From sequence record SRR2962707_3740: DNA of 62,912 nucleotides. The stretch is one strand, 5' to 3'. Numbering within the stretch: position 1 is the first letter of the stretch; every line of letters begins with the position of its first letter. A program made the position numbers and the translations under genes. The notes beneath the pieces were generated by a model. It was not told where the DNA came from and did not search any database. It saw nothing but the letters and a program-made list of their open reading frames with translations. This document shows, in pieces, positions 1-62,912 of this stretch.

Positions 1-34
1 CGATCAGATGTTTGCCGGTTAGGGTATAGGTCAT
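1..34 (-). CDS. 5' end of a gene running off the window (MTYTLTGKHLI...), probably an NADP-dependent aldehyde (alpha-ketoglutaric semialdehyde-type) dehydrogenase
   Basis: ATG at 34-32 with GGAGAG RBS, 20 bp downstream of the AraD1-like gene; only 11 codons visible; LTGKHLI resembles KGSADH-type ALDH N-termini. Confidence 0.45.
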   Translation of the reverse strand, partial: MTYTLTGKHLI

Positions 35-54
35 CAAACTCTCCGTTGCCTTGG

Positions 55-1047
55 TCAGATCACGCGAACTTTAATCGGTTCTGCTGATTGAGCTGCAAGG
101 CGATTGCGTACAGGTCTCCCGAACGGCTCTGCCGTGATTTCGAATTCGTCGCCGTCTTGGATCTGAACACCATCGGCAAAACTGAGCGTCGCAGTCCCGA
201 AGAAATGCAAATGAATATCCCCCGGGCGCCTGAACAAATCATATTTGAAGTGGTGATATTCAAGATTGTCTATGGAATGTGACATGTTCTCCTCACCACT
301 GACAAACGGCTTTTCCCAAAGAATTTCACCATCGCGATAAACCCGCGAGATACCTTCAACATGCCCCGGCAACTCGCCGAGTAATAATTCAGGTCCAATC
401 GCACATGCACGCAGTTTGGAATGCGCCAAATACAGATAATTCTGACGTTCCATCACATGATCGGAAAACTCATTCCCAATCACAAACCCGACGCGCACCG
501 GTGTTCCATCCGAATCATTGATGTAAACCCCGGCAATTTCCGGTTCTTCGCTGCCATCAAGTGCAAAGGACGGGCTTGGAATATCATCGCCAGGCGCGGC
601 GATAATTGACCCGTCCCCTTTGTAGAACCATTCAGGCTGAACACCTTTTTCGCCCGACACCGGTTTACCGCCTTCAAGGCCCAATCGAAACATCTTCATC
701 GAATCAGTTTCGTCCGCAGCCTTACTTGTGGCTTGGTGCATATTCGCACGGGCTGATGCCGATCCCAAATGGGTCAACCCGGTTCCCGTCACCAGAAGAT
801 GGGCCGGGTCAGAATGATCAATCGGTGATAACAATCGACCACTTGATACAATGACGTCATAGCTTTCACGTGCCTCATCGAGACGGCATTCCGCCGCCTC
901 GATCATGGTCATTCCGCCGTCAATCGCAATTGCGGCAAGCTTGCTTACGGTTTCAACACCGGCCAACGGTGCGATATTATCCCCATCCACAACCCCGACA
1001 CGACGTTTCCCGTTTTCGGTAATAAACTGAACCAAACGCATGTTCAT
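55..1047 (-). CDS. AraD1/GguC-type fumarylacetoacetate-hydrolase-superfamily protein (putative 2-keto-3-deoxy-pentonate dehydratase)
   Basis: Motifs GTGLTHLGSA, QPEWFYKG, EEPEIAG, GNEFSDHVMERQNYLYLAHSKLR typical of AraD1/GguC; start may be 1041. Confidence 0.85.
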   Translation of the reverse strand: MNMRLVQFITENGKRRVGVVDGDNIAPLAGVETVSKLAAIAIDGGMTMIEAAECRLDEARESYDVIVSSGRLLSPIDHSDPAHLLVTGTGLTHLGSASARANMHQATSKAADETDSMKMFRLGLEGGKPVSGEKGVQPEWFYKGDGSIIAAPGDDIPSPSFALDGSEEPEIAGVYINDSDGTPVRVGFVIGNEFSDHVMERQNYLYLAHSKLRACAIGPELLLGELPGHVEGISRVYRDGEILWEKPFVSGEENMSHSIDNLEYHHFKYDLFRRPGDIHLHFFGTATLSFADGVQIQDGDEFEITAEPFGRPVRNRLAAQSAEPIKVRVI

Positions 1048-1052
1048 GGTTC

Positions 1053-2225
1053 CTATTCAATGATCTCGAATTCACCAAGAGCGTCTTCGGCAATTTCCAA
1101 ACCAAGACCCGGCAGATTGTCATCAAGATCGATGAAACCGTTTTTGGGCACAGGATCACCTTTGAAGACGTAGTAGAACAACTCATTCCCGACTTCGACG
1201 TCAAACACCGGGAAGAACTCGGAAATAGGGCAGTTCAGATTAGCCATGGTGAGATGATAGTTGTGCATCTGGCCTGCATGGGGAACGACCGGCACTTGGT
1301 ATACTTCGGCCAGCGCATTGATTTTCTGCGCGGCAGTGATACCGCCAACCCGGTTGGTATCGTACTGAATGACACTGAGCGCATTCATATCAAGCAGCGT
1401 CTTGAAACCAAAATTGGTGAATTCATGTTCACCACCAGAAATTGGTACGATGTTCATATTGTTGAGTTCTGCATAGCCTGCCAGATCATCTGCAATAACC
1501 GGCTCTTCAAGCCAACGGGGTTCGAATTCGGCCAATTTGGGCAACATGCGCTTGGTGTATTCAAGGTTCCAGCCCATGTAACATTCCAGCATCAAGTCGC
1601 GGTCAGGGCCGATAACTTCACGCACGATTTTGACAAGATCAAGGTTTTTGCGCATGCCTGCCGGACCATCTTTTGGCCCCCAGCCAAAGCGCATCTTGAC
1701 CATATCAAAGCCCTCATCGACATAGCTTTGAGCTTCTTGGGCCAAAGCATCAATCGATTGCCCGTACAGTTTGGATGCATAGACCGGAATTTGTTCCTTG
1801 GTTCGCCCACCAAGCAGTTTAAACACCGGCTTGCCAAGGGCCTTGCCCATGATGTCCCACAGCGCAATATCAATCGCCGAAATTGCCACCATGCCAACAC
1901 CTTTACGGCCCCAGGCATGGGTACGGCGATACATTTTCTGCCAAAGATATTCGTTATCAAACGGGTCTTCACCAATGACCAGTGGCGCAAGATACGTATC
2001 AATGATCTGTTTGGTGATTGTCGGGGCCAAAGCAGCATTACCGATGCCAACAATACCTTCATCGGTTTCAACTTCGCAGATCAACCATTCATGAAAACGG
2101 AACGAGCCCATGCTGTCGCCGCGCTCATAAAGCGCATCTGATGCATTAGTGCAGAAATTGGCTTGTGGCGCGACAGTTTTGCCGTTCCAGCGCAGAACCC
2201 GCGTGCGGATATTTTTGATTTTCAT
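1053..2225 (-). CDS. Enolase-superfamily (mandelate racemase-like) acid-sugar dehydratase, L-rhamnonate dehydratase-like
   Basis: [30 protein letters not shown] motifs; start moved to ATG 2225 (AAGGA RBS). Confidence 0.85.
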
Positions 2226-2395
2226 CACGATCATCCTTTTCGATGCAGTGCCCATATTCCGGGCTTTTGGACAAAGCGGTGGCGTTCACACAAGAAAGGT
2301 TCTTGCGCGGCCTCCGGGTTGATCCACTATTTTGGAAAGAGCCGGTTACTTGGCCGGGGCGCGTAGAAGCACACCCCGGCCTGTACCAAATGGCT

Positions 2396-3418
2396 TTATG
2401 CGGCCAGTCGGGCCTGTCGGCGGCTGCCGCCCATGCGTACAACAATTTCAAATGCCGCAAGAGTCGCACCGACATTGGCCTTGCCAAGACCAGAAATGTC
2501 ATAGGCTGTGCCATGGGCCGGCGTTGCAACGGGGATCGGCAAACCACCCTGAACCGTGACACCGCGATCAAAGCCTAGCAGTTTGATCGCGATCTGACCT
2601 TGGTCATGATACATCGTCACAATCGCATCAAGCTCACCTGCCTGTGCTTTCAAAAAGATGGTATCAGCAGGCCATGGACCCTCGACCGGAAGACCAAGGC
2701 TTTTGGCCTTTGCTACTGCAGGCGCGATAATGTCAATTTCTTCGCGACCAAAATTGCCACCATCCCCGGCATGCGGATTAAGGGCAGCAACACCAACACG
2801 TGGCTGATCAATACCATTGGCAACAAGCGCATCGGCAATCAGGCGAACAGCATCGACGATGCGGTCGACTGAAATGTTTTCCACTACACGTGCCAGCGCA
2901 ATATGGCTGGTCACGCGGCTGGTCCACATGCCTTCCATGGTATTGAACTCACATATCGGTCCGTCATGACCGATATGTTCTGCCATATAATGCAACTCGT
3001 CCTCATGCCCCATACCACCACGGATCATGGCTTCTTTGTTAAACGGCATAAACAGGACGCCATCGACTTTTTCATCGCGTGCCAGATCAAGGGCGACATC
3101 AAGCGTTCTCAGACTTGCCGCCCCGGATTTGGCATCAACCACACCCGGTTTGATTTGGTCCGGATCGAAGAAAGATGTTTCGATGTAAGGATAGGCGTCG
3201 GTCGGCCAGCTTGTCGGAAGGTCATTCACAGCAAGCAGATCAATATCCAGACCAGAATCCTTGCGGCCACGTTCAATCAGGCATTTGTCCCCAATCACAA
3301 CCACATCTGCCTTTTCACGTATGTCACTGCGTGACAGAAGCCGTAAAAGAAGCTCCGGGCCAATACCATTGGCATCACCGGGGATTACCGCCAAACGCGG
3401 TTTTACATTCGTTGTCAT
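2396..3418 (-). CDS. pdxA: PdxA-family dehydrogenase/decarboxylase (catabolic paralogue)
   Basis: GDANGIGPE, LNPHAGDGG.FG.EE, GPWPADT, MYHDQGQIAIK, HGTAYDI; overlaps dctM stop by 4 nt. Confidence 0.9.
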   Translation of the reverse strand: MTTNVKPRLAVIPGDANGIGPELLLRLLSRSDIREKADVVVIGDKCLIERGRKDSGLDIDLLAVNDLPTSWPTDAYPYIETSFFDPDQIKPGVVDAKSGAASLRTLDVALDLARDEKVDGVLFMPFNKEAMIRGGMGHEDELHYMAEHIGHDGPICEFNTMEGMWTSRVTSHIALARVVENISVDRIVDAVRLIADALVANGIDQPRVGVAALNPHAGDGGNFGREEIDIIAPAVAKAKSLGLPVEGPWPADTIFLKAQAGELDAIVTMYHDQGQIAIKLLGFDRGVTVQGGLPIPVATPAHGTAYDISGLGKANVGATLAAFEIVVRMGGSRRQARLAA

Positions 3419-4701
3419 CGGTAGAAGATCTCCACAAGCGTCATGGGAATAAACGGCAAGTACGTGACGGCAAGAAGCACCGCAACAAGCACGCCGATGA
3501 AAGGCACATTGACCTTGGTCGTTTCCCAGATATCTGTTTTGGCAATCGAGCAGGATGTCACCAGAACACTGGCGACAGGTGGGGTCTGCTGACCGATTGC
3601 AAGGTTAAGTGTCAGAATGATCCCAAAATGGACCGGGTCGATCCCGACCTGTTGGATCAGGGGCAGTACAATTGGTACCACCAGAATAATTGCTGCTGCC
3701 CCGTGCAGAATGCAGCCAAGCACCAGCAGCAAAACGTTAAGCAACATCAGCACAACGAACGGATCATCGGTAAAGCCCGTGATCGCCGCCGCCAACATCT
3801 GCGGCAGGCCTTCTTCCGTCAGGTAAAGACCAAGGACAGCCGATGTCGCCACCAGCAACATCACCGTTGCCGTTTGGTTGATGCCCTCGCGCAGAGCATC
3901 AAGGAACATTGAAAAATCAAGTTCACGATAGATAAAGGCACCAATCACCACGGCGGCCACCACGGCCAGACCGGCGCCTTCGGTTGCTGTCACAAGCCCC
4001 CCAAAGATACCGCCAAGAATGATGAACGGCAGCGTCAGTGCCCATGCTGCATCGACAAAGGTTTTGCGGACCCGTTTCAGATCAAACCGTTCATCGCGCG
4101 GAATGTCATACTTGACGGCGAAGTAATAACTCACACACATCAACCCGAAGGCGCCGAGAAGGCCCGGCACAACACCGGCAACAAACAACTGAACGATCGA
4201 GGTATCAGAAAGTGCGCCATAGAGGATCATTGGAATGGATGGCGGGATAATGATGGCAAGGGATGCCGAAGACGACGTAATCGCAGCAGCAAAAGTCCCT
4301 TTATATCCCTTGCGCTTCATGCCCGGGATCAAAACTGAACCGGTCGCGGCAACATCAGCCACTGCCGACCCTGATATTTCAGCAAAGAACAGCGAAACCC
4401 CGATATTGACCATCGCAAGTCCGCCACGCATGAACCCGATCAGGGCGGAGACAAACTCGATCAGACGGCGCGAAATTGATGATGTATTCATCAAGGCACC
4501 CGCCAGAATGAACAACGGAATGGCGATCAGAGGAAAACTGGTCGCACCATCAAACAGGGCAAGCGCAGCGTTATAAAATCCAGGAATACCATGCAGGGAG
4601 TACACGCCCACCAATGCCGCAGCACCGATGGAAACCGCAATCGGCACCCCCATGAAGACCAGGAAAAACATCAAAGGAAGAATGATTGAAACGGCCATCA
4701 T
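3415..4701 (-). CDS. dctM: TRAP transporter large permease
   Basis: Hydrophobic 428 aa; AIPLFILAG, SGSAVAD, IIPPS, TPPV motifs. Confidence 0.95.
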   Translation of the reverse strand: MMAVSIILPLMFFLVFMGVPIAVSIGAAALVGVYSLHGIPGFYNAALALFDGATSFPLIAIPLFILAGALMNTSSISRRLIEFVSALIGFMRGGLAMVNIGVSLFFAEISGSAVADVAATGSVLIPGMKRKGYKGTFAAAITSSSASLAIIIPPSIPMILYGALSDTSIVQLFVAGVVPGLLGAFGLMCVSYYFAVKYDIPRDERFDLKRVRKTFVDAAWALTLPFIILGGIFGGLVTATEGAGLAVVAAVVIGAFIYRELDFSMFLDALREGINQTATVMLLVATSAVLGLYLTEEGLPQMLAAAITGFTDDPFVVLMLLNVLLLVLGCILHGAAAIILVVPIVLPLIQQVGIDPVHFGIILTLNLAIGQQTPPVASVLVTSCSIAKTDIWETTKVNVPFIGVLVAVLLAVTYLPFIPMTLVEIFYR

Positions 4702-5252
4702 GCTGCCCTTTCATTGATCGGCGTACCACCTTGTGTGGCTTTGGCGATTTCGTGGTTCATATCTTCGGTTTCGACATCAAGTGCCGTCACCATGCGGTGC
4801 CATGCTTCAGGAAAGCTGAGCAATTGGCCAATCACAAACAGTGCACAGCCAATCGGAATGACAGATTGCGTAAACTGCAACCCAACCCATGGTAGGGAAA
4901 TAAGGGTTTCTCCGCCCATGATCTGAAGCACAAACCAGCCAGCCCATGCCATGGCGGCAAACATTGCAATCACAATGGCTTCGCCAATCAGGAAGACGAT
5001 CTTGCGCATGGTGAGTGGAAGGGCCAGAAGAACCCCGGAAAAACTAAGGTGGGACCGGCGTACTGCGGCCAACGCAGCGCCATAATATGTAATCCAGGCC
5101 AACATCACCGAAGCAACTTCGTCGTACCAAACCAGTGAATTGCCGCTGTAACGGAAAATCACTGCCACAATCACAATCAGCGCCAAAAGCGTGATCAATG
5201 TCATGGTGAAGACTTCAAGTGTGCGCCTGAACAGAACTGCAGCAAACTGCAT
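4698..5252 (-). CDS. dctQ: TRAP transporter small permease
   Basis: 4 TM segments, VIFRY...W.DE motif; ATG 5252 with AGGAGAG RBS. Confidence 0.9.
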   Translation of the reverse strand: MQFAAVLFRRTLEVFTMTLITLLALIVIVAVIFRYSGNSLVWYDEVASVMLAWITYYGAALAAVRRSHLSFSGVLLALPLTMRKIVFLIGEAIVIAMFAAMAWAGWFVLQIMGGETLISLPWVGLQFTQSVIPIGCALFVIGQLLSFPEAWHRMVTALDVETEDMNHEIAKATQGGTPINERAA

Positions 5253-5283
5253 CACGTTCTCTCCTATCGAAAACGAAAGTCGC

Positions 5284-5317
5284 AAAAAGCGGGGCAACCG
5301 GTGGAATGGTTGCCCCG
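5284..5317 (-). terminator. Hairpin after dctP (partial terminator or mRNA stabiliser)
   Basis: CGGGGCAACC-N8-GGTTGCCCCG followed by a U-tract on the minus strand. Confidence 0.6.
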
Positions 5318-5324
5318 ATCCGGT

Positions 5325-6323
5325 TTAATTTGCAGTTGCAAGTGCGGCGTCGACCAAGGCCTGACCACCGTCAATTTCCGATGCGAACCTGGCGTAGATT
5401 GGCTTGGAAGCTTCAACAAACGCAGCACGATCAGCGGTATTGACTTCCATACCGCCCGCCGTAAGCTCGTCAAGCAGCTGCTTGTCTGCCTTGGCACCGG
5501 CATCACGTGACCAAAGAGCCACCTCCCGCGCAGTCTTAACCAGAATGTCGCGCACTTCCGGATCAAGATCGTTATAGGCCGCCACCGACATGGTAGGATA
5601 AGACGGCGAATAAATGTGCCCCGAAAGCGTCAGATATTTCTGCACTTCGTTAAGCTTGGCTGCCTCGATATTGGTCAATGGGTTTTCTTGGCCATCGATG
5701 ACACCGGTCTGAAGACCAACAAAGACCTCAGAAAAGGCCATCGGGGTCGGGTTCGCGCCATAGCTTGAGAACATGGCGACACGCCATTCAGATTGCGGTG
5801 TGCGCAACTTGATGCCATCAAGATCGGCCGGAACATTGATCGGACGCGCATTGTTGGTGATCTGACGGAAACCGTTTTCCCAAAGAGCGAGGATTTTGTA
5901 ACCGGATTCTGCAGCCTGTGGGGCAACAGTCGGCCAGAAAACCGACTCTTCGATTTTTGCCAGTTGATCACGGTCCTTCACAAGAAACGGAAGATCAAAA
6001 AGGGCAAACTTGTCCGCAATGGTCGGCATGGTCGAGGATGGCAGAGTAATCTGGACCGTCCCAAGTTTCAGGCGCTGCATCAGCTCTTTGTCCTTACCCA
6101 ACTGGGCAGAGTCAAAAAGCTTCACGGTTGCCTTCTCGCCAAGGCGTTCATTGGCAAGACGGGTGAATTCAGCGGCAGTATTCGCCTGAAGAGACCCATG
6201 CTCGGCACTGATGGCAAATACGATCTCATCTGCTGCATTTGCAGTAGCGAGTGCGGACATGGACGCGATGCTGCCAAAAGCAACGGCAGTGATTAATTTA
6301 CGGATACGACCTGTGTGGGTCAT
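5325..6323 (-). CDS. dctP: TRAP substrate-binding protein (DctP family, acid sugar)
   Basis: Signal peptide; ENGFRQ, DLDGIKLR, PTPMAFSEVFVGLQTGVIDGQENP; ATG 6323 with GGGAGG RBS. Confidence 0.95.
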   Translation of the reverse strand: MTHTGRIRKLITAVAFGSIASMSALATANAADEIVFAISAEHGSLQANTAAEFTRLANERLGEKATVKLFDSAQLGKDKELMQRLKLGTVQITLPSSTMPTIADKFALFDLPFLVKDRDQLAKIEESVFWPTVAPQAAESGYKILALWENGFRQITNNARPINVPADLDGIKLRTPQSEWRVAMFSSYGANPTPMAFSEVFVGLQTGVIDGQENPLTNIEAAKLNEVQKYLTLSGHIYSPSYPTMSVAAYNDLDPEVRDILVKTAREVALWSRDAGAKADKQLLDELTAGGMEVNTADRAAFVEASKPIYARFASEIDGGQALVDAALATAN

Positions 6324-6395
6324 GTATTCCTCCCGTTTATAAATTTCGTTGTTCACCGGTAGCTGGGAACGCACGATCTTTGCCGCGCTTGATTT

Positions 6396-6566
6396 TGGTA
6401 TACCATATTAAAGATACCGGGAGTCAATGAAAATTCCAACTATTTCAATAATTTCAGTGTCAACCTCATTTTTTTCGCTATTTTTCATCACTTTAGACAC
6501 TATTTCCTCCAGCAAGAACCGCCTTTCAACGCGATAAAATGGTATACCATTTGTTTTGGTATACCA
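6396..6566. promoter_or_regulatory. Three FadR/GntR-type operators TGGTATACCA in the divergent promoter region
   Basis: Identical palindrome at 6396-6405, 6540-6549 (extends to AAATGGTATACCATTT, 6537-6552) and 6557-6566. Confidence 0.8.
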
Positions 6567-6636
6567 TTTTTACCTTGCCCTTCCTCCGGGACCACCGTAT
6601 TGTTCGCGTAGTAACGTTACGCAGGAAACACACGGT

Positions 6637-7398
6637 TTGAGCAATATCATACTGGACGCCAAGTCAGAATCTGAGCTCACTCTCAACGAGCTGATTACTG
6701 ATGCGCCAATCGCAACCATCTCGGAAAATAGCGACCTGCCGCTTGCGCAGCAGGCTGCCAATGTTCTTCGTGACATGATTGTTCAGGACATCATTCCACC
6801 GGGCAAACCGATCCGCGAACGCACGTTAGCCCAACAGCTTAATGTATCGCGCACACCGCTGCGCGAAGCGTTGCGCATTCTCGCCGTTGACGGCTTGGTC
6901 GAACTTCTGCCATCGCGCGGGGCGATTGCGGCTAATCCCAGCCCGGAAGATGTTAAGCATATGCTGGAATTTCTCGGCGGGATCGAAGGTCTTGCTGGCG
7001 AACTGGCCTGCAAACGCGCAACCGACGCAGAAATAGATGAAATTCGCGCATTGCATTACGAGATGCTCGCAGCCTTTGCCCGCAAAGACCGTCTCGCTTA
7101 TTTCAAGCTTAACCAACGCATACACCGCGCCCTTGTTCTGGCTTCGGGCAACCCGTTACTGATCGAAACCCACGAACGGATGAATGCACGTCTGTATCGC
7201 ATTCGGTATCGGTCAAACATGCGCAACACGAAATGGCCGACCGCCATTAGCGAGCATGAAGAAATCCTCAAGGCCATCGAAAACCGCGATGCCGTCAAAC
7301 TGAACGATCTTATGCGTAATCACCTTGGCAGCACATGGACCAAGGTAAGCGAGGATGGTCAGGTTGGCGCACATGAACATCACGATAACGACGAATAA
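6637..7398 (+). CDS. GntR-family (FCD domain) transcriptional regulator
   Basis: HTH ERTLAQQLNVSRTPLREAL plus FCD domain; start uncertain (TTG 6637 has an AGGA RBS; ORF track starts at 6556). Confidence 0.9.
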   Translation: MSNIILDAKSESELTLNELITDAPIATISENSDLPLAQQAANVLRDMIVQDIIPPGKPIRERTLAQQLNVSRTPLREALRILAVDGLVELLPSRGAIAANPSPEDVKHMLEFLGGIEGLAGELACKRATDAEIDEIRALHYEMLAAFARKDRLAYFKLNQRIHRALVLASGNPLLIETHERMNARLYRIRYRSNMRNTKWPTAISEHEEILKAIENRDAVKLNDLMRNHLGSTWTKVSEDGQVGAHEHHDNDE

Positions 7399-7429
7399 AA
7401 GAACACAAGAGACCGGCACTGCTGGAACT

Positions 7430-7461
7430 GGCTCCCGCGAAAGCGGGGGCCTTCTTTTTTT
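7430..7461 (+). terminator. Rho-independent terminator
   Basis: GGCTCCCGC-GAAA-GCGGGGGCC followed by TTCTTTTTTT. Confidence 0.8.
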
Positions 7462-7524
7462 GTCTCAGTCAGCAACGCGTACAACCCTAAACTATTACAA
7501 ACCAAACCCAAAACAATTCCCTTC

Positions 7525-10500
7525 TCAATGAAAATCGTGACTATCGATTTTCAGGTTTGGTACATCCTGTGTCTTGGAAGTATGTGGCTGGTTCAAATGA
7601 TCCAACCCGTTTGCCCATCGCAGATTGCGCGGATGCGTGTTGTTGCTGCGCGCAATTTTGGCATTGTCTGTCAGGCCTTGCAGCATCCCTGTCAGATCAA
7701 CCAGCTTGTCGGCAATGATATGGGTCACGCCATCTTCGCGCTGGAGCTTTCCCGCAACACCAAGGACTGTTGCTGTCATGATTTCGCGGCGATATTTTTC
7801 CATCACCTTGCTCCAGACCACAAGATTGGTGATGCCGGTTTCATCTTCGAGTGTGATGAAAACGACCCCGGATGCGGTGCCCGGGCGCTGCCGAACGATT
7901 GCAAGACCCGCATGGGTCAAACGTTCACCATCGCGGATACTCGACAGGTCACTTGCCCTGCAAACACCCGCTCCGCCAAGCGCATCGCGGAGCATGCTCA
8001 TCGGATGCCCTTTAAACGACAGACGCAAGCTGGCGTAATCTTCGATAATTTCCTCGCCCGGTCCCATAATCGGTAGATCCACCGGGGCTTCGGCGCCAAA
8101 TTCGGCCGAGACACCCATATTGTGGTTAAAGTTTTGGGCGGCTTCAAACAGCGGGAGTGCGCTTGGGGCCTTGCGGCCTTTGCCAAACCGGCGCACCGCC
8201 CATAAGGCTTCGCGTCGCGACAGGCCAAGCGATCCAAAGGCATCTGCTTCGGCCAGTTTTTCAAGTGCGGCAGGCGATAATCCGGTTTGACGCGCCATCA
8301 GATAGACATCCTGAAACCCGCTGGCTGGTCGATTGGAAATCAGGGAAAGCGCATCAAGTGCGCCAAACCCCTTAATCTGGCGAAAGCCCAGGCGGACGGA
8401 ATGATATCCGCTGGCGCGGCCCATTTCACGTTCAAGCTGATTGTCCCAGAAGCTGTGATTGATATCGATTTCAAGCACACGCACCCCATGATTGCGCGCA
8501 TCATTGACCAATTGTGCCGGGGCATAAAATCCCATCGGTTGAGAGTTTAAAAGTGCGCACAGGAAAACATCCGGATGATGGCATTTCAGCCAGGAGGATG
8601 CATAGGCCAGAATGGCAAAACTTGCCGCGTGGCTTTCAGGAAAGCCGTAATCGGCAAAGCCTTCGATCTGTTTAAAACAGCGTTCGGCAAAATTCATGTC
8701 ATAGCCGTTCTTCAGCATGCCATTGATGAATTTGTCGCGGTGTTCGCTAATCGTGCCGGTGCGTTTAAAGGTTGCCATGGCCCGGCGCAGATTATCGGCC
8801 TCTCCACCGGAATAACCCGCCGCGACAATGGCGATCTGCATGGCTTGTTCCTGAAATAGCGGCACACCACAGGTGCGTTCGAGAACGGCTTTGAGTTCAG
8901 GCGATGGATAATCAACCTTCTCACGCCCCATGCGCCGTTGCAAAAACGGGTGGACCATCCCGCCCTGAATCGGGCCGGGGCGGACAATGGCGACCTGTAT
9001 GGTCAGGTCATAAATACTTTGCGGTTTAAGGCGCGGCAGCATGCTCATCTGTGCGCGGGATTCGACCTGAAAGGTCCCAATGCTGTCGGCCTTGGCCAGC
9101 ATGCGATATGTCGCGGCATCTTCATGGGGCAGCGTAGCAAGATCGAAATTGATGTTCTTATGGTCGCGCAGATGATCAAGTGCCTTACGAATGCAGGTCA
9201 GCATGCCAAGGGCAAGAATATCGACCTTTAAAATACCCAGCGCATCAATATCATCCTTGTCCCATTCAATGGTGGTGCGATCCGCCATGGCCGCATTGGC
9301 AATCGGGGAAAGCTCACACAACGGTCCGCGTGTGATGACAAAACCACCAACATGCTGGGACAAATGGCGTGGAAAACCGGTCAATTCCCCCGCCAGATCA
9401 AGCACGGCTTTCAGGCGCGGTTCGTCGGGATGAATGCCAGATTGACGCATCATTTCGTCATGCGCACCTTTGCTGCTCGACCCCCAGATGGTTTTGGTCA
9501 GTTTGACAATGGTGTCCTCAGACAGACAAAACACCTTGCCGACATCCCGAATGGCACTGCGCGACCGGTATGAAATGACCGTGGCGGTCAGGCCGGCACG
9601 TTCCCGGCCATAACGTTGATAGATGAACTGAATGACCTCTTCGCGGCGTTCATGTTCAAAATCAACATCAATATCGGGCGGTTCACTTCGCGCATTGCTG
9701 ATGAACCGTGAAAACAGCAGTTGGACCTTGTCCGGGTCAACCGATGTGACATGCAGGCAAAAACACACCGATGAATTGGCCGCAGACCCTCGGCCCTGAC
9801 ATAAAATCCCCCTGGATCTGGCAAAGGCGACAATGTCATGCACGGTCAGGAAATAGGGGGCATAGCCCAATTCGTCGATCAGTTTCAGCTCGGCCTCAAT
9901 CAGGTTCCTGACCTTGTTGGGCACCCCGTCGGGATATCGTTTCTGCGCCCCTTTCCATGTCAGGCGGATCAGGCGTTCCTGTGTGCCTTCGCCCGATCCG
10001 TCATTTTCATCAGGATATTCATAGCGAAGTTCGCTGAGGCTAAACGTGCATTGATCGGCAATTTCGACAGTGCGGGCCAGCCAGTGCGGATGATCGGGAA
10101 ACAGACGGGCCATTTCGCGCGGCGATTTGATATGGCGTTCGCCATTGGGAAACAGACGATATCCCGCCTCTTCAATGGTGCAGTGATGCCGAATGCAGGT
10201 CAGGACATCCTGCAATGGTTTGCGCGATCGCTGATGCATATGGACATCATTGGTGACCACGGCCGGGATACCAAGATCGGCCTCGATGCTTTCGGTGAAG
10301 GCAAGGCGTTCGCTATCAAATCCATCCATGAACCGCCCGACAGACAACCACAACCGAGGACCAAAATGTGCTTTAAGCGCAATCAGCTCAGCGCGAAAAT
10401 CATCATCGGGCACCTGTGGTGGAACGGCGATGAATAACAGATCCTGGCTGTGCTCGATAATGTCCGAGATATAAATCTCGCACGATCCCTTAGGCGCCCG

Positions 10501-10827
10501 GCGCTTACCAAGGGTCAGAAGCCGACACAGCCTTGCATAGGCCGCGCGATCTGTTGGGTAACACAACAGAGATGGCCCATCCATCGGATCAAGGCGACAG
10601 CCCACCACATACTTCAATCGGTCCTGATAATGGCGATGGGCCGTATGACCCCGCACGATCCCCGCCAGTGTGTTGCAATCGGTTATGGCCATGGCATGCA
10701 GGCCTTTGACGGCAGCGGTAAGCACCAGTTCTTCGGCATGGGATGCGCCGCGCAGGAATGAAAAATTGGTGCTGACCTGCAGTTCGGCATAAGCAGGAAT
10801 ATCGGGTGTCGAGATGTGGTTATTCAT
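7525..10827 (-). CDS. dnaE2: Error-prone DNA polymerase III alpha subunit DnaE2 (ImuC)
   Basis: YAELQ..TNFSFLRGASH PHP start, GRGSAANS, PPDIDVDFEHERREE, YGFPESHA, RQRPGTASG OB fold; start ATG 10827 just after imuB stop. Confidence 0.97.
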   Translation of the reverse strand: MNNHISTPDIPAYAELQVSTNFSFLRGASHAEELVLTAAVKGLHAMAITDCNTLAGIVRGHTAHRHYQDRLKYVVGCRLDPMDGPSLLCYPTDRAAYARLCRLLTLGKRRAPKGSCEIYISDIIEHSQDLLFIAVPPQVPDDDFRAELIALKAHFGPRLWLSVGRFMDGFDSERLAFTESIEADLGIPAVVTNDVHMHQRSRKPLQDVLTCIRHHCTIEEAGYRLFPNGERHIKSPREMARLFPDHPHWLARTVEIADQCTFSLSELRYEYPDENDGSGEGTQERLIRLTWKGAQKRYPDGVPNKVRNLIEAELKLIDELGYAPYFLTVHDIVAFARSRGILCQGRGSAANSSVCFCLHVTSVDPDKVQLLFSRFISNARSEPPDIDVDFEHERREEVIQFIYQRYGRERAGLTATVISYRSRSAIRDVGKVFCLSEDTIVKLTKTIWGSSSKGAHDEMMRQSGIHPDEPRLKAVLDLAGELTGFPRHLSQHVGGFVITRGPLCELSPIANAAMADRTTIEWDKDDIDALGILKVDILALGMLTCIRKALDHLRDHKNINFDLATLPHEDAATYRMLAKADSIGTFQVESRAQMSMLPRLKPQSIYDLTIQVAIVRPGPIQGGMVHPFLQRRMGREKVDYPSPELKAVLERTCGVPLFQEQAMQIAIVAAGYSGGEADNLRRAMATFKRTGTISEHRDKFINGMLKNGYDMNFAERCFKQIEGFADYGFPESHAASFAILAYASSWLKCHHPDVFLCALLNSQPMGFYAPAQLVNDARNHGVRVLEIDINHSFWDNQLEREMGRASGYHSVRLGFRQIKGFGALDALSLISNRPASGFQDVYLMARQTGLSPAALEKLAEADAFGSLGLSRREALWAVRRFGKGRKAPSALPLFEAAQNFNHNMGVSAEFGAEAPVDLPIMGPGEEIIEDYASLRLSFKGHPMSMLRDALGGAGVCRASDLSSIRDGERLTHAGLAIVRQRPGTASGVVFITLEDETGITNLVVWSKVMEKYRREIMTATVLGVAGKLQREDGVTHIIADKLVDLTGMLQGLTDNAKIARSNNTHPRNLRWANGLDHLNQPHTSKTQDVPNLKIDSHDFH

Positions 10828-10831
10828 TGGA

Positions 10832-12448
10832 TCATCCTGCAAATAATCCCTGGACAGACCAGATATCCTGACCGGCATGGCCGCTTCGAAACAGCCACAG
10901 CATCCGGCCGTTCTGATCACAGATACGGAAATAATCACGCGTCATGTGCGACAACGCGTAATTATCCCGATCCAGATTTTCCCACCATTCCGGGCATATG
11001 CGTTCTGGTCCCTCGGCACGCAGGACATCAATCATCATCTTGCGCCAACGGAGTTTGCTGGGCGCGCCCGATGCGGTGCGTTCGATTACATCAACCGGTT
11101 CGGGCGGATCAATCAGGCGGACCGGACGGCGCGGCAGGGGGGCATCCGCCAACCGGGATGGTTGTCTGGCTGTTCCGGTTGGGGATTGGCGAATGGCCGC
11201 ACGTTCTGGCAGATGACTTGCGTGATGGGCGGGGCGATACAGGATATCGCGTGGGCCAAGATGATGGCTGATGCGGTCAAGCAACTGGGCCAGTGCGATG
11301 GTATCGCTGCTGTCATCCTGTTTGCGATCAAGGCGGACCTGCCGAAAGGCAACATGTTCGACCCATGGCGCATAAAGGATGACGTGCTCAACGCCAAAAC
11401 CGGTATCGACACCGGGCATTTTTTCCGCCAGCAACCGCAGGATATGGCCTGCGGACTGGCATGGGGTTCCGGTTGTTGTCGTGATGGTGTGTGCTTGTCC
11501 ATCCACCCGGACACAGCGCAGGATCAACCGCCGCAGACCAAGATTATCGGCGCGAAGCCCGGAACACAGCTTTTCCATCATGCTTTCAACCGCATGGGCC
11601 AGATTGGTGGCATCGCCCAATGGTTCGCCAAAGCTTTGGCGGATCAACCACGGATGATCCGGAAGTTCGAAATTCAGATGTTCGGGCAGACGGCCATAAA
11701 ACTGATCAAGGCGTTGCAAAACATCTGGTCCCAGCCGGGTGGTGATGTTGGCACGCGGTAGTGGTGTGATATCGCCCAGATGTTTCAATCCAAGACGCGA
11801 TAAAAGGGCGATAACGTCATCAGACAGGCGTAAGGATGAGACTGGAAAACCTGCCGCAATCGCGTGATCGGCCGGCAATGACAGAATGCGGTCCGATGCT
11901 TGGCCCGGATGACAGCGCGCTGCTGCCCAGGCGGCTCCTGCCGTATCAGCAATGGCCACGCGTGCGCCATATCCCCGGCTTTTCATATCCCGAAGGATAT
12001 GCGCAATCATCGCCCCCTCACCGCCAAACAAATGGCTGCCGCCGGTGATTTCAAGCCACAAACCCGCATCCCCGTTCAGGGTCCTATCGTGCAATTCCCG
12101 ATCCGGAGCAACCCATGGACTATACCGATCCATCCCCCGGATCATACGGGCAAGATGAGTTTCATACATATCAGGTTGTTCAGAGGTATTATGTAGATCC
12201 GGTAGGATGCTTCTTGCATCTGACAAACGCATGCCCCCCTGCAATCCGACCTGTTGAGCAACGGCATTCAACCCGCAAACAAGCACGCCCTTATGATCCA
12301 CACGGGTGAGAACATGCGGGACATCATAGGGTTCCATTTCGGTGGTCTGACTGCCGGGTTCTCGCGGGTGATCAGGCGTGGATATGCTGATCCTGTGACA
12401 GTCGGTTTTCCAGTGGGTCAGCCACAGATAGAGAAAACGTTGCTGCAT
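10832..12448 (-). CDS. imuB: ImuB, catalytically inactive Y-family polymerase
   Basis: GM.LSDAR, YSPWVAPD, GGSHLFGGE, GPERI.PEWW, RDYF, W.VQGLF; lies between imuA and dnaE2. Confidence 0.93.
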   Translation of the reverse strand: MQQRFLYLWLTHWKTDCHRISISTPDHPREPGSQTTEMEPYDVPHVLTRVDHKGVLVCGLNAVAQQVGLQGGMRLSDARSILPDLHNTSEQPDMYETHLARMIRGMDRYSPWVAPDRELHDRTLNGDAGLWLEITGGSHLFGGEGAMIAHILRDMKSRGYGARVAIADTAGAAWAAARCHPGQASDRILSLPADHAIAAGFPVSSLRLSDDVIALLSRLGLKHLGDITPLPRANITTRLGPDVLQRLDQFYGRLPEHLNFELPDHPWLIRQSFGEPLGDATNLAHAVESMMEKLCSGLRADNLGLRRLILRCVRVDGQAHTITTTTGTPCQSAGHILRLLAEKMPGVDTGFGVEHVILYAPWVEHVAFRQVRLDRKQDDSSDTIALAQLLDRISHHLGPRDILYRPAHHASHLPERAAIRQSPTGTARQPSRLADAPLPRRPVRLIDPPEPVDVIERTASGAPSKLRWRKMMIDVLRAEGPERICPEWWENLDRDNYALSHMTRDYFRICDQNGRMLWLFRSGHAGQDIWSVQGLFAG

Positions 12449-13160
12449 CGGTTTTTACTTTCCAGCTTCCCGGTCGGACCCCGCGTCCCCCGATCAGGCT
12501 GAGATAATGCATATTCCCTGTCATGTTTGGTTGCGTGCCGAGAGCAGGCTCAATCTTCCAGCGCGTCAATGCACTTGATGGCATCAACCGTCCGGCATGT
12601 GCTGATGCCCGGCGAAGAACAATCATGCGCGTCCCGCCCGCCTCACAGGCCAGTTGCAACCTCCGCGCTGCAGTCAGGTCATAATCCGTGGTTTCCAGAA
12701 TGATCGATGCGACCTGCCCGGACTTGGCAACCTCCTCACCCGACCAAAGTGCTGTGATCTGCTGATCAACTGTCAGCATCAAGGGCCGTGGCATGGTGCC
12801 TGGGCCCACCGGCAAGGCCAGATGATAAAACCCACCCTGATCAATCGCACGTCTCTGTCTGATCCAGAAGACTGATCTGGGAACCGTCTCTGCTTCGGGC
12901 TGTGCCTGCGCAACATTGGCCAGATACCATGACAGAATCGATGCTGCCCCGGCATCATGACTGCAGACCACCTCATGCAACCCCACCGGAGCAAAGCCAC
13001 CGGCGCTGATGTTGCGCGCTAACGCCATATCTCCAAACGCATGTGTGATTACACTGCTTGCTGCACCTAAAGACGATGCAACATTTCCTCTCCCCTGCTT
13101 CTCAGCCCGTGCCAAAGCAACACGCGCATCTTTGAGTCGCTCAGCCAGCATCACATCCAA
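12372..13160 (-). CDS. imuA: ImuA (degenerate RecA/SulA-like mutagenesis protein)
   Basis: GLHEV, ALWSGEEV, DLTAARRLQLACE, SSALTRW; first gene after the SOS box. Confidence 0.85.
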   Translation of the reverse strand: MDVMLAERLKDARVALARAEKQGRGNVASSLGAASSVITHAFGDMALARNISAGGFAPVGLHEVVCSHDAGAASILSWYLANVAQAQPEAETVPRSVFWIRQRRAIDQGGFYHLALPVGPGTMPRPLMLTVDQQITALWSGEEVAKSGQVASIILETTDYDLTAARRLQLACEAGGTRMIVLRRASAHAGRLMPSSALTRWKIEPALGTQPNMTGNMHYLSLIGGRGVRPGSWKVKTDAATFSLSVADPLENRLSQDQHIHA

Positions 13161-13171
13161 ACAAGATCAAT

Positions 13172-13186
13172 GTTCACTATTTGTTC
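13172..13186 (-). promoter_or_regulatory. Alphaproteobacterial LexA (SOS) box
   Basis: GTTC-ACTATTT-GTTC (GAAC-N7-GAAC on minus strand) 11 bp upstream of the imuA ORF start. Confidence 0.9.
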
Positions 13187-13404
13187 TTATTTAGGCGCGA
13201 CACACCCCAGAGTCAAATCAAAAACTGTGCTGATCTTTTCAACCTGCTTGTAAATGGCCGCAGTTATAAAAGCCGCGCGGTCCGCAATACCATCCCCAAA
13301 ATGTCCGCGACACCGCCCAGACAAACACGCCCAATTCATCCCCCAATAAGAAGTTACCCATTGGGTAAAGCAGGTTCCTGAAACCTCAAATCTGGTAAAA
13401 CCAT

Positions 13405-13860
13405 TCACAAAACTTGGTACACAGACACGTAAACAGTACTTTTTTCACGTCGGCCGGATCCGACAAAAATGCGATGGTTAAGCCAGGCATATCGTTCGTC
13501 CCCGGTTTCGAACCGGGGTTGGGTGCGCATGTAATATTTTGACGGATCAACATGCTCGCCGCGTGCAAGAGCAGCCAATACGTCTTCGGGTCCATGCCGA
13601 TATCCGAAATTGCGGATGTCAATCAGCGCGCCGTCATAGGTTTCAATACAATAGCGGGTATCGAGTTCAGCAACACCGTTTTCAAAAACAGTTTGCCAGT
13701 CCGCCCCGAACGACAGAACCTTTCCATTCAAATGCTTGCCTTCAACATGCCCGCCGATGATCGGGATAATCTTTCGGGCGCCGCGCATGGAATTCCCAAG
13801 CTCCATCGGCGCTTCCAACGCCACCGTCAGATCACAAAAATGTTCGAGTTCGGGCTTCAT
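13405..13860 (-). CDS. DUF3237 / UPF0311 family protein
   Basis: IIPIIGG.VEG..LNG.VL.FGADWQ, YYMRT.PRFETGDERYAWLN. Confidence 0.9.
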   Translation of the reverse strand: MKPELEHFCDLTVALEAPMELGNSMRGARKIIPIIGGHVEGKHLNGKVLSFGADWQTVFENGVAELDTRYCIETYDGALIDIRNFGYRHGPEDVLAALARGEHVDPSKYYMRTQPRFETGDERYAWLNHRIFVGSGRREKSTVYVSVYQVL

Positions 13861-13869
13861 GGCACTCCC

Positions 13870-15165
13870 CTAATTCATGGTCATCGGTAAGAAAAGAACG
13901 ATAGACGGCACTGCAACCAGCAAGATCAGGCGGATGATATCCACCGCAACAAACGGGATCACACCCCGGAACACCTTTTGCAAGGGCACGTCGCGGGCAA
14001 TCGAGTTGATCACAAAAACGTTCATCCCGACGGGCGGCGTAATCAATCCGAGCTCGACCGTCATCACAACAATGACGCCAAACCAGATCGGATCAAATCC
14101 AAGCTGGGTGATGACCGGAAACACAATCGGCACCAACAGGATAATCATGGCCATGGCATCAAGAATGCAGCCCAGAAGCAGGAAAAAAATCAAGATCAAC
14201 GCTAGGGTCGGATAGGCGCCGATATCAAGCCCCACCAGCCATGCCGTTATTTTCTGCGGTGTTTGGGTAATTGCGAGGAAATAACCAAACAGGATCGCCC
14301 CGATCAGAATGGTATATATTGCAACAGATGTTCTGAGGGCTTCGACAAGGCTTTCAAGGATACCACGCCATCCCAATCGCCCCCGCAAGACACCAATTAA
14401 CGCGGTTAGCACCGAACCAACCGCTGCCGCCTCTGTTGCGGTTACCACGCCAAGATAAATGCTGCCGATGATAGTGATGAACAACACCAACACCGCCCAG
14501 ACATCCTTGAGCGAACGGATCGCACGGCGGAGATCAAATGCATCGCCCGCCGGTAAATTGCGGGCATAGGCCACACGCACGGCCAGCATATACATAATGA
14601 TCGCAAGGATCCCCGGGACGATCCCGGCGATGAACAGCTTGCCAACATCCTGTTCGGTAATGAAGGCATAAACCGCCAGAACAACCGATGGCGGGATCAG
14701 GATCCCAAGCGTCCCGCCCGCGGCAATCACCCCGGTTGCCACATGGTCCTGATAGCCATTGCGTTGCATTTCAGGCAGCGCAACCTTGGTCATGGTCGCC
14801 GCCGTTGCGACCGATGATCCCGATATCGCGGCAAATCCGGCACAGGATGCAATCGTTGAAAGCGCCATCCCGCCGCGAAACGCCCCAAGCCACGCCTGTC
14901 CGGCACGAAACAGTTCGCGCGACATGCCGGAATTAGTGGCAAGCACGCCCATCAAAATGAAAAACGGTATCAGGCTCAGATTAAAGTCGGTAATCGTACG
15001 AATTGGCGATTGCGCCAAAAGGTTCAAAGCCGGTCCTGGCCCGACAATCGCGGCAAATCCCCCAACACCGACAATCCCCATGGCGATGCCAATCGGCACG
15101 CGCAAAACCATCAAGGCAAACAGGGCAACAAAGCCGCCCAACGCAACAAAGTCGGCTTCAGCCAT
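13870..15165 (-). CDS. dctM: TRAP transporter large permease
   Basis: SGSSVATAATM, AAGGTLGILIPPS, ELGLITPPVG; start ATG 15165 overlapping the dctQ end. Confidence 0.95.
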   Translation of the reverse strand: MAEADFVALGGFVALFALMVLRVPIGIAMGIVGVGGFAAIVGPGPALNLLAQSPIRTITDFNLSLIPFFILMGVLATNSGMSRELFRAGQAWLGAFRGGMALSTIASCAGFAAISGSSVATAATMTKVALPEMQRNGYQDHVATGVIAAGGTLGILIPPSVVLAVYAFITEQDVGKLFIAGIVPGILAIIMYMLAVRVAYARNLPAGDAFDLRRAIRSLKDVWAVLVLFITIIGSIYLGVVTATEAAAVGSVLTALIGVLRGRLGWRGILESLVEALRTSVAIYTILIGAILFGYFLAITQTPQKITAWLVGLDIGAYPTLALILIFFLLLGCILDAMAMIILLVPIVFPVITQLGFDPIWFGVIVVMTVELGLITPPVGMNVFVINSIARDVPLQKVFRGVIPFVAVDIIRLILLVAVPSIVLFLPMTMN

Positions 15166-15754
15166 GATTGCCCCCGGCCGTGGTTTTCTGATCTTTTTTG
15201 TGTTTTGTGCCGGCGACGTCATCCTTATCGTGTGCAGCATCCGCCGGTTCAAAATCATCCAGACCGGCCCCCGATACTGCAATCATCAATGCACGGGCAA
15301 GAATGGTCAGCATGCTGACCGCAACACCCAGCCAGATCAGGGCCATAACCGGCCAGACAGGTAATTGCAGATCAAACGTCGTTTCACCGCTGTTATAAGC
15401 ACTGGTGACACGCGTCATCATTTTCCAGCACAGCAAACCGGTAAAGCCAAGCAGCACCAGCCAGGCAAAGAAATCCGTCCAGCGCCGAACAGGTGCCGGT
15501 AGCATCAAGGCAAACAAATCCACCTTGATATGGGATCCGCGATAACCGACACAGGCAAATCCCCACATAATGACCACGCCAAGAAACAGCCGCGAAAAGT
15601 CAAAGGCATCAGGGATCGGCCAGGCAAATAAATACCGGCCAATTGCAGATGCCAGAACAAGAAGCGTAATCACCGCAAGCAAGACAGCCGAAACTGTCTC
15701 GACCTTGCGTGAAAACGCATCAAGAAATCGAATGGAATGACGAAGAACCTGCAT
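15158..15754 (-). CDS. dctQ: TRAP transporter small permease
   Basis: IGRYLFAWPIP, HIKVD; 4 TM segments. Confidence 0.9.
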   Translation of the reverse strand: MQVLRHSIRFLDAFSRKVETVSAVLLAVITLLVLASAIGRYLFAWPIPDAFDFSRLFLGVVIMWGFACVGYRGSHIKVDLFALMLPAPVRRWTDFFAWLVLLGFTGLLCWKMMTRVTSAYNSGETTFDLQLPVWPVMALIWLGVAVSMLTILARALMIAVSGAGLDDFEPADAAHDKDDVAGTKHKKDQKTTAGGNHG

Positions 15755-15822
15755 CTTGGTCGCTCATTTTAAAGGTATCGGCGGCACCTTCGCGCAGCAC
15801 CGCCGACACAAGACAAACATCA

Positions 15823-16842
15823 TCAGTATCTGGTGTTTTCCGCTTCGAGCGCGTCGATGAAGGCCTTATAAATCGCATCGGCATCACCGCCCTTTGCGGC
15901 AACACTTTCCCGCCACTGATCGACAAGCGGTGCCGCAGCGTCTCGCCATTGTTGCAGTTCTTCTGCGGTCGGCTGATAAAGTTCATGTTCACCGGACGCA
16001 ATCATCTTATCGCGGCCCGATGCTTCGTTCTCAGCCCATCCTTTGGAAAAGCGTCCTGACCATTCGGGCGTGCAATGTTCGTCCATAACTTTGCGATTTT
16101 CCGCAGACAATCCATCATATTTGGCGCGATTGATCACAAGAATCTGGGACGACACATAGAACGGCATATCAAGGTGATATTTCGTTTCCTTGTCGATGCC
16201 AAAGATATACATGGAGTTCCATGGGAAGGTGATCGCATCCGCCGTTCCCTTGGCAATCGCTTCACGTGCTTCGGGGGCTGGCACCTGAACGCTGGCACCT
16301 CCCAAAAGATTGACAAAACGGGCCATCGTCGCATGTGCCGGGCGAACAGCATGGCCCTTGATGTCTTCAGGAACATGCACCGGCATTTTTGAATGGATGG
16401 TGCCCGGATCATGCGGATTTACCAGACAAAGTTTGACTTCCGGCATTTCCTGATCAGCGTAGTTGGCATACCATTTGTGAAGGGCTACTGCCCCGTTGAC
16501 CGCATCCTTCACATTGAACGGAATTTCCGTCATCCCATAAATCGGGAAGCGGCCCGCCTGATAGCCCGGATTGATATAGCCGATATCAGCAATGCCATCA
16601 CGGGTCATGTCATAGTGATCAGGTGCCGATCCAAGTTGCTGTGCCGGGAAAATAGTAAAGTCAATTTGCCCACCGGATGCTTCGCGAATGGAGTTCGTCC
16701 ATTCTTCAAGCCCCATGGTTTGCACCGGATGCGTTGGCGGAAGCCAGTGCGCAAGGCGGAAGTTCACTTCTTCGGCGGAAACCGAAGAAATGGCCGCAAA
16801 TGATGCCAAAGCAACCAGAGAACCAAGACGAAGTTGTTTCAT
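15823..16842 (-). CDS. dctP: TRAP substrate-binding protein, probably for aromatic (hydroxycinnamic) acids
   Basis: Signal peptide; HWLPPTHP, FPAQQLG..PDHYDM.RDG, PGYQAGRFP; located in the fcs cluster. Confidence 0.9.
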   Translation of the reverse strand: MKQLRLGSLVALASFAAISSVSAEEVNFRLAHWLPPTHPVQTMGLEEWTNSIREASGGQIDFTIFPAQQLGSAPDHYDMTRDGIADIGYINPGYQAGRFPIYGMTEIPFNVKDAVNGAVALHKWYANYADQEMPEVKLCLVNPHDPGTIHSKMPVHVPEDIKGHAVRPAHATMARFVNLLGGASVQVPAPEAREAIAKGTADAITFPWNSMYIFGIDKETKYHLDMPFYVSSQILVINRAKYDGLSAENRKVMDEHCTPEWSGRFSKGWAENEASGRDKMIASGEHELYQPTAEELQQWRDAAAPLVDQWRESVAAKGGDADAIYKAFIDALEAENTRY

Positions 16843-17021
16843 TGTTTCCTCCCTGAGAGAACTGGCACTGGTGCAATTATTTTCTGTGTCACCATGTTCG
16901 CCAGATGCTCGAACTGGCTATAAATGCAAATAATTACAAAGCATAACAATCTGCATAAACAGCCCTAAAACGGGCCTTAAACAACGGACCCGGTTAAATT
17001 CACGTCACGCCCGATCTCGGC

Positions 17022-17054
17022 AAAAGGGCAGAACAGATGATCTCTGTTCTGCCC
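17022..17054 (-). terminator. Rho-independent terminator after thiolase
   Basis: GGGCAGAACAGA-N5-TCTGTTCTGCCC with a minus-strand U-tract. Confidence 0.7.
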
Positions 17055-17063
17055 GTATCTGCC

Positions 17064-18314
17064 TTAGTCTAACTCAGCACGTTCAATCAGAACGGCGATC
17101 CCCTGCCCGCCACCGATACAGGCTGATGCGATACCATAACGCCCACCGGATTTGGCAAGTTCGCGGGCGAGCGTATTGGTAATCCGCACCCCGGTCGCCC
17201 CCAGCGGATGACCAATCGCAATCGACCCGCCATTGACATTTACCTTGTCCTCGTTAAGGCCAAGCTCGCGCATACACGCAAGAATTTGCGCCCCGAAGGC
17301 TTCGTTAATTTCGATCCGGTCCACCTGATCAAGTGACAAGCCGGTTTGATCAAGCAATGCCTGAATGGCCGGCACCGGGCCAATTCCCATAATTTCCGGC
17401 GGCACGCCGACCGAAACCCCGGCAACAATGCGCGCACGCGGCATCACGCCGTTCCGACGGGCATAGTCCGCACTGCCCAAAACAACACCTGCTGCACCAT
17501 CGACCACGGCCGATGAATTACCGCCGGTCTGCACCCCGCCAAAGGCCGGGCGGAGCTTGGCCAGAATGTCATAAGGGGACGGCCGGATATGACTATCTTT
17601 GTCCACCAGCTCAACATTGCGCGGCAGCTGAATGGACCGTGCATTTCCGCCATCGAACGCAAAGGTTTCGTTGGTGACAGCGGCAATCTCCCCGGCAAGA
17701 AATCCGCTTTCCTGTGCGCTCACAGCGCGGGCAAAACTGCGTTCGGCAAAGCGGTCAACTTCTTCGCGGGTAATGCCATATTTCTTGGCCAGATTTTCTG
17801 CCGTATCGCCCATCGTGCAACTGACAGCCGGGTCCATCAGGGCTTCCCACAGGAAGTCCTTGAATTCGACCTGCCCCATCCGAAAACCGCTGCGATGGGT
17901 ATAGGCCGCAACCGGATTGCGGCTCATGGATTCTGTGCCGACACATAGGGCAAGATCACCACGCCCCAGTGAAATATGATCAGCGGCCTGCAAAATCACT
18001 TCGATCCCGGTGCCACAAATCCGCTGGACAAGATGGGCGGGGCGGTCCACCGGCACACCGGCATAAAGACCGATATGGCGCGGCGTCATATAGGCATCAA
18101 AGGATGCCTGCGCCATCGAACCCGCGACGGTAAAATCAATGTCCGATGCCCGCACACCGGCATCTTCGATCGCGGCACGGGCCGCCTTGATGCCAAGATC
18201 AATTGGCGACACTTTGCCGAATGCACCGATGTAATCGACAAACGGCGTGCGCTTTCCACCCAACAGCCAGACATCTTCAAACTCGGTCCGAAGACCTTTT
18301 GCTTTGGCGGTCAT
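17064..18314 (-). CDS. Acetyl-CoA C-acyltransferase (beta-ketothiolase)
   Basis: QRICGTG (catalytic Cys), [21 protein letters not shown]. Confidence 0.95.
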
Positions 18315-18315
18315 T

Positions 18316-20181
18316 CTATTTTTCCCTCTTGGCAATCAGGACACCGGCTGGCGATGGGTCGGTATAAAGCTCGGCAACCTTGTCAGCCCGCTTTGCCAAA
18401 ACGGCACGCTGATTGATGGATCCCTTGTCGGTGACCTCATGGGCATCGAGCTCCGGCGAGCTTTCGAGCAGGATCGCACGCGCAAGCAAGTTGGAACTCC
18501 CCGTTGCCTTGGTCGCAAGATCATTCAGGCATTTCTGAAAATGTGCCCGGACGGCCGGATGAGTTGCGATGTCACGCTCGTCTGCATGGGCCGGAAGATC
18601 CGGGCATAATTTTCGACAGGCTGTAAAATCCGCAAAAATCAGCGCACCAAGATAGTCCTTATCCAACCCTGCCAGAACGGCATCGCGGACATAGGGTGCA
18701 AAGGTTTGCGCAATGGCGGTCCGGATCGCAGCGGCATGCACCCATGTGCCGGTCGAAAGTTTGAAATCTTCACACACCCGCCCGTCAAACAGAAACCCGC
18801 GATTGGCATCGTCCGGATCAACAAATTTCAGCGCATCCCCGATCAAATAATATCCTTCGTCATCAAAGGATTCGCGGGTTTTGTCGGGCTGCTTCCAATA
18901 TCCCGGCGTAATGCTTGGCCCTTTAAGGCGGACTTCAAGTTTCTCCCCATTGGGGACAAGTTTCACATCAAGCCCGACAGCAGGCAGGCCGACACTTCCG
19001 GCCTGATTGACAGCCCACGTCGTGGTAAAGGCAAAGGGTGCTGTTTCGGTCGATCCATAACCGGTGACAATGACAATCTTTTCCCCGACCGTGTCTTGGG
19101 CGATATTTTCAAGATTGTCCCAGACATATTGCGACAGACCGGCACCGGCATATTGCATCAGTTTCAGCTTGGCAAAAAATGTCTCGCGCAGGGTCTGATT
19201 GTCACGCAGATGGTGGACAAGTGCCTCATAGCCCTTGGGAACATTGAAATAAAGCGTTGGCGAAATTTCGCAAAGATTGCGCACGGTTTCATGGATGCCG
19301 TCCGGCGTCGGTTTACCCTGATCAATATAAAAACTGCCGCCGTTATAAAGGGCGATGCCAAAATTATGGTTGCCGCCCGCTGTGTGATTCCATGGCAGCC
19401 AGTCGACCATCACCGGTGGTTCGTCCTGAAGGAAAGCCAGCGCATGGCGCAACATCATCTGGTTAAAACACAGCATCCGCTGGGTATTGATGACGGCCTT
19501 TGGCATCCCGGTTGAACCGGACGTGAACAGGAATTTGGCGATGGTGTCTTCGGTTATTTTGCTGTTTGCCAGATCAATGCCATTGGATTGTTGCGTTTGA
19601 CGCGCACTGGAAAAGACTTCGCATTCATACTGGGAAAGCGGATTTTCAACCACCAGAAGCCTAGCATCTTTTGGCATGACAGCCGCCAGCGCCTTGGCAT
19701 ATCTCGCGCCGTCATCAACAAAGATTAAACCGGGATTCAACAAATCACATATATGCGCCAGTTTGGCAAAATCCGTTGAGACCAGCGAATAGGCCGGTGA
19801 CACCGGCGCATACGGGATCCCCACATACATTGACGCCAGCGCAAGCAAGCCATGCTCAAGACTGTTCCCAGAAAGGATCAAAACCGGGCGATCTTCCGAC
19901 AGGTCAAGATCAATCAGATATTGTGCAAGGTTGCGCACTTCATCGCGGGTTTCCCGATAGCTGCGTTTCTGCCAGGAACGGGATTGGTCCCGATCAGCTA
20001 GAAACAGGCGATCGGGGACTTCCTTTGCCCAGTAATCCAGTCGGTCAGTGATGGCGCGCGGATATTCATCGGGCGTCTCAACCGAATGAATATAGATCGT
20101 GCCGTTGTCATTTTTTGACACCGAAACACGTGTATCGCCCATGCGAACCGGACGCAGTCCGGGTTCAGCAATCATCGGCAT
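18316..20181 (-). CDS. fcs: Feruloyl/hydroxycinnamoyl-CoA synthetase
   Basis: FTSGSTGMPKAV, DWLPWNHTAGGNHN, GYGSTET, GRVCEDFKLSTGTWV, EVTDKGSINQRAVL are characteristic of Fcs. Confidence 0.92.
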   Translation of the reverse strand: MPMIAEPGLRPVRMGDTRVSVSKNDNGTIYIHSVETPDEYPRAITDRLDYWAKEVPDRLFLADRDQSRSWQKRSYRETRDEVRNLAQYLIDLDLSEDRPVLILSGNSLEHGLLALASMYVGIPYAPVSPAYSLVSTDFAKLAHICDLLNPGLIFVDDGARYAKALAAVMPKDARLLVVENPLSQYECEVFSSARQTQQSNGIDLANSKITEDTIAKFLFTSGSTGMPKAVINTQRMLCFNQMMLRHALAFLQDEPPVMVDWLPWNHTAGGNHNFGIALYNGGSFYIDQGKPTPDGIHETVRNLCEISPTLYFNVPKGYEALVHHLRDNQTLRETFFAKLKLMQYAGAGLSQYVWDNLENIAQDTVGEKIVIVTGYGSTETAPFAFTTTWAVNQAGSVGLPAVGLDVKLVPNGEKLEVRLKGPSITPGYWKQPDKTRESFDDEGYYLIGDALKFVDPDDANRGFLFDGRVCEDFKLSTGTWVHAAAIRTAIAQTFAPYVRDAVLAGLDKDYLGALIFADFTACRKLCPDLPAHADERDIATHPAVRAHFQKCLNDLATKATGSSNLLARAILLESSPELDAHEVTDKGSINQRAVLAKRADKVAELYTDPSPAGVLIAKREK

Positions 20182-20211
20182 GAAACGAAACCTCCAGTTA
20201 TCTTTTCTTAT

Positions 20212-20410
20212 TTGTTATAATTCATAACAATCATAAAACATTACATCAAGAGCAATATCTTATGACGTTCATTATTATGGGACGGGTTCTCTGAAATGAT
20301 TATATTGATCACGCGCGTGTAAGAACAAATTTTCTTCATATTCCATGCCCCTAAAGGCAATTGACGCCGTGAATTTGATGTGTAAACATAATTGTTATAA
20401 AACATAACAA
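20212..20410. promoter_or_regulatory. Two MarR (CouR-like) operators TTGTTAT-N5-ATAACAA in the divergent fcs/SDR promoter region
   Basis: TTGTTATAATTCATAACAA at 20212-20230 and TTGTTATAAAACATAACAA at 20392-20410. Confidence 0.8.
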
Positions 20411-20424
20411 AATTGGGTAAGGAA

Positions 20425-21189
20425 ATGCACCTCAATCAGGTCCCCGCGATCATAACCGGCGGCGGCAGCGGCCTTGGCGCTGCGACGGCCCGCACATTTG
20501 CGGTTGCTGGCGCAAGGGTTGCTATTCTTGACCGCAACAAGGAAGCCGCCAAACGTGTGGCGCGTGAAACGGGCGGCATCGGGATCGAAGTCGACATTGC
20601 CGACAAAAACTCAGTCGCCGACGCTTTCAAGATCGTAAGACAGAATCTTGGCGTTCCGCGCGCTTTGGTAAATTGCGCCGGAATTGGAACGGCCAACCGC
20701 ATTTTGCCGCGCGACGGTGAATTGCCAATTGATGACTTCATCAACACACTTAACGTCAACCTTACCGGCAGCTTCATCACCATGAGCCATGCGGCAAAAA
20801 TGATGTCGGATGCGACTCCGCTTAATGAAGATGGCGAACGTGGTGTTATCATCAACACATCTTCGGTTGGCTACGAGGATGGTCAGATTGGTCAGTGCGC
20901 CTATGCCGCATCCAAGGGCGGCATCGCATCCATGACGCTTCCCGCTGCACGCGAACTTGCCCGTATCGGTGTTCGGGTCATGGCGATTGCGCCGGGACTT
21001 TTTGCCACCGCAATGACAGACACCCTACCCGATGACGCCCGCGAGGCAATTGCCGCCAATATTCCGTTTCCCAAACGTCTGGGCAAAGCACAGGAATTTG
21101 CCGATCTCGCACGACATATTATTGAAAACACCATGCTGAATGGCACCGTTATCCGTTTGGATGGTGCGGTTCGCCTGCAGGCACGATGA
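20425..21189 (+). CDS. SDR, type-II 3-hydroxyacyl-CoA dehydrogenase-like
   Basis: TGGGSGLG, NCAGI, ERGVIINTSS, YAASKGG, PFPKRLG, LNG.VIRLDGAVR. Confidence 0.92.
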   Translation: MHLNQVPAIITGGGSGLGAATARTFAVAGARVAILDRNKEAAKRVARETGGIGIEVDIADKNSVADAFKIVRQNLGVPRALVNCAGIGTANRILPRDGELPIDDFINTLNVNLTGSFITMSHAAKMMSDATPLNEDGERGVIINTSSVGYEDGQIGQCAYAASKGGIASMTLPAARELARIGVRVMAIAPGLFATAMTDTLPDDAREAIAANIPFPKRLGKAQEFADLARHIIENTMLNGTVIRLDGAVRLQAR

Positions 21190-21219
21190 CGACAGATTGC
21201 ATAGTTAAGGAATAAGAAC

Positions 21220-21999
21220 ATGACGAATGGCGCGAGTGACGTATTGAACGTTGCAATCAACGGAACGATTGCGCGTTTGACCATCACGCGACCCGAAAAG
21301 CGTAACGCTGTAAGCGATACGCTGATGGATGCGCTTGAAGCATTTTTTGCCAACCCGCCGGCAGATGTCCGGGTGGTCATTCTTGCCGGTGAAGGCGGGC
21401 ATTTTTCCGCCGGTCTGGATCTTGGCGAACATGTTGCGCGCAATGCGGCCGAAACCATGCGCCATTCCCGCAACTGGCACCGCATCATGGATATGATCCA
21501 GTTTGGCGGTCTGCCAGTGATTTCACTTTTGAAAGGTGCGGTAATTGGTGGCGGCCTTGAATTGGCCACCGCAACTCATATCCGAATTGCCGACGAAACC
21601 GCATTCTTCCAACTCCCAGAAGGCCGCCGTGGTATTTTTGTTGGCGGCGGCGCATCGGTAAGGGTCGGTAAAATCCTTGGTGCGGACCGGATGATCGAAA
21701 TGATGCTGACCGGGCGCAAATATGATGCAAAAGACGGCCTGTCACTTGGCCTGACTCACTATGTTTGCACCAACGAACAGCAAGCAGAGCAAAAGGCCAT
21801 TGAACTTGCCAACACCGTTGCCGAAAATGCCCAGCTTTCCAATTACATCATGATCCAGGCACTGGCCCGCATTGAAGATATGGCCAAGGCTGACGGATTA
21901 TTCACCGAAAGCCTGTGTGCGGCTCTGACCCAAACCAGCGAAGACGCACAGGAAGGGCTCAAAGCCTTTCTTGAGAAACGCACACCGAACTTTAAGTAA
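21220..21999 (+). CDS. Enoyl-CoA hydratase/crotonase
   Basis: HFSAGLDL, GGGLEL, QLPEGRRGIFVGGG (both catalytic Glu present). Confidence 0.92.
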   Translation: MTNGASDVLNVAINGTIARLTITRPEKRNAVSDTLMDALEAFFANPPADVRVVILAGEGGHFSAGLDLGEHVARNAAETMRHSRNWHRIMDMIQFGGLPVISLLKGAVIGGGLELATATHIRIADETAFFQLPEGRRGIFVGGGASVRVGKILGADRMIEMMLTGRKYDAKDGLSLGLTHYVCTNEQQAEQKAIELANTVAENAQLSNYIMIQALARIEDMAKADGLFTESLCAALTQTSEDAQEGLKAFLEKRTPNFK

Positions 22000-22144
22000 G
22001 ACCTATAACAGAGCCGCAAAGCAATTGTGGCCATCGCCTTAAAACACCCGGCAAGAAACCGCATAAAGCGGACGCCAGAACATTCAGGAAGGAACAGGGC
22101 CACCCAACGCAAACCGGTGCGCCCCTAACGTGAGGAGACGTTCG

Positions 22145-23197
22145 ATGTCAGGATTTCCCGTTAACCGCCGTCAGATGCTTGGCATCATCGGCGGCGCAAT
22201 TGCAGCCCCTGCAATCATCGGCAAGGCACGTGCGGCCGAAGTCACCCTTCGACTGCATCACATGCTGCCGCCGGTTGCCCCGATGCACAAGGCGTTCTTC
22301 GAACCATGGTCCAAGACCATTCGCGAACAGTCCGATGGACGTATCGATATTCAGATTTTCCCGGCCATGCAGCTTGGCGGCAAGCCACCGCAACTTGCCG
22401 ATCAGGTTGCAAACAATGTCGTTGATATCGCCTGGACGCTGACGGTTTATACGCCGGGTCGCTATCCGATTTCCGAAACGCCGAGCCTGCCCTTCATGGT
22501 GACCACGGCCGAGGCAACATCGGTCGCCATGCACAAATTCATGGATGAATTCGGTCAGGATGAATATCGCGGCATGAAGCCACTGGCCTTCCATGTTCAT
22601 GCCGGTGGCAAGTTCCATATGCGTGACAAAGCCATTGAAAACCAGGTCGATCTTGAAGGACTTCAAATCCGCGCCCCGAACCAGAGTGTTGGCAAGGCCT
22701 TGTCCATCCTGGGTGCCGAGCCTGTCTTCTTCCCGGTCACTGAAATGGCCGTCGGGCTGGCCAATGGTGTGATTGACGGCACCTGCCTGCCTTATGAGGT
22801 GGTTCCGGCCTTTAAACTTCATGAACTGACATCTGTCCATTGCGCCCCGGCCGAAGGCGGACGTGGTCTTTATGCCAACTCGTTTGCCCTGTTGATGGCA
22901 GGTGCTGCCTATGACCGCCTTTCCGATGATCTGAAAGCAGTTATTGATGCCAATTCCGGAATCGATCTTTCACGTCAGATCGGCAAGCAGTTCGACAGCT
23001 TTGAGTCGGTTGGCAAAAAGATGTGTGCCGATCGCGGCAACAAATTCGTCGAGATTCCCAAGGACGAGATTGCACGCTGGCAAACGGCAACTCAGCCCGT
23101 AATTGATGAATGGATCGAAACGCTTAACGATGCCGGTCATGATGGCAAGGCGATGATTGATCGCCTCAACCAACTGATAGATGCAGAGACGGCCTGA
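22145..23197 (+). CDS. dctP: TRAP substrate-binding protein with twin-arginine signal
   Basis: NRRQML Tat motif; FPAMQLGGKPPQL, DLEGLQIRAP. Confidence 0.92.
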   Translation: MSGFPVNRRQMLGIIGGAIAAPAIIGKARAAEVTLRLHHMLPPVAPMHKAFFEPWSKTIREQSDGRIDIQIFPAMQLGGKPPQLADQVANNVVDIAWTLTVYTPGRYPISETPSLPFMVTTAEATSVAMHKFMDEFGQDEYRGMKPLAFHVHAGGKFHMRDKAIENQVDLEGLQIRAPNQSVGKALSILGAEPVFFPVTEMAVGLANGVIDGTCLPYEVVPAFKLHELTSVHCAPAEGGRGLYANSFALLMAGAAYDRLSDDLKAVIDANSGIDLSRQIGKQFDSFESVGKKMCADRGNKFVEIPKDEIARWQTATQPVIDEWIETLNDAGHDGKAMIDRLNQLIDAETA

Positions 23198-23198
23198 A

Positions 23199-23759
23199 AT
23201 GACAGGCACCACACCTGATCATGATGGGCGCAGCAAAGGCGCTGCGCCCATTGATTTCATCATTCAGCTCATCGACCGTGCCTGTATTGCATCAGCCGGG
23301 TTTGCCGGGGTGATCATTCTTATGGTCGCAACAACCGTGACCCTTTCTGTGACGATGCGCTATCTCGGTATTGGCGGCATTCGCGGTGATTTCGAACTGG
23401 TTGAAATCGGATGCGGCATTGCCGCCTTTCTGTTTCTTCCGCTGTGCCAGCGCAAAGGCAACCACGTGATGGTCGATATCTTCAGCATGGCATTGCCCGA
23501 GCAAACCCGAAACAGACTTGATCAGTTTTGGGAGTTTGTCTTTGGCATGGCATGGGTGATCCTTACCTGGCGCATCGCACTCGGTCTGGTCGATATGTAT
23601 GACTATAATGATCGCAGCATGCTGCTTCGGGTGCCAACCTGGATCGTATATTCGATTGCCCTGTTTGGGCTTGGACTTTCCGCACTGACCGCGCTGACCA
23701 ACATGATCGAACAGTTTTTGCGCCCCAACTCCCATATCTCCCGAACGGATGCCCGATAA
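23199..23759 (+). CDS. dctQ: TRAP transporter small permease
   Basis: GDFELVE, LPLCQ...NHVMVD; 4 TM segments. Confidence 0.9.
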   Translation: MTGTTPDHDGRSKGAAPIDFIIQLIDRACIASAGFAGVIILMVATTVTLSVTMRYLGIGGIRGDFELVEIGCGIAAFLFLPLCQRKGNHVMVDIFSMALPEQTRNRLDQFWEFVFGMAWVILTWRIALGLVDMYDYNDRSMLLRVPTWIVYSIALFGLGLSALTALTNMIEQFLRPNSHISRTDAR

Positions 23760-25081
23760 TGAGTCCCGTTGAAATCAGTATCATCATGGTTACCGTCCTG
23801 ATGATCCTTATCTTTCTACGCATGCCCATCGCCCTTGCCATGGCTGTGGTTGGTGCAGGTGGTTATATCTTTCTGTCGGGATGGCTGCCGCTTTCGGCCT
23901 ATTTAAAGACCGCCATTGTCGACAAATACGTATCGTATGATCTTGCGGTTATTCCGCTGTTTATCCTGATGGGGCAAATCGCCACCCGTACCGGCATCAG
24001 CCGGGCGATCTTTACCGCCTCGAATGCATGGCTTGGCCATTGGCGTGGCGGACTTGCCATGGCATCGGTTGCTGGCTGTGCGGCTTTTGGCTCGATCTGC
24101 GGATCGTCGATTGCAACGGCCACCACCATGGGTCGGGTTGCCCTTCCGGAAATGCGGCGGCACGGTTATTCCCGGGCGCTGGGTGCGGGTACGCTTGCTG
24201 CGGGCGGCACCCTTGGCATTCTGATCCCGCCTTCGGTGGTTCTGATTATTTATGCACTTTTGACCGAACAGAATATCGTCAAACTCTTTCTCGCTGCGAC
24301 CATTCCTGGCATTCTCGCCGTTCTGGGCTTTATTCTGGCAATTGCCGTCTATGTCCGCCTGTTCCCGGAAGAAGGCCCGGCACATGCAGGCCTTCCCTTG
24401 CGCGAACGCATCAGATCACTGGGCGGGATCTGGCATGTGGCACTTGTTTTCATTGCTGTGCTTGGCGGTATTTACGGCGGCGTTTTCACCCCGGCAGAAG
24501 GGGCCTCTGTTGGCGTCATTCTGATTGCGCTCACCGGATTTTTGATGCGCAGCCTTTCAATTCGCGGCCTGTTTGAATGCGTCATTGATACCGCCGGTAC
24601 AACCGCGATGATCTTTGCCATCATATTCGGGGCGGACCTGTTTAATGTGGCCCTTGCCCTGACGCGCGTTCCGACCATGGCCGCCGAATGGGTTGGCACG
24701 GCCGGCATTGCCCCGATGACCGTTCTTATGGCTGTCATTCTGTTTTACATCGTTATGGGCTGTATCATGGACAGCCTGTCGATGATCCTTTTGACCGTGC
24801 CGGTATTCTTTCCTGCCTTCATGGCGATGGATTTCGCGATGGATCCGACACATCAGGCACTCTGGTTTGGGATCATTACGCTGATTGTTGTTGAATTGGG
24901 GATGATTACCCCACCTGTCGGGCTAAACCTGTTTATGATATCGGCGATGGCGCCAGATATCCCGACCCGAAAAATTTTCCGGGGTGCTGTGCCATTTCTG
25001 ATGGTTGAATTCCTGCGCATCGCGATCATTGTCGCGTTTCCTGCATTGACGTTCTGGCTTGTGGATCTTGTCATTCAATAG
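23759..25081 (+). CDS. dctM: TRAP transporter large permease
   Basis: CGSSIATATTM, AAGGTLGILIPPS, ELGMITPPVG. Confidence 0.95.
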   Translation: MSPVEISIIMVTVLMILIFLRMPIALAMAVVGAGGYIFLSGWLPLSAYLKTAIVDKYVSYDLAVIPLFILMGQIATRTGISRAIFTASNAWLGHWRGGLAMASVAGCAAFGSICGSSIATATTMGRVALPEMRRHGYSRALGAGTLAAGGTLGILIPPSVVLIIYALLTEQNIVKLFLAATIPGILAVLGFILAIAVYVRLFPEEGPAHAGLPLRERIRSLGGIWHVALVFIAVLGGIYGGVFTPAEGASVGVILIALTGFLMRSLSIRGLFECVIDTAGTTAMIFAIIFGADLFNVALALTRVPTMAAEWVGTAGIAPMTVLMAVILFYIVMGCIMDSLSMILLTVPVFFPAFMAMDFAMDPTHQALWFGIITLIVVELGMITPPVGLNLFMISAMAPDIPTRKIFRGAVPFLMVEFLRIAIIVAFPALTFWLVDLVIQ

Positions 25082-25108
25082 CCCCAAACCCCAGAAAGGG
25101 AGACCCAC

Positions 25109-25588
25109 TTGCAAGCAAGCAAAAAGAAAAACACGGATGATCAACCCAAACTGCGCGGGCTTTCAACCGACAGCCCGCTGCGTGGCTTTGTCGGCTATAA
25201 CCTCAAACGCGCCTATATGTCGATCCATAGCGATTTTGTCGCCAGCCTGACCCATATTGACCTCAAACCGACCACCTTCAGTGCGCTGGCGATCATCAAC
25301 GAGAATCCCGATATCAGTCAGACCGACCTTGCCCGTGCACTGGCGATGGAACGCTCGAACATTGTCGTCATGGTCGATGAGCTTCAGACACGTGGCCTTA
25401 TCGTGCGCAACAAAGTCCCAACCGATCGCCGCGTCTATGCCCTGCGCACAACGGCGAAGGGGATTGAACTTTTCGCCGAAGCCAGCCGCGCAGTCCAACG
25501 CCATGAGGAAAAACTCCTCGAAGACTTTAACCCCGAAGAACGCGACCTTCTTGTCCGGATGCTGATCCGTATCCAAAAGGTCAAATAG
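25109..25588 (+). CDS. MarR-family regulator (CouR/FerC-like)
   Basis: GFVGYNLKRA, NPDISQTDLA, DRRVYAL; TTG start with GGGAG RBS. Confidence 0.9.
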   Translation: MQASKKKNTDDQPKLRGLSTDSPLRGFVGYNLKRAYMSIHSDFVASLTHIDLKPTTFSALAIINENPDISQTDLARALAMERSNIVVMVDELQTRGLIVRNKVPTDRRVYALRTTAKGIELFAEASRAVQRHEEKLLEDFNPEERDLLVRMLIRIQKVK

Positions 25589-25610
25589 CCTCCAGATCAG
25601 GTGATATTCC

Positions 25611-26069
25611 ATGCTGCGACTGTCCCGCGAAATCCGCGTCGAATGGGGCCACTGTGACCCGGCCCGAATTGTCTATAACCCGAATTTCTATGACTGGATG
25701 GAAGGCGGTCTTCTTGCGCTATTTGCCGCGGCCGGATTTGATATGGCGCCGATGATTGCCAAGGATGCCGATTTCCGGGGAACACCGCTCGTCCGCGGGG
25801 ATGCCAGTTTCATGGCGCCTGCCCGGGTAGGCGATCTGATTGTTCATCACATCGAAGTCTCGCGTTGGGGCACAAAGTCATTTGATTTGCACCATCGCTT
25901 TACCCTTAATGACACGACCCTGATTGAAGCAAACCAGACCCGTGTCTGGGCACGCGCCAATCCTGATAACCCACAAAGCCTTGCTGCCGTACCGGTCCCT
26001 GAGGCGATCAAGGCGGCTCTGTCAGAAGACAAACACATCCGCCAAACCATCCATCAGGAAACCCGGTAG
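25611..26069 (+). CDS. 4-hydroxybenzoyl-CoA-type hotdog acyl-CoA thioesterase
   Basis: EWGHCDPARIVYNPNF motif. Confidence 0.88.
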   Translation: MLRLSREIRVEWGHCDPARIVYNPNFYDWMEGGLLALFAAAGFDMAPMIAKDADFRGTPLVRGDASFMAPARVGDLIVHHIEVSRWGTKSFDLHHRFTLNDTTLIEANQTRVWARANPDNPQSLAAVPVPEAIKAALSEDKHIRQTIHQETR

Positions 26070-26114
26070 AACGAGACGCCAAAGTGATCCCGTTCCGGGC
26101 ACTGATCGATGATA

Positions 26115-26232
26115 TTCTCGGCACCTCAAAAGTTGACATTCGACATACAGCGAAAGCAACAACTTGATCTTCCTGATTGCCAGCTGAGTTGACAGAAAAG
26201 ATGACATCTTTCTTCACACTGTGCTTCTGACC
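26115..26232 (+). mobile_element. Decayed Tn7-family transposon end (homologue of 43354-43499)
   Basis: AAAAG(N)TGACA-type repeats ending at 26138, 26194 (degenerate) and 26206; 26189-26215 matches 43469-43495 at 25/27; degenerate IHF site 26154-26166; terminal TGT lost. Confidence 0.55.
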
Positions 26233-26368
26233 TCAAACAAGGCACCACCATTTTAAATTCCAATAACCTCGCTAACAGCCGACCATAAACGCAAAGAAGC
26301 AATATGCTGCGATAAGAAGTAGGCACATTCGGCTCAATGGATCGAACCATCTTGCGATCCGAATAGTG

Positions 26369-28468
26369 TTAGAAACCGCTTTCGCGCAGGAGAATTGCGA
26401 TCAGGTGTTTGGTACTGTCGATCAGCAAGCTGCGTTGCTGTCCGTCGATTTGCAGATGGCCGATCATTTCGTGGGGATCGCTAGGCACGGCGTCTAGTTG
26501 GACGCGGATTTCAAACCATGCCGCTTTGGGAGAAAGCCCGTCTTTTTCAGTTGCTGTGGCAATGGGGCCACCATGGGTGGATGCCAGCAACGGATGCGAC
26601 AGGCTGCGTGCGCGGGTGCTGCCGATTGCGATCAGGTGACCGGGGATCGGGGTGATTTTGCCGTCAGGGTAAAACAAGACCCGGTTTCCAACTGACAGGC
26701 GGTCGATTTCATCGGCATGGACATAGCCATCGACCTGCCAGGATGTCGGATCCACCAGAATGCCCAAGGGTTCTTTGTCACCAACCCACTGTCCGGGTTT
26801 CATTTTATGATCAACATCAAGCCACTGACCATCGAAAGGTGCGCGTAAAGTCAGTCGGGCGATTTCGGCCTGTGTGGCACTTATTTCGCGAAACTGGACA
26901 GCGAGACGTTGTTCAATCACGCTTTTTTGCGAAAGCCCCATCGGGTCGGCCATCATGCCGCCAAGCCGTGCCTTATAGCTGGTGATGCTGGCTTCGTTAT
27001 TGCGCATTCTAAGATGAAGATCGGGATCATCAAGTTGCAACAACACATCCCCGGATGTTGCCCAACCTGATGTTTTGAGTTCCGAAAGCTGGGCGGGGAA
27101 CGGGGCAAAGACTTTGAGCTGCCGTTCGGCGCGCAACACGCCGTTCCCGTGAATTTGGCTGTGCCATGGAATTGCCGCCAGAATCAAAATGCCCAGAAAA
27201 ATCGCGCCAAAAATCATCCGCCGCCGGACCGAGACAAATTTGCGATTTGCCCACCAGTGTTTAAGCTCGCGCATCACCGGCAACAGGATGAACCAGCAAA
27301 TTTCGACAATGAACAGAAAGATGCCAAGCACCTTGAAGAACAGCAGATAGACCGCAACTGCGATCCCGAGAAACAGGATGAACCGATAGGCCCATGTCAT
27401 GAAGGCAAAGACAGTTAGCAGGCGTCGTTGGTCTTTGGGGAACGGTTCGGGCCAGTCTTCATCAAGGCCAAGCACGCTTCTACGCATGGCTACACGCGCA
27501 ATGGCCGACGCACGTTCATGCAGATTGGGAAAATCAAGAATGTCAGACAGGATGAAATAGCCGTCAAAGCGCATGAACGGGCTGACATTCAAGGCCAGCG
27601 ACAGCACCCAGCTTGTGGTTGCCAGATATAAAAGCGCGTTGCGGGTCGCCCCGTCTTCACAGATCGCCCAACCAAATGTGGCCAGTCCGGCAAGGGCGAG
27701 TTCGGTCAGAATACCGGCACTTGAAATGGCAAGACGCTGCTTGGGGGAACGCAATTTCCATGTTTCGCTGGTGTCGGTATAGAGCATCGGCCACATCACG
27801 ACGAAGGCCACACCCATATGGGCGACGCGCAAACCAAATCGGGTGGCGACAAGGGCATGGCCAAGCTCATGCAGGGTCTTGGCGACAATCAAGGCGATGG
27901 CAAAACTGACGATCCCGGCACCGGAAAAGGATTCCACCACGGCATGGGTGAAGCTGTCCCATTGTTGGGAGACCATAACAATGCCGGTCAGACTGATGAA
28001 CAGGATCACGAGTGCTGTTAATGGATGGAAGATCCAGCCAACAAGGCCGAGCAATCCGGTCAGGTGCTTTTGCGGGCGGACCAGCGGCAGTCGAAAAAAC
28101 AGATAATGGTGCAGCCACCAGCGCCATTCCATCCAGCCGTTTTCAGTACTTTTTTGTCCAAGAGCATCGGTCTCGGTCGCGGTTGGCCGCAAAAGATGAT
28201 GGTTTTTGAGAAACTGGACAAAGGCGACGACTTGATCAATGTCGGGCTTAAGGGCCGTGCTTTTGCTGACAAGGTCATGGATCTGGCGCGGGGTTTTTCC
28301 CCACCAGCGCAAGCATTCGAATTCCAGCCAGCCGATTTTGTAAAACCGGTTAAGCACCGTATCTTGAATCATCCATGCCGGTTCGCCCGACACGCCTTGC
28401 CCGGCTTCGCAAAGGCGAAGATCCTCGCGAAGCGGTCGGGGCGTTTGATCGGCATCATCCTGCATCAC
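26369..28468 (-). CDS. Peptidase M50 (site-2 protease) fused to a C-terminal HlyD-like membrane-fusion domain
   Basis: HELGH zinc motif, NVSPFMRFDG (NxxPxxxxDG), several TM helices, then lipoyl/coiled-coil MFP region (LTLRAPFDG). Confidence 0.9.
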   Translation of the reverse strand: MMQDDADQTPRPLREDLRLCEAGQGVSGEPAWMIQDTVLNRFYKIGWLEFECLRWWGKTPRQIHDLVSKSTALKPDIDQVVAFVQFLKNHHLLRPTATETDALGQKSTENGWMEWRWWLHHYLFFRLPLVRPQKHLTGLLGLVGWIFHPLTALVILFISLTGIVMVSQQWDSFTHAVVESFSGAGIVSFAIALIVAKTLHELGHALVATRFGLRVAHMGVAFVVMWPMLYTDTSETWKLRSPKQRLAISSAGILTELALAGLATFGWAICEDGATRNALLYLATTSWVLSLALNVSPFMRFDGYFILSDILDFPNLHERASAIARVAMRRSVLGLDEDWPEPFPKDQRRLLTVFAFMTWAYRFILFLGIAVAVYLLFFKVLGIFLFIVEICWFILLPVMRELKHWWANRKFVSVRRRMIFGAIFLGILILAAIPWHSQIHGNGVLRAERQLKVFAPFPAQLSELKTSGWATSGDVLLQLDDPDLHLRMRNNEASITSYKARLGGMMADPMGLSQKSVIEQRLAVQFREISATQAEIARLTLRAPFDGQWLDVDHKMKPGQWVGDKEPLGILVDPTSWQVDGYVHADEIDRLSVGNRVLFYPDGKITPIPGHLIAIGSTRARSLSHPLLASTHGGPIATATEKDGLSPKAAWFEIRVQLDAVPSDPHEMIGHLQIDGQQRSLLIDSTKHLIAILLRESGF

Positions 28469-29829
28469 AGGCCACTCCAGGCACGCAAGGTCGCAAGCGG
28501 GCGGCGCAGCAGGTAATAGCCCAGCGGAACGCGGTCGCCATAAAGTTTGGCCGTGCCATGCAGGCCAAGGCGGATATGTTCCGGACGATTTTCGATATTG
28601 GCCAGCAGTCGATAGGACACAATGCCATCATTGTTCGGCCGGGCCTGATAGCTGGTTTCAAGGATTTTGCCGCGCACCGGATCAAGCGGATAGGCTGTTA
28701 AAAACAGGGTAACGTCCGCGCCGACATCAAGTGTTATGGCATCCGCAACAGAAAGTTCAATCCGCATGGCGGGTTGATCGGGGTTAGCCAGTTGCAAGAT
28801 GCGTTCACCCGTTGCGACCGGTTTACCGATCCAGTCATTGGGATCTGTAAAGACCGCAACACCGTCGGCAGGGGCCTCGATCCGGGTACGATTAAGCTGG
28901 GCAAGAACAGCAGCAAGTTCAACACGGCGTTGCTGGACGCGCCCGCTTAACACGGTAAGCTCCCCCTTGCTTTGCGGGTTGTTAAAGGCACCCTGACTTG
29001 CTGCTTGTAATTCGGCCTCGGCGACGGCGACTTCCTGTGTCAGCACATCGGCCTTATTACGCAGCGTGGTTTGATCAAGGGTGAACAACAGCTCGCCCTT
29101 GGTGACCTGCTGATTAGGACGGACAGAGATTGCATCAATCACACCATTCAGCGGTGCGGTTATTATCTGCGTATCGCGCGAGACAATTTCCGCCGGGGCC
29201 AGCGCACTTTGCCGGACAGGAATAAACAGCAATGCTGCGACAACAATCGCGCCAATCACCGCTGCCCGCCGCGATGGACGCCAGCGCCGTTTTTTGGCCC
29301 CGCCACTAAGCTGATGCCAGCAATAACCCCATGTCCGGAAGACACCGCCAAGATGTTCAAGAAGTCCTTCGGGTACGCCTGTTTCAAGCTGGAAAATAAT
29401 AAAGCCGAGCCGCTCGCCACTGGGGCGTTGGAATGGCACAACCAAAAGTCCGGCTGCCCACCATTCCGACCATCCTTCTGCGATCTCAGTCGGTGGATCG
29501 GCCTTTTCGCGGTCAATCCAGACCGGGGAACCGGTTTGGGACTCTTTTGGTGCGGTCTTGTCCAGTTGATCCGCGACCCAGCGGCTGGCCTGTTTGAGCC
29601 AGACCAGATAAGGGGAATCTTCGGCAGGCTTGGCCAGACCGGAAATGCAGAGAAGTTCCGGATGTCGACCAGTTTGAGTAAACACAAGCGCTTGTCGAAA
29701 TGGAAGGAGACTATAAAGATCATTGGCCATCGAAAAGGACAGCGCATTGAGGGTCTCGGCCCCCATCGCGCGATCACGAAGTGCAATCAATGTCGTAAGT
29801 ATCTGGGCCGGGGGGAATGCATTAGCCAT
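28465..29829 (-). CDS. HlyD-family periplasmic adaptor with an extra N-terminal cytoplasmic (GAF-like?) domain
   Basis: TM ~190-205, ITAPLNGVI..V.PNQ.V.KGELL, IEAPADG, GLHGTAK; about 180 extra N-terminal residues. Confidence 0.85.
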   Translation of the reverse strand: MANAFPPAQILTTLIALRDRAMGAETLNALSFSMANDLYSLLPFRQALVFTQTGRHPELLCISGLAKPAEDSPYLVWLKQASRWVADQLDKTAPKESQTGSPVWIDREKADPPTEIAEGWSEWWAAGLLVVPFQRPSGERLGFIIFQLETGVPEGLLEHLGGVFRTWGYCWHQLSGGAKKRRWRPSRRAAVIGAIVVAALLFIPVRQSALAPAEIVSRDTQIITAPLNGVIDAISVRPNQQVTKGELLFTLDQTTLRNKADVLTQEVAVAEAELQAASQGAFNNPQSKGELTVLSGRVQQRRVELAAVLAQLNRTRIEAPADGVAVFTDPNDWIGKPVATGERILQLANPDQPAMRIELSVADAITLDVGADVTLFLTAYPLDPVRGKILETSYQARPNNDGIVSYRLLANIENRPEHIRLGLHGTAKLYGDRVPLGYYLLRRPLATLRAWSGL

Positions 29830-30604
29830 TGAAATTCGGGAAAGTTGCGATCCCGCTCATGCCCGGAGTCAGTTCCGGGTAAACCTGATCAAGGGTTGCT
29901 TCAAGCTCGATGCTTTGCGCGATGGCATCGATGCGGGAATTGATTGATTTGATCGTGGCGGGATAGGTTGAACCGGTTTCAAGAATATTGACAGTCAGCG
30001 CCACGCCAACCGCCAAATGGGGGAGCATCACCGAGGGCACATTCAGGCGCACTTTGAGAGGCCCGTCGCTGATGATGTCAAACAGTGGGGTTCCGGCACT
30101 GATTGTCTGATAGGAGCGGGCGTAAACCTTGGCAACCTTGCCCGAGAACGGGGCTTTAACGGTGCAATAGCTGGCTTGAACAGATGAGAGGATTTTTGCA
30201 CCTTCGGCCTTGCGGACTTCTGTTTCTGCCATGGCAACTTCAAGATCACCTGCAGCATTAAGGTCGCGCAAATCTTCGCGTGCCGAAAGGCTTTGACGGG
30301 CCATTTGTAATTCGGCGTCGGCCACGCGTGCACGTGCGGTTGCTTCGCGACAATCAAACTGTGCGAGGTTAGTGCCTTCTTCAATCGGCTGACCAAGATC
30401 GACCGAGATTTTCTCAAGCGTTCCGGCCATCTTGCTTGAAAGGGTCGTTTCGGTATCGGCAGCCAGAAGGATGCGTATTGCCGCGCTCGAGGACATCTGT
30501 GATGTCGAGTAGTCTTGGTCCTGGGCCACAGCACTGCTTATTGGCCCGGCGATCAGCGCGGGCGTAAAAGTCATCGCAAAGATCAGATTACGAATTCGTA
30601 TCAA
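29822..30604 (-). CDS. RND/HlyD-type periplasmic adaptor (membrane fusion protein) with signal peptide
   Basis: LSSKMAG..V.LGQ, VKAPFSG, LTPGMSG; probable TTG start at 30604 with GGAG RBS (the ORF-track extension overlaps tolC). Confidence 0.85.
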   Translation of the reverse strand: MIRIRNLIFAMTFTPALIAGPISSAVAQDQDYSTSQMSSSAAIRILLAADTETTLSSKMAGTLEKISVDLGQPIEEGTNLAQFDCREATARARVADAELQMARQSLSAREDLRDLNAAGDLEVAMAETEVRKAEGAKILSSVQASYCTVKAPFSGKVAKVYARSYQTISAGTPLFDIISDGPLKVRLNVPSVMLPHLAVGVALTVNILETGSTYPATIKSINSRIDAIAQSIELEATLDQVYPELTPGMSGIATFPNFNG

Positions 30605-32132
30605 CCGTGTACTCCGCCGCGAATTGACTGAAATTCTCACGTTCTTGTTTGCGCAACGTCTCTTCAATGGCGCTGGCAAGGGTGCTGATATCATAGCCGT
30701 CGATCTGTTCTGGAAGAACATCAAGACCAATAGAGTTATACAAACGGCCCCAAGCGGCCTGTGTCCGGGAATAGGACGCTTCACGTTGATAACGTGACAG
30801 AAGGTAGCGGCCTTCGGCGCGAATGACTTCAAGTTCGGAGCCAAGCGCACTGCTGCTTTGAGCCCGCGCATAACGCAGCAATTCACGGTCTACGCGCAGG
30901 CTTTCCTGCGTGAACAGTAAATCTTGCCGGGCCAGATGATAGCGTAACGCCCCGACCCGCACCTGTGTCAGGATCGCCATTGAAAGTGCCATACGCCGCG
31001 CGTCATCGGTTTTTGCCTGTGATTCTTCTGCGCGTTGCAGGGATGGCAATTGCGTTAATCGCAACAGATTAAGCGAAACTTCAAGCCCCGTACTCGCCCA
31101 AGCCTGATTGTAGAGATACTTATTGGAATCAAATTCATACCCGGCACTGACCGAAACATTTGGCCAGAGTTCAGCTTTGGCAATCGCAAGATCATTCTGG
31201 TTCACGCGTTTGCGGTACCATTCTTCCATGATCTCGGGTCGGTTTTTCAGGGACAGCTGTTCAAGATTGGCAATGTTGCCTGTCAGTGGAACCAGAGTTG
31301 GTTCCTTGCTGTCGGCCAAGGTCAGTTTTGTCCGTGGTGGCAAGGACATCAGGGCTGCCAACTCGGCGCGCGCAAATTCAAGATCTTCGCGGCGTGTGGT
31401 TAGCAGATTAAGCGAGTCAAGCAAGGCGCGCTGATATGCCAATGCTTGTTGACGGTCCATCAATCCGCGCTCTTCAGCTGCACGGGCGGCGTGAAGGGCC
31501 TTGTCCGTACGCAAGATCAGGGCGTTCACCTCGGGCAATAGACGCTGCGCGCCAAGCGCACGCCAATAGGCATTTCGAACGTCCTGCAAGACATTCTGGG
31601 CAACGCGCCGACGGCGTTCTTCGCTCATCAGAATCTGATCAAGTTTCTGCTGGTTGCGGTAATAGGCAACACCAAAATCAAGCAGGCTCCATGTCAGGTT
31701 AAGACCGGCAAGTTTGCGATAGCGTTCCTGCGAGGTTGATGCGCGCAGACTTTCTTCGCGGTCTTCAATCCCGATGGAGGTTCCACCTGAATCGTTGCTT
31801 CGTCCGGAATACCCCGCCGATGCCACCAGACGTGGCAGCATTTCATGCGCCGAGACATCCTGAAGGTCTGATGCAAGGGCGCTTTCCATCAGTTTCAACC
31901 GATAATCAAGATTGTATTTCAGCGCCCGTGCGACGGCCTCGTAAAACGTGATCGGGCGGGTGATCGGTTCCTGATCCCGATACATAAGGGCCCGATCCTC
32001 TGCAATTCGCTGGATATGCTGTTCTTTTGTATAGGGTTGGGGCGTATCAAATGGTGTTGTGGAACACGCGCCCAAAAACAGGGAGGTGGTAACGATGAGA
32101 CCAAACGTCGCGAACGCAGTTCTTTTGGGCAT
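30588..32132 (-). CDS. TolC-family outer-membrane channel (lipoprotein)
   Basis: Lipobox LFLGAC; two OEP repeats (ARALKYNLD...LPRL; NRPE...LWP). Confidence 0.9.
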   Translation of the reverse strand: MPKRTAFATFGLIVTTSLFLGACSTTPFDTPQPYTKEQHIQRIAEDRALMYRDQEPITRPITFYEAVARALKYNLDYRLKLMESALASDLQDVSAHEMLPRLVASAGYSGRSNDSGGTSIGIEDREESLRASTSQERYRKLAGLNLTWSLLDFGVAYYRNQQKLDQILMSEERRRRVAQNVLQDVRNAYWRALGAQRLLPEVNALILRTDKALHAARAAEERGLMDRQQALAYQRALLDSLNLLTTRREDLEFARAELAALMSLPPRTKLTLADSKEPTLVPLTGNIANLEQLSLKNRPEIMEEWYRKRVNQNDLAIAKAELWPNVSVSAGYEFDSNKYLYNQAWASTGLEVSLNLLRLTQLPSLQRAEESQAKTDDARRMALSMAILTQVRVGALRYHLARQDLLFTQESLRVDRELLRYARAQSSSALGSELEVIRAEGRYLLSRYQREASYSRTQAAWGRLYNSIGLDVLPEQIDGYDISTLASAIEETLRKQERENFSQFAAEYTVDTNS

Positions 32133-32143
32133 GCGGAATCCTC

Positions 32144-35100
32144 TTAGGCACTTGAGTCGGGTGAAACGGGCGCATTTGGTGCCGTGGGTATGGTTGGAAT
32201 TGCGGTTGGGGGAAGTTGTTGCCCCGCCTGTTGCAGCTGGGCGGTAAAGTTGCTGGCTGATTTCGGGGGCGCGGTATCAATCGCGGCGGTGGTGAGGCCA
32301 CCATCATTGGTCAATCCATTTGAGAACGGCGCAAACAGCGACGGGTCACTCAGCAACCCGTCGGCATTCAGATCTACACGACCTTGCCGTCCGACGAAAA
32401 CGGCAAGGTCAAGGCTGCTTTCAAACTCGCTGCTTCCGACACTGCCGCCAACAAACTGGCCGGTAATGTCGCCAAGTCCTGATCCGATAGACTGACTGCG
32501 AATGAAGGCCGGCAGACCGAGGAGAATATCGGCACCATTCGTTTGCGAATTAACCGCTTCGTTGACAGATGAATTGATCTGAACTGTCGGCGTGACGAAA
32601 ACTGCGGGTGTCGGATCACCAAGCGGCGGGGGTGGGGGTTGAGTGACAACAAAGTCACCGGGCTGATTTCCCCCGCGGAGGCCATTGCCTTCTGGTGCCG
32701 GAACAAACGGGGCCGCAATATCAAGATTGATCGTCAGGTTTGCCTGATCGGTCGCCCCCCAGTCATCAGATAGCGTATAGGTAAATTCATCCTTCAGGAC
32801 CGTTCCCAGCCCGGCCGCAGCAAGGACTTCGGAATTACGCAGGTCAATTGCGTAGCTGTATGAACCATCGGCATTGAGGGTCAGGGTACCGTATTTCCCC
32901 TGAATGGATGTGCCGAGCGTGCCTTCGGTGCCTGTACCATCTTCGGCACCGGTGCGAATGGCGATGACTTCAAGGCTGTTTACATCGTCAGTGTCGGTAT
33001 CATTGGGGATGACGTTGCCGGTTGCGTGTGGCGCCTGAGTCTGATCGCTGGCGGTATTGGTATCATCAACGGCGACCGGTGCGTCATTGCGACCACGAAT
33101 GATGACGGTAAGCTGTGCAATATCGGTCTGTCCGCCATCGTCAACCACCTGATAGGTGAATATCTCGGTTTTACTACCCTGTGCGGGCAGGTTGATCAGA
33201 TCGGTATTGGTTGAATCCACCACATAGCGATACGTACCATCCGCGCCGATGGTCAGCGTGCCATAGGTGCCGACAAGTTCTGTGCCATCATCTTTGCTGG
33301 TGTTCGATGTAACGGCATCAAGCGCACCCCCGGCACTTTCAGAGCCCGTCCGTGCGCCATTGACATATTTGGAGTCACCGGAATCGACATCGGTGTCATT
33401 GGTCAGAACATTGCCTTCGGGGTTTTTTGCGGTGTTCTCCGCATTTTCCGCAACGGCATAAGCAAAGTTATTGACCGCAACAGGGGCATCCCAGGCACCG
33501 TTGATCGTGATGGCAATTTCGGCAAGGTCGGTTGCACCGCTGCCGTCAGATAGTCGATAGGTAAAGCTTTCTGACAGGCTATCACCAGCCTTAAGCGCCT
33601 GAACGGATGCAAGGCTATTGTTGACTGCATAGGTGAAGGTACCATTGGCCGCGATTGTCAGCGTGCCATAGGTTCCGGTGACAGTTCGGCTGCCTGAAAC
33701 CGACAGGATTGAACCACTGGCACTTTCACTACCGGTTCGAATACCTGTCACACTTTTTGTGTCACTGCTGTCGACATCGGTATCGTTGGTCAGGACATTT
33801 CCAGTCGGATCGACGCCCGCAGACCCGTTGTTGGTGCCGCCGGCTTCGGTTGCCGTTGCTGTATCATTTACGGCCACCGGAGCATCATTCGCGCCGCGGA
33901 TTGTAACTGTCAGTGTTGCGGTACTGGTGGCACCGGCAAGATCCCGTGTCGTGTAAGTGAACGTCTCGGTCAGTGTTTGAGTGGAGCTTCGCAAGGCCTG
34001 AACGGCAGCATTGCTGTTATCGACAACATAGCTATAGCTGCCGCTGCTGGTTAATGTCAGCGTGCCATAGGAACCCGCCAAGCCGCTTCCGACTGTGCCA
34101 ATTGTCGTGCCCTGGCGAACGGCACTGACCGACAGGCTTTCGCCGTTGGCATCGACATCGCTATCGTTGGTCAGGACATTTCCGGTTGGATTGGTGCCCG
34201 CGGTTCCATTGTTTGTGCCACCGGCTTCCACCGCAATGGCTGTGTCATTGCTTGCAGTCGGGGTGTCGTTTGCGCCCTGAATGGTGATGGTTATGGCGGC
34301 GTTGTCGCTCGCACCGGCCTTGTCACTGACGGTATAGGTGAAAGTATCACTCAGTGTATTACCACTGTTGCGCAGTGCCTGAACGGTGGCATTCGAGTTA
34401 TCAAGACGGTAGCTGTAACTGCCATCTTCATTGACCGTAAGCCAGCCATAGGTTCCCCGCAATTCAGACCCCACGGTGCCCGATGTGCCACTTGCAGCTT
34501 CGGCACCTGTGCGAATGGCAGACACTTCCTTGGTCTCTCCATTTGCGGTGCTGTCGACATCTGTATCATTGGTCAGGACATTGCCCGATGGATCGGTGCC
34601 CGGACTGTTATTGCTTTCACCACCCGCTTCGACGGCTGTGGCACTATCATCAACTGCAACCGGGGCATCATTTTGCCCGCGAATGACAATGACGATTTCT
34701 GCCGTATCCTGCAGACCACCACCGTCCTCGATCGTGTAGGTGAACCGTTCCGTTACGGTGTTCGTTGTATTGCGTAACGCTTCAACCGTGGTGTTGGTAT
34801 TATCGACAACGTAGCTGTAAGTGCCGTCGGAATTCAGGGTCAGGCTGCCATAAGTGCCGGTAAGTGCGACGCCAATTGTACCTGATGTGCCACCACCACC
34901 CGATGGGCCCGTTCGGATTGCAACGACGGTTAAAGGATCACCATCCGGGTCGACATCGCGGCTGGTGACATCGCCAGTCGGATTTGAGCCCGCTGTTGCA
35001 TTGTTAACGCCACCGGATTCCTGGGCAATCGCGAAAGCATCCTGCGCAACAGGATCGTCATTCGCACCATAAACCGTGATTGTAATTGTTGCCGTGGTTG

Positions 35101-38100
35101 TCAGGCCGTTTGTATCGGTTATTTCATAGGTGAAAACTTCATCCTCGGGAGAGCCGCTGGGGAGTGCGATCACATCAACATTTTCACTGTCGACATTATA
35201 ACGTGCCGTGCCATCGGAACTTATATAAAGCGTCCCATACTCACCTGTAACAGCAACTTCTGTTGCGCCACTGGAAATGCTGGTAAGGGCACCCGCTGCG
35301 TTCAGGTTTTCAGAATTGATCCCGGAAACCCGAAGATTGGTGTTCGGCTGGTCAGCACTATCAACGTCTGAATCGGCCCCGTCTCCGGTGTCATTGGTAA
35401 TCACGTTGCCAGACGGGTTGCTTTCAGCTGCATCCGTATCGCCCAAACTGCTATTGGCAGCTTGGGCGACGGCCACATTGTTCGTCGCAACCGGATTATC
35501 ATTTGCGCCATTAATCGTGATGGTCAGATTGGCAAGGTCATTCAACCCGGCCGCATCGGTGACCTGATAACTAAAGACTTCTGTTAGTGTGTCCCCGGCG
35601 GACAACGCCTGAACATCTGTATTGCTGTTATCAATCACATAGGAATAATCACCGTCCGAGTTTATGGTCAACGTACCATACGTTCCCGTGATTTCTGTGT
35701 CGTTCGAAGGGTTAATGTCTACGGCTGTCAGTGCGCCGCTCTCATCCTTTGGAACGGCACGAACCCCGCTTACGGTTTTGGTTTCGCCATTTGCAACGCT
35801 GTCGACATCGGTATCATTTGTCAGGACATTTCCTGTGGCATCAGAACCCGGGGTTCCGTTGGAAACGCCACCGGCCTCGGTTGCGCTACCGGTATCATCA
35901 ACGCCAACCGGGGCATCGTTGGCGCCTGAAATGGTCACCGTAAAGGTTGCGGTATCCGTGGCATCGGCAGTGTCCGACACAGTGTATGAGAAAACCTCGC
36001 TCAGCGTATTGCCGCTAAGGCGCAAGGCCTGCACAGCGGCATTGTCATTATCGACGACATATTGATAGCGACCGTCACTTTGAACCACCAGACTGCCATA
36101 TAGCCCGGGGATGGTTGCTGATCCACCCGATGAAATCGTGTAGGTATCCAGTGTGCCGTCCAATGTGACATCAGTGACGCGCAGTTCGTCATCATTGGTT
36201 GCGATATCAACATCGGTATCATTGGTAAGCAGGTTGCCGCGTGGATCAACCCCCGGTGTCAGGTTATCATTGCCTCCGGCTTCGGTCGCGGCGGCGGTAT
36301 CATCATTCGCTGATGGCAGGTCGTTGACGGCATTGACGGTGATTTGCAGGCTGTCGGTGTCGGTCAGGGCATCGTCACTGGTTTCGCCCGGTGTGCCGTC
36401 ATCATCTGCATCGCCGTAATTGCCGCGGTCGGTGGTGGTGACGGTCAGTGTGTCTGTTCCGTTATAGTTGGATGTGCCTTGATAGGTGACATTGTTGGCC
36501 AGTGTTGCATTGATATCGGCTTTTGTCCCTCGCAGCGTCAGGGTCGCGCTGCCGTTACTGCCTGATACAATTGTTGCACCCGAAAGGTTTACCGTCACTG
36601 TTCCTTGCAGAACAGTAAGGGTGACTTGAAGTTCGGAAACACCGCCGCGATCAGAATCAATATCATCAATTGAGATACCCGAAATCGCGATCGAGGTATC
36701 TTCGTTGACCGTCTGATTGCCCGGTAAGGTATTTACCGGCGCGTCATTCTGTTCGACATAACCGGCATCTGCCGTATCCGTTCCGCCCTCTCCCAGCGTG
36801 ATATCGACCTGTCCAAGGGTTCCGCCTGTACCATCCGTATCAATACGAACTTCAAGATCACCAACCGGTTGTGCGTATGTAACGGTATCTGTCGGGGTAT
36901 CGATCCGGTAATTTCCAGATGGCAAGACACCAAAACTGTATTCGCCATTGGCATCGGTTGAGGTGGTAAAGACCAGATTATCCGCCGTGGTCGTAAGGTC
37001 GCCATCGGCACCGGCCCATGTCAGGGTGACGGTCAATCCGTCCAACCCGGTCGCTCCACCATCGGGTGTGGTGTTTGCGCCATCTGCAGCTGCCGTTGAC
37101 GTGTCGTTCCATAACGTACCGCTGATGACACCAAGCCCGGCACCTTCGGTCAGCACATATGTATTGGCCCCAACGCCCGAGCCGGTTCGTTCGCCATCAC
37201 TGTCACCATCCGTACCAACACTGTTGCCGCCCCAGCTTGTGAAATCTTCGGGCAGGCTGCTCCAGGTCAGGCTGGCGTCGGTTGAGGCGATAGCGATGCC
37301 ATTGGGCACATCCACCGAATAGGTGACAACGACTGAATCATCGACATCAATCTGGTCAAAATCAACCGATATGCCGCCGGTCTCACTGAAAGTAATGCCC
37401 GATGGCAGGTTACCCGCAGTATATGTGGTGTCATTGATCTTGATGCTGATCAGGTCGTAATTGGTCCCGCCGGTGAAATCGTCGGTCACGTTGGTGTTAA
37501 AGGCCGGTGCACCGCCATCCTGTGTGAAGCTCAGTTCGACAGTGGCCGTGCCAGTGCTGCCGGACGGGTTCGGATCGAAATCGGTGACGGTTTTATCAAC
37601 GCTGTTGAAGCTTGGTTCGACTACTGTTTCGGTAAATGTATCGCTTTGTGCGCCGTTCGTGCCGTTGCGAATTTCCTGAACTTGCATGCCCAGTGCAGCA
37701 CCAGCCGAGCTTGCCGCCACATTGGCAACCCTGACATTGAATTCCAGAACAATGCCTTCACGATCACTGTCGACTTCGCTGTTGCTAATATTGCCAAAAT
37801 CGAAAGTCACAACCTGTCCGGCGATACTTACCTGCGCTGGATTAAGTACGCCAGTTGGCGCGCCATCAGCCAGATTGGGGTCAATTGACTGAGCTTCTGC
37901 GCTGTCCTGATTTCCAGAAATCGCAAGCGTCCCTCCGGTAATCAGGGGAGCGTCGGTCGTCAGGCCACTATCTGAAATAAACCCGACCAGCATCGCGTTG
38001 TCGTTTTCATCAATGAATTCAAGACCGTTATCGAGTGTAACTTCCAACTGATAATTGGGGTTCGAGCCTTCGGGTAACAAAACGACAACCCGGTAACGGA

Positions 38101-41100
38101 TGATTTCGCCAACAGCGACCGTTTCGTTGGAGGCATCGGTTGGATCCGGGGCTGCTGTATCGGGCAACCCGCCAACCCGGGAAACCAGAATAGCCTGTGC
38201 CACCGGGAATGTCAGGGTATCACTGCGCCGGTAATCATTTAACGTGCCACCACCCAGTGTACCGTCCTCACCGGTACGTTCACCGGTACCCGCCGATGCG
38301 CCATCCATGCTGGTCCAGCGGACCTCGGCGGTGTTGCTGAAATTGGCTTCGGAGGCGGCGGTATCATTGACCGTGCCGGTGACCCGAATAACGATGCTGC
38401 CGCCTTTGGTGATATCGACGTTGGCTCCGGCAATTGTTTGTAAGACACCTGAACCAACATCGATTTCAAAATCGGCACCGCCGTTGTTGGTGGCCCCGCC
38501 GCTATAGGTAATACCGGCGATGGTCAGGCCATCAAGCTCGGTCGGAAGGGTGCTGGCGAGACTGATGTCAAAGGCATCAAAGTCCGTGTCGCTGTTGCCA
38601 TTGGTGATGGTGATGGTGAATTCAACATCGTCGCCTTCGTCAAAGCCCAGAGTGGTGGACGTGACAACCGTCTGATCAATGGTCAGGGTTGGTTCGCGCA
38701 AGGTGATCGTTGGTTTACCATCGGAAAGTGCAACCGTGCGGTTTTGTGGGGTTGATCCATTGGCGGTATCCCCGTCTGGATCGGAATAGGTAAGCTCGGC
38801 ATTGTTCTGACGGGTTGTCCCCGCCTGATTGGCTGCGACGTTTTCTGCAACCAGCCGCACGCGAATGACAAAGCTGTTATTCCCGGTGTCATTGTCAGCC
38901 GTGGTGGTCGACGCACTAAAGGAAAAGCGGCCATCCACCCCGTCATCACCAAGCGATCCGGACACTGCGGCAAGGCCGCTAATGGTTACGGTTCCGGCAA
39001 AGTCATTTGAAAGCGCACCACTTTCAGATGTCAGCGTTATCAGTTGATATCCTGATCCGTTGAAGCTGGTATCAAGGCTCATACCCGATGGGACCAGATC
39101 ATCAATCTGCAGGGACTGCGTTGTGCCTTCGGGCAGGGTGACGACGATGTCATAAAGCATACTCTCACCCACCACAAGGTCCGAGCCCGTGGTGTGAGAT
39201 GCACTGGAATCACTGTTATCAAGGCTGCCATCAGCAAAGTTTTTGCGAATTTCCGGTGCGGCGACCTGTTGATCGGCAGTATCGGTCAGGTCCGTCGATG
39301 TGAAATCTGTGCCGCCATCAACGCTGGCATAATTGCCAAGTGTTGCTGTGGATTGCAGCGTGGTACTGGCATCAATCGCATCGTTGACTTCAACGTCATA
39401 GGTAATAACGACAAGATTGGACCCGTTGGTATCGGCAGATGTACCGTCCCGCCCGGCCAGAAGGGTTGCGACCCCGCCATTATCAAGGAAGGAAATCGTG
39501 TTGCCAGAAACACTGTAATCGGTATCAAGAACCAACAGCGTCCCGTCGCCGCGATATACTTGAAGATTGGCATCTGTAAGGGTGCCATTGGCAAAGCTCA
39601 GTCCGGTTGGAAGGGTGATGCTGGTGGCAACATCAAATGCACCACCTCCACCGGTATTTTCAATCGCGGTGGCAAGACGCAAAAGGTCGCCGCCATCAAT
39701 GTCGGTGACACTGCCGTCAATCGCAGTGATATCGTTTACATTGCCGGAAAATGGTGTACCGGTCGTGCCCGGTGCGCTCCATGTGCCAGTCGTGCCGCTG
39801 ACGGTGCCGTTGCTGGATGAAACCACGCCATGGCTCATGGTCAGGACAGGTTCTGCGATTGAAGATATCGGCGCAACATCCGAAGACACAAGTGTTTGCG
39901 CGGTAAGCGTGGTGGATTGTGACGATTGCGCCAGAACATTGATGGAGCGTTGATCGGCATAGGGCTGATCGCCGACCGTCATGGTGAACTGAACTTCAAT
40001 CGTGCTGCCATCAGTCGAAGATGTGTCAAAATCGCCGAAATCAAATTCGATGGCATTGCCGGCTGCACTTGTAACGGTCGGTGCAGATCCTGCGTTTGTA
40101 TTGTCCCCGCCAAAATTCCATGTGTCGGTACCCGATCCCATGGACCAAGTGGTGCCGGAGACACCAACATCAAATAACGGCAGCGGCAAATACGCGGTCA
40201 GTACGAAGTCTTCGTAATCACTGGTCAGAAGATCGTAATTCAGCGTAAAGGTAACAACGTCACCGGGGTTAAGCTCAACATTTGAGGGCGGGGTGCTGCC
40301 ATTCACATCTGATATCGTAATATCGATGCTGCGATGTGCCAGTGTGTGGCTGGTGGAACTGTCATCGCTTTCATCACTGCCCGTCAGGTTCAGCGCATCC
40401 TGAAGGATGGTGGCCGTGACCGAGGCACTGTTGCTGATGGCATCCCCTTCATTGATGGCATTTTTCGGCGTCGAGCCCGATGTATAATTCTGGCTCAGAA
40501 CCGCACTGTAGCTGATCACGCCAAGGGTGGCGCCCACCTGTGTGTCATCAAAGGCCAGATCCCCGATCAGGGCCCCCAAAGTCAGGCCGGAATTGCGCAG
40601 GGCTTCTGCAATATCAAGCGTTACCGTTGTGACACCGTTGGAGTCAGTTGATTGGTTTGCAGTACCGGTTAAATCGATGGTGTGAGACGCACCATTCATG
40701 GTGTAGGTGAATGTTGCCGGCGGAGACCCGACCAACGTTTGGCCATCACTTAGCGTATCCGTAATGACGAAGCTGCCATTTTCAAAGAAGTCTTCCCCGA
40801 AGGCAAAATAATCCGAGATCGCCAGATCGAGTGTATAGCGCAGTGTATCGCCCGGTGTCAGACCACTTTGACCATTATCAATGGCAACGGTTGCCGATTT
40901 TTCGACAGTGATCGACTTGGCAACAAAGCTGGTACTTGATCCGGTGCCAGTGAATTCGATGTTTTCGGCATCATCTTCAAGATCACGCTCATCAAGCGGC
41001 ACCCAGTTGCCCGATCCGGTCGGGCCATCAACCGTGATGGTAACATCATCACCTGTCGTGGGATTAAGCACGAGATCACCGTCGCTATCGGCTTCGGGAA

Positions 41101-42706
41101 CATAGAATTCAACAACCGTGTCGGTTGCCGCCGAAAGGGTGTCGTATTTGACAGTGAATTCCTTGATGAAAATGCTGTCGCTGCTGATCGCCTGATCGAT
41201 CAGTGTACTATTGGTCAGGACCGTGCCGTTATAAAGCGTGATCGATGTGATGGTGCCGCCACTTCCTGCTGTGATCGCGGTAACCTGTATCTGATCTGGC
41301 AGTGGTTGGGTGACGACAACATTGGTCAAGGTTTGCCCGATGGCGGGTGTCGCCGTCAGGGTCAGGCTGTGGACATAGTTCGGACCGGTGGTGACTTCCC
41401 CTTCGGGTGCATTGACCGACTGGCTGATCGAAATGATTGTCGGATGGACGACAAAATCATGTGTAGATGCTTCAATCAAAGACGGATCGGTGGTCGGGTT
41501 ATCAAGCGAATCATTGCCAAATTCAAACCCGCCACGCACCTTGATCGTCAAATCGGGGCTGCCGTTTGATTGTGCCGTATCGGCAAGATTGCTGAGTGCT
41601 GCAGTAATGTCGACCGATATGGTCGGCTGATCTTGCGACACGCTGGCGAACGGCAGTTGAACCACCACCAACTGATCACCGGCCTGAAGGCCATATGTCG
41701 CAGCATTGATCACCACCGCATTGCCACTGCTGTCTTTGGCTATCGGGTGGGTGGCATTGCCGTCCGCATCAAAGGTAATGGTATGGGACGTCAGGGTCTG
41801 ATCAAGATATTTGGCCGAAATAAAGGTGACACCATCATCGGCCTCGGCTCCTGCGCCATCTTTGCCTGTCGCCGGAAAGAACAGATCAAGATAGGGCGCG
41901 AACCCGACTTGGGAGCTGTTATTTGCAAAATCGACCGTAAAGGTGAACTGATCCCCAAGAAGGACGTCGCTGCCTGATCCGACCGAAACCAGCGGATCGG
42001 CGTCGACAAGCAAACCGTCGTAGTTTGCCATGACTTCCGCGTTCAGCGCGTTGGCCTTATCGATAACGCCAACCTGGGTTTCAAGAACCCAGTCGCCGCC
42101 AAGGGCACTGGCCCCGGTTTCATCATCGGATGCGGCTACATCCGCCCCCGTGATGTCGGCCAACCTGGAAACGAGTACCTGTCCGGCCGACCCGGCACCA
42201 ATGTTACAGCCATAGAGTTGAATATCGGCATCTTCGGAAAGATGATCGCGCCAGTCTGAAAAGCTGTCTGACAGGGCATCGATGGTTTGCGCAGTGATCT
42301 GGCTGCTGCCCAGAACAAATTGTCCGGATGCGCCATGCGAAAGGATCTGGATGGACTCAACTTCACCAATCTCGTCAAGGGCGGCAGAAATGGCATCCAC
42401 ACCGTTTGTGCCACTGTCAACGATCAGAACGCTGACATTCGCACCAAGGTTTGCTGTGAGTTCGGAAAGATTATCGACCCGGCCATCAATAACCAAAAGA
42501 TGGGAGCCCGATGAAGGTGTCTCTGTGGTGGTGGGTTCGGGATGTGTTTGATCAGCGGCATCGCTGTGATCGCTGCTGCCGTCTTGATGGCTGGTATCCT
42601 GATGTTCTACAGCGACCGCAGCCGCCCCATCAAACAGAATCCTCGGTTCAAGCGCCAGAGTGTGACTGACTGGCCTGAACGGATTCCGCACAGTGTCGTC
42701 TCGCAT
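32144..42706 (-). CDS. Giant (3520 aa) repetitive surface protein/adhesin: LEPR-XLL leader, DUF4347, DUF11/isopeptide-like Ig domains, SdrD-B-like domain, cadherin-like domain, ~9 VCBS repeats, Pro-rich tail
   Basis: LALEPRILFDG; ILSHGASG...LYGCNIG...ASDDETG...GGDWVLE (DUF4347); PGDTLRYTL, VGESMLYDIVVTLPEG, VGEIIRYRVVVLLPEG; repeated NDAPVA..D...GNVLTNDTDVD...YGTLT...DG.YSY. Confidence 0.92.
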   Translation of the reverse strand: MRDDTVRNPFRPVSHTLALEPRILFDGAAAVAVEHQDTSHQDGSSDHSDAADQTHPEPTTTETPSSGSHLLVIDGRVDNLSELTANLGANVSVLIVDSGTNGVDAISAALDEIGEVESIQILSHGASGQFVLGSSQITAQTIDALSDSFSDWRDHLSEDADIQLYGCNIGAGSAGQVLVSRLADITGADVAASDDETGASALGGDWVLETQVGVIDKANALNAEVMANYDGLLVDADPLVSVGSGSDVLLGDQFTFTVDFANNSSQVGFAPYLDLFFPATGKDGAGAEADDGVTFISAKYLDQTLTSHTITFDADGNATHPIAKDSSGNAVVINAATYGLQAGDQLVVVQLPFASVSQDQPTISVDITAALSNLADTAQSNGSPDLTIKVRGGFEFGNDSLDNPTTDPSLIEASTHDFVVHPTIISISQSVNAPEGEVTTGPNYVHSLTLTATPAIGQTLTNVVVTQPLPDQIQVTAITAGSGGTITSITLYNGTVLTNSTLIDQAISSDSIFIKEFTVKYDTLSAATDTVVEFYVPEADSDGDLVLNPTTGDDVTITVDGPTGSGNWVPLDERDLEDDAENIEFTGTGSSTSFVAKSITVEKSATVAIDNGQSGLTPGDTLRYTLDLAISDYFAFGEDFFENGSFVITDTLSDGQTLVGSPPATFTYTMNGASHTIDLTGTANQSTDSNGVTTVTLDIAEALRNSGLTLGALIGDLAFDDTQVGATLGVISYSAVLSQNYTSGSTPKNAINEGDAISNSASVTATILQDALNLTGSDESDDSSTSHTLAHRSIDITISDVNGSTPPSNVELNPGDVVTFTLNYDLLTSDYEDFVLTAYLPLPLFDVGVSGTTWSMGSGTDTWNFGGDNTNAGSAPTVTSAAGNAIEFDFGDFDTSSTDGSTIEVQFTMTVGDQPYADQRSINVLAQSSQSTTLTAQTLVSSDVAPISSIAEPVLTMSHGVVSSSNGTVSGTTGTWSAPGTTGTPFSGNVNDITAIDGSVTDIDGGDLLRLATAIENTGGGGAFDVATSITLPTGLSFANGTLTDANLQVYRGDGTLLVLDTDYSVSGNTISFLDNGGVATLLAGRDGTSADTNGSNLVVITYDVEVNDAIDASTTLQSTATLGNYASVDGGTDFTSTDLTDTADQQVAAPEIRKNFADGSLDNSDSSASHTTGSDLVVGESMLYDIVVTLPEGTTQSLQIDDLVPSGMSLDTSFNGSGYQLITLTSESGALSNDFAGTVTISGLAAVSGSLGDDGVDGRFSFSASTTTADNDTGNNSFVIRVRLVAENVAANQAGTTRQNNAELTYSDPDGDTANGSTPQNRTVALSDGKPTITLREPTLTIDQTVVTSTTLGFDEGDDVEFTITITNGNSDTDFDAFDISLASTLPTELDGLTIAGITYSGGATNNGGADFEIDVGSGVLQTIAGANVDITKGGSIVIRVTGTVNDTAASEANFSNTAEVRWTSMDGASAGTGERTGEDGTLGGGTLNDYRRSDTLTFPVAQAILVSRVGGLPDTAAPDPTDASNETVAVGEIIRYRVVVLLPEGSNPNYQLEVTLDNGLEFIDENDNAMLVGFISDSGLTTDAPLITGGTLAISGNQDSAEAQSIDPNLADGAPTGVLNPAQVSIAGQVVTFDFGNISNSEVDSDREGIVLEFNVRVANVAASSAGAALGMQVQEIRNGTNGAQSDTFTETVVEPSFNSVDKTVTDFDPNPSGSTGTATVELSFTQDGGAPAFNTNVTDDFTGGTNYDLISIKINDTTYTAGNLPSGITFSETGGISVDFDQIDVDDSVVVTYSVDVPNGIAIASTDASLTWSSLPEDFTSWGGNSVGTDGDSDGERTGSGVGANTYVLTEGAGLGVISGTLWNDTSTAAADGANTTPDGGATGLDGLTVTLTWAGADGDLTTTADNLVFTTSTDANGEYSFGVLPSGNYRIDTPTDTVTYAQPVGDLEVRIDTDGTGGTLGQVDITLGEGGTDTADAGYVEQNDAPVNTLPGNQTVNEDTSIAISGISIDDIDSDRGGVSELQVTLTVLQGTVTVNLSGATIVSGSNGSATLTLRGTKADINATLANNVTYQGTSNYNGTDTLTVTTTDRGNYGDADDDGTPGETSDDALTDTDSLQITVNAVNDLPSANDDTAAATEAGGNDNLTPGVDPRGNLLTNDTDVDIATNDDELRVTDVTLDGTLDTYTISSGGSATIPGLYGSLVVQSDGRYQYVVDNDNAAVQALRLSGNTLSEVFSYTVSDTADATDTATFTVTISGANDAPVGVDDTGSATEAGGVSNGTPGSDATGNVLTNDTDVDSVANGETKTVSGVRAVPKDESGALTAVDINPSNDTEITGTYGTLTINSDGDYSYVIDNSNTDVQALSAGDTLTEVFSYQVTDAAGLNDLANLTITINGANDNPVATNNVAVAQAANSSLGDTDAAESNPSGNVITNDTGDGADSDVDSADQPNTNLRVSGINSENLNAAGALTSISSGATEVAVTGEYGTLYISSDGTARYNVDSENVDVIALPSGSPEDEVFTYEITDTNGLTTTATITITVYGANDDPVAQDAFAIAQESGGVNNATAGSNPTGDVTSRDVDPDGDPLTVVAIRTGPSGGGGTSGTIGVALTGTYGSLTLNSDGTYSYVVDNTNTTVEALRNTTNTVTERFTYTIEDGGGLQDTAEIVIVIRGQNDAPVAVDDSATAVEAGGESNNSPGTDPSGNVLTNDTDVDSTANGETKEVSAIRTGAEAASGTSGTVGSELRGTYGWLTVNEDGSYSYRLDNSNATVQALRNSGNTLSDTFTYTVSDKAGASDNAAITITIQGANDTPTASNDTAIAVEAGGTNNGTAGTNPTGNVLTNDSDVDANGESLSVSAVRQGTTIGTVGSGLAGSYGTLTLTSSGSYSYVVDNSNAAVQALRSSTQTLTETFTYTTRDLAGATSTATLTVTIRGANDAPVAVNDTATATEAGGTNNGSAGVDPTGNVLTNDTDVDSSDTKSVTGIRTGSESASGSILSVSGSRTVTGTYGTLTIAANGTFTYAVNNSLASVQALKAGDSLSESFTYRLSDGSGATDLAEIAITINGAWDAPVAVNNFAYAVAENAENTAKNPEGNVLTNDTDVDSGDSKYVNGARTGSESAGGALDAVTSNTSKDDGTELVGTYGTLTIGADGTYRYVVDSTNTDLINLPAQGSKTEIFTYQVVDDGGQTDIAQLTVIIRGRNDAPVAVDDTNTASDQTQAPHATGNVIPNDTDTDDVNSLEVIAIRTGAEDGTGTEGTLGTSIQGKYGTLTLNADGSYSYAIDLRNSEVLAAAGLGTVLKDEFTYTLSDDWGATDQANLTINLDIAAPFVPAPEGNGLRGGNQPGDFVVTQPPPPPLGDPTPAVFVTPTVQINSSVNEAVNSQTNGADILLGLPAFIRSQSIGSGLGDITGQFVGGSVGSSEFESSLDLAVFVGRQGRVDLNADGLLSDPSLFAPFSNGLTNDGGLTTAAIDTAPPKSASNFTAQLQQAGQQLPPTAIPTIPTAPNAPVSPDSSA
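32720..36325 (-). repeat. About nine tandem ~130-aa VCBS/cadherin-like repeats in the giant protein
   Basis: Repeat starts NDLP, NDAP, NDNP, NDDP, NDAP, NDTP, NDAP, WDAP, NDAP; diverged at DNA level. Confidence 0.85.
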
Positions 42707-42956
42707 TCCAACCGAACCCTTAGGGTGATTATCATTATATTGATTTCAATTATCGTCTCATTTTTCACCTGCTGCGACAATAAGATATTCGCGTTTAAAT
42801 GCGTATTAGTTTGTTCTTATTCGCTTTTTGGGCGCACTGACTATAGATGTTGTGTTGTGCGTACAAAGGGATACAGCCCCGGTCAGGGGACTCGCATGAG
42901 GCTTTTGAAAAAAATCACCCACAGATTTCCGGTGCGTTTTTTGTGTCTTTCGGGTG

Positions 42957-43120
42957 TCAGGACACCACGCTTGGCAACCAGTTGGCCCGCGACGGCCGCA
43001 GCCAGACAACGATGATGCAAAACAGCTGCAGAGCAATAAACGGGATAACGCCCCGAAAGATCCGGCCGCTGGTGATTTCCGATGGCGCGGTACTGCGCAG
43101 GTAAAACAGCGAGAACCAAA
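42957..43120 (-). pseudogene. C-terminal remnant of a TRAP large permease (dctM)
   Basis: Translates FSLFYLRSTAPSEITSGRIFRGVIPFIALQLFCIIVVWLRPSRANWLPSVVS*, a typical DctM C-terminus; no start or upstream homology. Confidence 0.75.
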
Positions 43121-43353
43121 TTGAGAGCAGATAAAGGAGCTTTCTCCGGGCCAGTCGAATGAAGCTATCTTACAACAGGAATTTTCTGCGCCCACACCTT
43201 CGGATACTTTCCTCCAACTTATGCCCAGCTTGGTATGAAACATGCTTTAATAGCATTCTATCCCCGAATTATGACAACTCAGGTGGCAATCATTCTTTAA
43301 AAAGTATGGGGAATTTGAGAGCGATGCAGCAATGCTCATATGATATGAACATT

Positions 43354-43499
43354 TGTCAGGTGCCATAAAAGCTGACACCTGACTTCTTTTTAAATCAACT
43401 AGTTAGCTTTTCCGGTTGCCAGAAAAGTTGACACTGATTGACACAAAAGATGACAAAAAGCTGCAGGATTGACAGAAAAGCTGACATTTTTCTTCTGAC
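43354..43499 (+). mobile_element. Tn7-family transposon end (left-end-like), element extending rightwards
   Basis: TGT+5 nt then first repeat; four 18-bp repeats, consensus TTGACAGAAAAGNTGACA (43360-77, 43416-33, 43438-55, 43469-86); IHF consensus AATCAA-CTAG-TTA at 43393-43405 between repeats 1 and 2. Confidence 0.7.
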
Positions 43500-43819
43500 G
43501 CAAAATTTAACCTCCGACACATAGAGTACAAGAGACTGCCCAGTCAGCCGTGTAAACTTAATCAGCGAACCGGACATCGCCTTTAAGCAATGCTAGCCTG
43601 ATGAGACAAACTTCTTTGCGGCAAGGGTCTGCATATCGACAAAGACAAAGTTGCTTTCACAACCAATCGAAAATTTTACAGGAGAAACACTATTAGATCA
43701 CAGTAAGTATCTGCTATATTTGGCCGATATTCCGACAGGCAACTATAATTAAAGCCCACACCTGTCTAACGTTCGCACATTGCACATAGTGAAACACTGC
43801 CTGTTAGGATCTTCGCCCC

Positions 43820-44554
43820 GTGAACCCCTTGCATTCCGATCAACATGTTCAAACCGGCACCCTTTCAAACATTGTTTATGAACGCATCCTGACGATGATC
43901 ATTAACAAAGAACTGTTGGTTGGTTCGAAACTGCCTACCGAACATGTTTTAAGTGAAAAAATGGAAGTATCACGCCCGGTTCTGCGACAAGCTCTTAAGC
44001 AATTGCGGGAAGATGGCGTTATCGTTTCACGGCGTGGATCTGGATCTTACGTCACTCGCAAACCAGAAAGTGCGGCAATGGAATTTGCCCCAGCTGGTTC
44101 TCTCGCAGATATCCAGAAGTCATTTGAATTCCGCGCCGCGATTGAAAGCGAAGCAGCCTTTCTTGCTGCTGAACGCAGGAGCGAGCGCGACATTCAACAT
44201 ATCACCTCACTGATCAAGGCACTCGACATTTGCGCCCAAAACGGTGAATTGGGAACGGATCTTGATGAAGAACTTCACGAGGCCATTTGTCTTGCATCTG
44301 GCAACACCTATTTCGTCAAGGCCCGGTCATCTATCAAGACAAACATCCTGACCGGGATGAATTTGACCCGCAGCCTTTCATTGACCAAACCAAAAACCCG
44401 CCTTGAAACCGTACAAGCAGAGCATTACGCAATTGTCGATGCTCTGAAACGGCGTGACAAGGAGGGTGCCCGGGTCGCCATGAGAACGCATCTGGAAAAA
44501 GCCCGTATTCGCGTCTTTGAGAGCGAAAGAAAGAACGACGACCTACTTAGTTAA
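43820..44554 (+). CDS. FadR-subfamily GntR regulator
   Basis: GSKLPTE..LSEKMEVSRPVLRQAL...SRRGSGSYV plus FCD domain. Confidence 0.92.
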   Translation: MNPLHSDQHVQTGTLSNIVYERILTMIINKELLVGSKLPTEHVLSEKMEVSRPVLRQALKQLREDGVIVSRRGSGSYVTRKPESAAMEFAPAGSLADIQKSFEFRAAIESEAAFLAAERRSERDIQHITSLIKALDICAQNGELGTDLDEELHEAICLASGNTYFVKARSSIKTNILTGMNLTRSLSLTKPKTRLETVQAEHYAIVDALKRRDKEGARVAMRTHLEKARIRVFESERKNDDLLS

Positions 44555-44604
44555 GGTCGCCTGCTACAAATCCAACTTTGCACGTCGCGTTCATATCTGT
44601 GGGA

Positions 44605-44967
44605 TTATTCTGCTTCTTTGGGCTTTTTATTCCAGCCATGCGCGTCCATAAAATCTTCGCGTCGCGGGGTAAAGGCATCAAGCAATATTCCTGCTTCCAG
44701 ACAAAGACATTTGTGAAACGCATGTGGCGGGATCAACATGGCATCGCCGGGATTGAGTATTTTGGTTTCTTCCTCAACAGTAAACTGAAAAGACCCTGAT
44801 GATACATAGGTTGTCTGGGTATGGGGATGGTTATGCCAAAGACCCTGACCGTCTTTTTCAAACCGAAATTCAACCATCATCAGTTCTTCATTCTCACACA
44901 GAATGCGCCGCTTAGCACCCGGACCTGAAGTCATCCATTCTGACGGACTATCTGAATTAACAATCAT
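44605..44967 (-). CDS. kdgF: Cupin, KdgF-like (unsaturated uronate processing)
   Basis: RRIL....LMMVE..F, H.HPHTQ..YV.SG.F, H...CLEAG.LLD.FTP.REDF. Confidence 0.8.
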   Translation of the reverse strand: MIVNSDSPSEWMTSGPGAKRRILCENEELMMVEFRFEKDGQGLWHNHPHTQTTYVSSGSFQFTVEEETKILNPGDAMLIPPHAFHKCLCLEAGILLDAFTPRREDFMDAHGWNKKPKEAE

Positions 44968-45025
44968 GCCTTCTCTCTTAGCTGTTTATACATTAATGGC
45001 AGAAGCAACCAATTACATGCTGTGC

Positions 45026-45055
45026 AAAAAATGGCCCGGCGAACCCGCCGGGCCA
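45026..45055 (-). terminator. Terminator after kdgK (last of three adjacent hairpins, 45026-45104)
   Basis: TGGCCCGGCG-AACC-CGCCGGGCCA plus a minus-strand U6 tract. Confidence 0.7.
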
Positions 45056-45133
45056 GTTAGGGTCTCGGGAGACCCATTTGCCGGCCACCAGGTGGGGCCG
45101 ACAAACTTACAAGATGGCAAACTGGCAAACCAA

Positions 45134-46039
45134 TCAGTCAACCAGCGCCCCCAATTTCGAGATGACTTTCGCGGCAAGTATCCCACCACATGCGACGGCA
45201 TCCGGGATATTCTCATCTTCAAGATAAGACGCCAGAAATCCTGCGTTAAACGCATCACCTGCAGCCGTCGTATCAACCGGATATTCGACTTTGGCCGGTG
45301 CCCAAGAAGACAATCCCCCTTGGGAGTTCTGCGCTACGACTTCGTGACCGCCATTCTTCACAACAATCACTTTGCCCGGTTCCGTTGCATATCGCCGGAT
45401 GGTTTCCTCGGGGGATTTATCCCCAAAATGGATGTGCTCATCCTCAAAAGACGGCAGAACAATATCGGCAACCTCACCGGCTTTGCTAATCACCGAACGC
45501 ATCGCATCGAAATTTTCCCAAAGATGAGGCCGCACATTCGGATCAAACGCGATCAAACTACCCTTAAGCCGTGCCTCTGCCAGTGCTGCAATGAAACCAC
45601 GTCGTTTCTCTGGACTAAGGATCGCAAGCGTTATGCCCGAAAAGAAGAGAACGCCTTTGCCTTCAAGAGAATGCTCAAACCGCTCTTTGTCGTCCATCAT
45701 CGCACGCGCCGCAGAGTTACTACGCCAATAGGAAAAGCTGCGCTCGCCTTCTTCTAGCCTCACAATATAAAGCCCCGGTGATCGGCCTGCCACAGTCACG
45801 ACATCTCCGGTGTTAACTCCTGCCTCGGCAAAGAAACGAAGCATTTCGGCTGACCAGTGATCATCGCCGACCGCCGTAAAGTAACCAACACTCCATGCAT
45901 CACGCATTTGCCGGCGGAGATACCATGCAGTGTTGAATGTATCGCCTGCAAAACCCGACTTGAAGTCACCACCTTGTAAAGGCGACATTTCAATCATGCA
46001 TTCCCCAATCAGGAGAATTGATCTGTCAATCAAAGCCAC
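45134..46039 (-). CDS. kdgK: 2-keto-3-deoxygluconate kinase (PfkB family)
   Basis: IGECMIE, FAGDTFNTAWYL, ERSFSYWR..SAAR, FDPNVRP.LW, DTTAAGDAFN. Confidence 0.9.
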   Translation of the reverse strand: MALIDRSILLIGECMIEMSPLQGGDFKSGFAGDTFNTAWYLRRQMRDAWSVGYFTAVGDDHWSAEMLRFFAEAGVNTGDVVTVAGRSPGLYIVRLEEGERSFSYWRSNSAARAMMDDKERFEHSLEGKGVLFFSGITLAILSPEKRRGFIAALAEARLKGSLIAFDPNVRPHLWENFDAMRSVISKAGEVADIVLPSFEDEHIHFGDKSPEETIRRYATEPGKVIVVKNGGHEVVAQNSQGGLSSWAPAKVEYPVDTTAAGDAFNAGFLASYLEDENIPDAVACGGILAAKVISKLGALVD

Positions 46040-46137
46040 GCGCTGTTCCTGACATACCGCCCATCTAAACCAAGATGCTAACCGGGATCAGAACGCCCCA
46101 ACCCCGTTCAGCATAGATCACAAAGCAAGACGCCGTA

Positions 46138-46899
46138 TTACGGCATCAACTGCCCGCCATTGACCTCAACAGCCTGACCGGTGATGTATCCGGCAAGTTC
46201 ATCAGATGCGAGGAACAGATAAGCACCAACACAATCATCCGGTGTTCCCAAACGCTTCATCGGAATACTTGCCGTAATGTTCTTAAGGACTTCCGGGCTG
46301 GTATGTTTTTCATGGAACAGGGTGTAAATCGTGCCTGGAGAAACAGAGTTAAAGCGAATACCGTCAGCAGCATGTTCCTTAGCATACGTCTTGATCAAAT
46401 TCTGAACTGCCGCCTTGGACGCAGCATAAAGACTTGCACCAGCACCCCCGCCCGTTTTTGAAGCAACAGACCCAGTGATGATGACGTTGCCTTCTGATTT
46501 TTTCAAGTGTGGCAAAGCTGCAGAACAGGTCGAAACAACAGAACGCACGTTAAGGTTCATAACGCTGTCATAGAATTCATCGGAAATGACATCCAGACCG
46601 ACACGATCAACCAACCCGCCTGCGTTGCAGACCAACACATCGATCCGGCCAAATTTGGCGACAACATCCTGTACCATTTTCTTTACAGCAGCAGTATCAC
46701 GCAGATCGGCAGGGAACAGTTCAGCTTCACCAGACTGGCCCACAATTTCGGCCAGAACTTCTTTTGCTTCAGCGTGGCTCGATCCATAGTTGATTGCAAC
46801 CTTTGCACCGCTTTTGGCAAAACCCTTGGCAACAGCTGCGCCAATACCTGTGCTTGCACCTGTCACGAGAACTACTTTGTCGTCAAAACGTATCGTCAT
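46138..46899 (-). CDS. SDR resembling DEH (4-deoxy-L-erythro-5-hexoseulose uronate) reductase
   Basis: TGASTGIG, NAGGLVDR, GGGAGASLYAASKA, PGTI.T.FH, GYITGQ..EVNGGQ recall Sphingomonas A1-R/A1-R'; adjacent to kdgK and kdgF. Confidence 0.75.
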   Translation of the reverse strand: MTIRFDDKVVLVTGASTGIGAAVAKGFAKSGAKVAINYGSSHAEAKEVLAEIVGQSGEAELFPADLRDTAAVKKMVQDVVAKFGRIDVLVCNAGGLVDRVGLDVISDEFYDSVMNLNVRSVVSTCSAALPHLKKSEGNVIITGSVASKTGGGAGASLYAASKAAVQNLIKTYAKEHAADGIRFNSVSPGTIYTLFHEKHTSPEVLKNITASIPMKRLGTPDDCVGAYLFLASDELAGYITGQAVEVNGGQLMP

Positions 46900-46943
46900 T
46901 GTCTGATCCTTAGTCTTTTGATTCTAGTACGTTTGGGTTTCAA

Positions 46944-47654
46944 TCAACCCACTGATTCTTGGTATTTTTTCAAGGTTTCTGCATTTGGCGGATAAAGACC
47001 GATGATGCTTTCGCCATTGCTGACACGCTCATAGACATAGGCCTCGAACGCCTCCATTTTTGGGAGTTCTTCGGCAAGTTCCTCTACCAGGTTGAGCGGC
47101 ACAATGACCACGCCATCACCATCACCAACCACTAAATCACCCGGGAACACAGGGGCCCCGCCGCAACCAATCGGAACATTGATGTCAATTGCTTGATGGA
47201 GCGTGAGATTGGTCGGCGCAGAAGGGTTCGCGCAAAAAGCCGGCATAGCAAGCGATGCGATATTTTCCGCATCCCGCAAGCCGCCATCCGTCACAATGCC
47301 GGCACAGCCACGCACTTCAAGACGCTTGGCCAGAATACTACCGGCAGATGCCGCATTGGAATCCCGACGGCAATCCATAACAAGAACCTGCCCGGCAGGA
47401 ACCGTTTCGACCGCATAACGCTGTGGATGCTTCGGGTCTTTGAACACTTCAAGCGTGTTAAGATCTTCACGAGCCGGGATGTATCGCAGCGTGAAAGCTT
47501 GACCAACCATACGTTCATGATCTTTTCCAAGCGGTACAACCCCTTGGACAAAGTTATTGCGGATGCCGCGCTTATAGAGTTGCGTGCAAAGGCTTGCAGT
47601 TGAAGCCGTGCGAAAGACATTCATGATGTCTTCACTGAGAATTTTGATTTCCAT
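46944..47654 (-). CDS. RraA/HMG-CHA aldolase family protein
   Basis: G.AFTLRYIPARED, GIVTDGGLRD, PGDLVVGDGDGVV. Confidence 0.85.
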   Translation of the reverse strand: MEIKILSEDIMNVFRTASTASLCTQLYKRGIRNNFVQGVVPLGKDHERMVGQAFTLRYIPAREDLNTLEVFKDPKHPQRYAVETVPAGQVLVMDCRRDSNAASAGSILAKRLEVRGCAGIVTDGGLRDAENIASLAMPAFCANPSAPTNLTLHQAIDINVPIGCGGAPVFPGDLVVGDGDGVVIVPLNLVEELAEELPKMEAFEAYVYERVSNGESIIGLYPPNAETLKKYQESVG

Positions 47655-47736
47655 TAGGAACTCTCCTGAAGGTCAGATGGCATAACACCGGCAATCGCGA
47701 ACTGCACTGGTTCAAGCACGCTCGCAAACCGGCCAG

Positions 47737-49017
47737 CTATCCCAGTAATGACGGTAAGAACAGTGAAACTGAGGGCACGAACGTCACAAGCAGAAGGGCT
47801 GCCAACATCGCCAGATAAAACGGCCAGATGGTGCGCAGTGCTTGTTCAATCGGGACCTTTCCAACAGCACAGCCAACGAACAAACACGTCCCTACTGGCG
47901 GTGTGCAAAGCCCCAAGCCGAGATTGACCAACAGCATGATACCGAACTGAATCGGGTCCATTCCAATCGACGTAGCAATCGGTAAGAAAATTGGCGTGCA
48001 AATCAAAATCAACGCTGCCATATCCATGATCATACCAAGCGCCAGAAGAATGACGTTAAGCATGAGCAGAATAACAATTGGGTTTTCAGAGATCTCCAGC
48101 AGCGTATTCGTCAACAATTCCGGCACCTGATAAAACGCCAGAAGATAGGCAAACGCGCTTGCACAACCGATCAGGATCATGACAACCGATGTTGTCCGCA
48201 CAGCACTGACCAGACACTCAGTAAACGCGTTCCAACTGAGCGATCTGTAAACAAGCGCAGTCAAGACGAAGGCATAAATTGCACCAAATGCACCTGATTC
48301 TGTGACTGTAAATACCCCAGACAGAACGCCGCCAACAATGATCACAGCTGTAAACAGGCCGGGCAATGCAGACGCTGCAGCGGTCAAAACAACCGCCCAA
48401 CCGGGAAATGGCTCTGCAGGGTAGTTTGCCTTAACAGCAAGAATATATGCCGCGATCGCAAGGAAAACACACATCAGGATGCCCGGAATAACCCCGGCAA
48501 GAAACAGCTTGGAAATAGATATCCCGCCACCAGCTGCAACTGCAAAAATGATCATGTTGTGACTGGGTGGAATAACAACGCCCGCGATTGATGATGTCAC
48601 GGTAACGTTGACTGCATAGTCACCTTTGTAACCCTTCTCTTTCATTGCCGGGATAATCAGCGATCCGAGCGCCGAAATATCGGCAACTGCAGAGCCTGAG
48701 ATTCCACCAAACAACATGCTTGAGAAAATATTGACCGTCGCCAATCCTCCACGCACACGTCCAACAAGAGCCGAAGCAAAGCGCACCAGTTTAAGTGCCA
48801 GACCGCCATGCAGCATCAGTTCGCCAGCGAAGATGAAGAACGGAATTGCAAGCAATGAAAAGACAGAAACACCCGAGACAACACGCTGGAATGTCAGAAG
48901 TGCAGGGAAACCTTCAAATGCGAAAGCTGCCGCCGCGGCCAGGCCCATTGCAAACGCGACCGGTACCCCAACAATAATACTGACCCCAAAGACGCTCAGA
49001 AGAATAGCCAACCCCAT
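47737..49017 (-). CDS. dctM: TRAP transporter large permease
   Basis: AIPFFIFAG, SGSAVAD, IPPSHN, TPPVG. Confidence 0.95.
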   Translation of the reverse strand: MGLAILLSVFGVSIIVGVPVAFAMGLAAAAAFAFEGFPALLTFQRVVSGVSVFSLLAIPFFIFAGELMLHGGLALKLVRFASALVGRVRGGLATVNIFSSMLFGGISGSAVADISALGSLIIPAMKEKGYKGDYAVNVTVTSSIAGVVIPPSHNMIIFAVAAGGGISISKLFLAGVIPGILMCVFLAIAAYILAVKANYPAEPFPGWAVVLTAAASALPGLFTAVIIVGGVLSGVFTVTESGAFGAIYAFVLTALVYRSLSWNAFTECLVSAVRTTSVVMILIGCASAFAYLLAFYQVPELLTNTLLEISENPIVILLMLNVILLALGMIMDMAALILICTPIFLPIATSIGMDPIQFGIMLLVNLGLGLCTPPVGTCLFVGCAVGKVPIEQALRTIWPFYLAMLAALLLVTFVPSVSLFLPSLLG

Positions 49018-49018
49018 T

Positions 49019-49546
49019 TTATTCTCCCGTATTTTTTCTTATGAGTTTGTGGGTCGTATTCAGCAGTTCGCAAAGCGCCTGTGCGCTGGCAAACATGAAC
49101 ATCATGCCTCCACAGATAATAACCGGCAGCGTACGAAAGCTCTCGGGGATGTTCAGCATTGGCAATTTGGTTGACCAACCGAACTCAAACAGCTCGACAC
49201 TGTTGGTCATCATAATGAAACCAAACACGGCAACGGCGACGTGCGTTACAAACACTAACGGCCTGCGAATGAAAGAGGGCGTTGCGTCTCTAAGAAACGC
49301 CATACCAAGGTGCCGGTCCTCATAAACGCCTGACGCTGTCGCAAGAAAGGTAATATAGACCACTAAAAGCAACGCAAGTTGCTCAACCCAGGTCGGGGTC
49401 GAATTCAAAAGGTATCGACCAATCACAAGCCAGCCAAAGGTCAAAATCAAAACCACAAGCGCACAGCAACACAGGAATAGATTGATCCGGTTAACCCAAT
49501 CAAACAGCACCTGAACCCGTGCCAAAACTTTTTCCAGGAAACGCAA
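49019..49546 (-). CDS. dctQ: TRAP transporter small permease
   Basis: VIGRYLLN.TPTWVEQ; 4 TM segments. Confidence 0.9.
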   Translation of the reverse strand: MRFLEKVLARVQVLFDWVNRINLFLCCCALVVLILTFGWLVIGRYLLNSTPTWVEQLALLLVVYITFLATASGVYEDRHLGMAFLRDATPSFIRRPLVFVTHVAVAVFGFIMMTNSVELFEFGWSTKLPMLNIPESFRTLPVIICGGMMFMFASAQALCELLNTTHKLIRKNTGE

Positions 49547-49570
49547 GGTTGTTCACTCCGGCATGTCGGA

Positions 49571-49604
49571 AACGGTTCGCGCAAATCGTTTTGCGCGAAC
49601 CGTT
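49571..49604. other. Perfect 15-bp hairpin between dctP and dctQ (probable mRNA stabiliser)
   Basis: AACGGTTCGCGCAAA-TCGT-TTTGCGCGAACCGTT. Confidence 0.6.
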
Positions 49605-49626
49605 CCTAAAAAGATTACGCGACAAA

Positions 49627-50631
49627 TTAGTCGGAGTTACGCATCAGCTGAACAAGGTCGGACAGCTCAGGATTTGCTTCAAGGAACTGGGCATATACCG
49701 GCTCCATTGCAGCCTGAAACTTGGACTTGTCATCGATCGTGTTGATCTGGACGCCTGCATCACGAAGCTTGCTCATGCTGGCTTCTTCACGTTCCGCCCA
49801 AAGCTTACGCTGAAGGGTTACGCTATTGGTTGCAGCTTCTTGGACAATCGCCTGGTCTTCAGCCGAAAGCTCATCCCAGGTGCGCTTGCTCATGCACAGG
49901 CATTCTGGAATGATCAGGTGCTCGGACATCGAATAGAAACCTGCAACCTCGAAGTGGTTGGTTGATTCATAAGATGGTGGGTTGTTTTCTGCGCCATCAA
50001 CAATACCCGTCTGCAGCGCGGTATATACTTCACCAAATGCCATTGGTGTTGCATTACCACCCATTGAGTCGACCATGCCAACGAATAGATCGTTGTTCAT
50101 GACCCGGACTTTAAGGCCTGCAACATCATCCGGCGAATTGATCGGCTTCTTGGAGTTGTAGAAAGAACGTGCACCGGCATCATAGTAACCAAGCGCAACG
50201 ATGCCCTTTGCTTCAAGTCCTTTGCCAATCGCAGCGCCTGCTTCTCCGTCCATCAAACGGTGCATCTGATCAACACCCTTGAAAATGAACGGCAAGGAAA
50301 CAACGTTTGCTTCCGGAACAGCCTGCCCCATCGGGCCGAGGCTGAAGACACCAAAATTGATGATACCAAGACGGGTTTGCTCGATCGCATCAGGCTGCGA
50401 CCCCAAAACGCCGCCGTGGAAGACTTTGCTGGCCAGGCGACCATCCGTCTTCTCACTAACTTCGGCAGCAAATGCTTCCATGCCGTGCGAAACTGGATAA
50501 TCCACAACATGGATGTTCCAGCCGCTCCAATCTTTTGCGTCTGCGGATGCGCTTGCGACAAGAGCCGGCGCAATCAACAACGCCATCAAAGACGCCTGGA
50601 TTTTCGAAGACCACTTCTTCCCTAAAGACAT
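49627..50631 (-). CDS. dctP: TRAP substrate-binding protein (uronate-type)
   Basis: YYDAGARSFY, GLKVRVM, PMAFGEVYTALQTGIVDGAENN. Confidence 0.95.
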   Translation of the reverse strand: MSLGKKWSSKIQASLMALLIAPALVASASADAKDWSGWNIHVVDYPVSHGMEAFAAEVSEKTDGRLASKVFHGGVLGSQPDAIEQTRLGIINFGVFSLGPMGQAVPEANVVSLPFIFKGVDQMHRLMDGEAGAAIGKGLEAKGIVALGYYDAGARSFYNSKKPINSPDDVAGLKVRVMNNDLFVGMVDSMGGNATPMAFGEVYTALQTGIVDGAENNPPSYESTNHFEVAGFYSMSEHLIIPECLCMSKRTWDELSAEDQAIVQEAATNSVTLQRKLWAEREEASMSKLRDAGVQINTIDDKSKFQAAMEPVYAQFLEANPELSDLVQLMRNSD

Positions 50632-50944
50632 ATTATGTTTCTCCCTGATTTTTTTACATTACCAGTTTGGCAATGCCATAGGTATTATATCAACCACCAA
50701 TACGCCGCAACTCATAATTTACAAATATTTACAACATTTGAGATCGCCTTCACACATAGTGAATTTATCTATTTGATATAATTATATATTATCAAAATCC
50801 TGAAATGTTAAAATCCTTGAAGGCACCCATTATTAGTCAACTTTTGTTTGCATTATATAGGCCATGAGATAATATCTCTTCTCATATCTCATCACGATTC
50901 TACACCTGAAATCTCGCGCCACCCTAACCTTGCAAGAGTCATGA

Positions 50945-51691
50945 ATGACCAAATCCCCGCTCCATTCCCCCAGAAAAGCCTCGCTCACCGAAACCGCGAC
51001 GGAGCGATTAAGAGCGCAAATCAAAACCGAAAACTTGTCCCCTGGCGACCCGTTACCCAAAGAGAAAGATTTATGCATCCAACATGATGTTAGTCGCACA
51101 GTGATCCGGGAAGCTCTTGCAACACTCAAAGCCGATGGGCTGGTAATTGCAAAACATGGTGTTGGATTTTTCGTGGCCAACCCAAGTCGAAAGCCAATAA
51201 GTGACTCTTCTGGCTTTGACTTGGGCAACCTCAAAAATGTCTCATCAGTCCTTAACGTTCTGGAACTACGTGTCGGGGTCGAATCCGAGGCCGCTGCACT
51301 CGCCGCCCAGCGCCGTTCCCCCGCACAAGAAGCCAACATACAGGAATGCTATGAACGTCTGAAATTGGCATTGGAGAGTGAAGAGCTCGATTCCGGACAA
51401 CCAGACCATGCATTCCACCACGCCGTCGCTGAGGCCACGAACAATCCGATCTATGTCGATTTTTTGGACTACATAATAGATGCCGCCTTAAAGCAGGCAT
51501 TTGAGATTGGTTACGGTGCGAACGAAGCTCGACGGCTCGATAAAATCGACATCCTGCTCAGTGAACATCGGGAAATTGTCGATGCCATTTCAGAGCGGGA
51601 TGCTGAACGCGCTCGTCGTGCAATGCGCGAACATCTGGAAAAAAGCGCAACACGCTTTCGACAATTGTCTTATCATCGCAGCTCCACCTAA
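50945..51691 (+). CDS. FadR-subfamily GntR regulator
   Basis: PGDPLPKE..L....VSRTVIREAL...KHGVGFFV plus FCD domain; divergent from the TRAP operon. Confidence 0.92.
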   Translation: MTKSPLHSPRKASLTETATERLRAQIKTENLSPGDPLPKEKDLCIQHDVSRTVIREALATLKADGLVIAKHGVGFFVANPSRKPISDSSGFDLGNLKNVSSVLNVLELRVGVESEAAALAAQRRSPAQEANIQECYERLKLALESEELDSGQPDHAFHHAVAEATNNPIYVDFLDYIIDAALKQAFEIGYGANEARRLDKIDILLSEHREIVDAISERDAERARRAMREHLEKSATRFRQLSYHRSST

Positions 51692-52201
51692 GCTGGGCAA
51701 ATCCGCTAAGAAATCATCTCTACTTCTGATAAGAACAGTTTATCCGGTCAACCAATCCCAACTGATCAGCTACCCTTTCCAAGCTCTATTCGGCCGCTAG
51801 GCGATTAAACAACCCTTGCGCCGGTTTGGCTTGCACACACTTTATGCACAATCCACATTAAAAAAAATAGATCACTGCCTATCTTTATTAACTAGGATAC
51901 AGGAATCTTAAATATCGATATAACTTGCACGAAATAAAAAAAATCGACTAAAATAAGCATGAAAGCTGGATATGTCGCGAGGCACGTGAAGCTCGTTGCA
52001 CCCATCATGACCAGCTTGCCTGCACAGGTTTGAAAATCAGGCAAGGCCAAGTGACTGTTAGCTCTTTGCAGACATCAGAAGAGCGCCCAAATATCACTAT
52101 AGAACACACAATTTTTTCACACAGCATACAGATAGCTATGGCTCAGCAAACGGATATAATATGATCGTCGACTTCTTTGCATTACACGCTACAGAAACAC
52201 T

Positions 52202-52894
52202 ATGAACTTGACTTCACAAACAGCTTCACCATCACAACAAAGTTCACAAATTGTGTCCGCGACACAAACCGCCTATGACGCAATTCGAAACATGATTGTG
52301 ACCGGCGAATTGCGCCCTGGTACAAAGCTCAAAATCGAAAACCTCAAAGAGATCCTGCAAACAGGAGCTTCTCCTATTCGCGAAGCCCTGAGCCTGTTGA
52401 CTTCGGAGCAACTTGTCGAGCGCCTTGATCAACGTGGATTTAGAACAGCACCTGTCAGCCAACAGAACTTCAACGAAATTCTCAACCTCCGCTGTGCGCT
52501 GGAAGATATGGCTCTTCGCGAAAGCATCTCGAATGCTGACGATGGATGGGAAGAAGAGCTGGTTCTCTCTCATCACCGCATGTCACGCACAGACTCAAAA
52601 GATATCCCGTTATTTGAGGAGCGCCACAAAAGCTTTCACATGGCGCTGCTGGCAAATTGCCATTCCCCGATCCTACTCCACTATTGCCACCAGCTTTATG
52701 ACCTTAACGTTCGCTACCGCTATCTTGCTGGTCGGTCACAGAATTATGGCAAGCGGGATGTAAAACGCGAACATCGGGAAATCATGGAAGCAGCCGTCGC
52801 ACGCGATATCGAACGCGCCTCCGAACACCTTTTGGACCACTATCAGCAGACCGGCGAATTTCTACGCCAGTCTGCACTTGTGCCTTCAAAATAG
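52202..52894 (+). CDS. GntR-family (FCD) regulator
   Basis: G.LRPGTKLKI..L....GASPIREAL..L....LV....QRGF. Confidence 0.92.
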   Translation: MNLTSQTASPSQQSSQIVSATQTAYDAIRNMIVTGELRPGTKLKIENLKEILQTGASPIREALSLLTSEQLVERLDQRGFRTAPVSQQNFNEILNLRCALEDMALRESISNADDGWEEELVLSHHRMSRTDSKDIPLFEERHKSFHMALLANCHSPILLHYCHQLYDLNVRYRYLAGRSQNYGKRDVKREHREIMEAAVARDIERASEHLLDHYQQTGEFLRQSALVPSK

Positions 52895-52905
52895 AGTTCC
52901 CGCTT

Positions 52906-53772
52906 TTATTTCGCGACAAGTTTGAAGTCAAAATTGACCGCCAAGTAAGCCTCGTTTACTTTTCCAGATATGGCAAAGCCTTCCGGGAAAGTGCCCGAAG
53001 GTTTTTGTTCGTAGCACATCACCAGATCTTCGCGGACCCCAAATACCGTGTCCTGATCAAGGTACGGATCATCATCCGGGAAGACTTCCGTCACGAGGTC
53101 ACGGTATCCATCTGCCTTGATGATGAAATGCAGATGAGACGGGCGCCATGGATGACGCCCCGCAGCATTCAGGATACTTCCGACCGGCCCGTCTGCTGGC
53201 ACTGTATAGACAACAGGTCGAACGGTCGTGAAACCGTAATAACCGTTTTCATCAGCTGTCATCAGACCATGGAAAGACATGATATCCTGTTCCGGATCCT
53301 GACTCGAATACAGGCCATTTGGGGCCGTCTGCCATATATCAAGCTTGGCAAATGGTACAGGGTTCCCATCGAGATCCTGTACACGCCCCTGAACCAATAA
53401 TACCTCGCCGGAATAATGACGCTTCATATCCTCACCGATCTGCATTGGCGGTGCATCCGAAACATGAAATGGCCCAAGCACACTTGAACTTGTCGCCCCA
53501 TCCGGTGAATTGATCATATCGACCAACGAAGACAGACCAAGCACATCGGATAAAAGAACAAACTCATTGCGCTCTGGTGTGGTGATATTTCCGGCCCACT
53601 CCATTGCCTTAAGAGCGGCACGCCATTCATCATGCGTGAGAGATACTTCACGCGTAAACTCATGAAGATGACGGGCTAGTGCAGACATTACCTCTTTAAA
53701 CCGTGGGTCGGTATCGTCTCCAAAATATCCGGCAAAAACTTCGCTGATATTGTCAGGTGTAACGTTTCTCAT
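52906..53772 (-). CDS. Intradiol ring-cleavage dioxygenase, hydroxyquinol 1,2-dioxygenase-like
   Basis: EFVLLSDVLGLSSLVD, VLGPFH, G.YS.QD, YTVP.DGPVG, RPSHLH, DTVFGV. Confidence 0.88.
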   Translation of the reverse strand: MRNVTPDNISEVFAGYFGDDTDPRFKEVMSALARHLHEFTREVSLTHDEWRAALKAMEWAGNITTPERNEFVLLSDVLGLSSLVDMINSPDGATSSSVLGPFHVSDAPPMQIGEDMKRHYSGEVLLVQGRVQDLDGNPVPFAKLDIWQTAPNGLYSSQDPEQDIMSFHGLMTADENGYYGFTTVRPVVYTVPADGPVGSILNAAGRHPWRPSHLHFIIKADGYRDLVTEVFPDDDPYLDQDTVFGVREDLVMCYEQKPSGTFPEGFAISGKVNEAYLAVNFDFKLVAK

Positions 53773-53780
53773 AGTCGATC

Positions 53781-55088
53781 CTAGTTCAGAAGGGATAGGG
53801 AGAGCGACGGGAAGGCGATCAGCACGATCAAAACAATCAGCATCACACCTGCAAAAGGCAGTGCCCCAAGGAAGACGTCCTTAAGAGTCACCCGGTCATC
53901 ATCAAGCGTTGCCTTGATAACGAAACACGATATGCCCAGTGGCGGTGTAAGAAGCCCGATCTCCGCGCCAATCACCGTAATAATACCGAACCACACAAGG
54001 GATAATCCCATCGGCTCGATCAATGGCAAAAACAGAGGAACAACAATCAGGATAATCGAAGATGTATCAAGAATAGTGCCTAGAAACAGCATCAAGACCA
54101 CATAGAAGAACATGATCTGAATGAAACCAAAATCACTCTCTCCCAGAAGCCGGTCCAGCTCATTAGGTAAACCAGCCAAACCAAGCATACGGCTATAGAT
54201 CGACGCCGCTGTAATCAGGAACAGGATAGCTGCCGTAATGTGGCCGGTTTCAATCAGCGTTTCCCAAAGACCTCTCCAGGAGATAGAACGTCGCAAAACG
54301 GCGATACCAAGCCCCAACAACGCCCCAGCGGCACCGGCTTCAACCGGGGTCATCCAGCCAAGATAAATTCCACCGATCACCGTTGCGATCAGAAATACCA
54401 TCGGAAACGTTTTTGAAGCAATTTCCGACCATGGCATGGGTAGATAGTCTTCTGCCGCGCGACCACCGACAAAAGCCGGGGTAAAACGCCCCATTAAAAA
54501 AATCGCAACAAGATAAGCCCCTGCAAGCATCAAACCGGGAACAACACCTGCAATAAACATTGCCCCAACTGATTGCTCGGCAACAAAGGAATAGATGATC
54601 AACATCGCGGAAGGCGGAATGATCATCCCCAACACGGACGATCCGGCTACGACACCAACGGCAAAACGTGGGTTATAATCGTACTTAAGCATTTCCGGGA
54701 CAGCGACCTTGGAAAACACCGAAGCTGATGCAATGGAACTTCCGGTGACAGCAGCAAACCCGGCATTTGCACCGACCGTTGCCATACCAATCCCGCCTCG
54801 CACCCGGCGGAATGAGGTACTCATCACCGCATAAAGGTCAGATCCAAGACCGGCCCTTGAGACAACAAGTCCCATGAAACTAAACAAGGGAACTGTCGCA
54901 AAAGTGTATTCCATTGCGCTTTCGCTGACCGCAATTTTCAGCAGATTAAGCGCCAACTCAAAGTTATCGCGCATCAACCAGATTGCGACAAAGGACACAG
55001 CACTCAGCGCTATTGGAATATAAACGCCAAAATATATAAGCAATACGATGGCAACAACCGAAAGGCCGCCAATTTCAATGGGGGTCAT
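53781..55088 (-). CDS. dctM: TRAP transporter large permease
   Basis: TGSSIASA, LGMIIPPS, EIGLLTPPLG. Confidence 0.95.
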   Translation of the reverse strand: MTPIEIGGLSVVAIVLLIYFGVYIPIALSAVSFVAIWLMRDNFELALNLLKIAVSESAMEYTFATVPLFSFMGLVVSRAGLGSDLYAVMSTSFRRVRGGIGMATVGANAGFAAVTGSSIASASVFSKVAVPEMLKYDYNPRFAVGVVAGSSVLGMIIPPSAMLIIYSFVAEQSVGAMFIAGVVPGLMLAGAYLVAIFLMGRFTPAFVGGRAAEDYLPMPWSEIASKTFPMVFLIATVIGGIYLGWMTPVEAGAAGALLGLGIAVLRRSISWRGLWETLIETGHITAAILFLITAASIYSRMLGLAGLPNELDRLLGESDFGFIQIMFFYVVLMLFLGTILDTSSIILIVVPLFLPLIEPMGLSLVWFGIITVIGAEIGLLTPPLGISCFVIKATLDDDRVTLKDVFLGALPFAGVMLIVLIVLIAFPSLSLSLLN

Positions 55089-55663
55089 TCGCTTTCCACT
55101 TCTTCTGCATTGGCCCGCCTAAGTGGCGCAATCACCCGCAGAACAAAGATTGCTCCACATAGGCAAGAACTGACCAGAATGGTTAGCTTGATCGGCCACC
55201 ACGGCGCGGTGAAGACACCCGGTATTCCGAAGTAGTCCTGGCTTTCCCACATCTCGACAAAAAGTGGAAAAGAGGCTACAGCGATCAAGGCCATAATCAC
55301 GAAAGACAAAGCATCGATCAATCGACGCATAGCCCCCGCCAAGACAGGACTAAACAGCTCAAGAAGGACAAGAAACCCTTCAGAACGCGTTAGTCGGCCC
55401 GCGCGAATGACATCAGGCAACTGAAGAAATACAATCAACACCATCGCAAACTGCACAAGCTCGATGGCACCGTGCAGTGGCCGGTGAAAAAGGGTTCTCG
55501 CCAGCATGTCGTAATTAACGACAACAACCAGCGCCAGAACCATCAGCGTCCCGGTCACATTGGCTAACACTGAAGTCCGCTCGATAAGCTTTGTCAAACC
55601 GGCATGAAGGCACCGGTACCAACGTAGTACCGGTGCTTCAATCAAATCTGCCCTGCCTGTCAA
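55085..55663 (-). CDS. dctQ: TRAP transporter small permease
   Basis: D..AR.LF.RPL.G.IELV; 4 TM segments. Confidence 0.88.
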   Translation of the reverse strand: MTGRADLIEAPVLRWYRCLHAGLTKLIERTSVLANVTGTLMVLALVVVVNYDMLARTLFHRPLHGAIELVQFAMVLIVFLQLPDVIRAGRLTRSEGFLVLLELFSPVLAGAMRRLIDALSFVIMALIAVASFPLFVEMWESQDYFGIPGVFTAPWWPIKLTILVSSCLCGAIFVLRVIAPLRRANAEEVESE

Positions 55664-56742
55664 TTCGACAGCCCCGCAGACCAGTCACGCAATGTGACAC
55701 TGCCACCAGCAGAAAGCTTGGCAAGATAGGCCTTTAGCATTTCCGATCCCGGATGACCGTTTTCATTAAGGTCTTTCGCCCATTCACCGGCAATGTCGGG
55801 CATGGAATCGGCCCATGCTTTACGTTCTGCGTCACTCATATTTACGATCGTGCCGCCTGCTGCCATAAAGGCGACATGACTTTCAGCAGCTTTTGACATA
55901 GCAAGTTCGGCAAGATGATCGCGATAGGAAATCGCGACTTCCTGAATGACCGTTTTGACTTCATCCGGCAGGCCATTCCAGTAGTCCTTGTTCGCGGTCA
56001 CGGTTTTCGTATTCACCGCACCGAGATTGGCATTCAACATGTAAGGTGCAACTTCGGCGATCTTGAATGTCGCTGCGGCTTCCGGCCAAAGCATGGCGTG
56101 TTCGACCAAATCAGTCTGCAACATATTATAGAAGTCCGTTAGTCCACCACGCACACCAACGGCACCCTCGATACCTTCGACATAGCGCAGGTTCATACCT
56201 GCCCCAGCGATTTTCGCGCCATTAAGATCTGCAAGAGATGCGACCTCAGACTTCGAGAAAAGCTGATAAGTATCAAGAACAACACCTGTCGTCAGATAAA
56301 CCTGATTCTGCTTTTCGAATTCCGCCTGCATTGTTGGGAATTCTCGTGCAATTTCGTCAACTGCACGTGCAACCACACGGGCATCGGCCGAAACAAATGG
56401 TGTTACCGCTGAAATGGCCTGACTTGGTAGTTTCGACGAATGGAAAATCGTCGTCACAATACCGATATCGCCCAGACCAAGCTGGATACCTTCCAGCACA
56501 CCACGCGGCTTAACAACGGTACCGCCGTAACTCTCACGCCAGTCCATCTTGTAATTGCCCGTCTCGGCCAGACGCTTATCCACTTCCGGGATAAAGAAAT
56601 TGCTGAATTCCTGCACCCACATTGCCCGCGCGGGATATCCGTCAATCACATTGGCTACAATGACTTCCTGTGCCGTGGCTGGCACAACAGCAAGAACGGT
56701 TAATGCCGCACCTGCTGCCATTCTCATAAGTTTAGTCTTCAT
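55660..56742 (-). CDS. dctP: TRAP substrate-binding protein
   Basis: Signal peptide; YGGTVVK....LEGIQ.GLGDIG, N.D.W..LP.EV; start ATG 56742 with GGAGG RBS. Confidence 0.9.
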   Translation of the reverse strand: MKTKLMRMAAGAALTVLAVVPATAQEVIVANVIDGYPARAMWVQEFSNFFIPEVDKRLAETGNYKMDWRESYGGTVVKPRGVLEGIQLGLGDIGIVTTIFHSSKLPSQAISAVTPFVSADARVVARAVDEIAREFPTMQAEFEKQNQVYLTTGVVLDTYQLFSKSEVASLADLNGAKIAGAGMNLRYVEGIEGAVGVRGGLTDFYNMLQTDLVEHAMLWPEAAATFKIAEVAPYMLNANLGAVNTKTVTANKDYWNGLPDEVKTVIQEVAISYRDHLAELAMSKAAESHVAFMAAGGTIVNMSDAERKAWADSMPDIAGEWAKDLNENGHPGSEMLKAYLAKLSAGGSVTLRDWSAGLSN

Positions 56743-56859
56743 CTGATCCTCCCTGATTTGCGCTTTGCGCGATTTCGAAGCCAACCCAACAAGAGGATCA
56801 ACAACGACATTTTTTAGCTTGATCTGATCCGGACTGCGGTTTTCTTCTCCGCATGATGG

Positions 56860-57510
56860 TTAGGAAATGCTGCACACCTCATCAAATGCGAAACGTGGTA
56901 ACTTCTGGAAGAGTGCCTTTTCATCTGCATAACCAATATTGCAGAGGAAATTCGACTTCCATCCGTTCTGTGAAAAGAACTCTTTATCGACAATCTCGTT
57001 CGAAAATCCCGACATCGCCCCAACATCAAGACCAAGGGCGCGTGCCGCAATCATGAAGTAGGCCCCCTGAAGCGTTGAGTTTCGAAGTGCCGTAATCTCG
57101 CAATGTTCCGGTTTTCCTTCGAAATGCGGGCGCCGATCTTCGTGTGGAAACAGAAAAGGCATTTGCGTCCAGAATTCAGGATCATATGCGATAATAGCCG
57201 TTACCGGTGCGGCCATCATCTTGTCGATATTTTTCGCTTTTAACGCCTTTGCCAACCGTTCTTTGTTTTCCGCATCACGCACAAACACAAAGCGGGCAGG
57301 ACAGGTATTCATACTTGTCGGGCCGGCAATCGTGATTTCATACAACTCTCGCAGAACTGCATCGGTAACCGGCGTGTCCGTCCAAGCGTAATGCGAACGT
57401 GCTTTTCTCAAGATAACGTCAATAGACGCCTCATCAAGATGGCGCTTGGCAGCACGTACGGCCATTACTTCTTCCTGCGCTGCCTGCGGTGATGATGTAG
57501 CGTCACTCAT
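56860..57510 (-). CDS. RutE-like nitroreductase (malonic semialdehyde reductase family)
   Basis: ARSH..W, GPTSMN..PARFVFV, RNSTLQGAY..IAARALGLD.G.MSGF, LPR..FDE. Confidence 0.85.
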   Translation of the reverse strand: MSDATSSPQAAQEEVMAVRAAKRHLDEASIDVILRKARSHYAWTDTPVTDAVLRELYEITIAGPTSMNTCPARFVFVRDAENKERLAKALKAKNIDKMMAAPVTAIIAYDPEFWTQMPFLFPHEDRRPHFEGKPEHCEITALRNSTLQGAYFMIAARALGLDVGAMSGFSNEIVDKEFFSQNGWKSNFLCNIGYADEKALFQKLPRFAFDEVCSIS

Positions 57511-58388
57511 CAAGCAGCCCCAGCAACAAGATCAGCTTCGTCGACAATTGGATTTGAACAAATACCAATTTGTTCAATTTCAATCTCCACGACCTCGCCC
57601 GGGCGCAACCAGCGCGGATGCGGTTTTTTGGCATGCCCCACGCCAGGAGGCGTGCCCATCGCAATCAAATCTCCCGCTTCAAGTGTCGTAAACTCTGACA
57701 TGATCGCAATCGCCTGTGCAACGGACCAAATCATATTGCCTGTATTGGAACTTTGCAGAATTTCGTCCCCGACACGGCTTTCAATCTTAAGACCTTTTGC
57801 TCCCTCAGGAAGATCATCTGCCGTAACAACGAATGGCCCAATCGCACCGGTCTTGTCGAAATTCTTACCCGGCGTCCATTGATGTGTTTTGCGTTGATAG
57901 TCCCGGACAGAACCATCATTGAACACCGTATAACCAAAGACGTGATCAAGTGCATTTTCTTCAGAGATATGCCGACCACCCTTACCGATCACAACCATCA
58001 GTTCTGCCTCATAGTCGAGTTTCTCAGAGCAACTCGGCCGAACAAGAGGCTCCCCCGCAGCCATAATTGACTGACGCGTACGCATGAAAATGGCGGGGTA
58101 ATCAGGAATGTCATAACCACCTTCCTTGATATGCTCGATATAGTTCAACCCAAGACACAGGATCTTACCCGGGTTGTTTATCGACAAGGCCGGTGTGATA
58201 TCCGAAACGTCAACAGCACTTTGACCAACCGTTAGTTCCTGCGCCTGTTTCAACAGGTCGGGATTGCCGATCAGTCCCGCCAAGTCACAGCCAACACCTG
58301 AAAGCGCTTGCGTCAGATTGACCGCTTTTCCTTGGTCCACCTTGTATACGGACGTTGCACCGTCATAAGTGCCCACCAGAAGTTTCAT
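57510..58388 (-). CDS. Fumarylacetoacetate hydrolase family protein
   Basis: KILCLGLNY.EH, DYEAEL, NDGSVRDYQ, GKNFD, GTPPGVG; start ATG 58388 with GAGG RBS. Confidence 0.92.
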   Translation of the reverse strand: MKLLVGTYDGATSVYKVDQGKAVNLTQALSGVGCDLAGLIGNPDLLKQAQELTVGQSAVDVSDITPALSINNPGKILCLGLNYIEHIKEGGYDIPDYPAIFMRTRQSIMAAGEPLVRPSCSEKLDYEAELMVVIGKGGRHISEENALDHVFGYTVFNDGSVRDYQRKTHQWTPGKNFDKTGAIGPFVVTADDLPEGAKGLKIESRVGDEILQSSNTGNMIWSVAQAIAIMSEFTTLEAGDLIAMGTPPGVGHAKKPHPRWLRPGEVVEIEIEQIGICSNPIVDEADLVAGAA

Positions 58389-58446
58389 ATCAATTCCTCT
58401 ATTTGGTTTTTTCTTCTTTTGCCGATAAAAATGTCGTATGTCAATT

Positions 58447-58458
58447 AATATCGATATT
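58447..58458. promoter_or_regulatory. Palindrome AATATCGATATT, candidate operator of the GntR at 52202
   Basis: Lies in the divergent FAH/YciI promoter; core ATATCGATAT recurs at 51912-51921 upstream of the GntR gene. Confidence 0.55.
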
Positions 58459-58474
58459 TTTAGAAAGGTGTCAC

Positions 58475-58861
58475 ATGCCCGAATGGAACGATTACAAAGC
58501 AGAGGCATCCGCACGCGGTGCGCTGGCGCTTGAGCTGTATGTCGTGTTCTCAACACCAACAGGTGACGTGGGAAAACTGGCTGCAACGCTGCCAGACCAT
58601 CTTGCCTATCAACGCAAGCTTGAACAAAACGGCCATCTTGTTATGGCCGGACCAATGTCCAACGAAGCCGGCACACATATCGAAGGTGCAGGATTGATGG
58701 TTTACAGGGCTTCATCCCTTGATGCAGCACGCGCCTTGGCAGAAGACGATCCAATGCATCGACAAGGTGCCCGGCGGTTTGAATTGCGTCGATGGCTGGT
58801 CAATGAAGGGGCGTTGTCCCTGTCAGTCGGTCTATCGACAAAATCGGTGGAACTCAGGTGA
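58475..58861 (+). CDS. YciI-family protein
   Basis: LPDHLAYQ..LE..G.L..AGP, A.DDPMH; start ATG 58475 with AAGGTG RBS. Confidence 0.88.
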   Translation: MPEWNDYKAEASARGALALELYVVFSTPTGDVGKLAATLPDHLAYQRKLEQNGHLVMAGPMSNEAGTHIEGAGLMVYRASSLDAARALAEDDPMHRQGARRFELRRWLVNEGALSLSVGLSTKSVELR

Positions 58862-59091
58862 TGTCGTTCGAACGCCTATCAACAAAGCAAGCGGCTCCAA
58901 ACCACCGGTCCAAACATCAAGACCATCCTGATCACAGAACAATAGATACATGTTGTTGAAGCACAACTGACCGAGTCGGCTCACCCAACAGCATCCCGAG
59001 ACCAAGAAACCGCAAGATGCCATCAACGGCACAAACATACTGGCACAGCCAGCTCTCAAATTTTGAGTAAGACACCACAGGGAGAAGACCA

Positions 59092-60123
59092 ATGAGAAAA
59101 GCACTGATAACGACATCGGCAATGGCAGCACTGCTTCTAGGGCAGTCCGCGATCGCAGCCAATATTGATGGCCCGTCCGTATTCTGGAAAATTTCCATGT
59201 ATGGCAACCCACGTGCCCTGACATCGGGCATGGAAGCACTTGCTGAGAAGGTCAAAGAAGAAACCGGCGGCAAATTCCAGATCAAAGTCTTTTATGCCGA
59301 GCAACTTGGCCCAGCACGCGAGGCCCTTGACGGTCTGAAATTGAATGCGTTTGAAGGCGCCGGGATTTGTAATTTCTATCACCCGGGCAAAAACCCCGCG
59401 TGGATGGTCTTTTCACTTCCTTTCCTGCCGATCGGCGAACCGGAAGTTGACATCTATGTGCGCAAAAAGATGTTCGAACATCCGGCTATTGTCGCGGACA
59501 TGGAAAAATGGAATGCAATCCCTTATGCCTCTGGCCTGCTCCCGCAATTCGAATTCATGGGCAAAGGCACCCCACCAGAAAAACTTGAAGACTGGAAAGG
59601 TCTTCAGATCCGTGCCGGCGGCGGACTGGGAGATGCCATGGAACAGCTTGGCGCAACCAAGCAAACCCTCTCGGCAACCGAAACCCTTACCGCATTTCAG
59701 AATGGCACCATTGATGCTGCAGCATTTCCATTCACCTATGCCCATGCAGCATTCAAGATCGATGAAGAGGCCGACTGGTATACCGCCAATATGGCACCTG
59801 GAACGTCGGAATGCGGCTGGGTCCTGAACAAAACATCATTTGAGGCGCTGCCAGATTCTTATCAATCACTCTTGATGGACAATCGCGATCTGGTTCTGGA
59901 GACGGTCCAACACGCCTATGCCAAACAAGATGCCGTCAATCTGGTGAAGTTCGAAAGCACGCTGCACAAAATCGAATATAGCGAAGAAAAACTCGATCAA
60001 TTCCGTGAGGTGGCCGGCCAACCAACTTGGAATGAATGGGTCAAGGAAAACCAATCATCGTTCGATGCACAAGGTGTTCTTGATGCGTTGCTGAGTTACG
60101 CAGCAGAAGCCCGAAAACAATAA
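59092..60123 (+). CDS. dctP: TRAP substrate-binding protein
   Basis: Signal peptide; ETGGKFQI, DWKGLQIRAGGG, G.IDA. Confidence 0.92.
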   Translation: MRKALITTSAMAALLLGQSAIAANIDGPSVFWKISMYGNPRALTSGMEALAEKVKEETGGKFQIKVFYAEQLGPAREALDGLKLNAFEGAGICNFYHPGKNPAWMVFSLPFLPIGEPEVDIYVRKKMFEHPAIVADMEKWNAIPYASGLLPQFEFMGKGTPPEKLEDWKGLQIRAGGGLGDAMEQLGATKQTLSATETLTAFQNGTIDAAAFPFTYAHAAFKIDEEADWYTANMAPGTSECGWVLNKTSFEALPDSYQSLLMDNRDLVLETVQHAYAKQDAVNLVKFESTLHKIEYSEEKLDQFREVAGQPTWNEWVKENQSSFDAQGVLDALLSYAAEARKQ

Positions 60124-60210
60124 GAACCACTAACAACGCAACGAAAAGTGCAGGACGGATTAGCAACCCGCCCTGCACCCAACCTAATCCAAAATATTTT
60201 ACGGAACCAC

Positions 60211-60846
60211 ATGATGATCGATGGCCTCAAACCTTCAAACAGAGCTCCGCAAGGCATTGTCGGCAGAATGGATCGGTGGCTCTCTCCTGTTGAAAACGCC
60301 ACCAATCTTGTCGCAGCGACCTTTATCTTTCTGCTGATGCTCTTGGGAATAGCGCAAATCACCCTACGCAGTGTCTTAGGGATACCGATTTCAGGATATA
60401 TCGATCTGGTCGAACTTTCGATGGCAGGGATGGCTTTTCTGGGGGCTGCCTATACCCAACGCCTGGGTGGACACGTCCGTATGGAACTGGTGGTTGGCAA
60501 CCTCAAAGGACGCGCCTATTGGCTGGCCGAAATCATTGGCCTAATTGTTGGTATGGCCATCATAGCGATCCTAACTTGGTACAGCGCCGAGCATTTCCTT
60601 CGGTCCTATCAACTGGGTGATACGACCATTGATGCAGAGTTTCCGGTTTGGCCCTCAAAGTTGCTAGTGCCGATTGCTTTCACGTTTTGGTTTCTCCGCC
60701 TGACAATCCAGCTTGTCGGCTCTCTAAGACTTGTCCTTGATCCGACGAAATCACCAGAAGGTGTTGTTCTGGTCAAGGACGCCGCTGAAACCGCCAGGGA
60801 AGAAGCGCACGATGCGCTGAGTACCCCCGCAACGAAGGAAGCCTGA
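60211..60846 (+). CDS. dctQ: TRAP transporter small permease
   Basis: PI.GYIDLVE, AYTQRLGGHVRME, PVWPSK. Confidence 0.9.
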   Translation: MMIDGLKPSNRAPQGIVGRMDRWLSPVENATNLVAATFIFLLMLLGIAQITLRSVLGIPISGYIDLVELSMAGMAFLGAAYTQRLGGHVRMELVVGNLKGRAYWLAEIIGLIVGMAIIAILTWYSAEHFLRSYQLGDTTIDAEFPVWPSKLLVPIAFTFWFLRLTIQLVGSLRLVLDPTKSPEGVVLVKDAAETAREEAHDALSTPATKEA

Positions 60847-60850
60847 GGCC

Positions 60851-62173
60851 ATGCTGATAGGACTAGGATTTGAACACCCGCTGCTGGTTGGTGCGATCGG
60901 CATTGGCCTACTTGTTTTGCTGGTATTTCTTGGGGTCCGTGTTGTTTTTGCTGCAGCCGTCGTTGGCCTCCTTGGTCTGGTTGAGTTAATCGGATGGGGC
61001 CCTGCTGCAGGCGTCGTCGGCATTGTTCCGCACGCAAAATCAACCATCTACGCCCTAAGCGTCCTTCCGATGTTTATCTTCATCGGGTTCGTCGCTTTTC
61101 ATGCCGGTATGACCGCACAGCTGTTTAACGCGGCTCAGAAATGGCTTGGCTGGCTTCCGGGCGGCATGGCCGTCGCTACGGTTCTTGCCACTGCCGGGTT
61201 CGCGGCAGTTTCGGGCGCCTCAACCGCGACATCAGCGGTTTTCTCGCGGGTCGCCATCCCCGAAATGCTAAAATATGGATATGACCGTCGCCTGGCTGCT
61301 GGGGTAGTCGCTGCTGGCGGCACCCTTGCAACTCTAATTCCACCATCGGCAATTTTGGTCATCTACGCGATTATCGTCGAAGAATCTGTTGGACGGTTAT
61401 TGTTGGCAGGTTTCCTTCCAGGGCTGGTCTCAGCCCTCATATATGCATTGATCATTGTGTTATGGGCAATGGTACGTCCAGAGGCCGCGCCCTCCGTGCC
61501 AGGTGCCACCTGGACAGAACGGGTAACGTCATTGCCACCACTGATGCCGATCATGCTGGTCGTCACCGTTATTATTTCAGCGATCTATCAAGGCTGGGCA
61601 ACCCCTACAGAAGCAGGTGCCCTTGGAGCCGGTATTGTTTTTGCCGTCGCGATATTTCGGGGTGTCGGCGTAAAATCTATCACTGCATCCCTGATGGAAT
61701 CTGCAAAACTGACCGTAATGATCTTTTCGCTTATTTGGGGTGTGACGATCTTCGTTCGTTTTCTCGGATTCTCTGGCGTCGCCGAGGCCTTTACAGCCTG
61801 GGTCGTTTCAATTGACGCACCTCCGATGGTAATCATGATTTGTATTCTGTTGGCCTATGCCATTCTCGGCATGTTCATGGATGCCATTGGAATGCTTCTT
61901 TTGACGCTGCCAGTTGTCTATCCGGCTGTGATGGCATTGGGGTTCGATTCCATCTGGTTTGGGATCATTGTTGTCAAAATGGCGGAGATCTGCCTTGTCA
62001 CCCCCCCAATCGGACTGAACTGCTTTGTCGTTAACGCCGTCAGACCAGACATCCCCTTGCCCGATGTTTTCCGGGGCATCATGCTATTTTTCATTGCGGA
62101 CGTCGTCACAATCATCGTCCTGCTGGCATTTCCGGAAATCGTTACCTGGCTCCCAGACCTGATGCGCAATTAA
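60851..62173 (+). CDS. dctM: TRAP transporter large permease
   Basis: SGASTAT, AAGGTLATLIPPS, EICLVTPPIG. Confidence 0.95.
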   Translation: MLIGLGFEHPLLVGAIGIGLLVLLVFLGVRVVFAAAVVGLLGLVELIGWGPAAGVVGIVPHAKSTIYALSVLPMFIFIGFVAFHAGMTAQLFNAAQKWLGWLPGGMAVATVLATAGFAAVSGASTATSAVFSRVAIPEMLKYGYDRRLAAGVVAAGGTLATLIPPSAILVIYAIIVEESVGRLLLAGFLPGLVSALIYALIIVLWAMVRPEAAPSVPGATWTERVTSLPPLMPIMLVVTVIISAIYQGWATPTEAGALGAGIVFAVAIFRGVGVKSITASLMESAKLTVMIFSLIWGVTIFVRFLGFSGVAEAFTAWVVSIDAPPMVIMICILLAYAILGMFMDAIGMLLLTLPVVYPAVMALGFDSIWFGIIVVKMAEICLVTPPIGLNCFVVNAVRPDIPLPDVFRGIMLFFIADVVTIIVLLAFPEIVTWLPDLMRN

Positions 62174-62192
62174 TCCCAAGGAAGAATACACG

Positions 62193-62678
62193 ATGAAACT
62201 CGTATCAAGCCTTTCACTTGCCACGGCCGAAAAGCTCATGGACGCAGTGCTCAAGACCGGTCGCAAGGAACAAATGAAACCCCTTACCGTTGCAGTACTT
62301 GATTCCGGCGGGCGTCTTGTTGCAATGAAATCAGAGGATGGCAGCGGTCTTTTGCGCTTTGACATTGCCTATGGCAAAGCATGGGGGGCGCTTGGCATGG
62401 GCCTTTCAAGCAGAACCATCCGTGATTATCTGGCAGCCCGACCATCGTTCCAGACCTCGTTGGCTGTTGCTTCAGACGGGCGTTTCATTCCTGTGCCGGG
62501 TGGAGTTCTCATTGAGAATTCCGACGGCATGGTCATCGGGGCCGTTGGGGTCAGCGGCGATACTTCTGAAAAAGACGAATACTGCGCAGTCCTAGCTATT
62601 CAGGTAACCGGCTACACATCAAAACCAGCGGATATTGATCCGAACTGGCAGGCATCCTCCCTATCAGATCAGCATTGA
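62193..62678 (+). CDS. GlcG/HbpS-family heme-binding protein
   Basis: VAVLD.GG......EDG......DIA.GKA, PGGV, GAVGVSG..SEKDE. Confidence 0.88.
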   Translation: MKLVSSLSLATAEKLMDAVLKTGRKEQMKPLTVAVLDSGGRLVAMKSEDGSGLLRFDIAYGKAWGALGMGLSSRTIRDYLAARPSFQTSLAVASDGRFIPVPGGVLIENSDGMVIGAVGVSGDTSEKDEYCAVLAIQVTGYTSKPADIDPNWQASSLSDQH

Positions 62679-62740
62679 TCAATGCAAACTCGCATTGATT
62701 TCCCCTCACTATCTTAGGGGGTGATCTGTAGGTGAAGCCT

Positions 62741-62776
62741 CGGGGTTTCAGGTCATACTGGAACCCCGTTTTTTTT
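62741..62776 (+). terminator. Rho-independent terminator
   Basis: CGGGGTTTCAG-N6-CTGGAACCCCG followed by T8. Confidence 0.8.
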
Positions 62777-62809
62777 AACTCAGCGCGCCTACACACAAAC
62801 ATCAGACAA

Positions 62810-62846
62810 AAAACAGGCTGCCCTTTCATTCGGGGCAGCCTGTTTT
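62810..62846. terminator. Bidirectional terminator-like hairpin
   Basis: AAAACAGGCTGCCC-N9-GGGCAGCCTGTTTT. Confidence 0.7.
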
Positions 62847-62912
62847 GGATCGGCCATATTGCGCGTCAAAGATCAAACTTAATGATCACAGCCGGGCGAT
62901 ATCATGGTGAAA

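What the first reader, a model, noticed from the sequence alone, without database searches (positions are those of the whole stretch)
26369..42706. Type-I-like secretion operon in which a site-2 protease (M50)-HlyD fusion stands where the ABC ATPase should be
Seen: five tightly coupled minus-strand genes (gaps of 11 bp or less, or overlaps): 3520-aa surface protein, TolC lipoprotein, MFP, second MFP, M50-HlyD fusion. None has Walker A/B or ABC-signature motifs and there is no RND pump. The only polytopic inner-membrane protein is the M50 fusion, whose HELGH and NxxPxxxxDG zinc motifs are intact. Established: classical T1SS is ABC + MFP + TolC. Inference: an ABC-less export machine in which an intramembrane protease with three MFP modules recognises, clips and threads a giant adhesin into TolC. 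I recall similar automatically annotated cassettes in other proteobacteria but know of no mechanistic description.
Basis: partly seen in the sequence, partly recalled or inferred. Interest (0 to 1): 0.88.

Follow-up and report, generated by a model that had tools for sequence, protein, structure and literature searches.

The report
ABC-less TolC machine for giant adhesin
A five-gene unit, found in about a third of the proteobacterial genomes sampled, pairs a giant surface protein carrying a conserved N-terminal tag with its own outer-membrane channel, adaptor proteins and a membrane protease but no ATP-driven pump, which points to an undescribed way of exporting very large proteins.

Summary
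Five coupled minus-strand genes (26369-42706) encode a 3520-aa LEPR-XLL/DUF4347/VCBS giant, a TolC-family lipoprotein, two adaptor proteins (MFPs) and an M50-HlyD fusion with intact HExxH and NxxPxxxxDG. No ORF of 100 aa or more in the 62.9-kb window has a Walker A motif.

The unit is conserved. 66 of 80 related loci keep the window's gene order and 7 carry a circular permutation.

In 251 sampled Pseudomonadota genomes, 78 have the fusion, 82 have DUF4347 and 73 have both. In 20 distant loci no ABC-like ORF was found (0 of 20). The same five genes sit on E. coli plasmids beside IS elements.

New points:
- The giant's most conserved stretch is its N-terminal ALEPRILFDGAAA tag.
- The fusion starts with a PqqD/RRE-like domain (a lead, not a tested fold match).
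- DUF4347 folds like a clan-CD cysteine protease and holds the giant's only cysteine.

Best reading (about 0.5): a self-contained, leader-guided, TolC-dependent exporter with no dedicated ABC. Export, cleavage and the energy source are untested. An unlinked ABC is not excluded. No description was found in seven literature searches.

The parts
32144..42706 (-). Giant substrate: 3520 aa, pI 4.05, a single Cys, no GGxGxD repeats. Layout: LEPR-XLL tag, variable linker, DUF4347, Ig-like region, 8-9 cadherin-like/VCBS repeats, conserved C-terminal block.
42608..42679 (-). N-terminal tag (residues 10-33, FRPxxxxLALEPRILFDGAAA): a candidate leader or recognition peptide. Residues 16-30 are the most conserved 15-residue window of the whole protein.
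   Evidence: 0.939 against a mean of 0.661; the linker 34-68 scores 0.383; disordered in the AF2 model
42008..42499 (-). DUF4347 domain (residues 70-233) with a clan-CD cysteine-peptidase-like fold. H124 and C167 are invariant, and C167 is the only Cys of the protein.
   Evidence: Z 12.6 to Tce1 9qpe_G, 9.0 to SAVED-CHAT, 6-7 to legumain, MARTX and TcdB protease domains; paper PMC13323088
32147..32509 (-). Conserved C-terminal block of the giant (about the last 120 residues: ..GQFV..DLA..GRxGRxxLxADGLLSDPSLF .. FxxQLxxA). Role unknown; a possible retention or second signal module.
   Evidence: mean conservation 0.513; no Pfam family
30588..32132 (-). TolC-family outer-membrane factor, a probable lipoprotein (LGAC near the N-terminus).
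29822..30639 (-). MFP1: a short periplasmic adaptor. The start is uncertain (GTG 30639 or ATG 30574; the longest frame reaches 30886).
28465..29829 (-). MFP2: a cytoplasmic N-domain of about 185 aa (29275-29829, GAF-like by language-model features only), one TM, then a HlyD-type adaptor.
   Evidence: the N-domain is kept in distant cassettes
26369..28468 (-). Fusion protein: a PqqD/RRE-like N-domain (about 28193-28429), an M50 membrane protease of about 8 TM (about 27164-28036) and a HlyD-type adaptor (26372-27163).
   Evidence: pLDDT 94.1; adaptor part matches MacA, EmrA, MexA at E 1e-9 to 1e-11
27857..27871 (-). HELGH zinc site (H200, E201, H204). The third ligand motif is N294..D302-G303, downstream.
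   Evidence: invariant in 150 of 150 aligned family members
42734..42761 (-). Sigma-70-like promoter match (10 of 12) just upstream of the giant's ATG. Weak evidence only.
   Evidence: 12 sites found against 13.3 expected in the region

Best explanation
The five genes form one dedicated, self-contained envelope-spanning machine together with its single giant substrate.

Proposed steps (all inferred):
1. The N-terminal LEPR-XLL tag of the giant acts as a leader.
2. The PqqD/RRE-like cytoplasmic domain at the start of the fusion protein recognises it.
3. The adjoining M50 zinc protease, sitting in the inner membrane, cuts it or holds it.
4. The unfolded, acidic, almost cysteine-free chain passes through a tube built from three adaptor modules (MFP1, MFP2 and the fusion's own HlyD part) into the cassette's own TolC-family channel.
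5. No dedicated ABC, RND or MFS pump takes part. Energy would come from folding of the cadherin-like/VCBS repeats outside the cell, from the proton-motive force, or from coupling to translation.
6. The DUF4347 domain behind the tag is a clan-CD cysteine protease-like domain and probably processes the protein in cis.
7. The GAF-like domain on MFP2 probably gates the machine.

Shown here: the gene content, its conservation and co-occurrence, the intact catalytic motifs, the folds, and the lack of a linked ABC.
For: - Gene order. 66 of 80 related loci from alpha-, beta- and gammaproteobacteria read GIANT-TolC-MFP1-MFP2-M50HlyD. 7 read MFP1-MFP2-M50HlyD-GIANT, with TolC right after the giant in 5 of 5 such genomes checked. 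5 are cut by a contig end before the giant and 2 are short contigs.
- Distant loci. In 20 phylum-wide loci at 30-38% identity the gene order varies in four ways but the content stays the same. All five parts were found by BLAST in 13 of 20. These loci were picked because DUF4347 and the fusion shared a contig.
- Co-occurrence, phylum sample. Of 251 genomes, 73 have both the fusion and DUF4347, 5 the fusion only, 9 DUF4347 only and 164 neither (OR 266, p 1.6e-46).
- Co-occurrence, class sample. Of 301 genomes the counts are 15/8/7/271 (p 8.6e-15). All 6 genomes with an NF012209 match have the fusion. None of these p values is corrected for phylogeny.
- The tag. All 121 giants examined have LE.R within the first 80 residues. 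17 of 20 distant giants fit the wider motif. It is the most conserved window of the protein.
- The protease. The M50 motifs are invariant in 150 of 150 members.
- The N-domain of the fusion. The AF2 model (pLDDT 94.1) shows three strands followed by three helices. The nearest named atlas cluster carries PqqD (score 0.94, 207 of 256 features). A 24%-identical plasmid homologue is annotated 'PqqD family protein'.
- No ABC. None in the window. 0 of 20 distant loci have one. 7 of 80 related loci have one, always on the opposite strand at varying distance.
- Small genomes. 3 of 5 small cassette-bearing genomes, including one 2.07-Mb single-contig genome, have no ABC over the curated cut-offs of the three T1SS ABC families.
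- Mobility. The five genes travel alone, flanked by IS elements, on E. coli, Citrobacter and Hafnia plasmids. 24 of 5426 complete E. coli genomes carry them.
- Precedent. [quoted passage not shown]
Against: - No experiment and no expression data exist for this unit. No RNA run holds the stretch.
- T1SS-type ABCs over a curated cut-off exist elsewhere in 4 of 5 larger genomes checked and in 2 of 5 small ones (G457 PrtD-type, G070 HlyB-type). Generic ABC exporters occur in most.
- 2 of the 7 ABC-like ORFs near the 80 loci (L013 640 aa, L016 762 aa, stop to stop) are long enough to be exporters. They were not examined.
- No energy source is identified, and S2P/M50 proteins are not known as protein channels.
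- The PqqD assignment fails by Pfam HMM (no match at E up to 10). It rests on a language-model lead and on the order of secondary-structure elements. The Foldseek list for the fusion was filled by adaptor proteins, so the M50 and N-domains were never compared by fold.
- The giant's C-terminal block is also conserved. It could be a T1SS-like signal for C-terminus-first export.
- Exceptions to co-occurrence: 5 fusion-only and 9 DUF4347-only genomes of 251. In two complete genomes (G070, G241) the DUF4347 gene lies 275 and 890 kb from the cassette.
- In G003 the only DUF4347 match lies about 70 kb from the cassette, across the record's origin. This is unexplained.
Confidence: 0.5

Rival explanations
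1. The cassette supplies the conduit (TolC and the adaptors) and the processing step, but translocation across the inner membrane is driven by an unlinked T1SS-type or other ABC exporter recruited in trans.
For: T1SS ABCs over a curated cut-off occur elsewhere in 4 of 5 larger genomes and in 2 of 5 small ones. The giant is acidic, nearly Cys-free and built of BapA/LapF-like repeats, like T1SS adhesins. It also has a conserved C-terminal block.
Against: In known T1SS the ABC and its MFP are encoded together (established knowledge). Here three adaptor modules and TolC stay together without an ABC through four gene orders, down to 21% identity and on IS-flanked plasmids. 3 of 5 small genomes have no ABC over the three curated cut-offs. 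There are no RTX repeats.
Confidence: 0.2
2. Same machine, opposite direction and purpose of the tag. The giant leaves C-terminus first, as in T1SS adhesins. The N-terminal tag and the folded DUF4347 domain stay behind as an anchor held by the RRE/M50 domain. Cleavage by M50, or by DUF4347 in cis, releases the adhesin. This would be an in-built counterpart of LapA retention and LapG release.
For: There is a folded N-terminal domain next to a disordered tag and linker, a conserved C-terminal block with a helix-like FxxQLxxA motif, a built-in clan-CD protease fold and a regulatory-looking GAF-like domain on MFP2. Sensor cyclases sit beside the cassette in 6 of 20 distant loci.
Against: C-terminus-first threading is ABC-driven in every studied case (established knowledge), and no ABC is linked here. 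The strongest conservation lies in the N-terminal tag, not the C-terminus.
Confidence: 0.17
3. The four-gene machine exports or processes something else (a small peptide or RiPP, or a drug). Its position beside the giant is incidental or only regulatory.
For: The best NCBIfam match of the fusion is a RiPP protease (daptide HExxH, 1.1e-45, below the cut-off). RRE-M50 proteins act on small peptides (PMC10885120).
Against: Co-occurrence and linkage with DUF4347/LEPR giants hold across 251 and 301 genomes, and copy numbers track each other. By my own reading of the listed rows same-contig pairs lie within about 21 kb. No small-peptide gene was sought systematically.
Confidence: 0.04

Closest known systems
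Classical type I secretion of giant adhesins (LapA with LapBCE, SiiE, BapA)
   Same: One-step TolC-family channel plus HlyD-type adaptor. The substrate is a giant, acidic, nearly Cys-free protein of Ig-like/VCBS repeats with no Sec signal. There is a folded N-terminal domain and the genes are clustered.
   Different: No ABC transporter is linked. There are three adaptor modules instead of one. An N-terminal conserved tag takes the place of an unconserved C-terminal signal. There are no RTX repeats. An M50 protease stands where the pump should be, and no LapG/LapD pair was seen in the window.
RiPP leader peptidases of family M50 (EpeP/YydH, daptide HExxH protease, TglG/TmoG)
   Same: An HExxH membrane metalloprotease. 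The fusion matches NF041824 over residues 39-397 (1.1e-45) and NF058609 (2.6e-9). It has a PqqD/RRE-like leader-binding domain in front. EpeP is thought to both cleave and export its peptide.
   Different: Scores fall below both curated cut-offs. The protein is fused to a periplasmic adaptor and teamed with TolC. The presumed substrate is a 1000-15000-aa protein, not a short peptide.
Peptidase-containing ABC transporters (PCAT) with double-glycine leaders
   Same: The logic is the same: an N-terminal leader is recognised and removed by a protease that is part of the inner-membrane exporter, with an MFP and TolC in Gram-negatives.
   Different: The protease is a C39 cysteine peptidase, and the exporter is an ABC with nucleotide-binding domains. 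Neither is present here.
Cysteine protease domains of clan CD (Tce1/PA0256 DUF4347, CHAT, legumain, MARTX and large clostridial toxin CPDs)
   Same: The DUF4347 model aligns to Tce1 at Z 12.6, to SAVED-CHAT at 9.0, and to legumain, MARTX CPD and TcdB CPD at about 6-7. An invariant His/Cys pair sits on the expected strands.
   Different: Here the domain sits near the N-terminus of an adhesin-like giant, behind a secretion tag. Activity, activator and cleavage site are unknown.

Membership tests
Type I secretion system | Dedicated ABC transporter encoded with the MFP | tested here: not met
   No Walker A in any ORF of 100 aa or more in the window. No ABC family among the five proteins. 0 of 20 distant loci and 7 of 80 related loci have an ABC-like ORF, all on the opposite strand.
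Type I secretion system | HlyD-type membrane fusion protein | tested here: met
   HlyD_3 in three proteins. The fusion's C-terminal part matches MacA, EmrA and MexA by Foldseek at E 1e-9 to 1e-11.
Type I secretion system | TolC-family outer-membrane factor | tested here: met
   OEP 1.1e-36. The TIGR01844 and TIGR01845 matches fall below their cut-offs.
Type I secretion system | C-terminal uncleaved signal, usually with RTX GGxGxD repeats | tested here: inconclusive
   Zero GGxGxD repeats. A conserved C-terminal block exists but its role is unknown.
Peptidase M50 (site-2 protease) | HExxH and NxxPxxxxDG motifs in membrane helices | tested here: met
   PF02163 at 37.9 bits (cut-off 27.2). The motifs are invariant in 150 of 150 members. 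Fold comparison of this part was not obtained.
Daptide / epipeptide RiPP HExxH proteases (NF041824, NF058609) | Score over NCBI's curated cut-off | tested here: not met
   156.4 bits against a cut-off of 300, and 37.1 against 225. The fusion is related but not a member.
PqqD / RiPP recognition element | PF05402 match or winged-helix fold of three strands and three helices | tested here: inconclusive
   No Pfam match at E up to 10. The atlas lead is 0.94, with PqqD on 25% of the members of the best named cluster. The AF2 model has strands 18-22, 31-36 and 41-45, then helices 47-54, 60-70 and 77-89. No fold search of this domain alone was made.
LEPR-XLL domain (NF012209) | Score over the curated cut-off at the N-terminus | tested here: met
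   18.8 bits against a cut-off of 17, residues 18-33.
DUF4347 (PF14252) | Pfam gathering score | tested here: met
   166.2 bits against 24.6, residues 70-233.
Clan CD cysteine peptidases | Caspase-like alpha/beta fold with a His then Cys dyad | tested here: met
   VIA-align gives Z 12.6 to Tce1, 9.0 to SAVED-CHAT, and 5.6-7.0 to legumain, GPI transamidase, MARTX/TcdB/TcdA CPDs and caspases. H124 and C167 are invariant. Catalysis is not testable here.
GAF domain (MFP2 N-terminus) | Pfam GAF match or GAF fold | tested here: inconclusive
   No Pfam match. The atlas leads score 0.91-0.92 to GAF clusters. The domain was not folded.

The most novel reading that the evidence does not exclude
This is a distinct, very common protein secretion system of Gram-negative bacteria. 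An N-terminal LEPR-XLL leader directs giant adhesins to an RRE-M50-adaptor fusion. That fusion replaces the ABC pump at the base of a TolC conduit. Export runs without a dedicated nucleotide-driven transporter, and the substrate carries its own clan-CD protease for maturation or release.
Probability: 0.4. Interest if true: 0.95.

Novelty: new variant of a known kind. Interest (0 to 1): 0.86.

Why it matters
Every described TolC-dependent exporter has an energised inner-membrane transporter (ABC, RND, MFS or PET). This unit has none linked to it, yet the fusion occurs in 78 of 251 sampled Pseudomonadota genomes, often in several copies. It forms thousands of 50%-identity clusters: 2959 at E 1e-30 or better.

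If it works as read, it would:
- add a new route for giant adhesins;
- give the LEPR-XLL tag and DUF4347 a function;
- extend RRE-guided leader recognition from small peptides to proteins of thousands of residues;
- raise a sharp question about the energetics.

It is directly testable, because the same five genes occur on E. coli plasmids and in common Pseudomonas species.

Tried and rejected
The tag-to-RRE contact is therefore untested.
- The Foldseek list for the fusion was filled by adaptor proteins, so nothing was learned about the M50 or N-domain folds.
- Sequence searches of the PDB with the fusion profile, its N-domain, the MFP2 N-domain and the giant's N-terminus gave only weak or irrelevant matches: RseP at E 0.0074, a proteasome OB domain, ESCRT-III and ribosomal S13.
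- Pfam at E up to 10 gave nothing for the fusion N-domain or the giant's C-terminus.
- Rfam found no riboswitch.
- The promoter and terminator scans were at chance level.
- No RNA holder was listed for the stretch, and read laying was not used.
- No whole genome is held for the window.
- Gene content cannot exclude an unlinked ABC.
- Two slips were not resent: wrong frame; too many residues.
- A test of co-variation between tag variants and N-domain variants was considered and dropped, because operon co-inheritance would confound it.
- A wasted literature search.
Full report
**1. Observation**

One search lists five minus-strand ORFs at the stated coordinates:
- the giant, 32144-42706 (3520 aa);
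- TolC, 30588-32132;
- MFP1, 29822-30886 as the longest frame;
- MFP2, 28465-29829;
- the fusion, 26369-28468.

The junctions are an 11-nt gap, then a 13-nt gap or a 52-nt overlap depending on the MFP1 start, then overlaps of 8 and 4 nt.

Pfam and NCBIfam give:
- OEP for the TolC gene;
- HlyD_3 for both MFPs;
- Peptidase_M50 plus HlyD_3 for the last gene;
- DUF4347 plus cadherin-like/VCBS repeats for the giant.

Taken alone, residues 18-33 of the giant pass NCBIfam NF012209 (LEPR-XLL) at 18.8 bits against a cut-off of 17.

No ORF of 100 aa or more in the whole 62.9-kb window carries GxxGxGK[ST]. The flanks encode TRAP transporters, MarR, a thioesterase, GntR, PfkB and an SDR.

The nearest relative of the fusion is from Thalassospira xianhensis, at 92% identity.

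**2. A conserved unit**

A scan of one genome per species found 297 relatives, and the best 80 loci were kept. BLAST of the window's five proteins against their ORFs gave:
- 66 of 80 loci with the order GIANT-TolC-MFP1-MFP2-M50HlyD;
- 7 of 80 (Pseudomonas putida group) with MFP1-MFP2-M50HlyD-GIANT;
- 5 cut by a contig end before the giant;
- 2 on short contigs.

The 66 loci come from Thalassospira, Pseudomonas, Variovorax, Comamonas, Paraburkholderia, Caballeronia, Aeromonas, Halopseudomonas and Steroidobacteraceae.

In 5 of 5 P. putida-group genomes checked, TolC lies directly after the giant. That order is therefore a circular permutation of the same five genes.

In 20 loci drawn from a phylum-wide sample (30-38% identity), four different gene orders occur, including a divergently transcribed giant. 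These loci were chosen because DUF4347 and the fusion lay on one contig. All five parts were found by BLAST in 13 of 20. The misses are single parts, partly because of my crude ORF picking.

The same five genes sit on E. coli, Citrobacter and Hafnia plasmids:
- 57 plasmid records match, 18 of them from E. coli.
- In NZ_CP060066.1 the genes are annotated Ig-like protein, TolC family protein, adaptor, HlyD and HlyD, followed at once by IS1 and IS5.
- The giant there starts with ..FALESRQLFDGAALA, followed by a DUF4347 domain with SHG and YGCD.
- 24 of 5426 complete E. coli genomes carry the fusion gene at 99% identity or more, in 21 places on plasmids and 4 on chromosomes.

**3. Specific pairing of machine and substrate**

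The fusion family is large. phmmer against 1.84 billion representatives gave 11813 hits at E 1e-3 or better and 2959 at 1e-30 or better. The best 150 are mostly full-length proteins of about 700 aa; a few are shorter fragments.

Class sample of 301 genomes:
- 23 have the fusion.
- 22 have DUF4347 over the cut-off.
- 15 have both.
- 6 have an NF012209 match, and all 6 are fusion-positive.

Phylum sample of 251 genomes:
- 78 have the fusion.
- 82 have DUF4347.
- 73 have both, 5 the fusion only and 9 DUF4347 only.

Fisher tests give p 8.6e-15 and 1.6e-46. Relatedness of the genomes is not corrected for, so these numbers overstate independence.

Copy numbers track each other, for example 3 and 3 in G055 and 2 and 2 in G001. 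At most 4 fusion candidates per genome were scored in the phylum search.

Reading the listed rows by eye, I found 34 fusion/DUF4347 pairs on one contig within about 21 kb.

In the first five genomes checked, the DUF4347 match lies where the cassette's giant should start in 4 of 5. In G003 it lies about 70 kb away across the record's origin, which I did not resolve.

T. xianhensis has a second cassette at a contig end and a second DUF4347 giant running off another contig end. These probably join.

In two complete small genomes the giant is unlinked, at 275 and 890 kb.

**4. The tag**

All 121 giants examined (the window's plus the 120 best homologues) have LE.R within the first 80 residues. Almost all read [FL][RK]Pxxxx-ALEPRILFDGAAA.

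Over 24 orthologues, residues 16-30 are the most conserved 15-residue window of the entire 3520-aa protein (0.939 against a mean of 0.661). The linker that follows is the least conserved part (0.383).

Distant cassettes carry variants of the tag: LEQRFMFDAA, LEPRILLSAD, LEDRILLSAD and LERRLMFDAA. 17 of 20 phylum-wide giants, and all 6 distinct alphaproteobacterial giants whose N-terminus was visible (one of them seen in two loci), fit the wider motif.

The tag and linker are disordered in the AF2 model (pLDDT below 50 for residues 1-64). The giant has no hydrophobic signal or TM segment.

**5. The fusion protein**

The AF2 model is confident (mean pLDDT 94.1, pTM 0.79). It has three parts.

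N-domain:
- Three strands (18-22, 31-36, 41-45) are followed by three helices. This is the order of elements I recall for PqqD-type RiPP recognition elements.
- The protein-atlas search puts residues 1-135 nearest to a cluster carrying PqqD. The score is 0.94 with 207 of 256 features, and PqqD is on 25% of the cluster's members. This is a lead only.
- One 24%-identical plasmid homologue is annotated 'PqqD family protein'.
- Pfam itself gives no match.

M50 part:
- It has about 8 helices.
- H200, E201, H204, N294, P297, D302 and G303 are invariant in 150 aligned members. So are E256, D309 and R362.

C-terminal part:
- It is a true periplasmic adaptor, matching MacA, EmrA, MexA, AcrA and ZneB at Foldseek E 1e-9 to 1e-11.
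- It has a short hairpin of two helices of about 26 residues.

By sequence, the closest curated families are RiPP proteases: the daptide HExxH protease at 1.1e-45 over residues 39-397, and YydH/LiaK at 2.6e-9. Both fall below their cut-offs.

A review states that the M50 protease EpeP is thought to both cleave and export its peptide (PMC10885120, Metalloproteases section, passages read).

**6. DUF4347**

- The giant's only cysteine is C167, inside the invariant LYGC motif. 108 of 120 homologous giants have exactly one Cys.
- H124 (SHG) and C167 are invariant.
- The AF2 model of residues 65-235 is good (block means 63-96).
- Its best PDB match is Tce1 of P. aeruginosa (9qpe_G): Foldseek E 3.7e-4 and VIA-align Z 12.6, rmsd 2.9 over 146 residues.
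- Next come SAVED-CHAT (Z 9.0) and then legumains, GPI transamidase, Craspase CHAT, MARTX, TcdB and TcdA protease domains, a C11 protease and caspases (Z 5.6-7.0). A few Rossmann-like folds at similar Z are mixed in.
- The Tce1 paper (PMC13323088, passages read) reports that Tce1 (PA0256) resembles the TcdB protease domain, with an aligned His/Cys dyad. An earlier paper annotates PA0256 as a DUF4347 protein (PMC8262886, passage read).

So DUF4347 in these giants is best read as a clan-CD, CPD-like protease domain. Its activity and target are unknown.

**7. MFP2 and regulation**

- MFP2 has a cytoplasmic N-domain of about 185 aa that is conserved in distant cassettes.
- It has no Pfam match but gives GAF-like atlas leads at 0.91-0.92.
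- In 6 of 20 phylum-wide loci a sensor class III nucleotide cyclase lies beside the fusion gene. Pfam confirmed CHASE2 plus cyclase in four of them (L129, L130, L137, L143) and dCache plus cyclase in one (L128). The sixth (L136) was assigned by BLAST alone.
- No such cyclase was found in the 80 orthologous loci, the 19 alphaproteobacterial loci or the window.
- This hints at cyclic-nucleotide gating in some clades.

**8. The ABC question**

Linked ABCs:
- None in the window.
- 0 of 20 distant loci.
- 4 of 18 alphaproteobacterial regions have ABC-ATPase-like ORFs of only 236-371 aa.
- 7 of 80 related loci have ABC-like ORFs, all on the opposite strand and 1.8-10 kb downstream. Two of them (640 and 762 aa, stop to stop) are long enough to be exporters and were not examined.

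Unlinked ABCs:
- In the five larger genomes, LssB-type ABCs pass the cut-off in 2 and PrtD-type in 2 others. One genome has none over either cut-off.
- Among five small cassette-bearing genomes, G457 has a PrtD-type ABC and G070 a HlyB-type ABC.
- G241 (one 2.07-Mb contig), G454 and G416 have nothing over any of the three cut-offs. Their best scores are 373.6 bits, 384.1 bits and no match at 1e-60. Control genomes give similar below-cut-off matches at this threshold.

This favours independence from an ABC but does not prove it.

**9. Mechanism**

The reading I commit to, at about 0.5, is:
1. The RRE-like domain recognises the N-terminal tag.
2. M50 processes or holds it at the membrane.
3. The chain passes through the three-adaptor/TolC conduit without a dedicated pump.
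4. Energy comes from extracellular folding, the proton-motive force or translation.
5. DUF4347 performs a cis cleavage.

All five steps are inferred.

The main rivals are an unlinked ABC (0.2), C-terminus-first export with the tag and DUF4347 as a releasable anchor (0.17), and an unrelated cargo (0.04).

**10. Prior knowledge**

The following searches of the held library found no description of the cassette:
- DUF4347: 5 papers.
- LEPR-XLL: 2 papers, seen in the search listing only.
- M50 + HlyD + TolC + adhesin.
- site-2 protease + HlyD.
- VCBS + peptidase M50: 0 papers.
- Two broader combinations.

What I read of specific papers:
- The Azospirillum paper (PMC13723633, passages) lists DUF4347 giants as biofilm candidates but says nothing about their secretion genes.
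- The apparent M50 matches in two efflux reviews were a residue number and a DOI.
Those of PMC13323088 and PMC8262886 might hold more on DUF4347.
- Subscription journals are not covered by the library.

**11. Verdict**

The unit fails the defining ABC criterion of T1SS while resembling it in its conduit. It borrows its recognition and protease module from RiPP-type leader processing.

I rate it a new variant of a known kind, with a substantial chance that it is a separate secretion system.

Noticed in passing
window 7525-13160 (-): An error-prone polymerase cassette: DnaE2-like Pol III alpha (1137 aa) and an ImuB-like Y-family protein (538 aa), with a further 262-aa ORF upstream that was not scanned.
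   Followed up: partly
window 13870-15282, 23759-25081, 47737-49017, 53781-55088, 60851-62173: Five separate TRAP-transporter DctM genes lie in one 62.9-kb window, several with DctP/DctQ partners. This is an unusual density of TRAP uptake systems.
   Followed up: no
L111 (G001:C41) and L127 (G001:C13 end): Thalassospira xianhensis has a second, 38%-identical cassette that ends at a contig edge right after TolC. It also has a second DUF4347 giant (tag ALEQRFMFDAAGA) running off another contig edge. The two probably join across an assembly gap in the repetitive gene.
   Followed up: partly
L128, L129, L130, L136, L137, L143: Sensor class III adenylate/guanylate cyclases lie directly beside the fusion gene in 6 of 20 distant cassettes. 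Pfam confirmed CHASE2 plus cyclase in four and dCache plus cyclase in one; L136 was assigned by BLAST alone. L128 also has an SBP-histidine kinase. Together with the GAF-like domain of MFP2, this suggests cyclic-nucleotide control.
   Followed up: partly
L148/L149 (E. coli plasmid NZ_CP060066.1): The five-gene unit is carried on IncHI1B and other plasmids of E. coli, Citrobacter and Hafnia, bounded by IS1 and IS5 copies. Five co-directional hypothetical genes lie upstream of the giant. 24 of 5426 complete E. coli genomes have the unit.
   Followed up: partly
window 32147-32509 (-): The giant's last 120 or so residues carry a conserved block (GRxGRxxLxADGLLSDPSLF ... FxxQLxxA). It has no Pfam family and no assigned role.
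   Followed up: partly
window 42806-43243 (-): A 145-aa ORF just upstream of the giant has only a weak LptM-like lipoprotein motif (E 3e-4, below the cut-off). It is unclear whether it is a gene or part of the unit.
   Followed up: no
G003 (Pseudomonas migulae record), about 6530332: The only DUF4347 match of this genome lies in a 687-aa frame about 70 kb from the cassette, across the record's origin, instead of at the start of the cassette's giant. It could be an assembly problem, a split gene or a very long gene.
   Followed up: no
e.g. G315:C1:2731072, G327:C29:23633, G068:C18:12644: Some DUF4347 genes sit in open frames of 9509, 11649 and 14920 aa. The substrates of this system therefore include some of the largest bacterial proteins.
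   Followed up: no

Follow-up and report, generated by a model that had tools for sequence, protein, structure and literature searches.

A probable left end of a tRNA-Met-homing, Tn7-like transposon family of Thalassospira, with a conserved IHF consensus

Features of the locus

The stretch of DNA analyzed here, referred to below as the window, comprises 62,912 nucleotides. An intergenic region between divergent genes contains a 140-bp unit with the anatomy of a Tn7-like left end, in which TGTCAGGT begins at 43354. The features of this unit and its surroundings are listed below, where G001 denotes Thalassospira lucentensis Mv1, the closest genome.

7481-7500, + strand: tentative, diverged copy of a border motif that bounds a 35.7-kb segment on its left
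about 26115-26213, + strand: decayed second left-end copy, with the terminus mutated, the repeat 3 region deleted and the IHF consensus lost
43262-43277, + strand: CCCCGAATTATGACAA (reverse complement TTGTCATAATTCGGGG), a dif-like motif at module borders, with a putative function
43262-43348, + strand: tRNA-distal half of the native attachment region with the distal hairpin arm, 95% identical to G001
43349-43353, + strand: target pentanucleotide ACATT, one of the two copies that a 5-bp duplication would leave; ACATT also flanks an element in G001
43354-43493, + strand: left end of a Tn7-like transposon, with the terminal TGT at 43354-43356 and the element interior to the right
43360-43377, + strand: repeat 1, a presumed TnsB site 6 nt from the terminus, in columns conserved to at least 90%
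43393-43405, + strand: AATCAACTAGTTA, an IHF consensus that lies between repeats 1 and 2 and is positionally conserved in the left ends of relatives
43416-43433, + strand: repeat 2, from pattern match and conservation
43438-43455, + strand: repeat 3, from pattern match and conservation
43469-43486, + strand: repeat 4, an exact match to the consensus, from pattern match and conservation
43585-62912, + strand: accessory gene block, possible cargo, with homology in G001 and partly in G002 and G003

The four co-oriented repeats, which are 17/18 bp in length, showed three, two, two and zero mismatches to TTGACAGAAAAGCTGACA, respectively, and contained TTGACA and a direct repeat of the form TGACA-N7-TGACA. 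When up to three mismatches were allowed, TTGACAGAAAAGCTGACA matched five times in the window against an expectation of 0.05, and none of 100 shuffled sequences reached five matches; the fifth match, also co-oriented, was located at 26189-26206 inside the decayed second copy. The IHF consensus AATCAACTAGTTA was the sole exact match to WATCAANNNNTTR in the whole window, where 2.68 matches are expected by chance, and it is therefore not significant alone. The TGT start at 43354, the four co-oriented repeats and the exact IHF consensus were all read as the original prediction had described them; the repeat spacings of 56, 22 and 31, which it had given as end-to-end distances, are in fact start-to-start distances. 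We also observed that GTCAGGTG and CACCTGAC can pair in the window copy and are followed by TTCTTTTT, giving a terminator-like hairpin on the + strand at 43355-43392, and that a sigma-70-like site is present at 43315-43344, just upstream of the left end. The promoter and terminator scan revealed nothing above chance.

The decayed left end near 26.1 kb was co-oriented with the main copy and lay directly after a thioesterase gene, without an attachment flank. The search for a right end in the window revealed no inverted repeat at up to three mismatches and no repeat cluster, the tRNA scan of the window found none, and tns domains were absent from the 52 window ORFs that were scanned. The description of the locus as intact was thus borne out for the end itself, but not for an element, as the right end, a tns gene and a tRNA were not found in the window.

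The block to the right of the end (43585-62912) encodes GntR/FCD regulators, a PfkB kinase, an SDR protein, an RraA-like protein, four TRAP transporters, a dioxygenase and an FAA hydrolase. The G+C content to the right of the end was 0.46-0.51, compared with 0.53-0.55 for 26-43 kb. The earlier statement that this DNA is AT-richer therefore held against the 26-43 kb region, but positions 1-7 kb of the window likewise showed values of 0.50-0.53. The block was contiguous in G001 only (92%) and partial in G002 and G003; elsewhere its genes matched at the level of paralogues (approximately 65-70% identity), and 34 of 37 genomes had some match in all. The GntR/FCD regulator at 43820-44554 had its best match in T. 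lucentensis Mv1, with 98% amino acid identity. The homology to G001 to the right of the end started at 43585, not at 43354, and reached the end of the window at 91-93%. In G001, the block occupied 177.8-197.1 kb, outside four left ends, where it adjoined a LysR-type gene and carried no repeats. Positions 43494-43584 formed a joint unique to the window. The right-hand block is accessory in the genus, and the uronate and aromatic genes are possible cargo of the element, as had been proposed. They are called possible cargo only, because the block lies at another place in G001, without an end and with homology only from 43585, and because of the joint at 43494-43584.

On the left side, window positions 1-7500 corresponded to G001 105406-97909, and window positions 43263-43491 corresponded to G001 97923-97695. 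In G001 the flank-plus-repeat unit directly followed the left block, while the window had an extra 35.7 kb (7501-43262) between them. This segment, which is absent from G001, had two imperfect copies of the border motif at its edges and contained genes for an ImuB-DnaE2 error-prone polymerase, TRAP transporters, thiolase/CoA enzymes and a MarR regulator, as well as an HlyD/OEP type I secretion set and a 3520-aa protein. Additionally, a gene for a giant secreted-repeat protein was located just outside the unit composed of motif, flank and left end both in the window (32144-42706) and in G001 (L016:11757-19901); the two genes were similarly placed and showed no DNA similarity to each other.

Left ends, right ends and the attachment site in Thalassospira

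A 146-nt query from the left end matched 58 places in 26 of 37 Thalassospira genomes, and most of the full-length matches began at query position 1. We collected 43 left-end loci with their flanks; the terminus TGTCA(G/C)GTGCCA was kept in 40 of them, and conservation was computed on these 40. Over the first 140 nt the median ungapped identity was 0.81; it fell to 0.27 for the 60 nt leftward and to 0.25 past position 145. Column conservation, in which the counts are not independent because the 40 copies share ancestry, was high at the terminus, repeat 1 and AAATCAA, with a low stretch between the last two at 26-38, and was low again at N4; further in, it was high at TTAGC and at repeats 2-4 and collapsed after approximately position 139, just past repeat 4. 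The flanks of the 40 copies were mutually unrelated and the edge of homology at TGT was sharp. The IHF consensus in the form WATCARNNNNTTR was found at position 40 in 36 of these 40 left ends, with 19 different N4 sequences, and in none of 10 right ends. The site between repeats 1 and 2 was thus kept while its N4 varied, and the consensus is conserved in the left end only, a pattern that suggests binding by IHF.

The first right end was found in G001 at 85.67 kb in a repeat-pattern search, as one inverted site abutting a left end. This right end contained three inverted repeats with a 21-bp period and ended in ...CGACA; ACATT came next, and beyond it the adjoining left end began with its TGT. 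Together with the left end at 97832, it delimited an element of 12,167 bp (G001 85666-97832) with both ends and with ACATT on either side. The 5-bp duplication predicted for the window was therefore present around an element of the closest genome, and the window itself shows the left copy only. The 12,167-bp element had no transposase genes, and no transposase was found among the 55 ORFs annotated in 66-150 kb of G001. All 10 right ends that were collected shared a 7-nt terminus and three inverted 17-nt repeats with 4-nt linkers (21-bp period).

Matches to TnsA (PF08722) were found in 12 of the 37 genomes, and eight matches in seven genomes belonged to this tRNA-Met system; six of the matches, in six genomes, were located approximately 1 kb from the tRNA-Met gene and a right end. 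In two elements we read a tnsA-tnsB-tnsC-tniQ operon beside the right end, and the Pfam domains of its products were TnsA_N; rve and Mu-transpos_C; TniB; and TniQ and HTH_17. The TniQ proteins of the family were 517-541 aa in length, had a C-terminal HTH and showed weak similarity to solved TniQ structures. Compared with PDB entries, TnsB was closest to that of PseCAST (E value of 1e-69), followed by Tn6677 (7e-62), type V-K (1e-35) and Tn7 (1e-23). The NCBIfam search returned only a TnsA-like match below the cut-off and generic DDE matches. From these comparisons, the family is predicted to encode TnsA, a TnsB nearest to that of I-F3 CASTs, a TniB-type TnsC and a TnsD-like TniQ. The original prediction had proposed to look for inverted copies and for tns loci and had treated a motif never found near tnsB as counterevidence; in the relatives, inverted copies were found as right ends beside tnsA, tnsB, tnsC and tniQ, and the ends of this family adjoin tnsB. 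Together with the homology edge at TGT in 40 copies, these right ends support the assignment of the locus to the left ends of the Tn7 family.

Duplications were evident in five of the eight genomes with a tRNA-proximal right end, in which a left end carried the matching pentamer (TCCAT, TCGAA, ATTAT, ATGAC or ATACG), and no matching pentamer was found in the other three; ACATT in G001 gave a sixth left/right pair. Complete elements of 19-37 kb with matching duplications were present in G009, G019 and G030. In G005 (C11 521.5-628.1 kb), a tRNA-proximal right end and the outermost left end lay 106 kb apart and both carried TCCAT, and the interior contained three further left ends and a second tns operon. 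Such an arrangement would be expected if one pentamer was used repeatedly, or if the whole is a composite element of very large size. In the same region (L021:1420-1450, approximately 585.44 kb), a right end and a left end abutted without a spacer (GGCACGTGAC|TGTCACGTGCC), as opposed to the 5-bp joint in G001.

The attachment gene of the family was tRNA-Met(CAT), with dnaG and rpoD on its far side from the right end. Of 44 left-end matches on the contig that carries tRNA-Met, 42 were located 3' of the tRNA, faced it and were 10-110 kb away (hand tally); the two exceptions, G018:186746 and G029:492139, lay on the other side of the tRNA locus, and the other 14 of the 58 matches were on other contigs. 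The attachment gene that had been expected to the right of the end was thus found in the relatives as a tRNA-Met gene toward which the left ends face. A search for rpoD-tRNA-Met loci gave 36 matches, from which 30 were fetched and 27 were readable. In eight of the 27, a right end followed the tRNA after 7-17 nt, measured from the string that ends the tRNA body. A further 13 were unoccupied and consisted of the tRNA, a hairpin, a spacer and the conserved 16-nt border motif; one had the hairpin only, and five had other sequence. In these five loci (L069, L072, L073, L085 and L087), a different and partly shared sequence, which was neither the flank nor a right end, stood right after tRNA-Met and may represent another kind of insertion at the same tRNA. 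The four closest attachment loci (G001, G029, G027 and G008) were unoccupied. A tRNA scan of 140 kb of G001 and of L001 revealed tRNA-Met only.

The 92 nt to the left of TGT in the window (43262-43353) were 95% identical to G001 66749-66840, which abuts the tRNA-Met gene. In the empty site of G001, ...GAACATT runs straight into GCTGCACGG and then into tRNA-Met, and forms a hairpin there that is split by the insertion. In this alignment, the left end of the window sits precisely at the half of the native attachment site that is distal to the tRNA (ACATT). It would therefore mark the outer boundary of an insertion, or of an array, extending rightward to a tRNA-Met gene past 62912.

State of the window copy and island building

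Taken together, we consider it very probable that positions 43354-43493 represent a true left end, belonging to a Tn7-like family that resides in Thalassospira, homes to tRNA-Met and lacks cas genes. In a functional element of this family, TnsB would bind at both ends, on the four left and the three close-packed right repeats, and IHF would introduce a bend into the 38 bp that separate the first two left repeats. Insertion would be directed by TnsC together with the TnsD-like protein to a point 7-17 nt past the 3' end of tRNA-Met(CAT), the gene after dnaG-rpoD; it would place the right end beside the tRNA and generate a 5-bp duplication.

As left ends outnumber right ends by approximately 40 to 10 among those collected, most left ends in the genus are orphans. 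On balance, we favor the reading that the window copy is likewise an orphan end in an accretion array. The other serious reading is a complete mobile element of at least 19.5 kb with the uronate and aromatic genes as cargo, whose right end, tnsABC-tniQ genes and tRNA-Met gene would lie just past 62912. This reading accords with the undamaged end (TGT, four repeats with 0-3 mismatches and the IHF consensus), with the complete elements of 19-37 kb in G009, G019 and G030 and with the accessory nature of the right-hand block. However, the window itself gave no sign of a right end, tns genes or a tRNA, the attachment sites of the closest genomes were empty, the block adjoined no end in G001, and most left ends were orphans. 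An orphan end was rated more likely because of the roughly 4:1 excess of left ends over right ends and because the four closest attachment loci were empty, and we regard a complete element as rather unlikely.

The unit might instead be a small RNA gene, a promoter module or a MITE-like dispersed repeat with no relation to transposase ends, as could be suggested by its dispersal as a unit of approximately 140 nt, the sigma-70-like site upstream and the hairpin with its T-run in the window copy. However, the hairpin formed by GTCAGGTG and CACCTGAC and the T-run were not kept in the other left-end copies, an Rfam search of 42700-43900 at E values up to 1 gave no match, and the unit had no inverted terminal repeats inside it. 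Paired right ends and 5-bp duplications fit better with transposon ends, which makes this alternative very improbable. It is still harder to credit that the locus is the left end of a CRISPR-associated transposon of the I-F3-like type. In its favor, the nearest TnsB in the PDB is that of I-F3 CASTs and the IHF site occupies the position described for the left ends of I-F CASTs. Nevertheless, the search for Csy3 (Cas7f), which covers type I-F, found none in 37 Thalassospira genomes, the first 9-14 kb of two complete elements, which encode a long TnsD-like TniQ, contained no cas domain, and targeting was to a fixed tRNA site. The CAST option of the original prediction was thus unsupported. Equally remote is the view that the repeats are operators of a local factor, such as the GntR/FCD regulator at 43820-44554, or another intergenic regulatory array: the position between divergent genes and the TTGACA and TGACA-N7-TGACA elements would suit it, but we rejected it because the orthologous region of that regulator in G001 (98% amino acid and 91% nucleotide identity) lacks the repeats, and because across 26 genomes the unit stands beside unrelated genes and is associated instead with the tns genes and with tRNA-Met.

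Returning to the left end of the window, the 16-nt border motif at the outer edge of its flank may offer a clue to how orphan ends could arise. The motif gave 64 matches at up to one mismatch in 28 of 37 genomes, compared with one control match, and 48 of the 64 were located downstream of tRNA-Met and co-oriented with it (hand tally). The sequence TTGTCATAATTCGGGG, usually followed by (T/G/A)TATGG, closed every attachment flank that was read as unoccupied. Copies of the motif, which recurred at many loci (e.g., L063:1976 and L021:8508), also bordered right-end modules on their inner side and followed tns modules. The tns-less element of G001 carried a hybrid motif, in which a right-end-type arm, TGATCATAA, was joined to GGGGTTAT. 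In the window, the search found one site, and none at the decayed end near 26.1 kb; upon alignment, the single copy at G001 97909-97923 matched both window 7486-7500 and window 43263-43277, that is, one copy in G001 against two in the window.

The layout of the motif, ...CATAA-TTCGGGG-TTATGG..., is similar to that of a dif site. In G001 a candidate dif, named from its position and sequence only, was located in L092 (C1, approximately 2271543, or 2.27 of 4.59 Mb, approximately 49.5%) and reads TTGCATAG ATTTAT TTATGTCAAAT; it shares a TTATG(T/A)CAA arm with the border motif. The search of G001 with the canonical dif pattern gave 11 matches compared with 22 control matches. A search for tyrosine recombinases in G001, G009 and G005 found none inside the island of G001. 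Separately, G001 has just one distant exact copy of the border motif, away from its island (C1 1198001-1216000, L093); it was 3.6 kb from a tRNA-Arg gene, which has an adjacent tyrosine recombinase in a 366-aa frame.

From these sequence features, we tentatively propose a cycle, which we judge more doubtful than likely, in which the islands 3' of tRNA-Met (10-110 kb by the spread of left ends) would be built by alternating Tn7-like insertion and Xer-type recombination at the dif-like TTGTCATAATTCGGGG plus TTATGG. A Tn7-like element would first insert at the attachment site. Dif-like sites lie outermost in the native attachment flank, on the inner side of the right-end module and following the tns module; Xer-type recombination between them would then strip the tns module and the right end and restore the empty attachment site. 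Each cycle would leave an orphan unit composed of site, flank, 5 bp, left end and cargo. The window would accordingly contain one such unit (43262-43493), an older decayed left end near 26.1 kb and a 35.7-kb module between two copies of the site.

Significance and comparison with known systems

The Thalassospira family is a further member of the known class of Tn7-like transposons. A literature search for Tn7 in Thalassospira found no related account, and existing catalogues of Tn7-like elements, for example PMC8649781, may already list these loci. The analysis revealed that a Tn7-type end can be recognized from raw sequence and assigned to a family with an attachment site and a predicted partner end, and it identifies, in marine Alphaproteobacteria, a protein-targeted relative of the I-F3 CAST transposases that homes to tRNA-Met. 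It also accounts for the mosaic of transporter and catabolic modules, up to approximately 100 kb, that lies beside rpoD-tRNA-Met in Thalassospira. Since a family without CRISPR keeps the IHF site of the left end, the use of IHF may predate, or be independent of, the capture of CRISPR in this TnsB lineage, a possibility that bears on the engineering of CAST ends. Additionally, the orphan ends and the dif-like border motif suggest a possible route from Tn7-like elements to fixed genomic islands.

Tn7 encodes TnsABC and TnsD, inserts at attTn7 downstream of glmS, and has TGT...ACA termini, asymmetric ends and a 5-bp duplication. The Thalassospira family likewise has TGT...ACA termini, spaced repeats in the left end, close-packed repeats in the right end and a 5-bp duplication; in both, the right end is beside a conserved gene, and TnsA, TnsB, TnsC and a TnsD-type selector are present. 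In contrast to Tn7, the Thalassospira family targets tRNA-Met and not glmS, has four left and three right repeats, and encodes a distant TnsB (E value of 1e-23) and a TniB-like TnsC, with no TnsE seen. It also keeps an IHF consensus, whereas Tn7 showed no IHF effect in PMC10201428.

The nearest solved TnsB proteins are those of Tn6677/VchCAST and PseCAST (E values of 7e-62 to 1e-69). As described in PMC10201428, the IHF consensus is WATCARNNNNTTR, the left end of Tn6677 has a site between its two terminal TnsB sites, transposition depends on IHF by approximately 20-fold, and the site is conserved in 20 I-F CASTs. The Thalassospira ends resemble I-F3 CASTs in that the consensus lies between the two terminal TnsB sites and in the left end only (PMC10201428). 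They differ from I-F3 CASTs in the absence of Cas7f from the Thalassospira genomes searched and of cas genes from the annotated elements, in the 517-541-aa TniQ with an HTH, and in presumed protein targeting to a fixed site.

The tRNA-homing CASTs of types V-K, I-B2 and I-D also insert shortly downstream of a tRNA gene; for example, the TnsD of CyCAST directs homing 30-33 nt after tRNA-Leu, according to the excerpted text of PMC10293859, which makes no mention of rpoD or Alphaproteobacteria. The Thalassospira family differs from these in its use of tRNA-Met, its distance of 7-17 nt, its alphaproteobacterial host and its lack of a CRISPR module.

Finally, we compared the family with the Tn6022 islands of Acinetobacter, in which a dif-like site and a XerC-like protein or recombinase have been proposed to reshuffle modules (PMC11014353). 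Unlike in Tn6022, no element-borne tyrosine recombinase was found in the island of G001, and the Thalassospira motif is also present in the unoccupied chromosomal site. Both systems are nevertheless similar in that Tn7-like elements build islands at one site, and in Thalassospira a dif-like motif stands at the borders of the modules.
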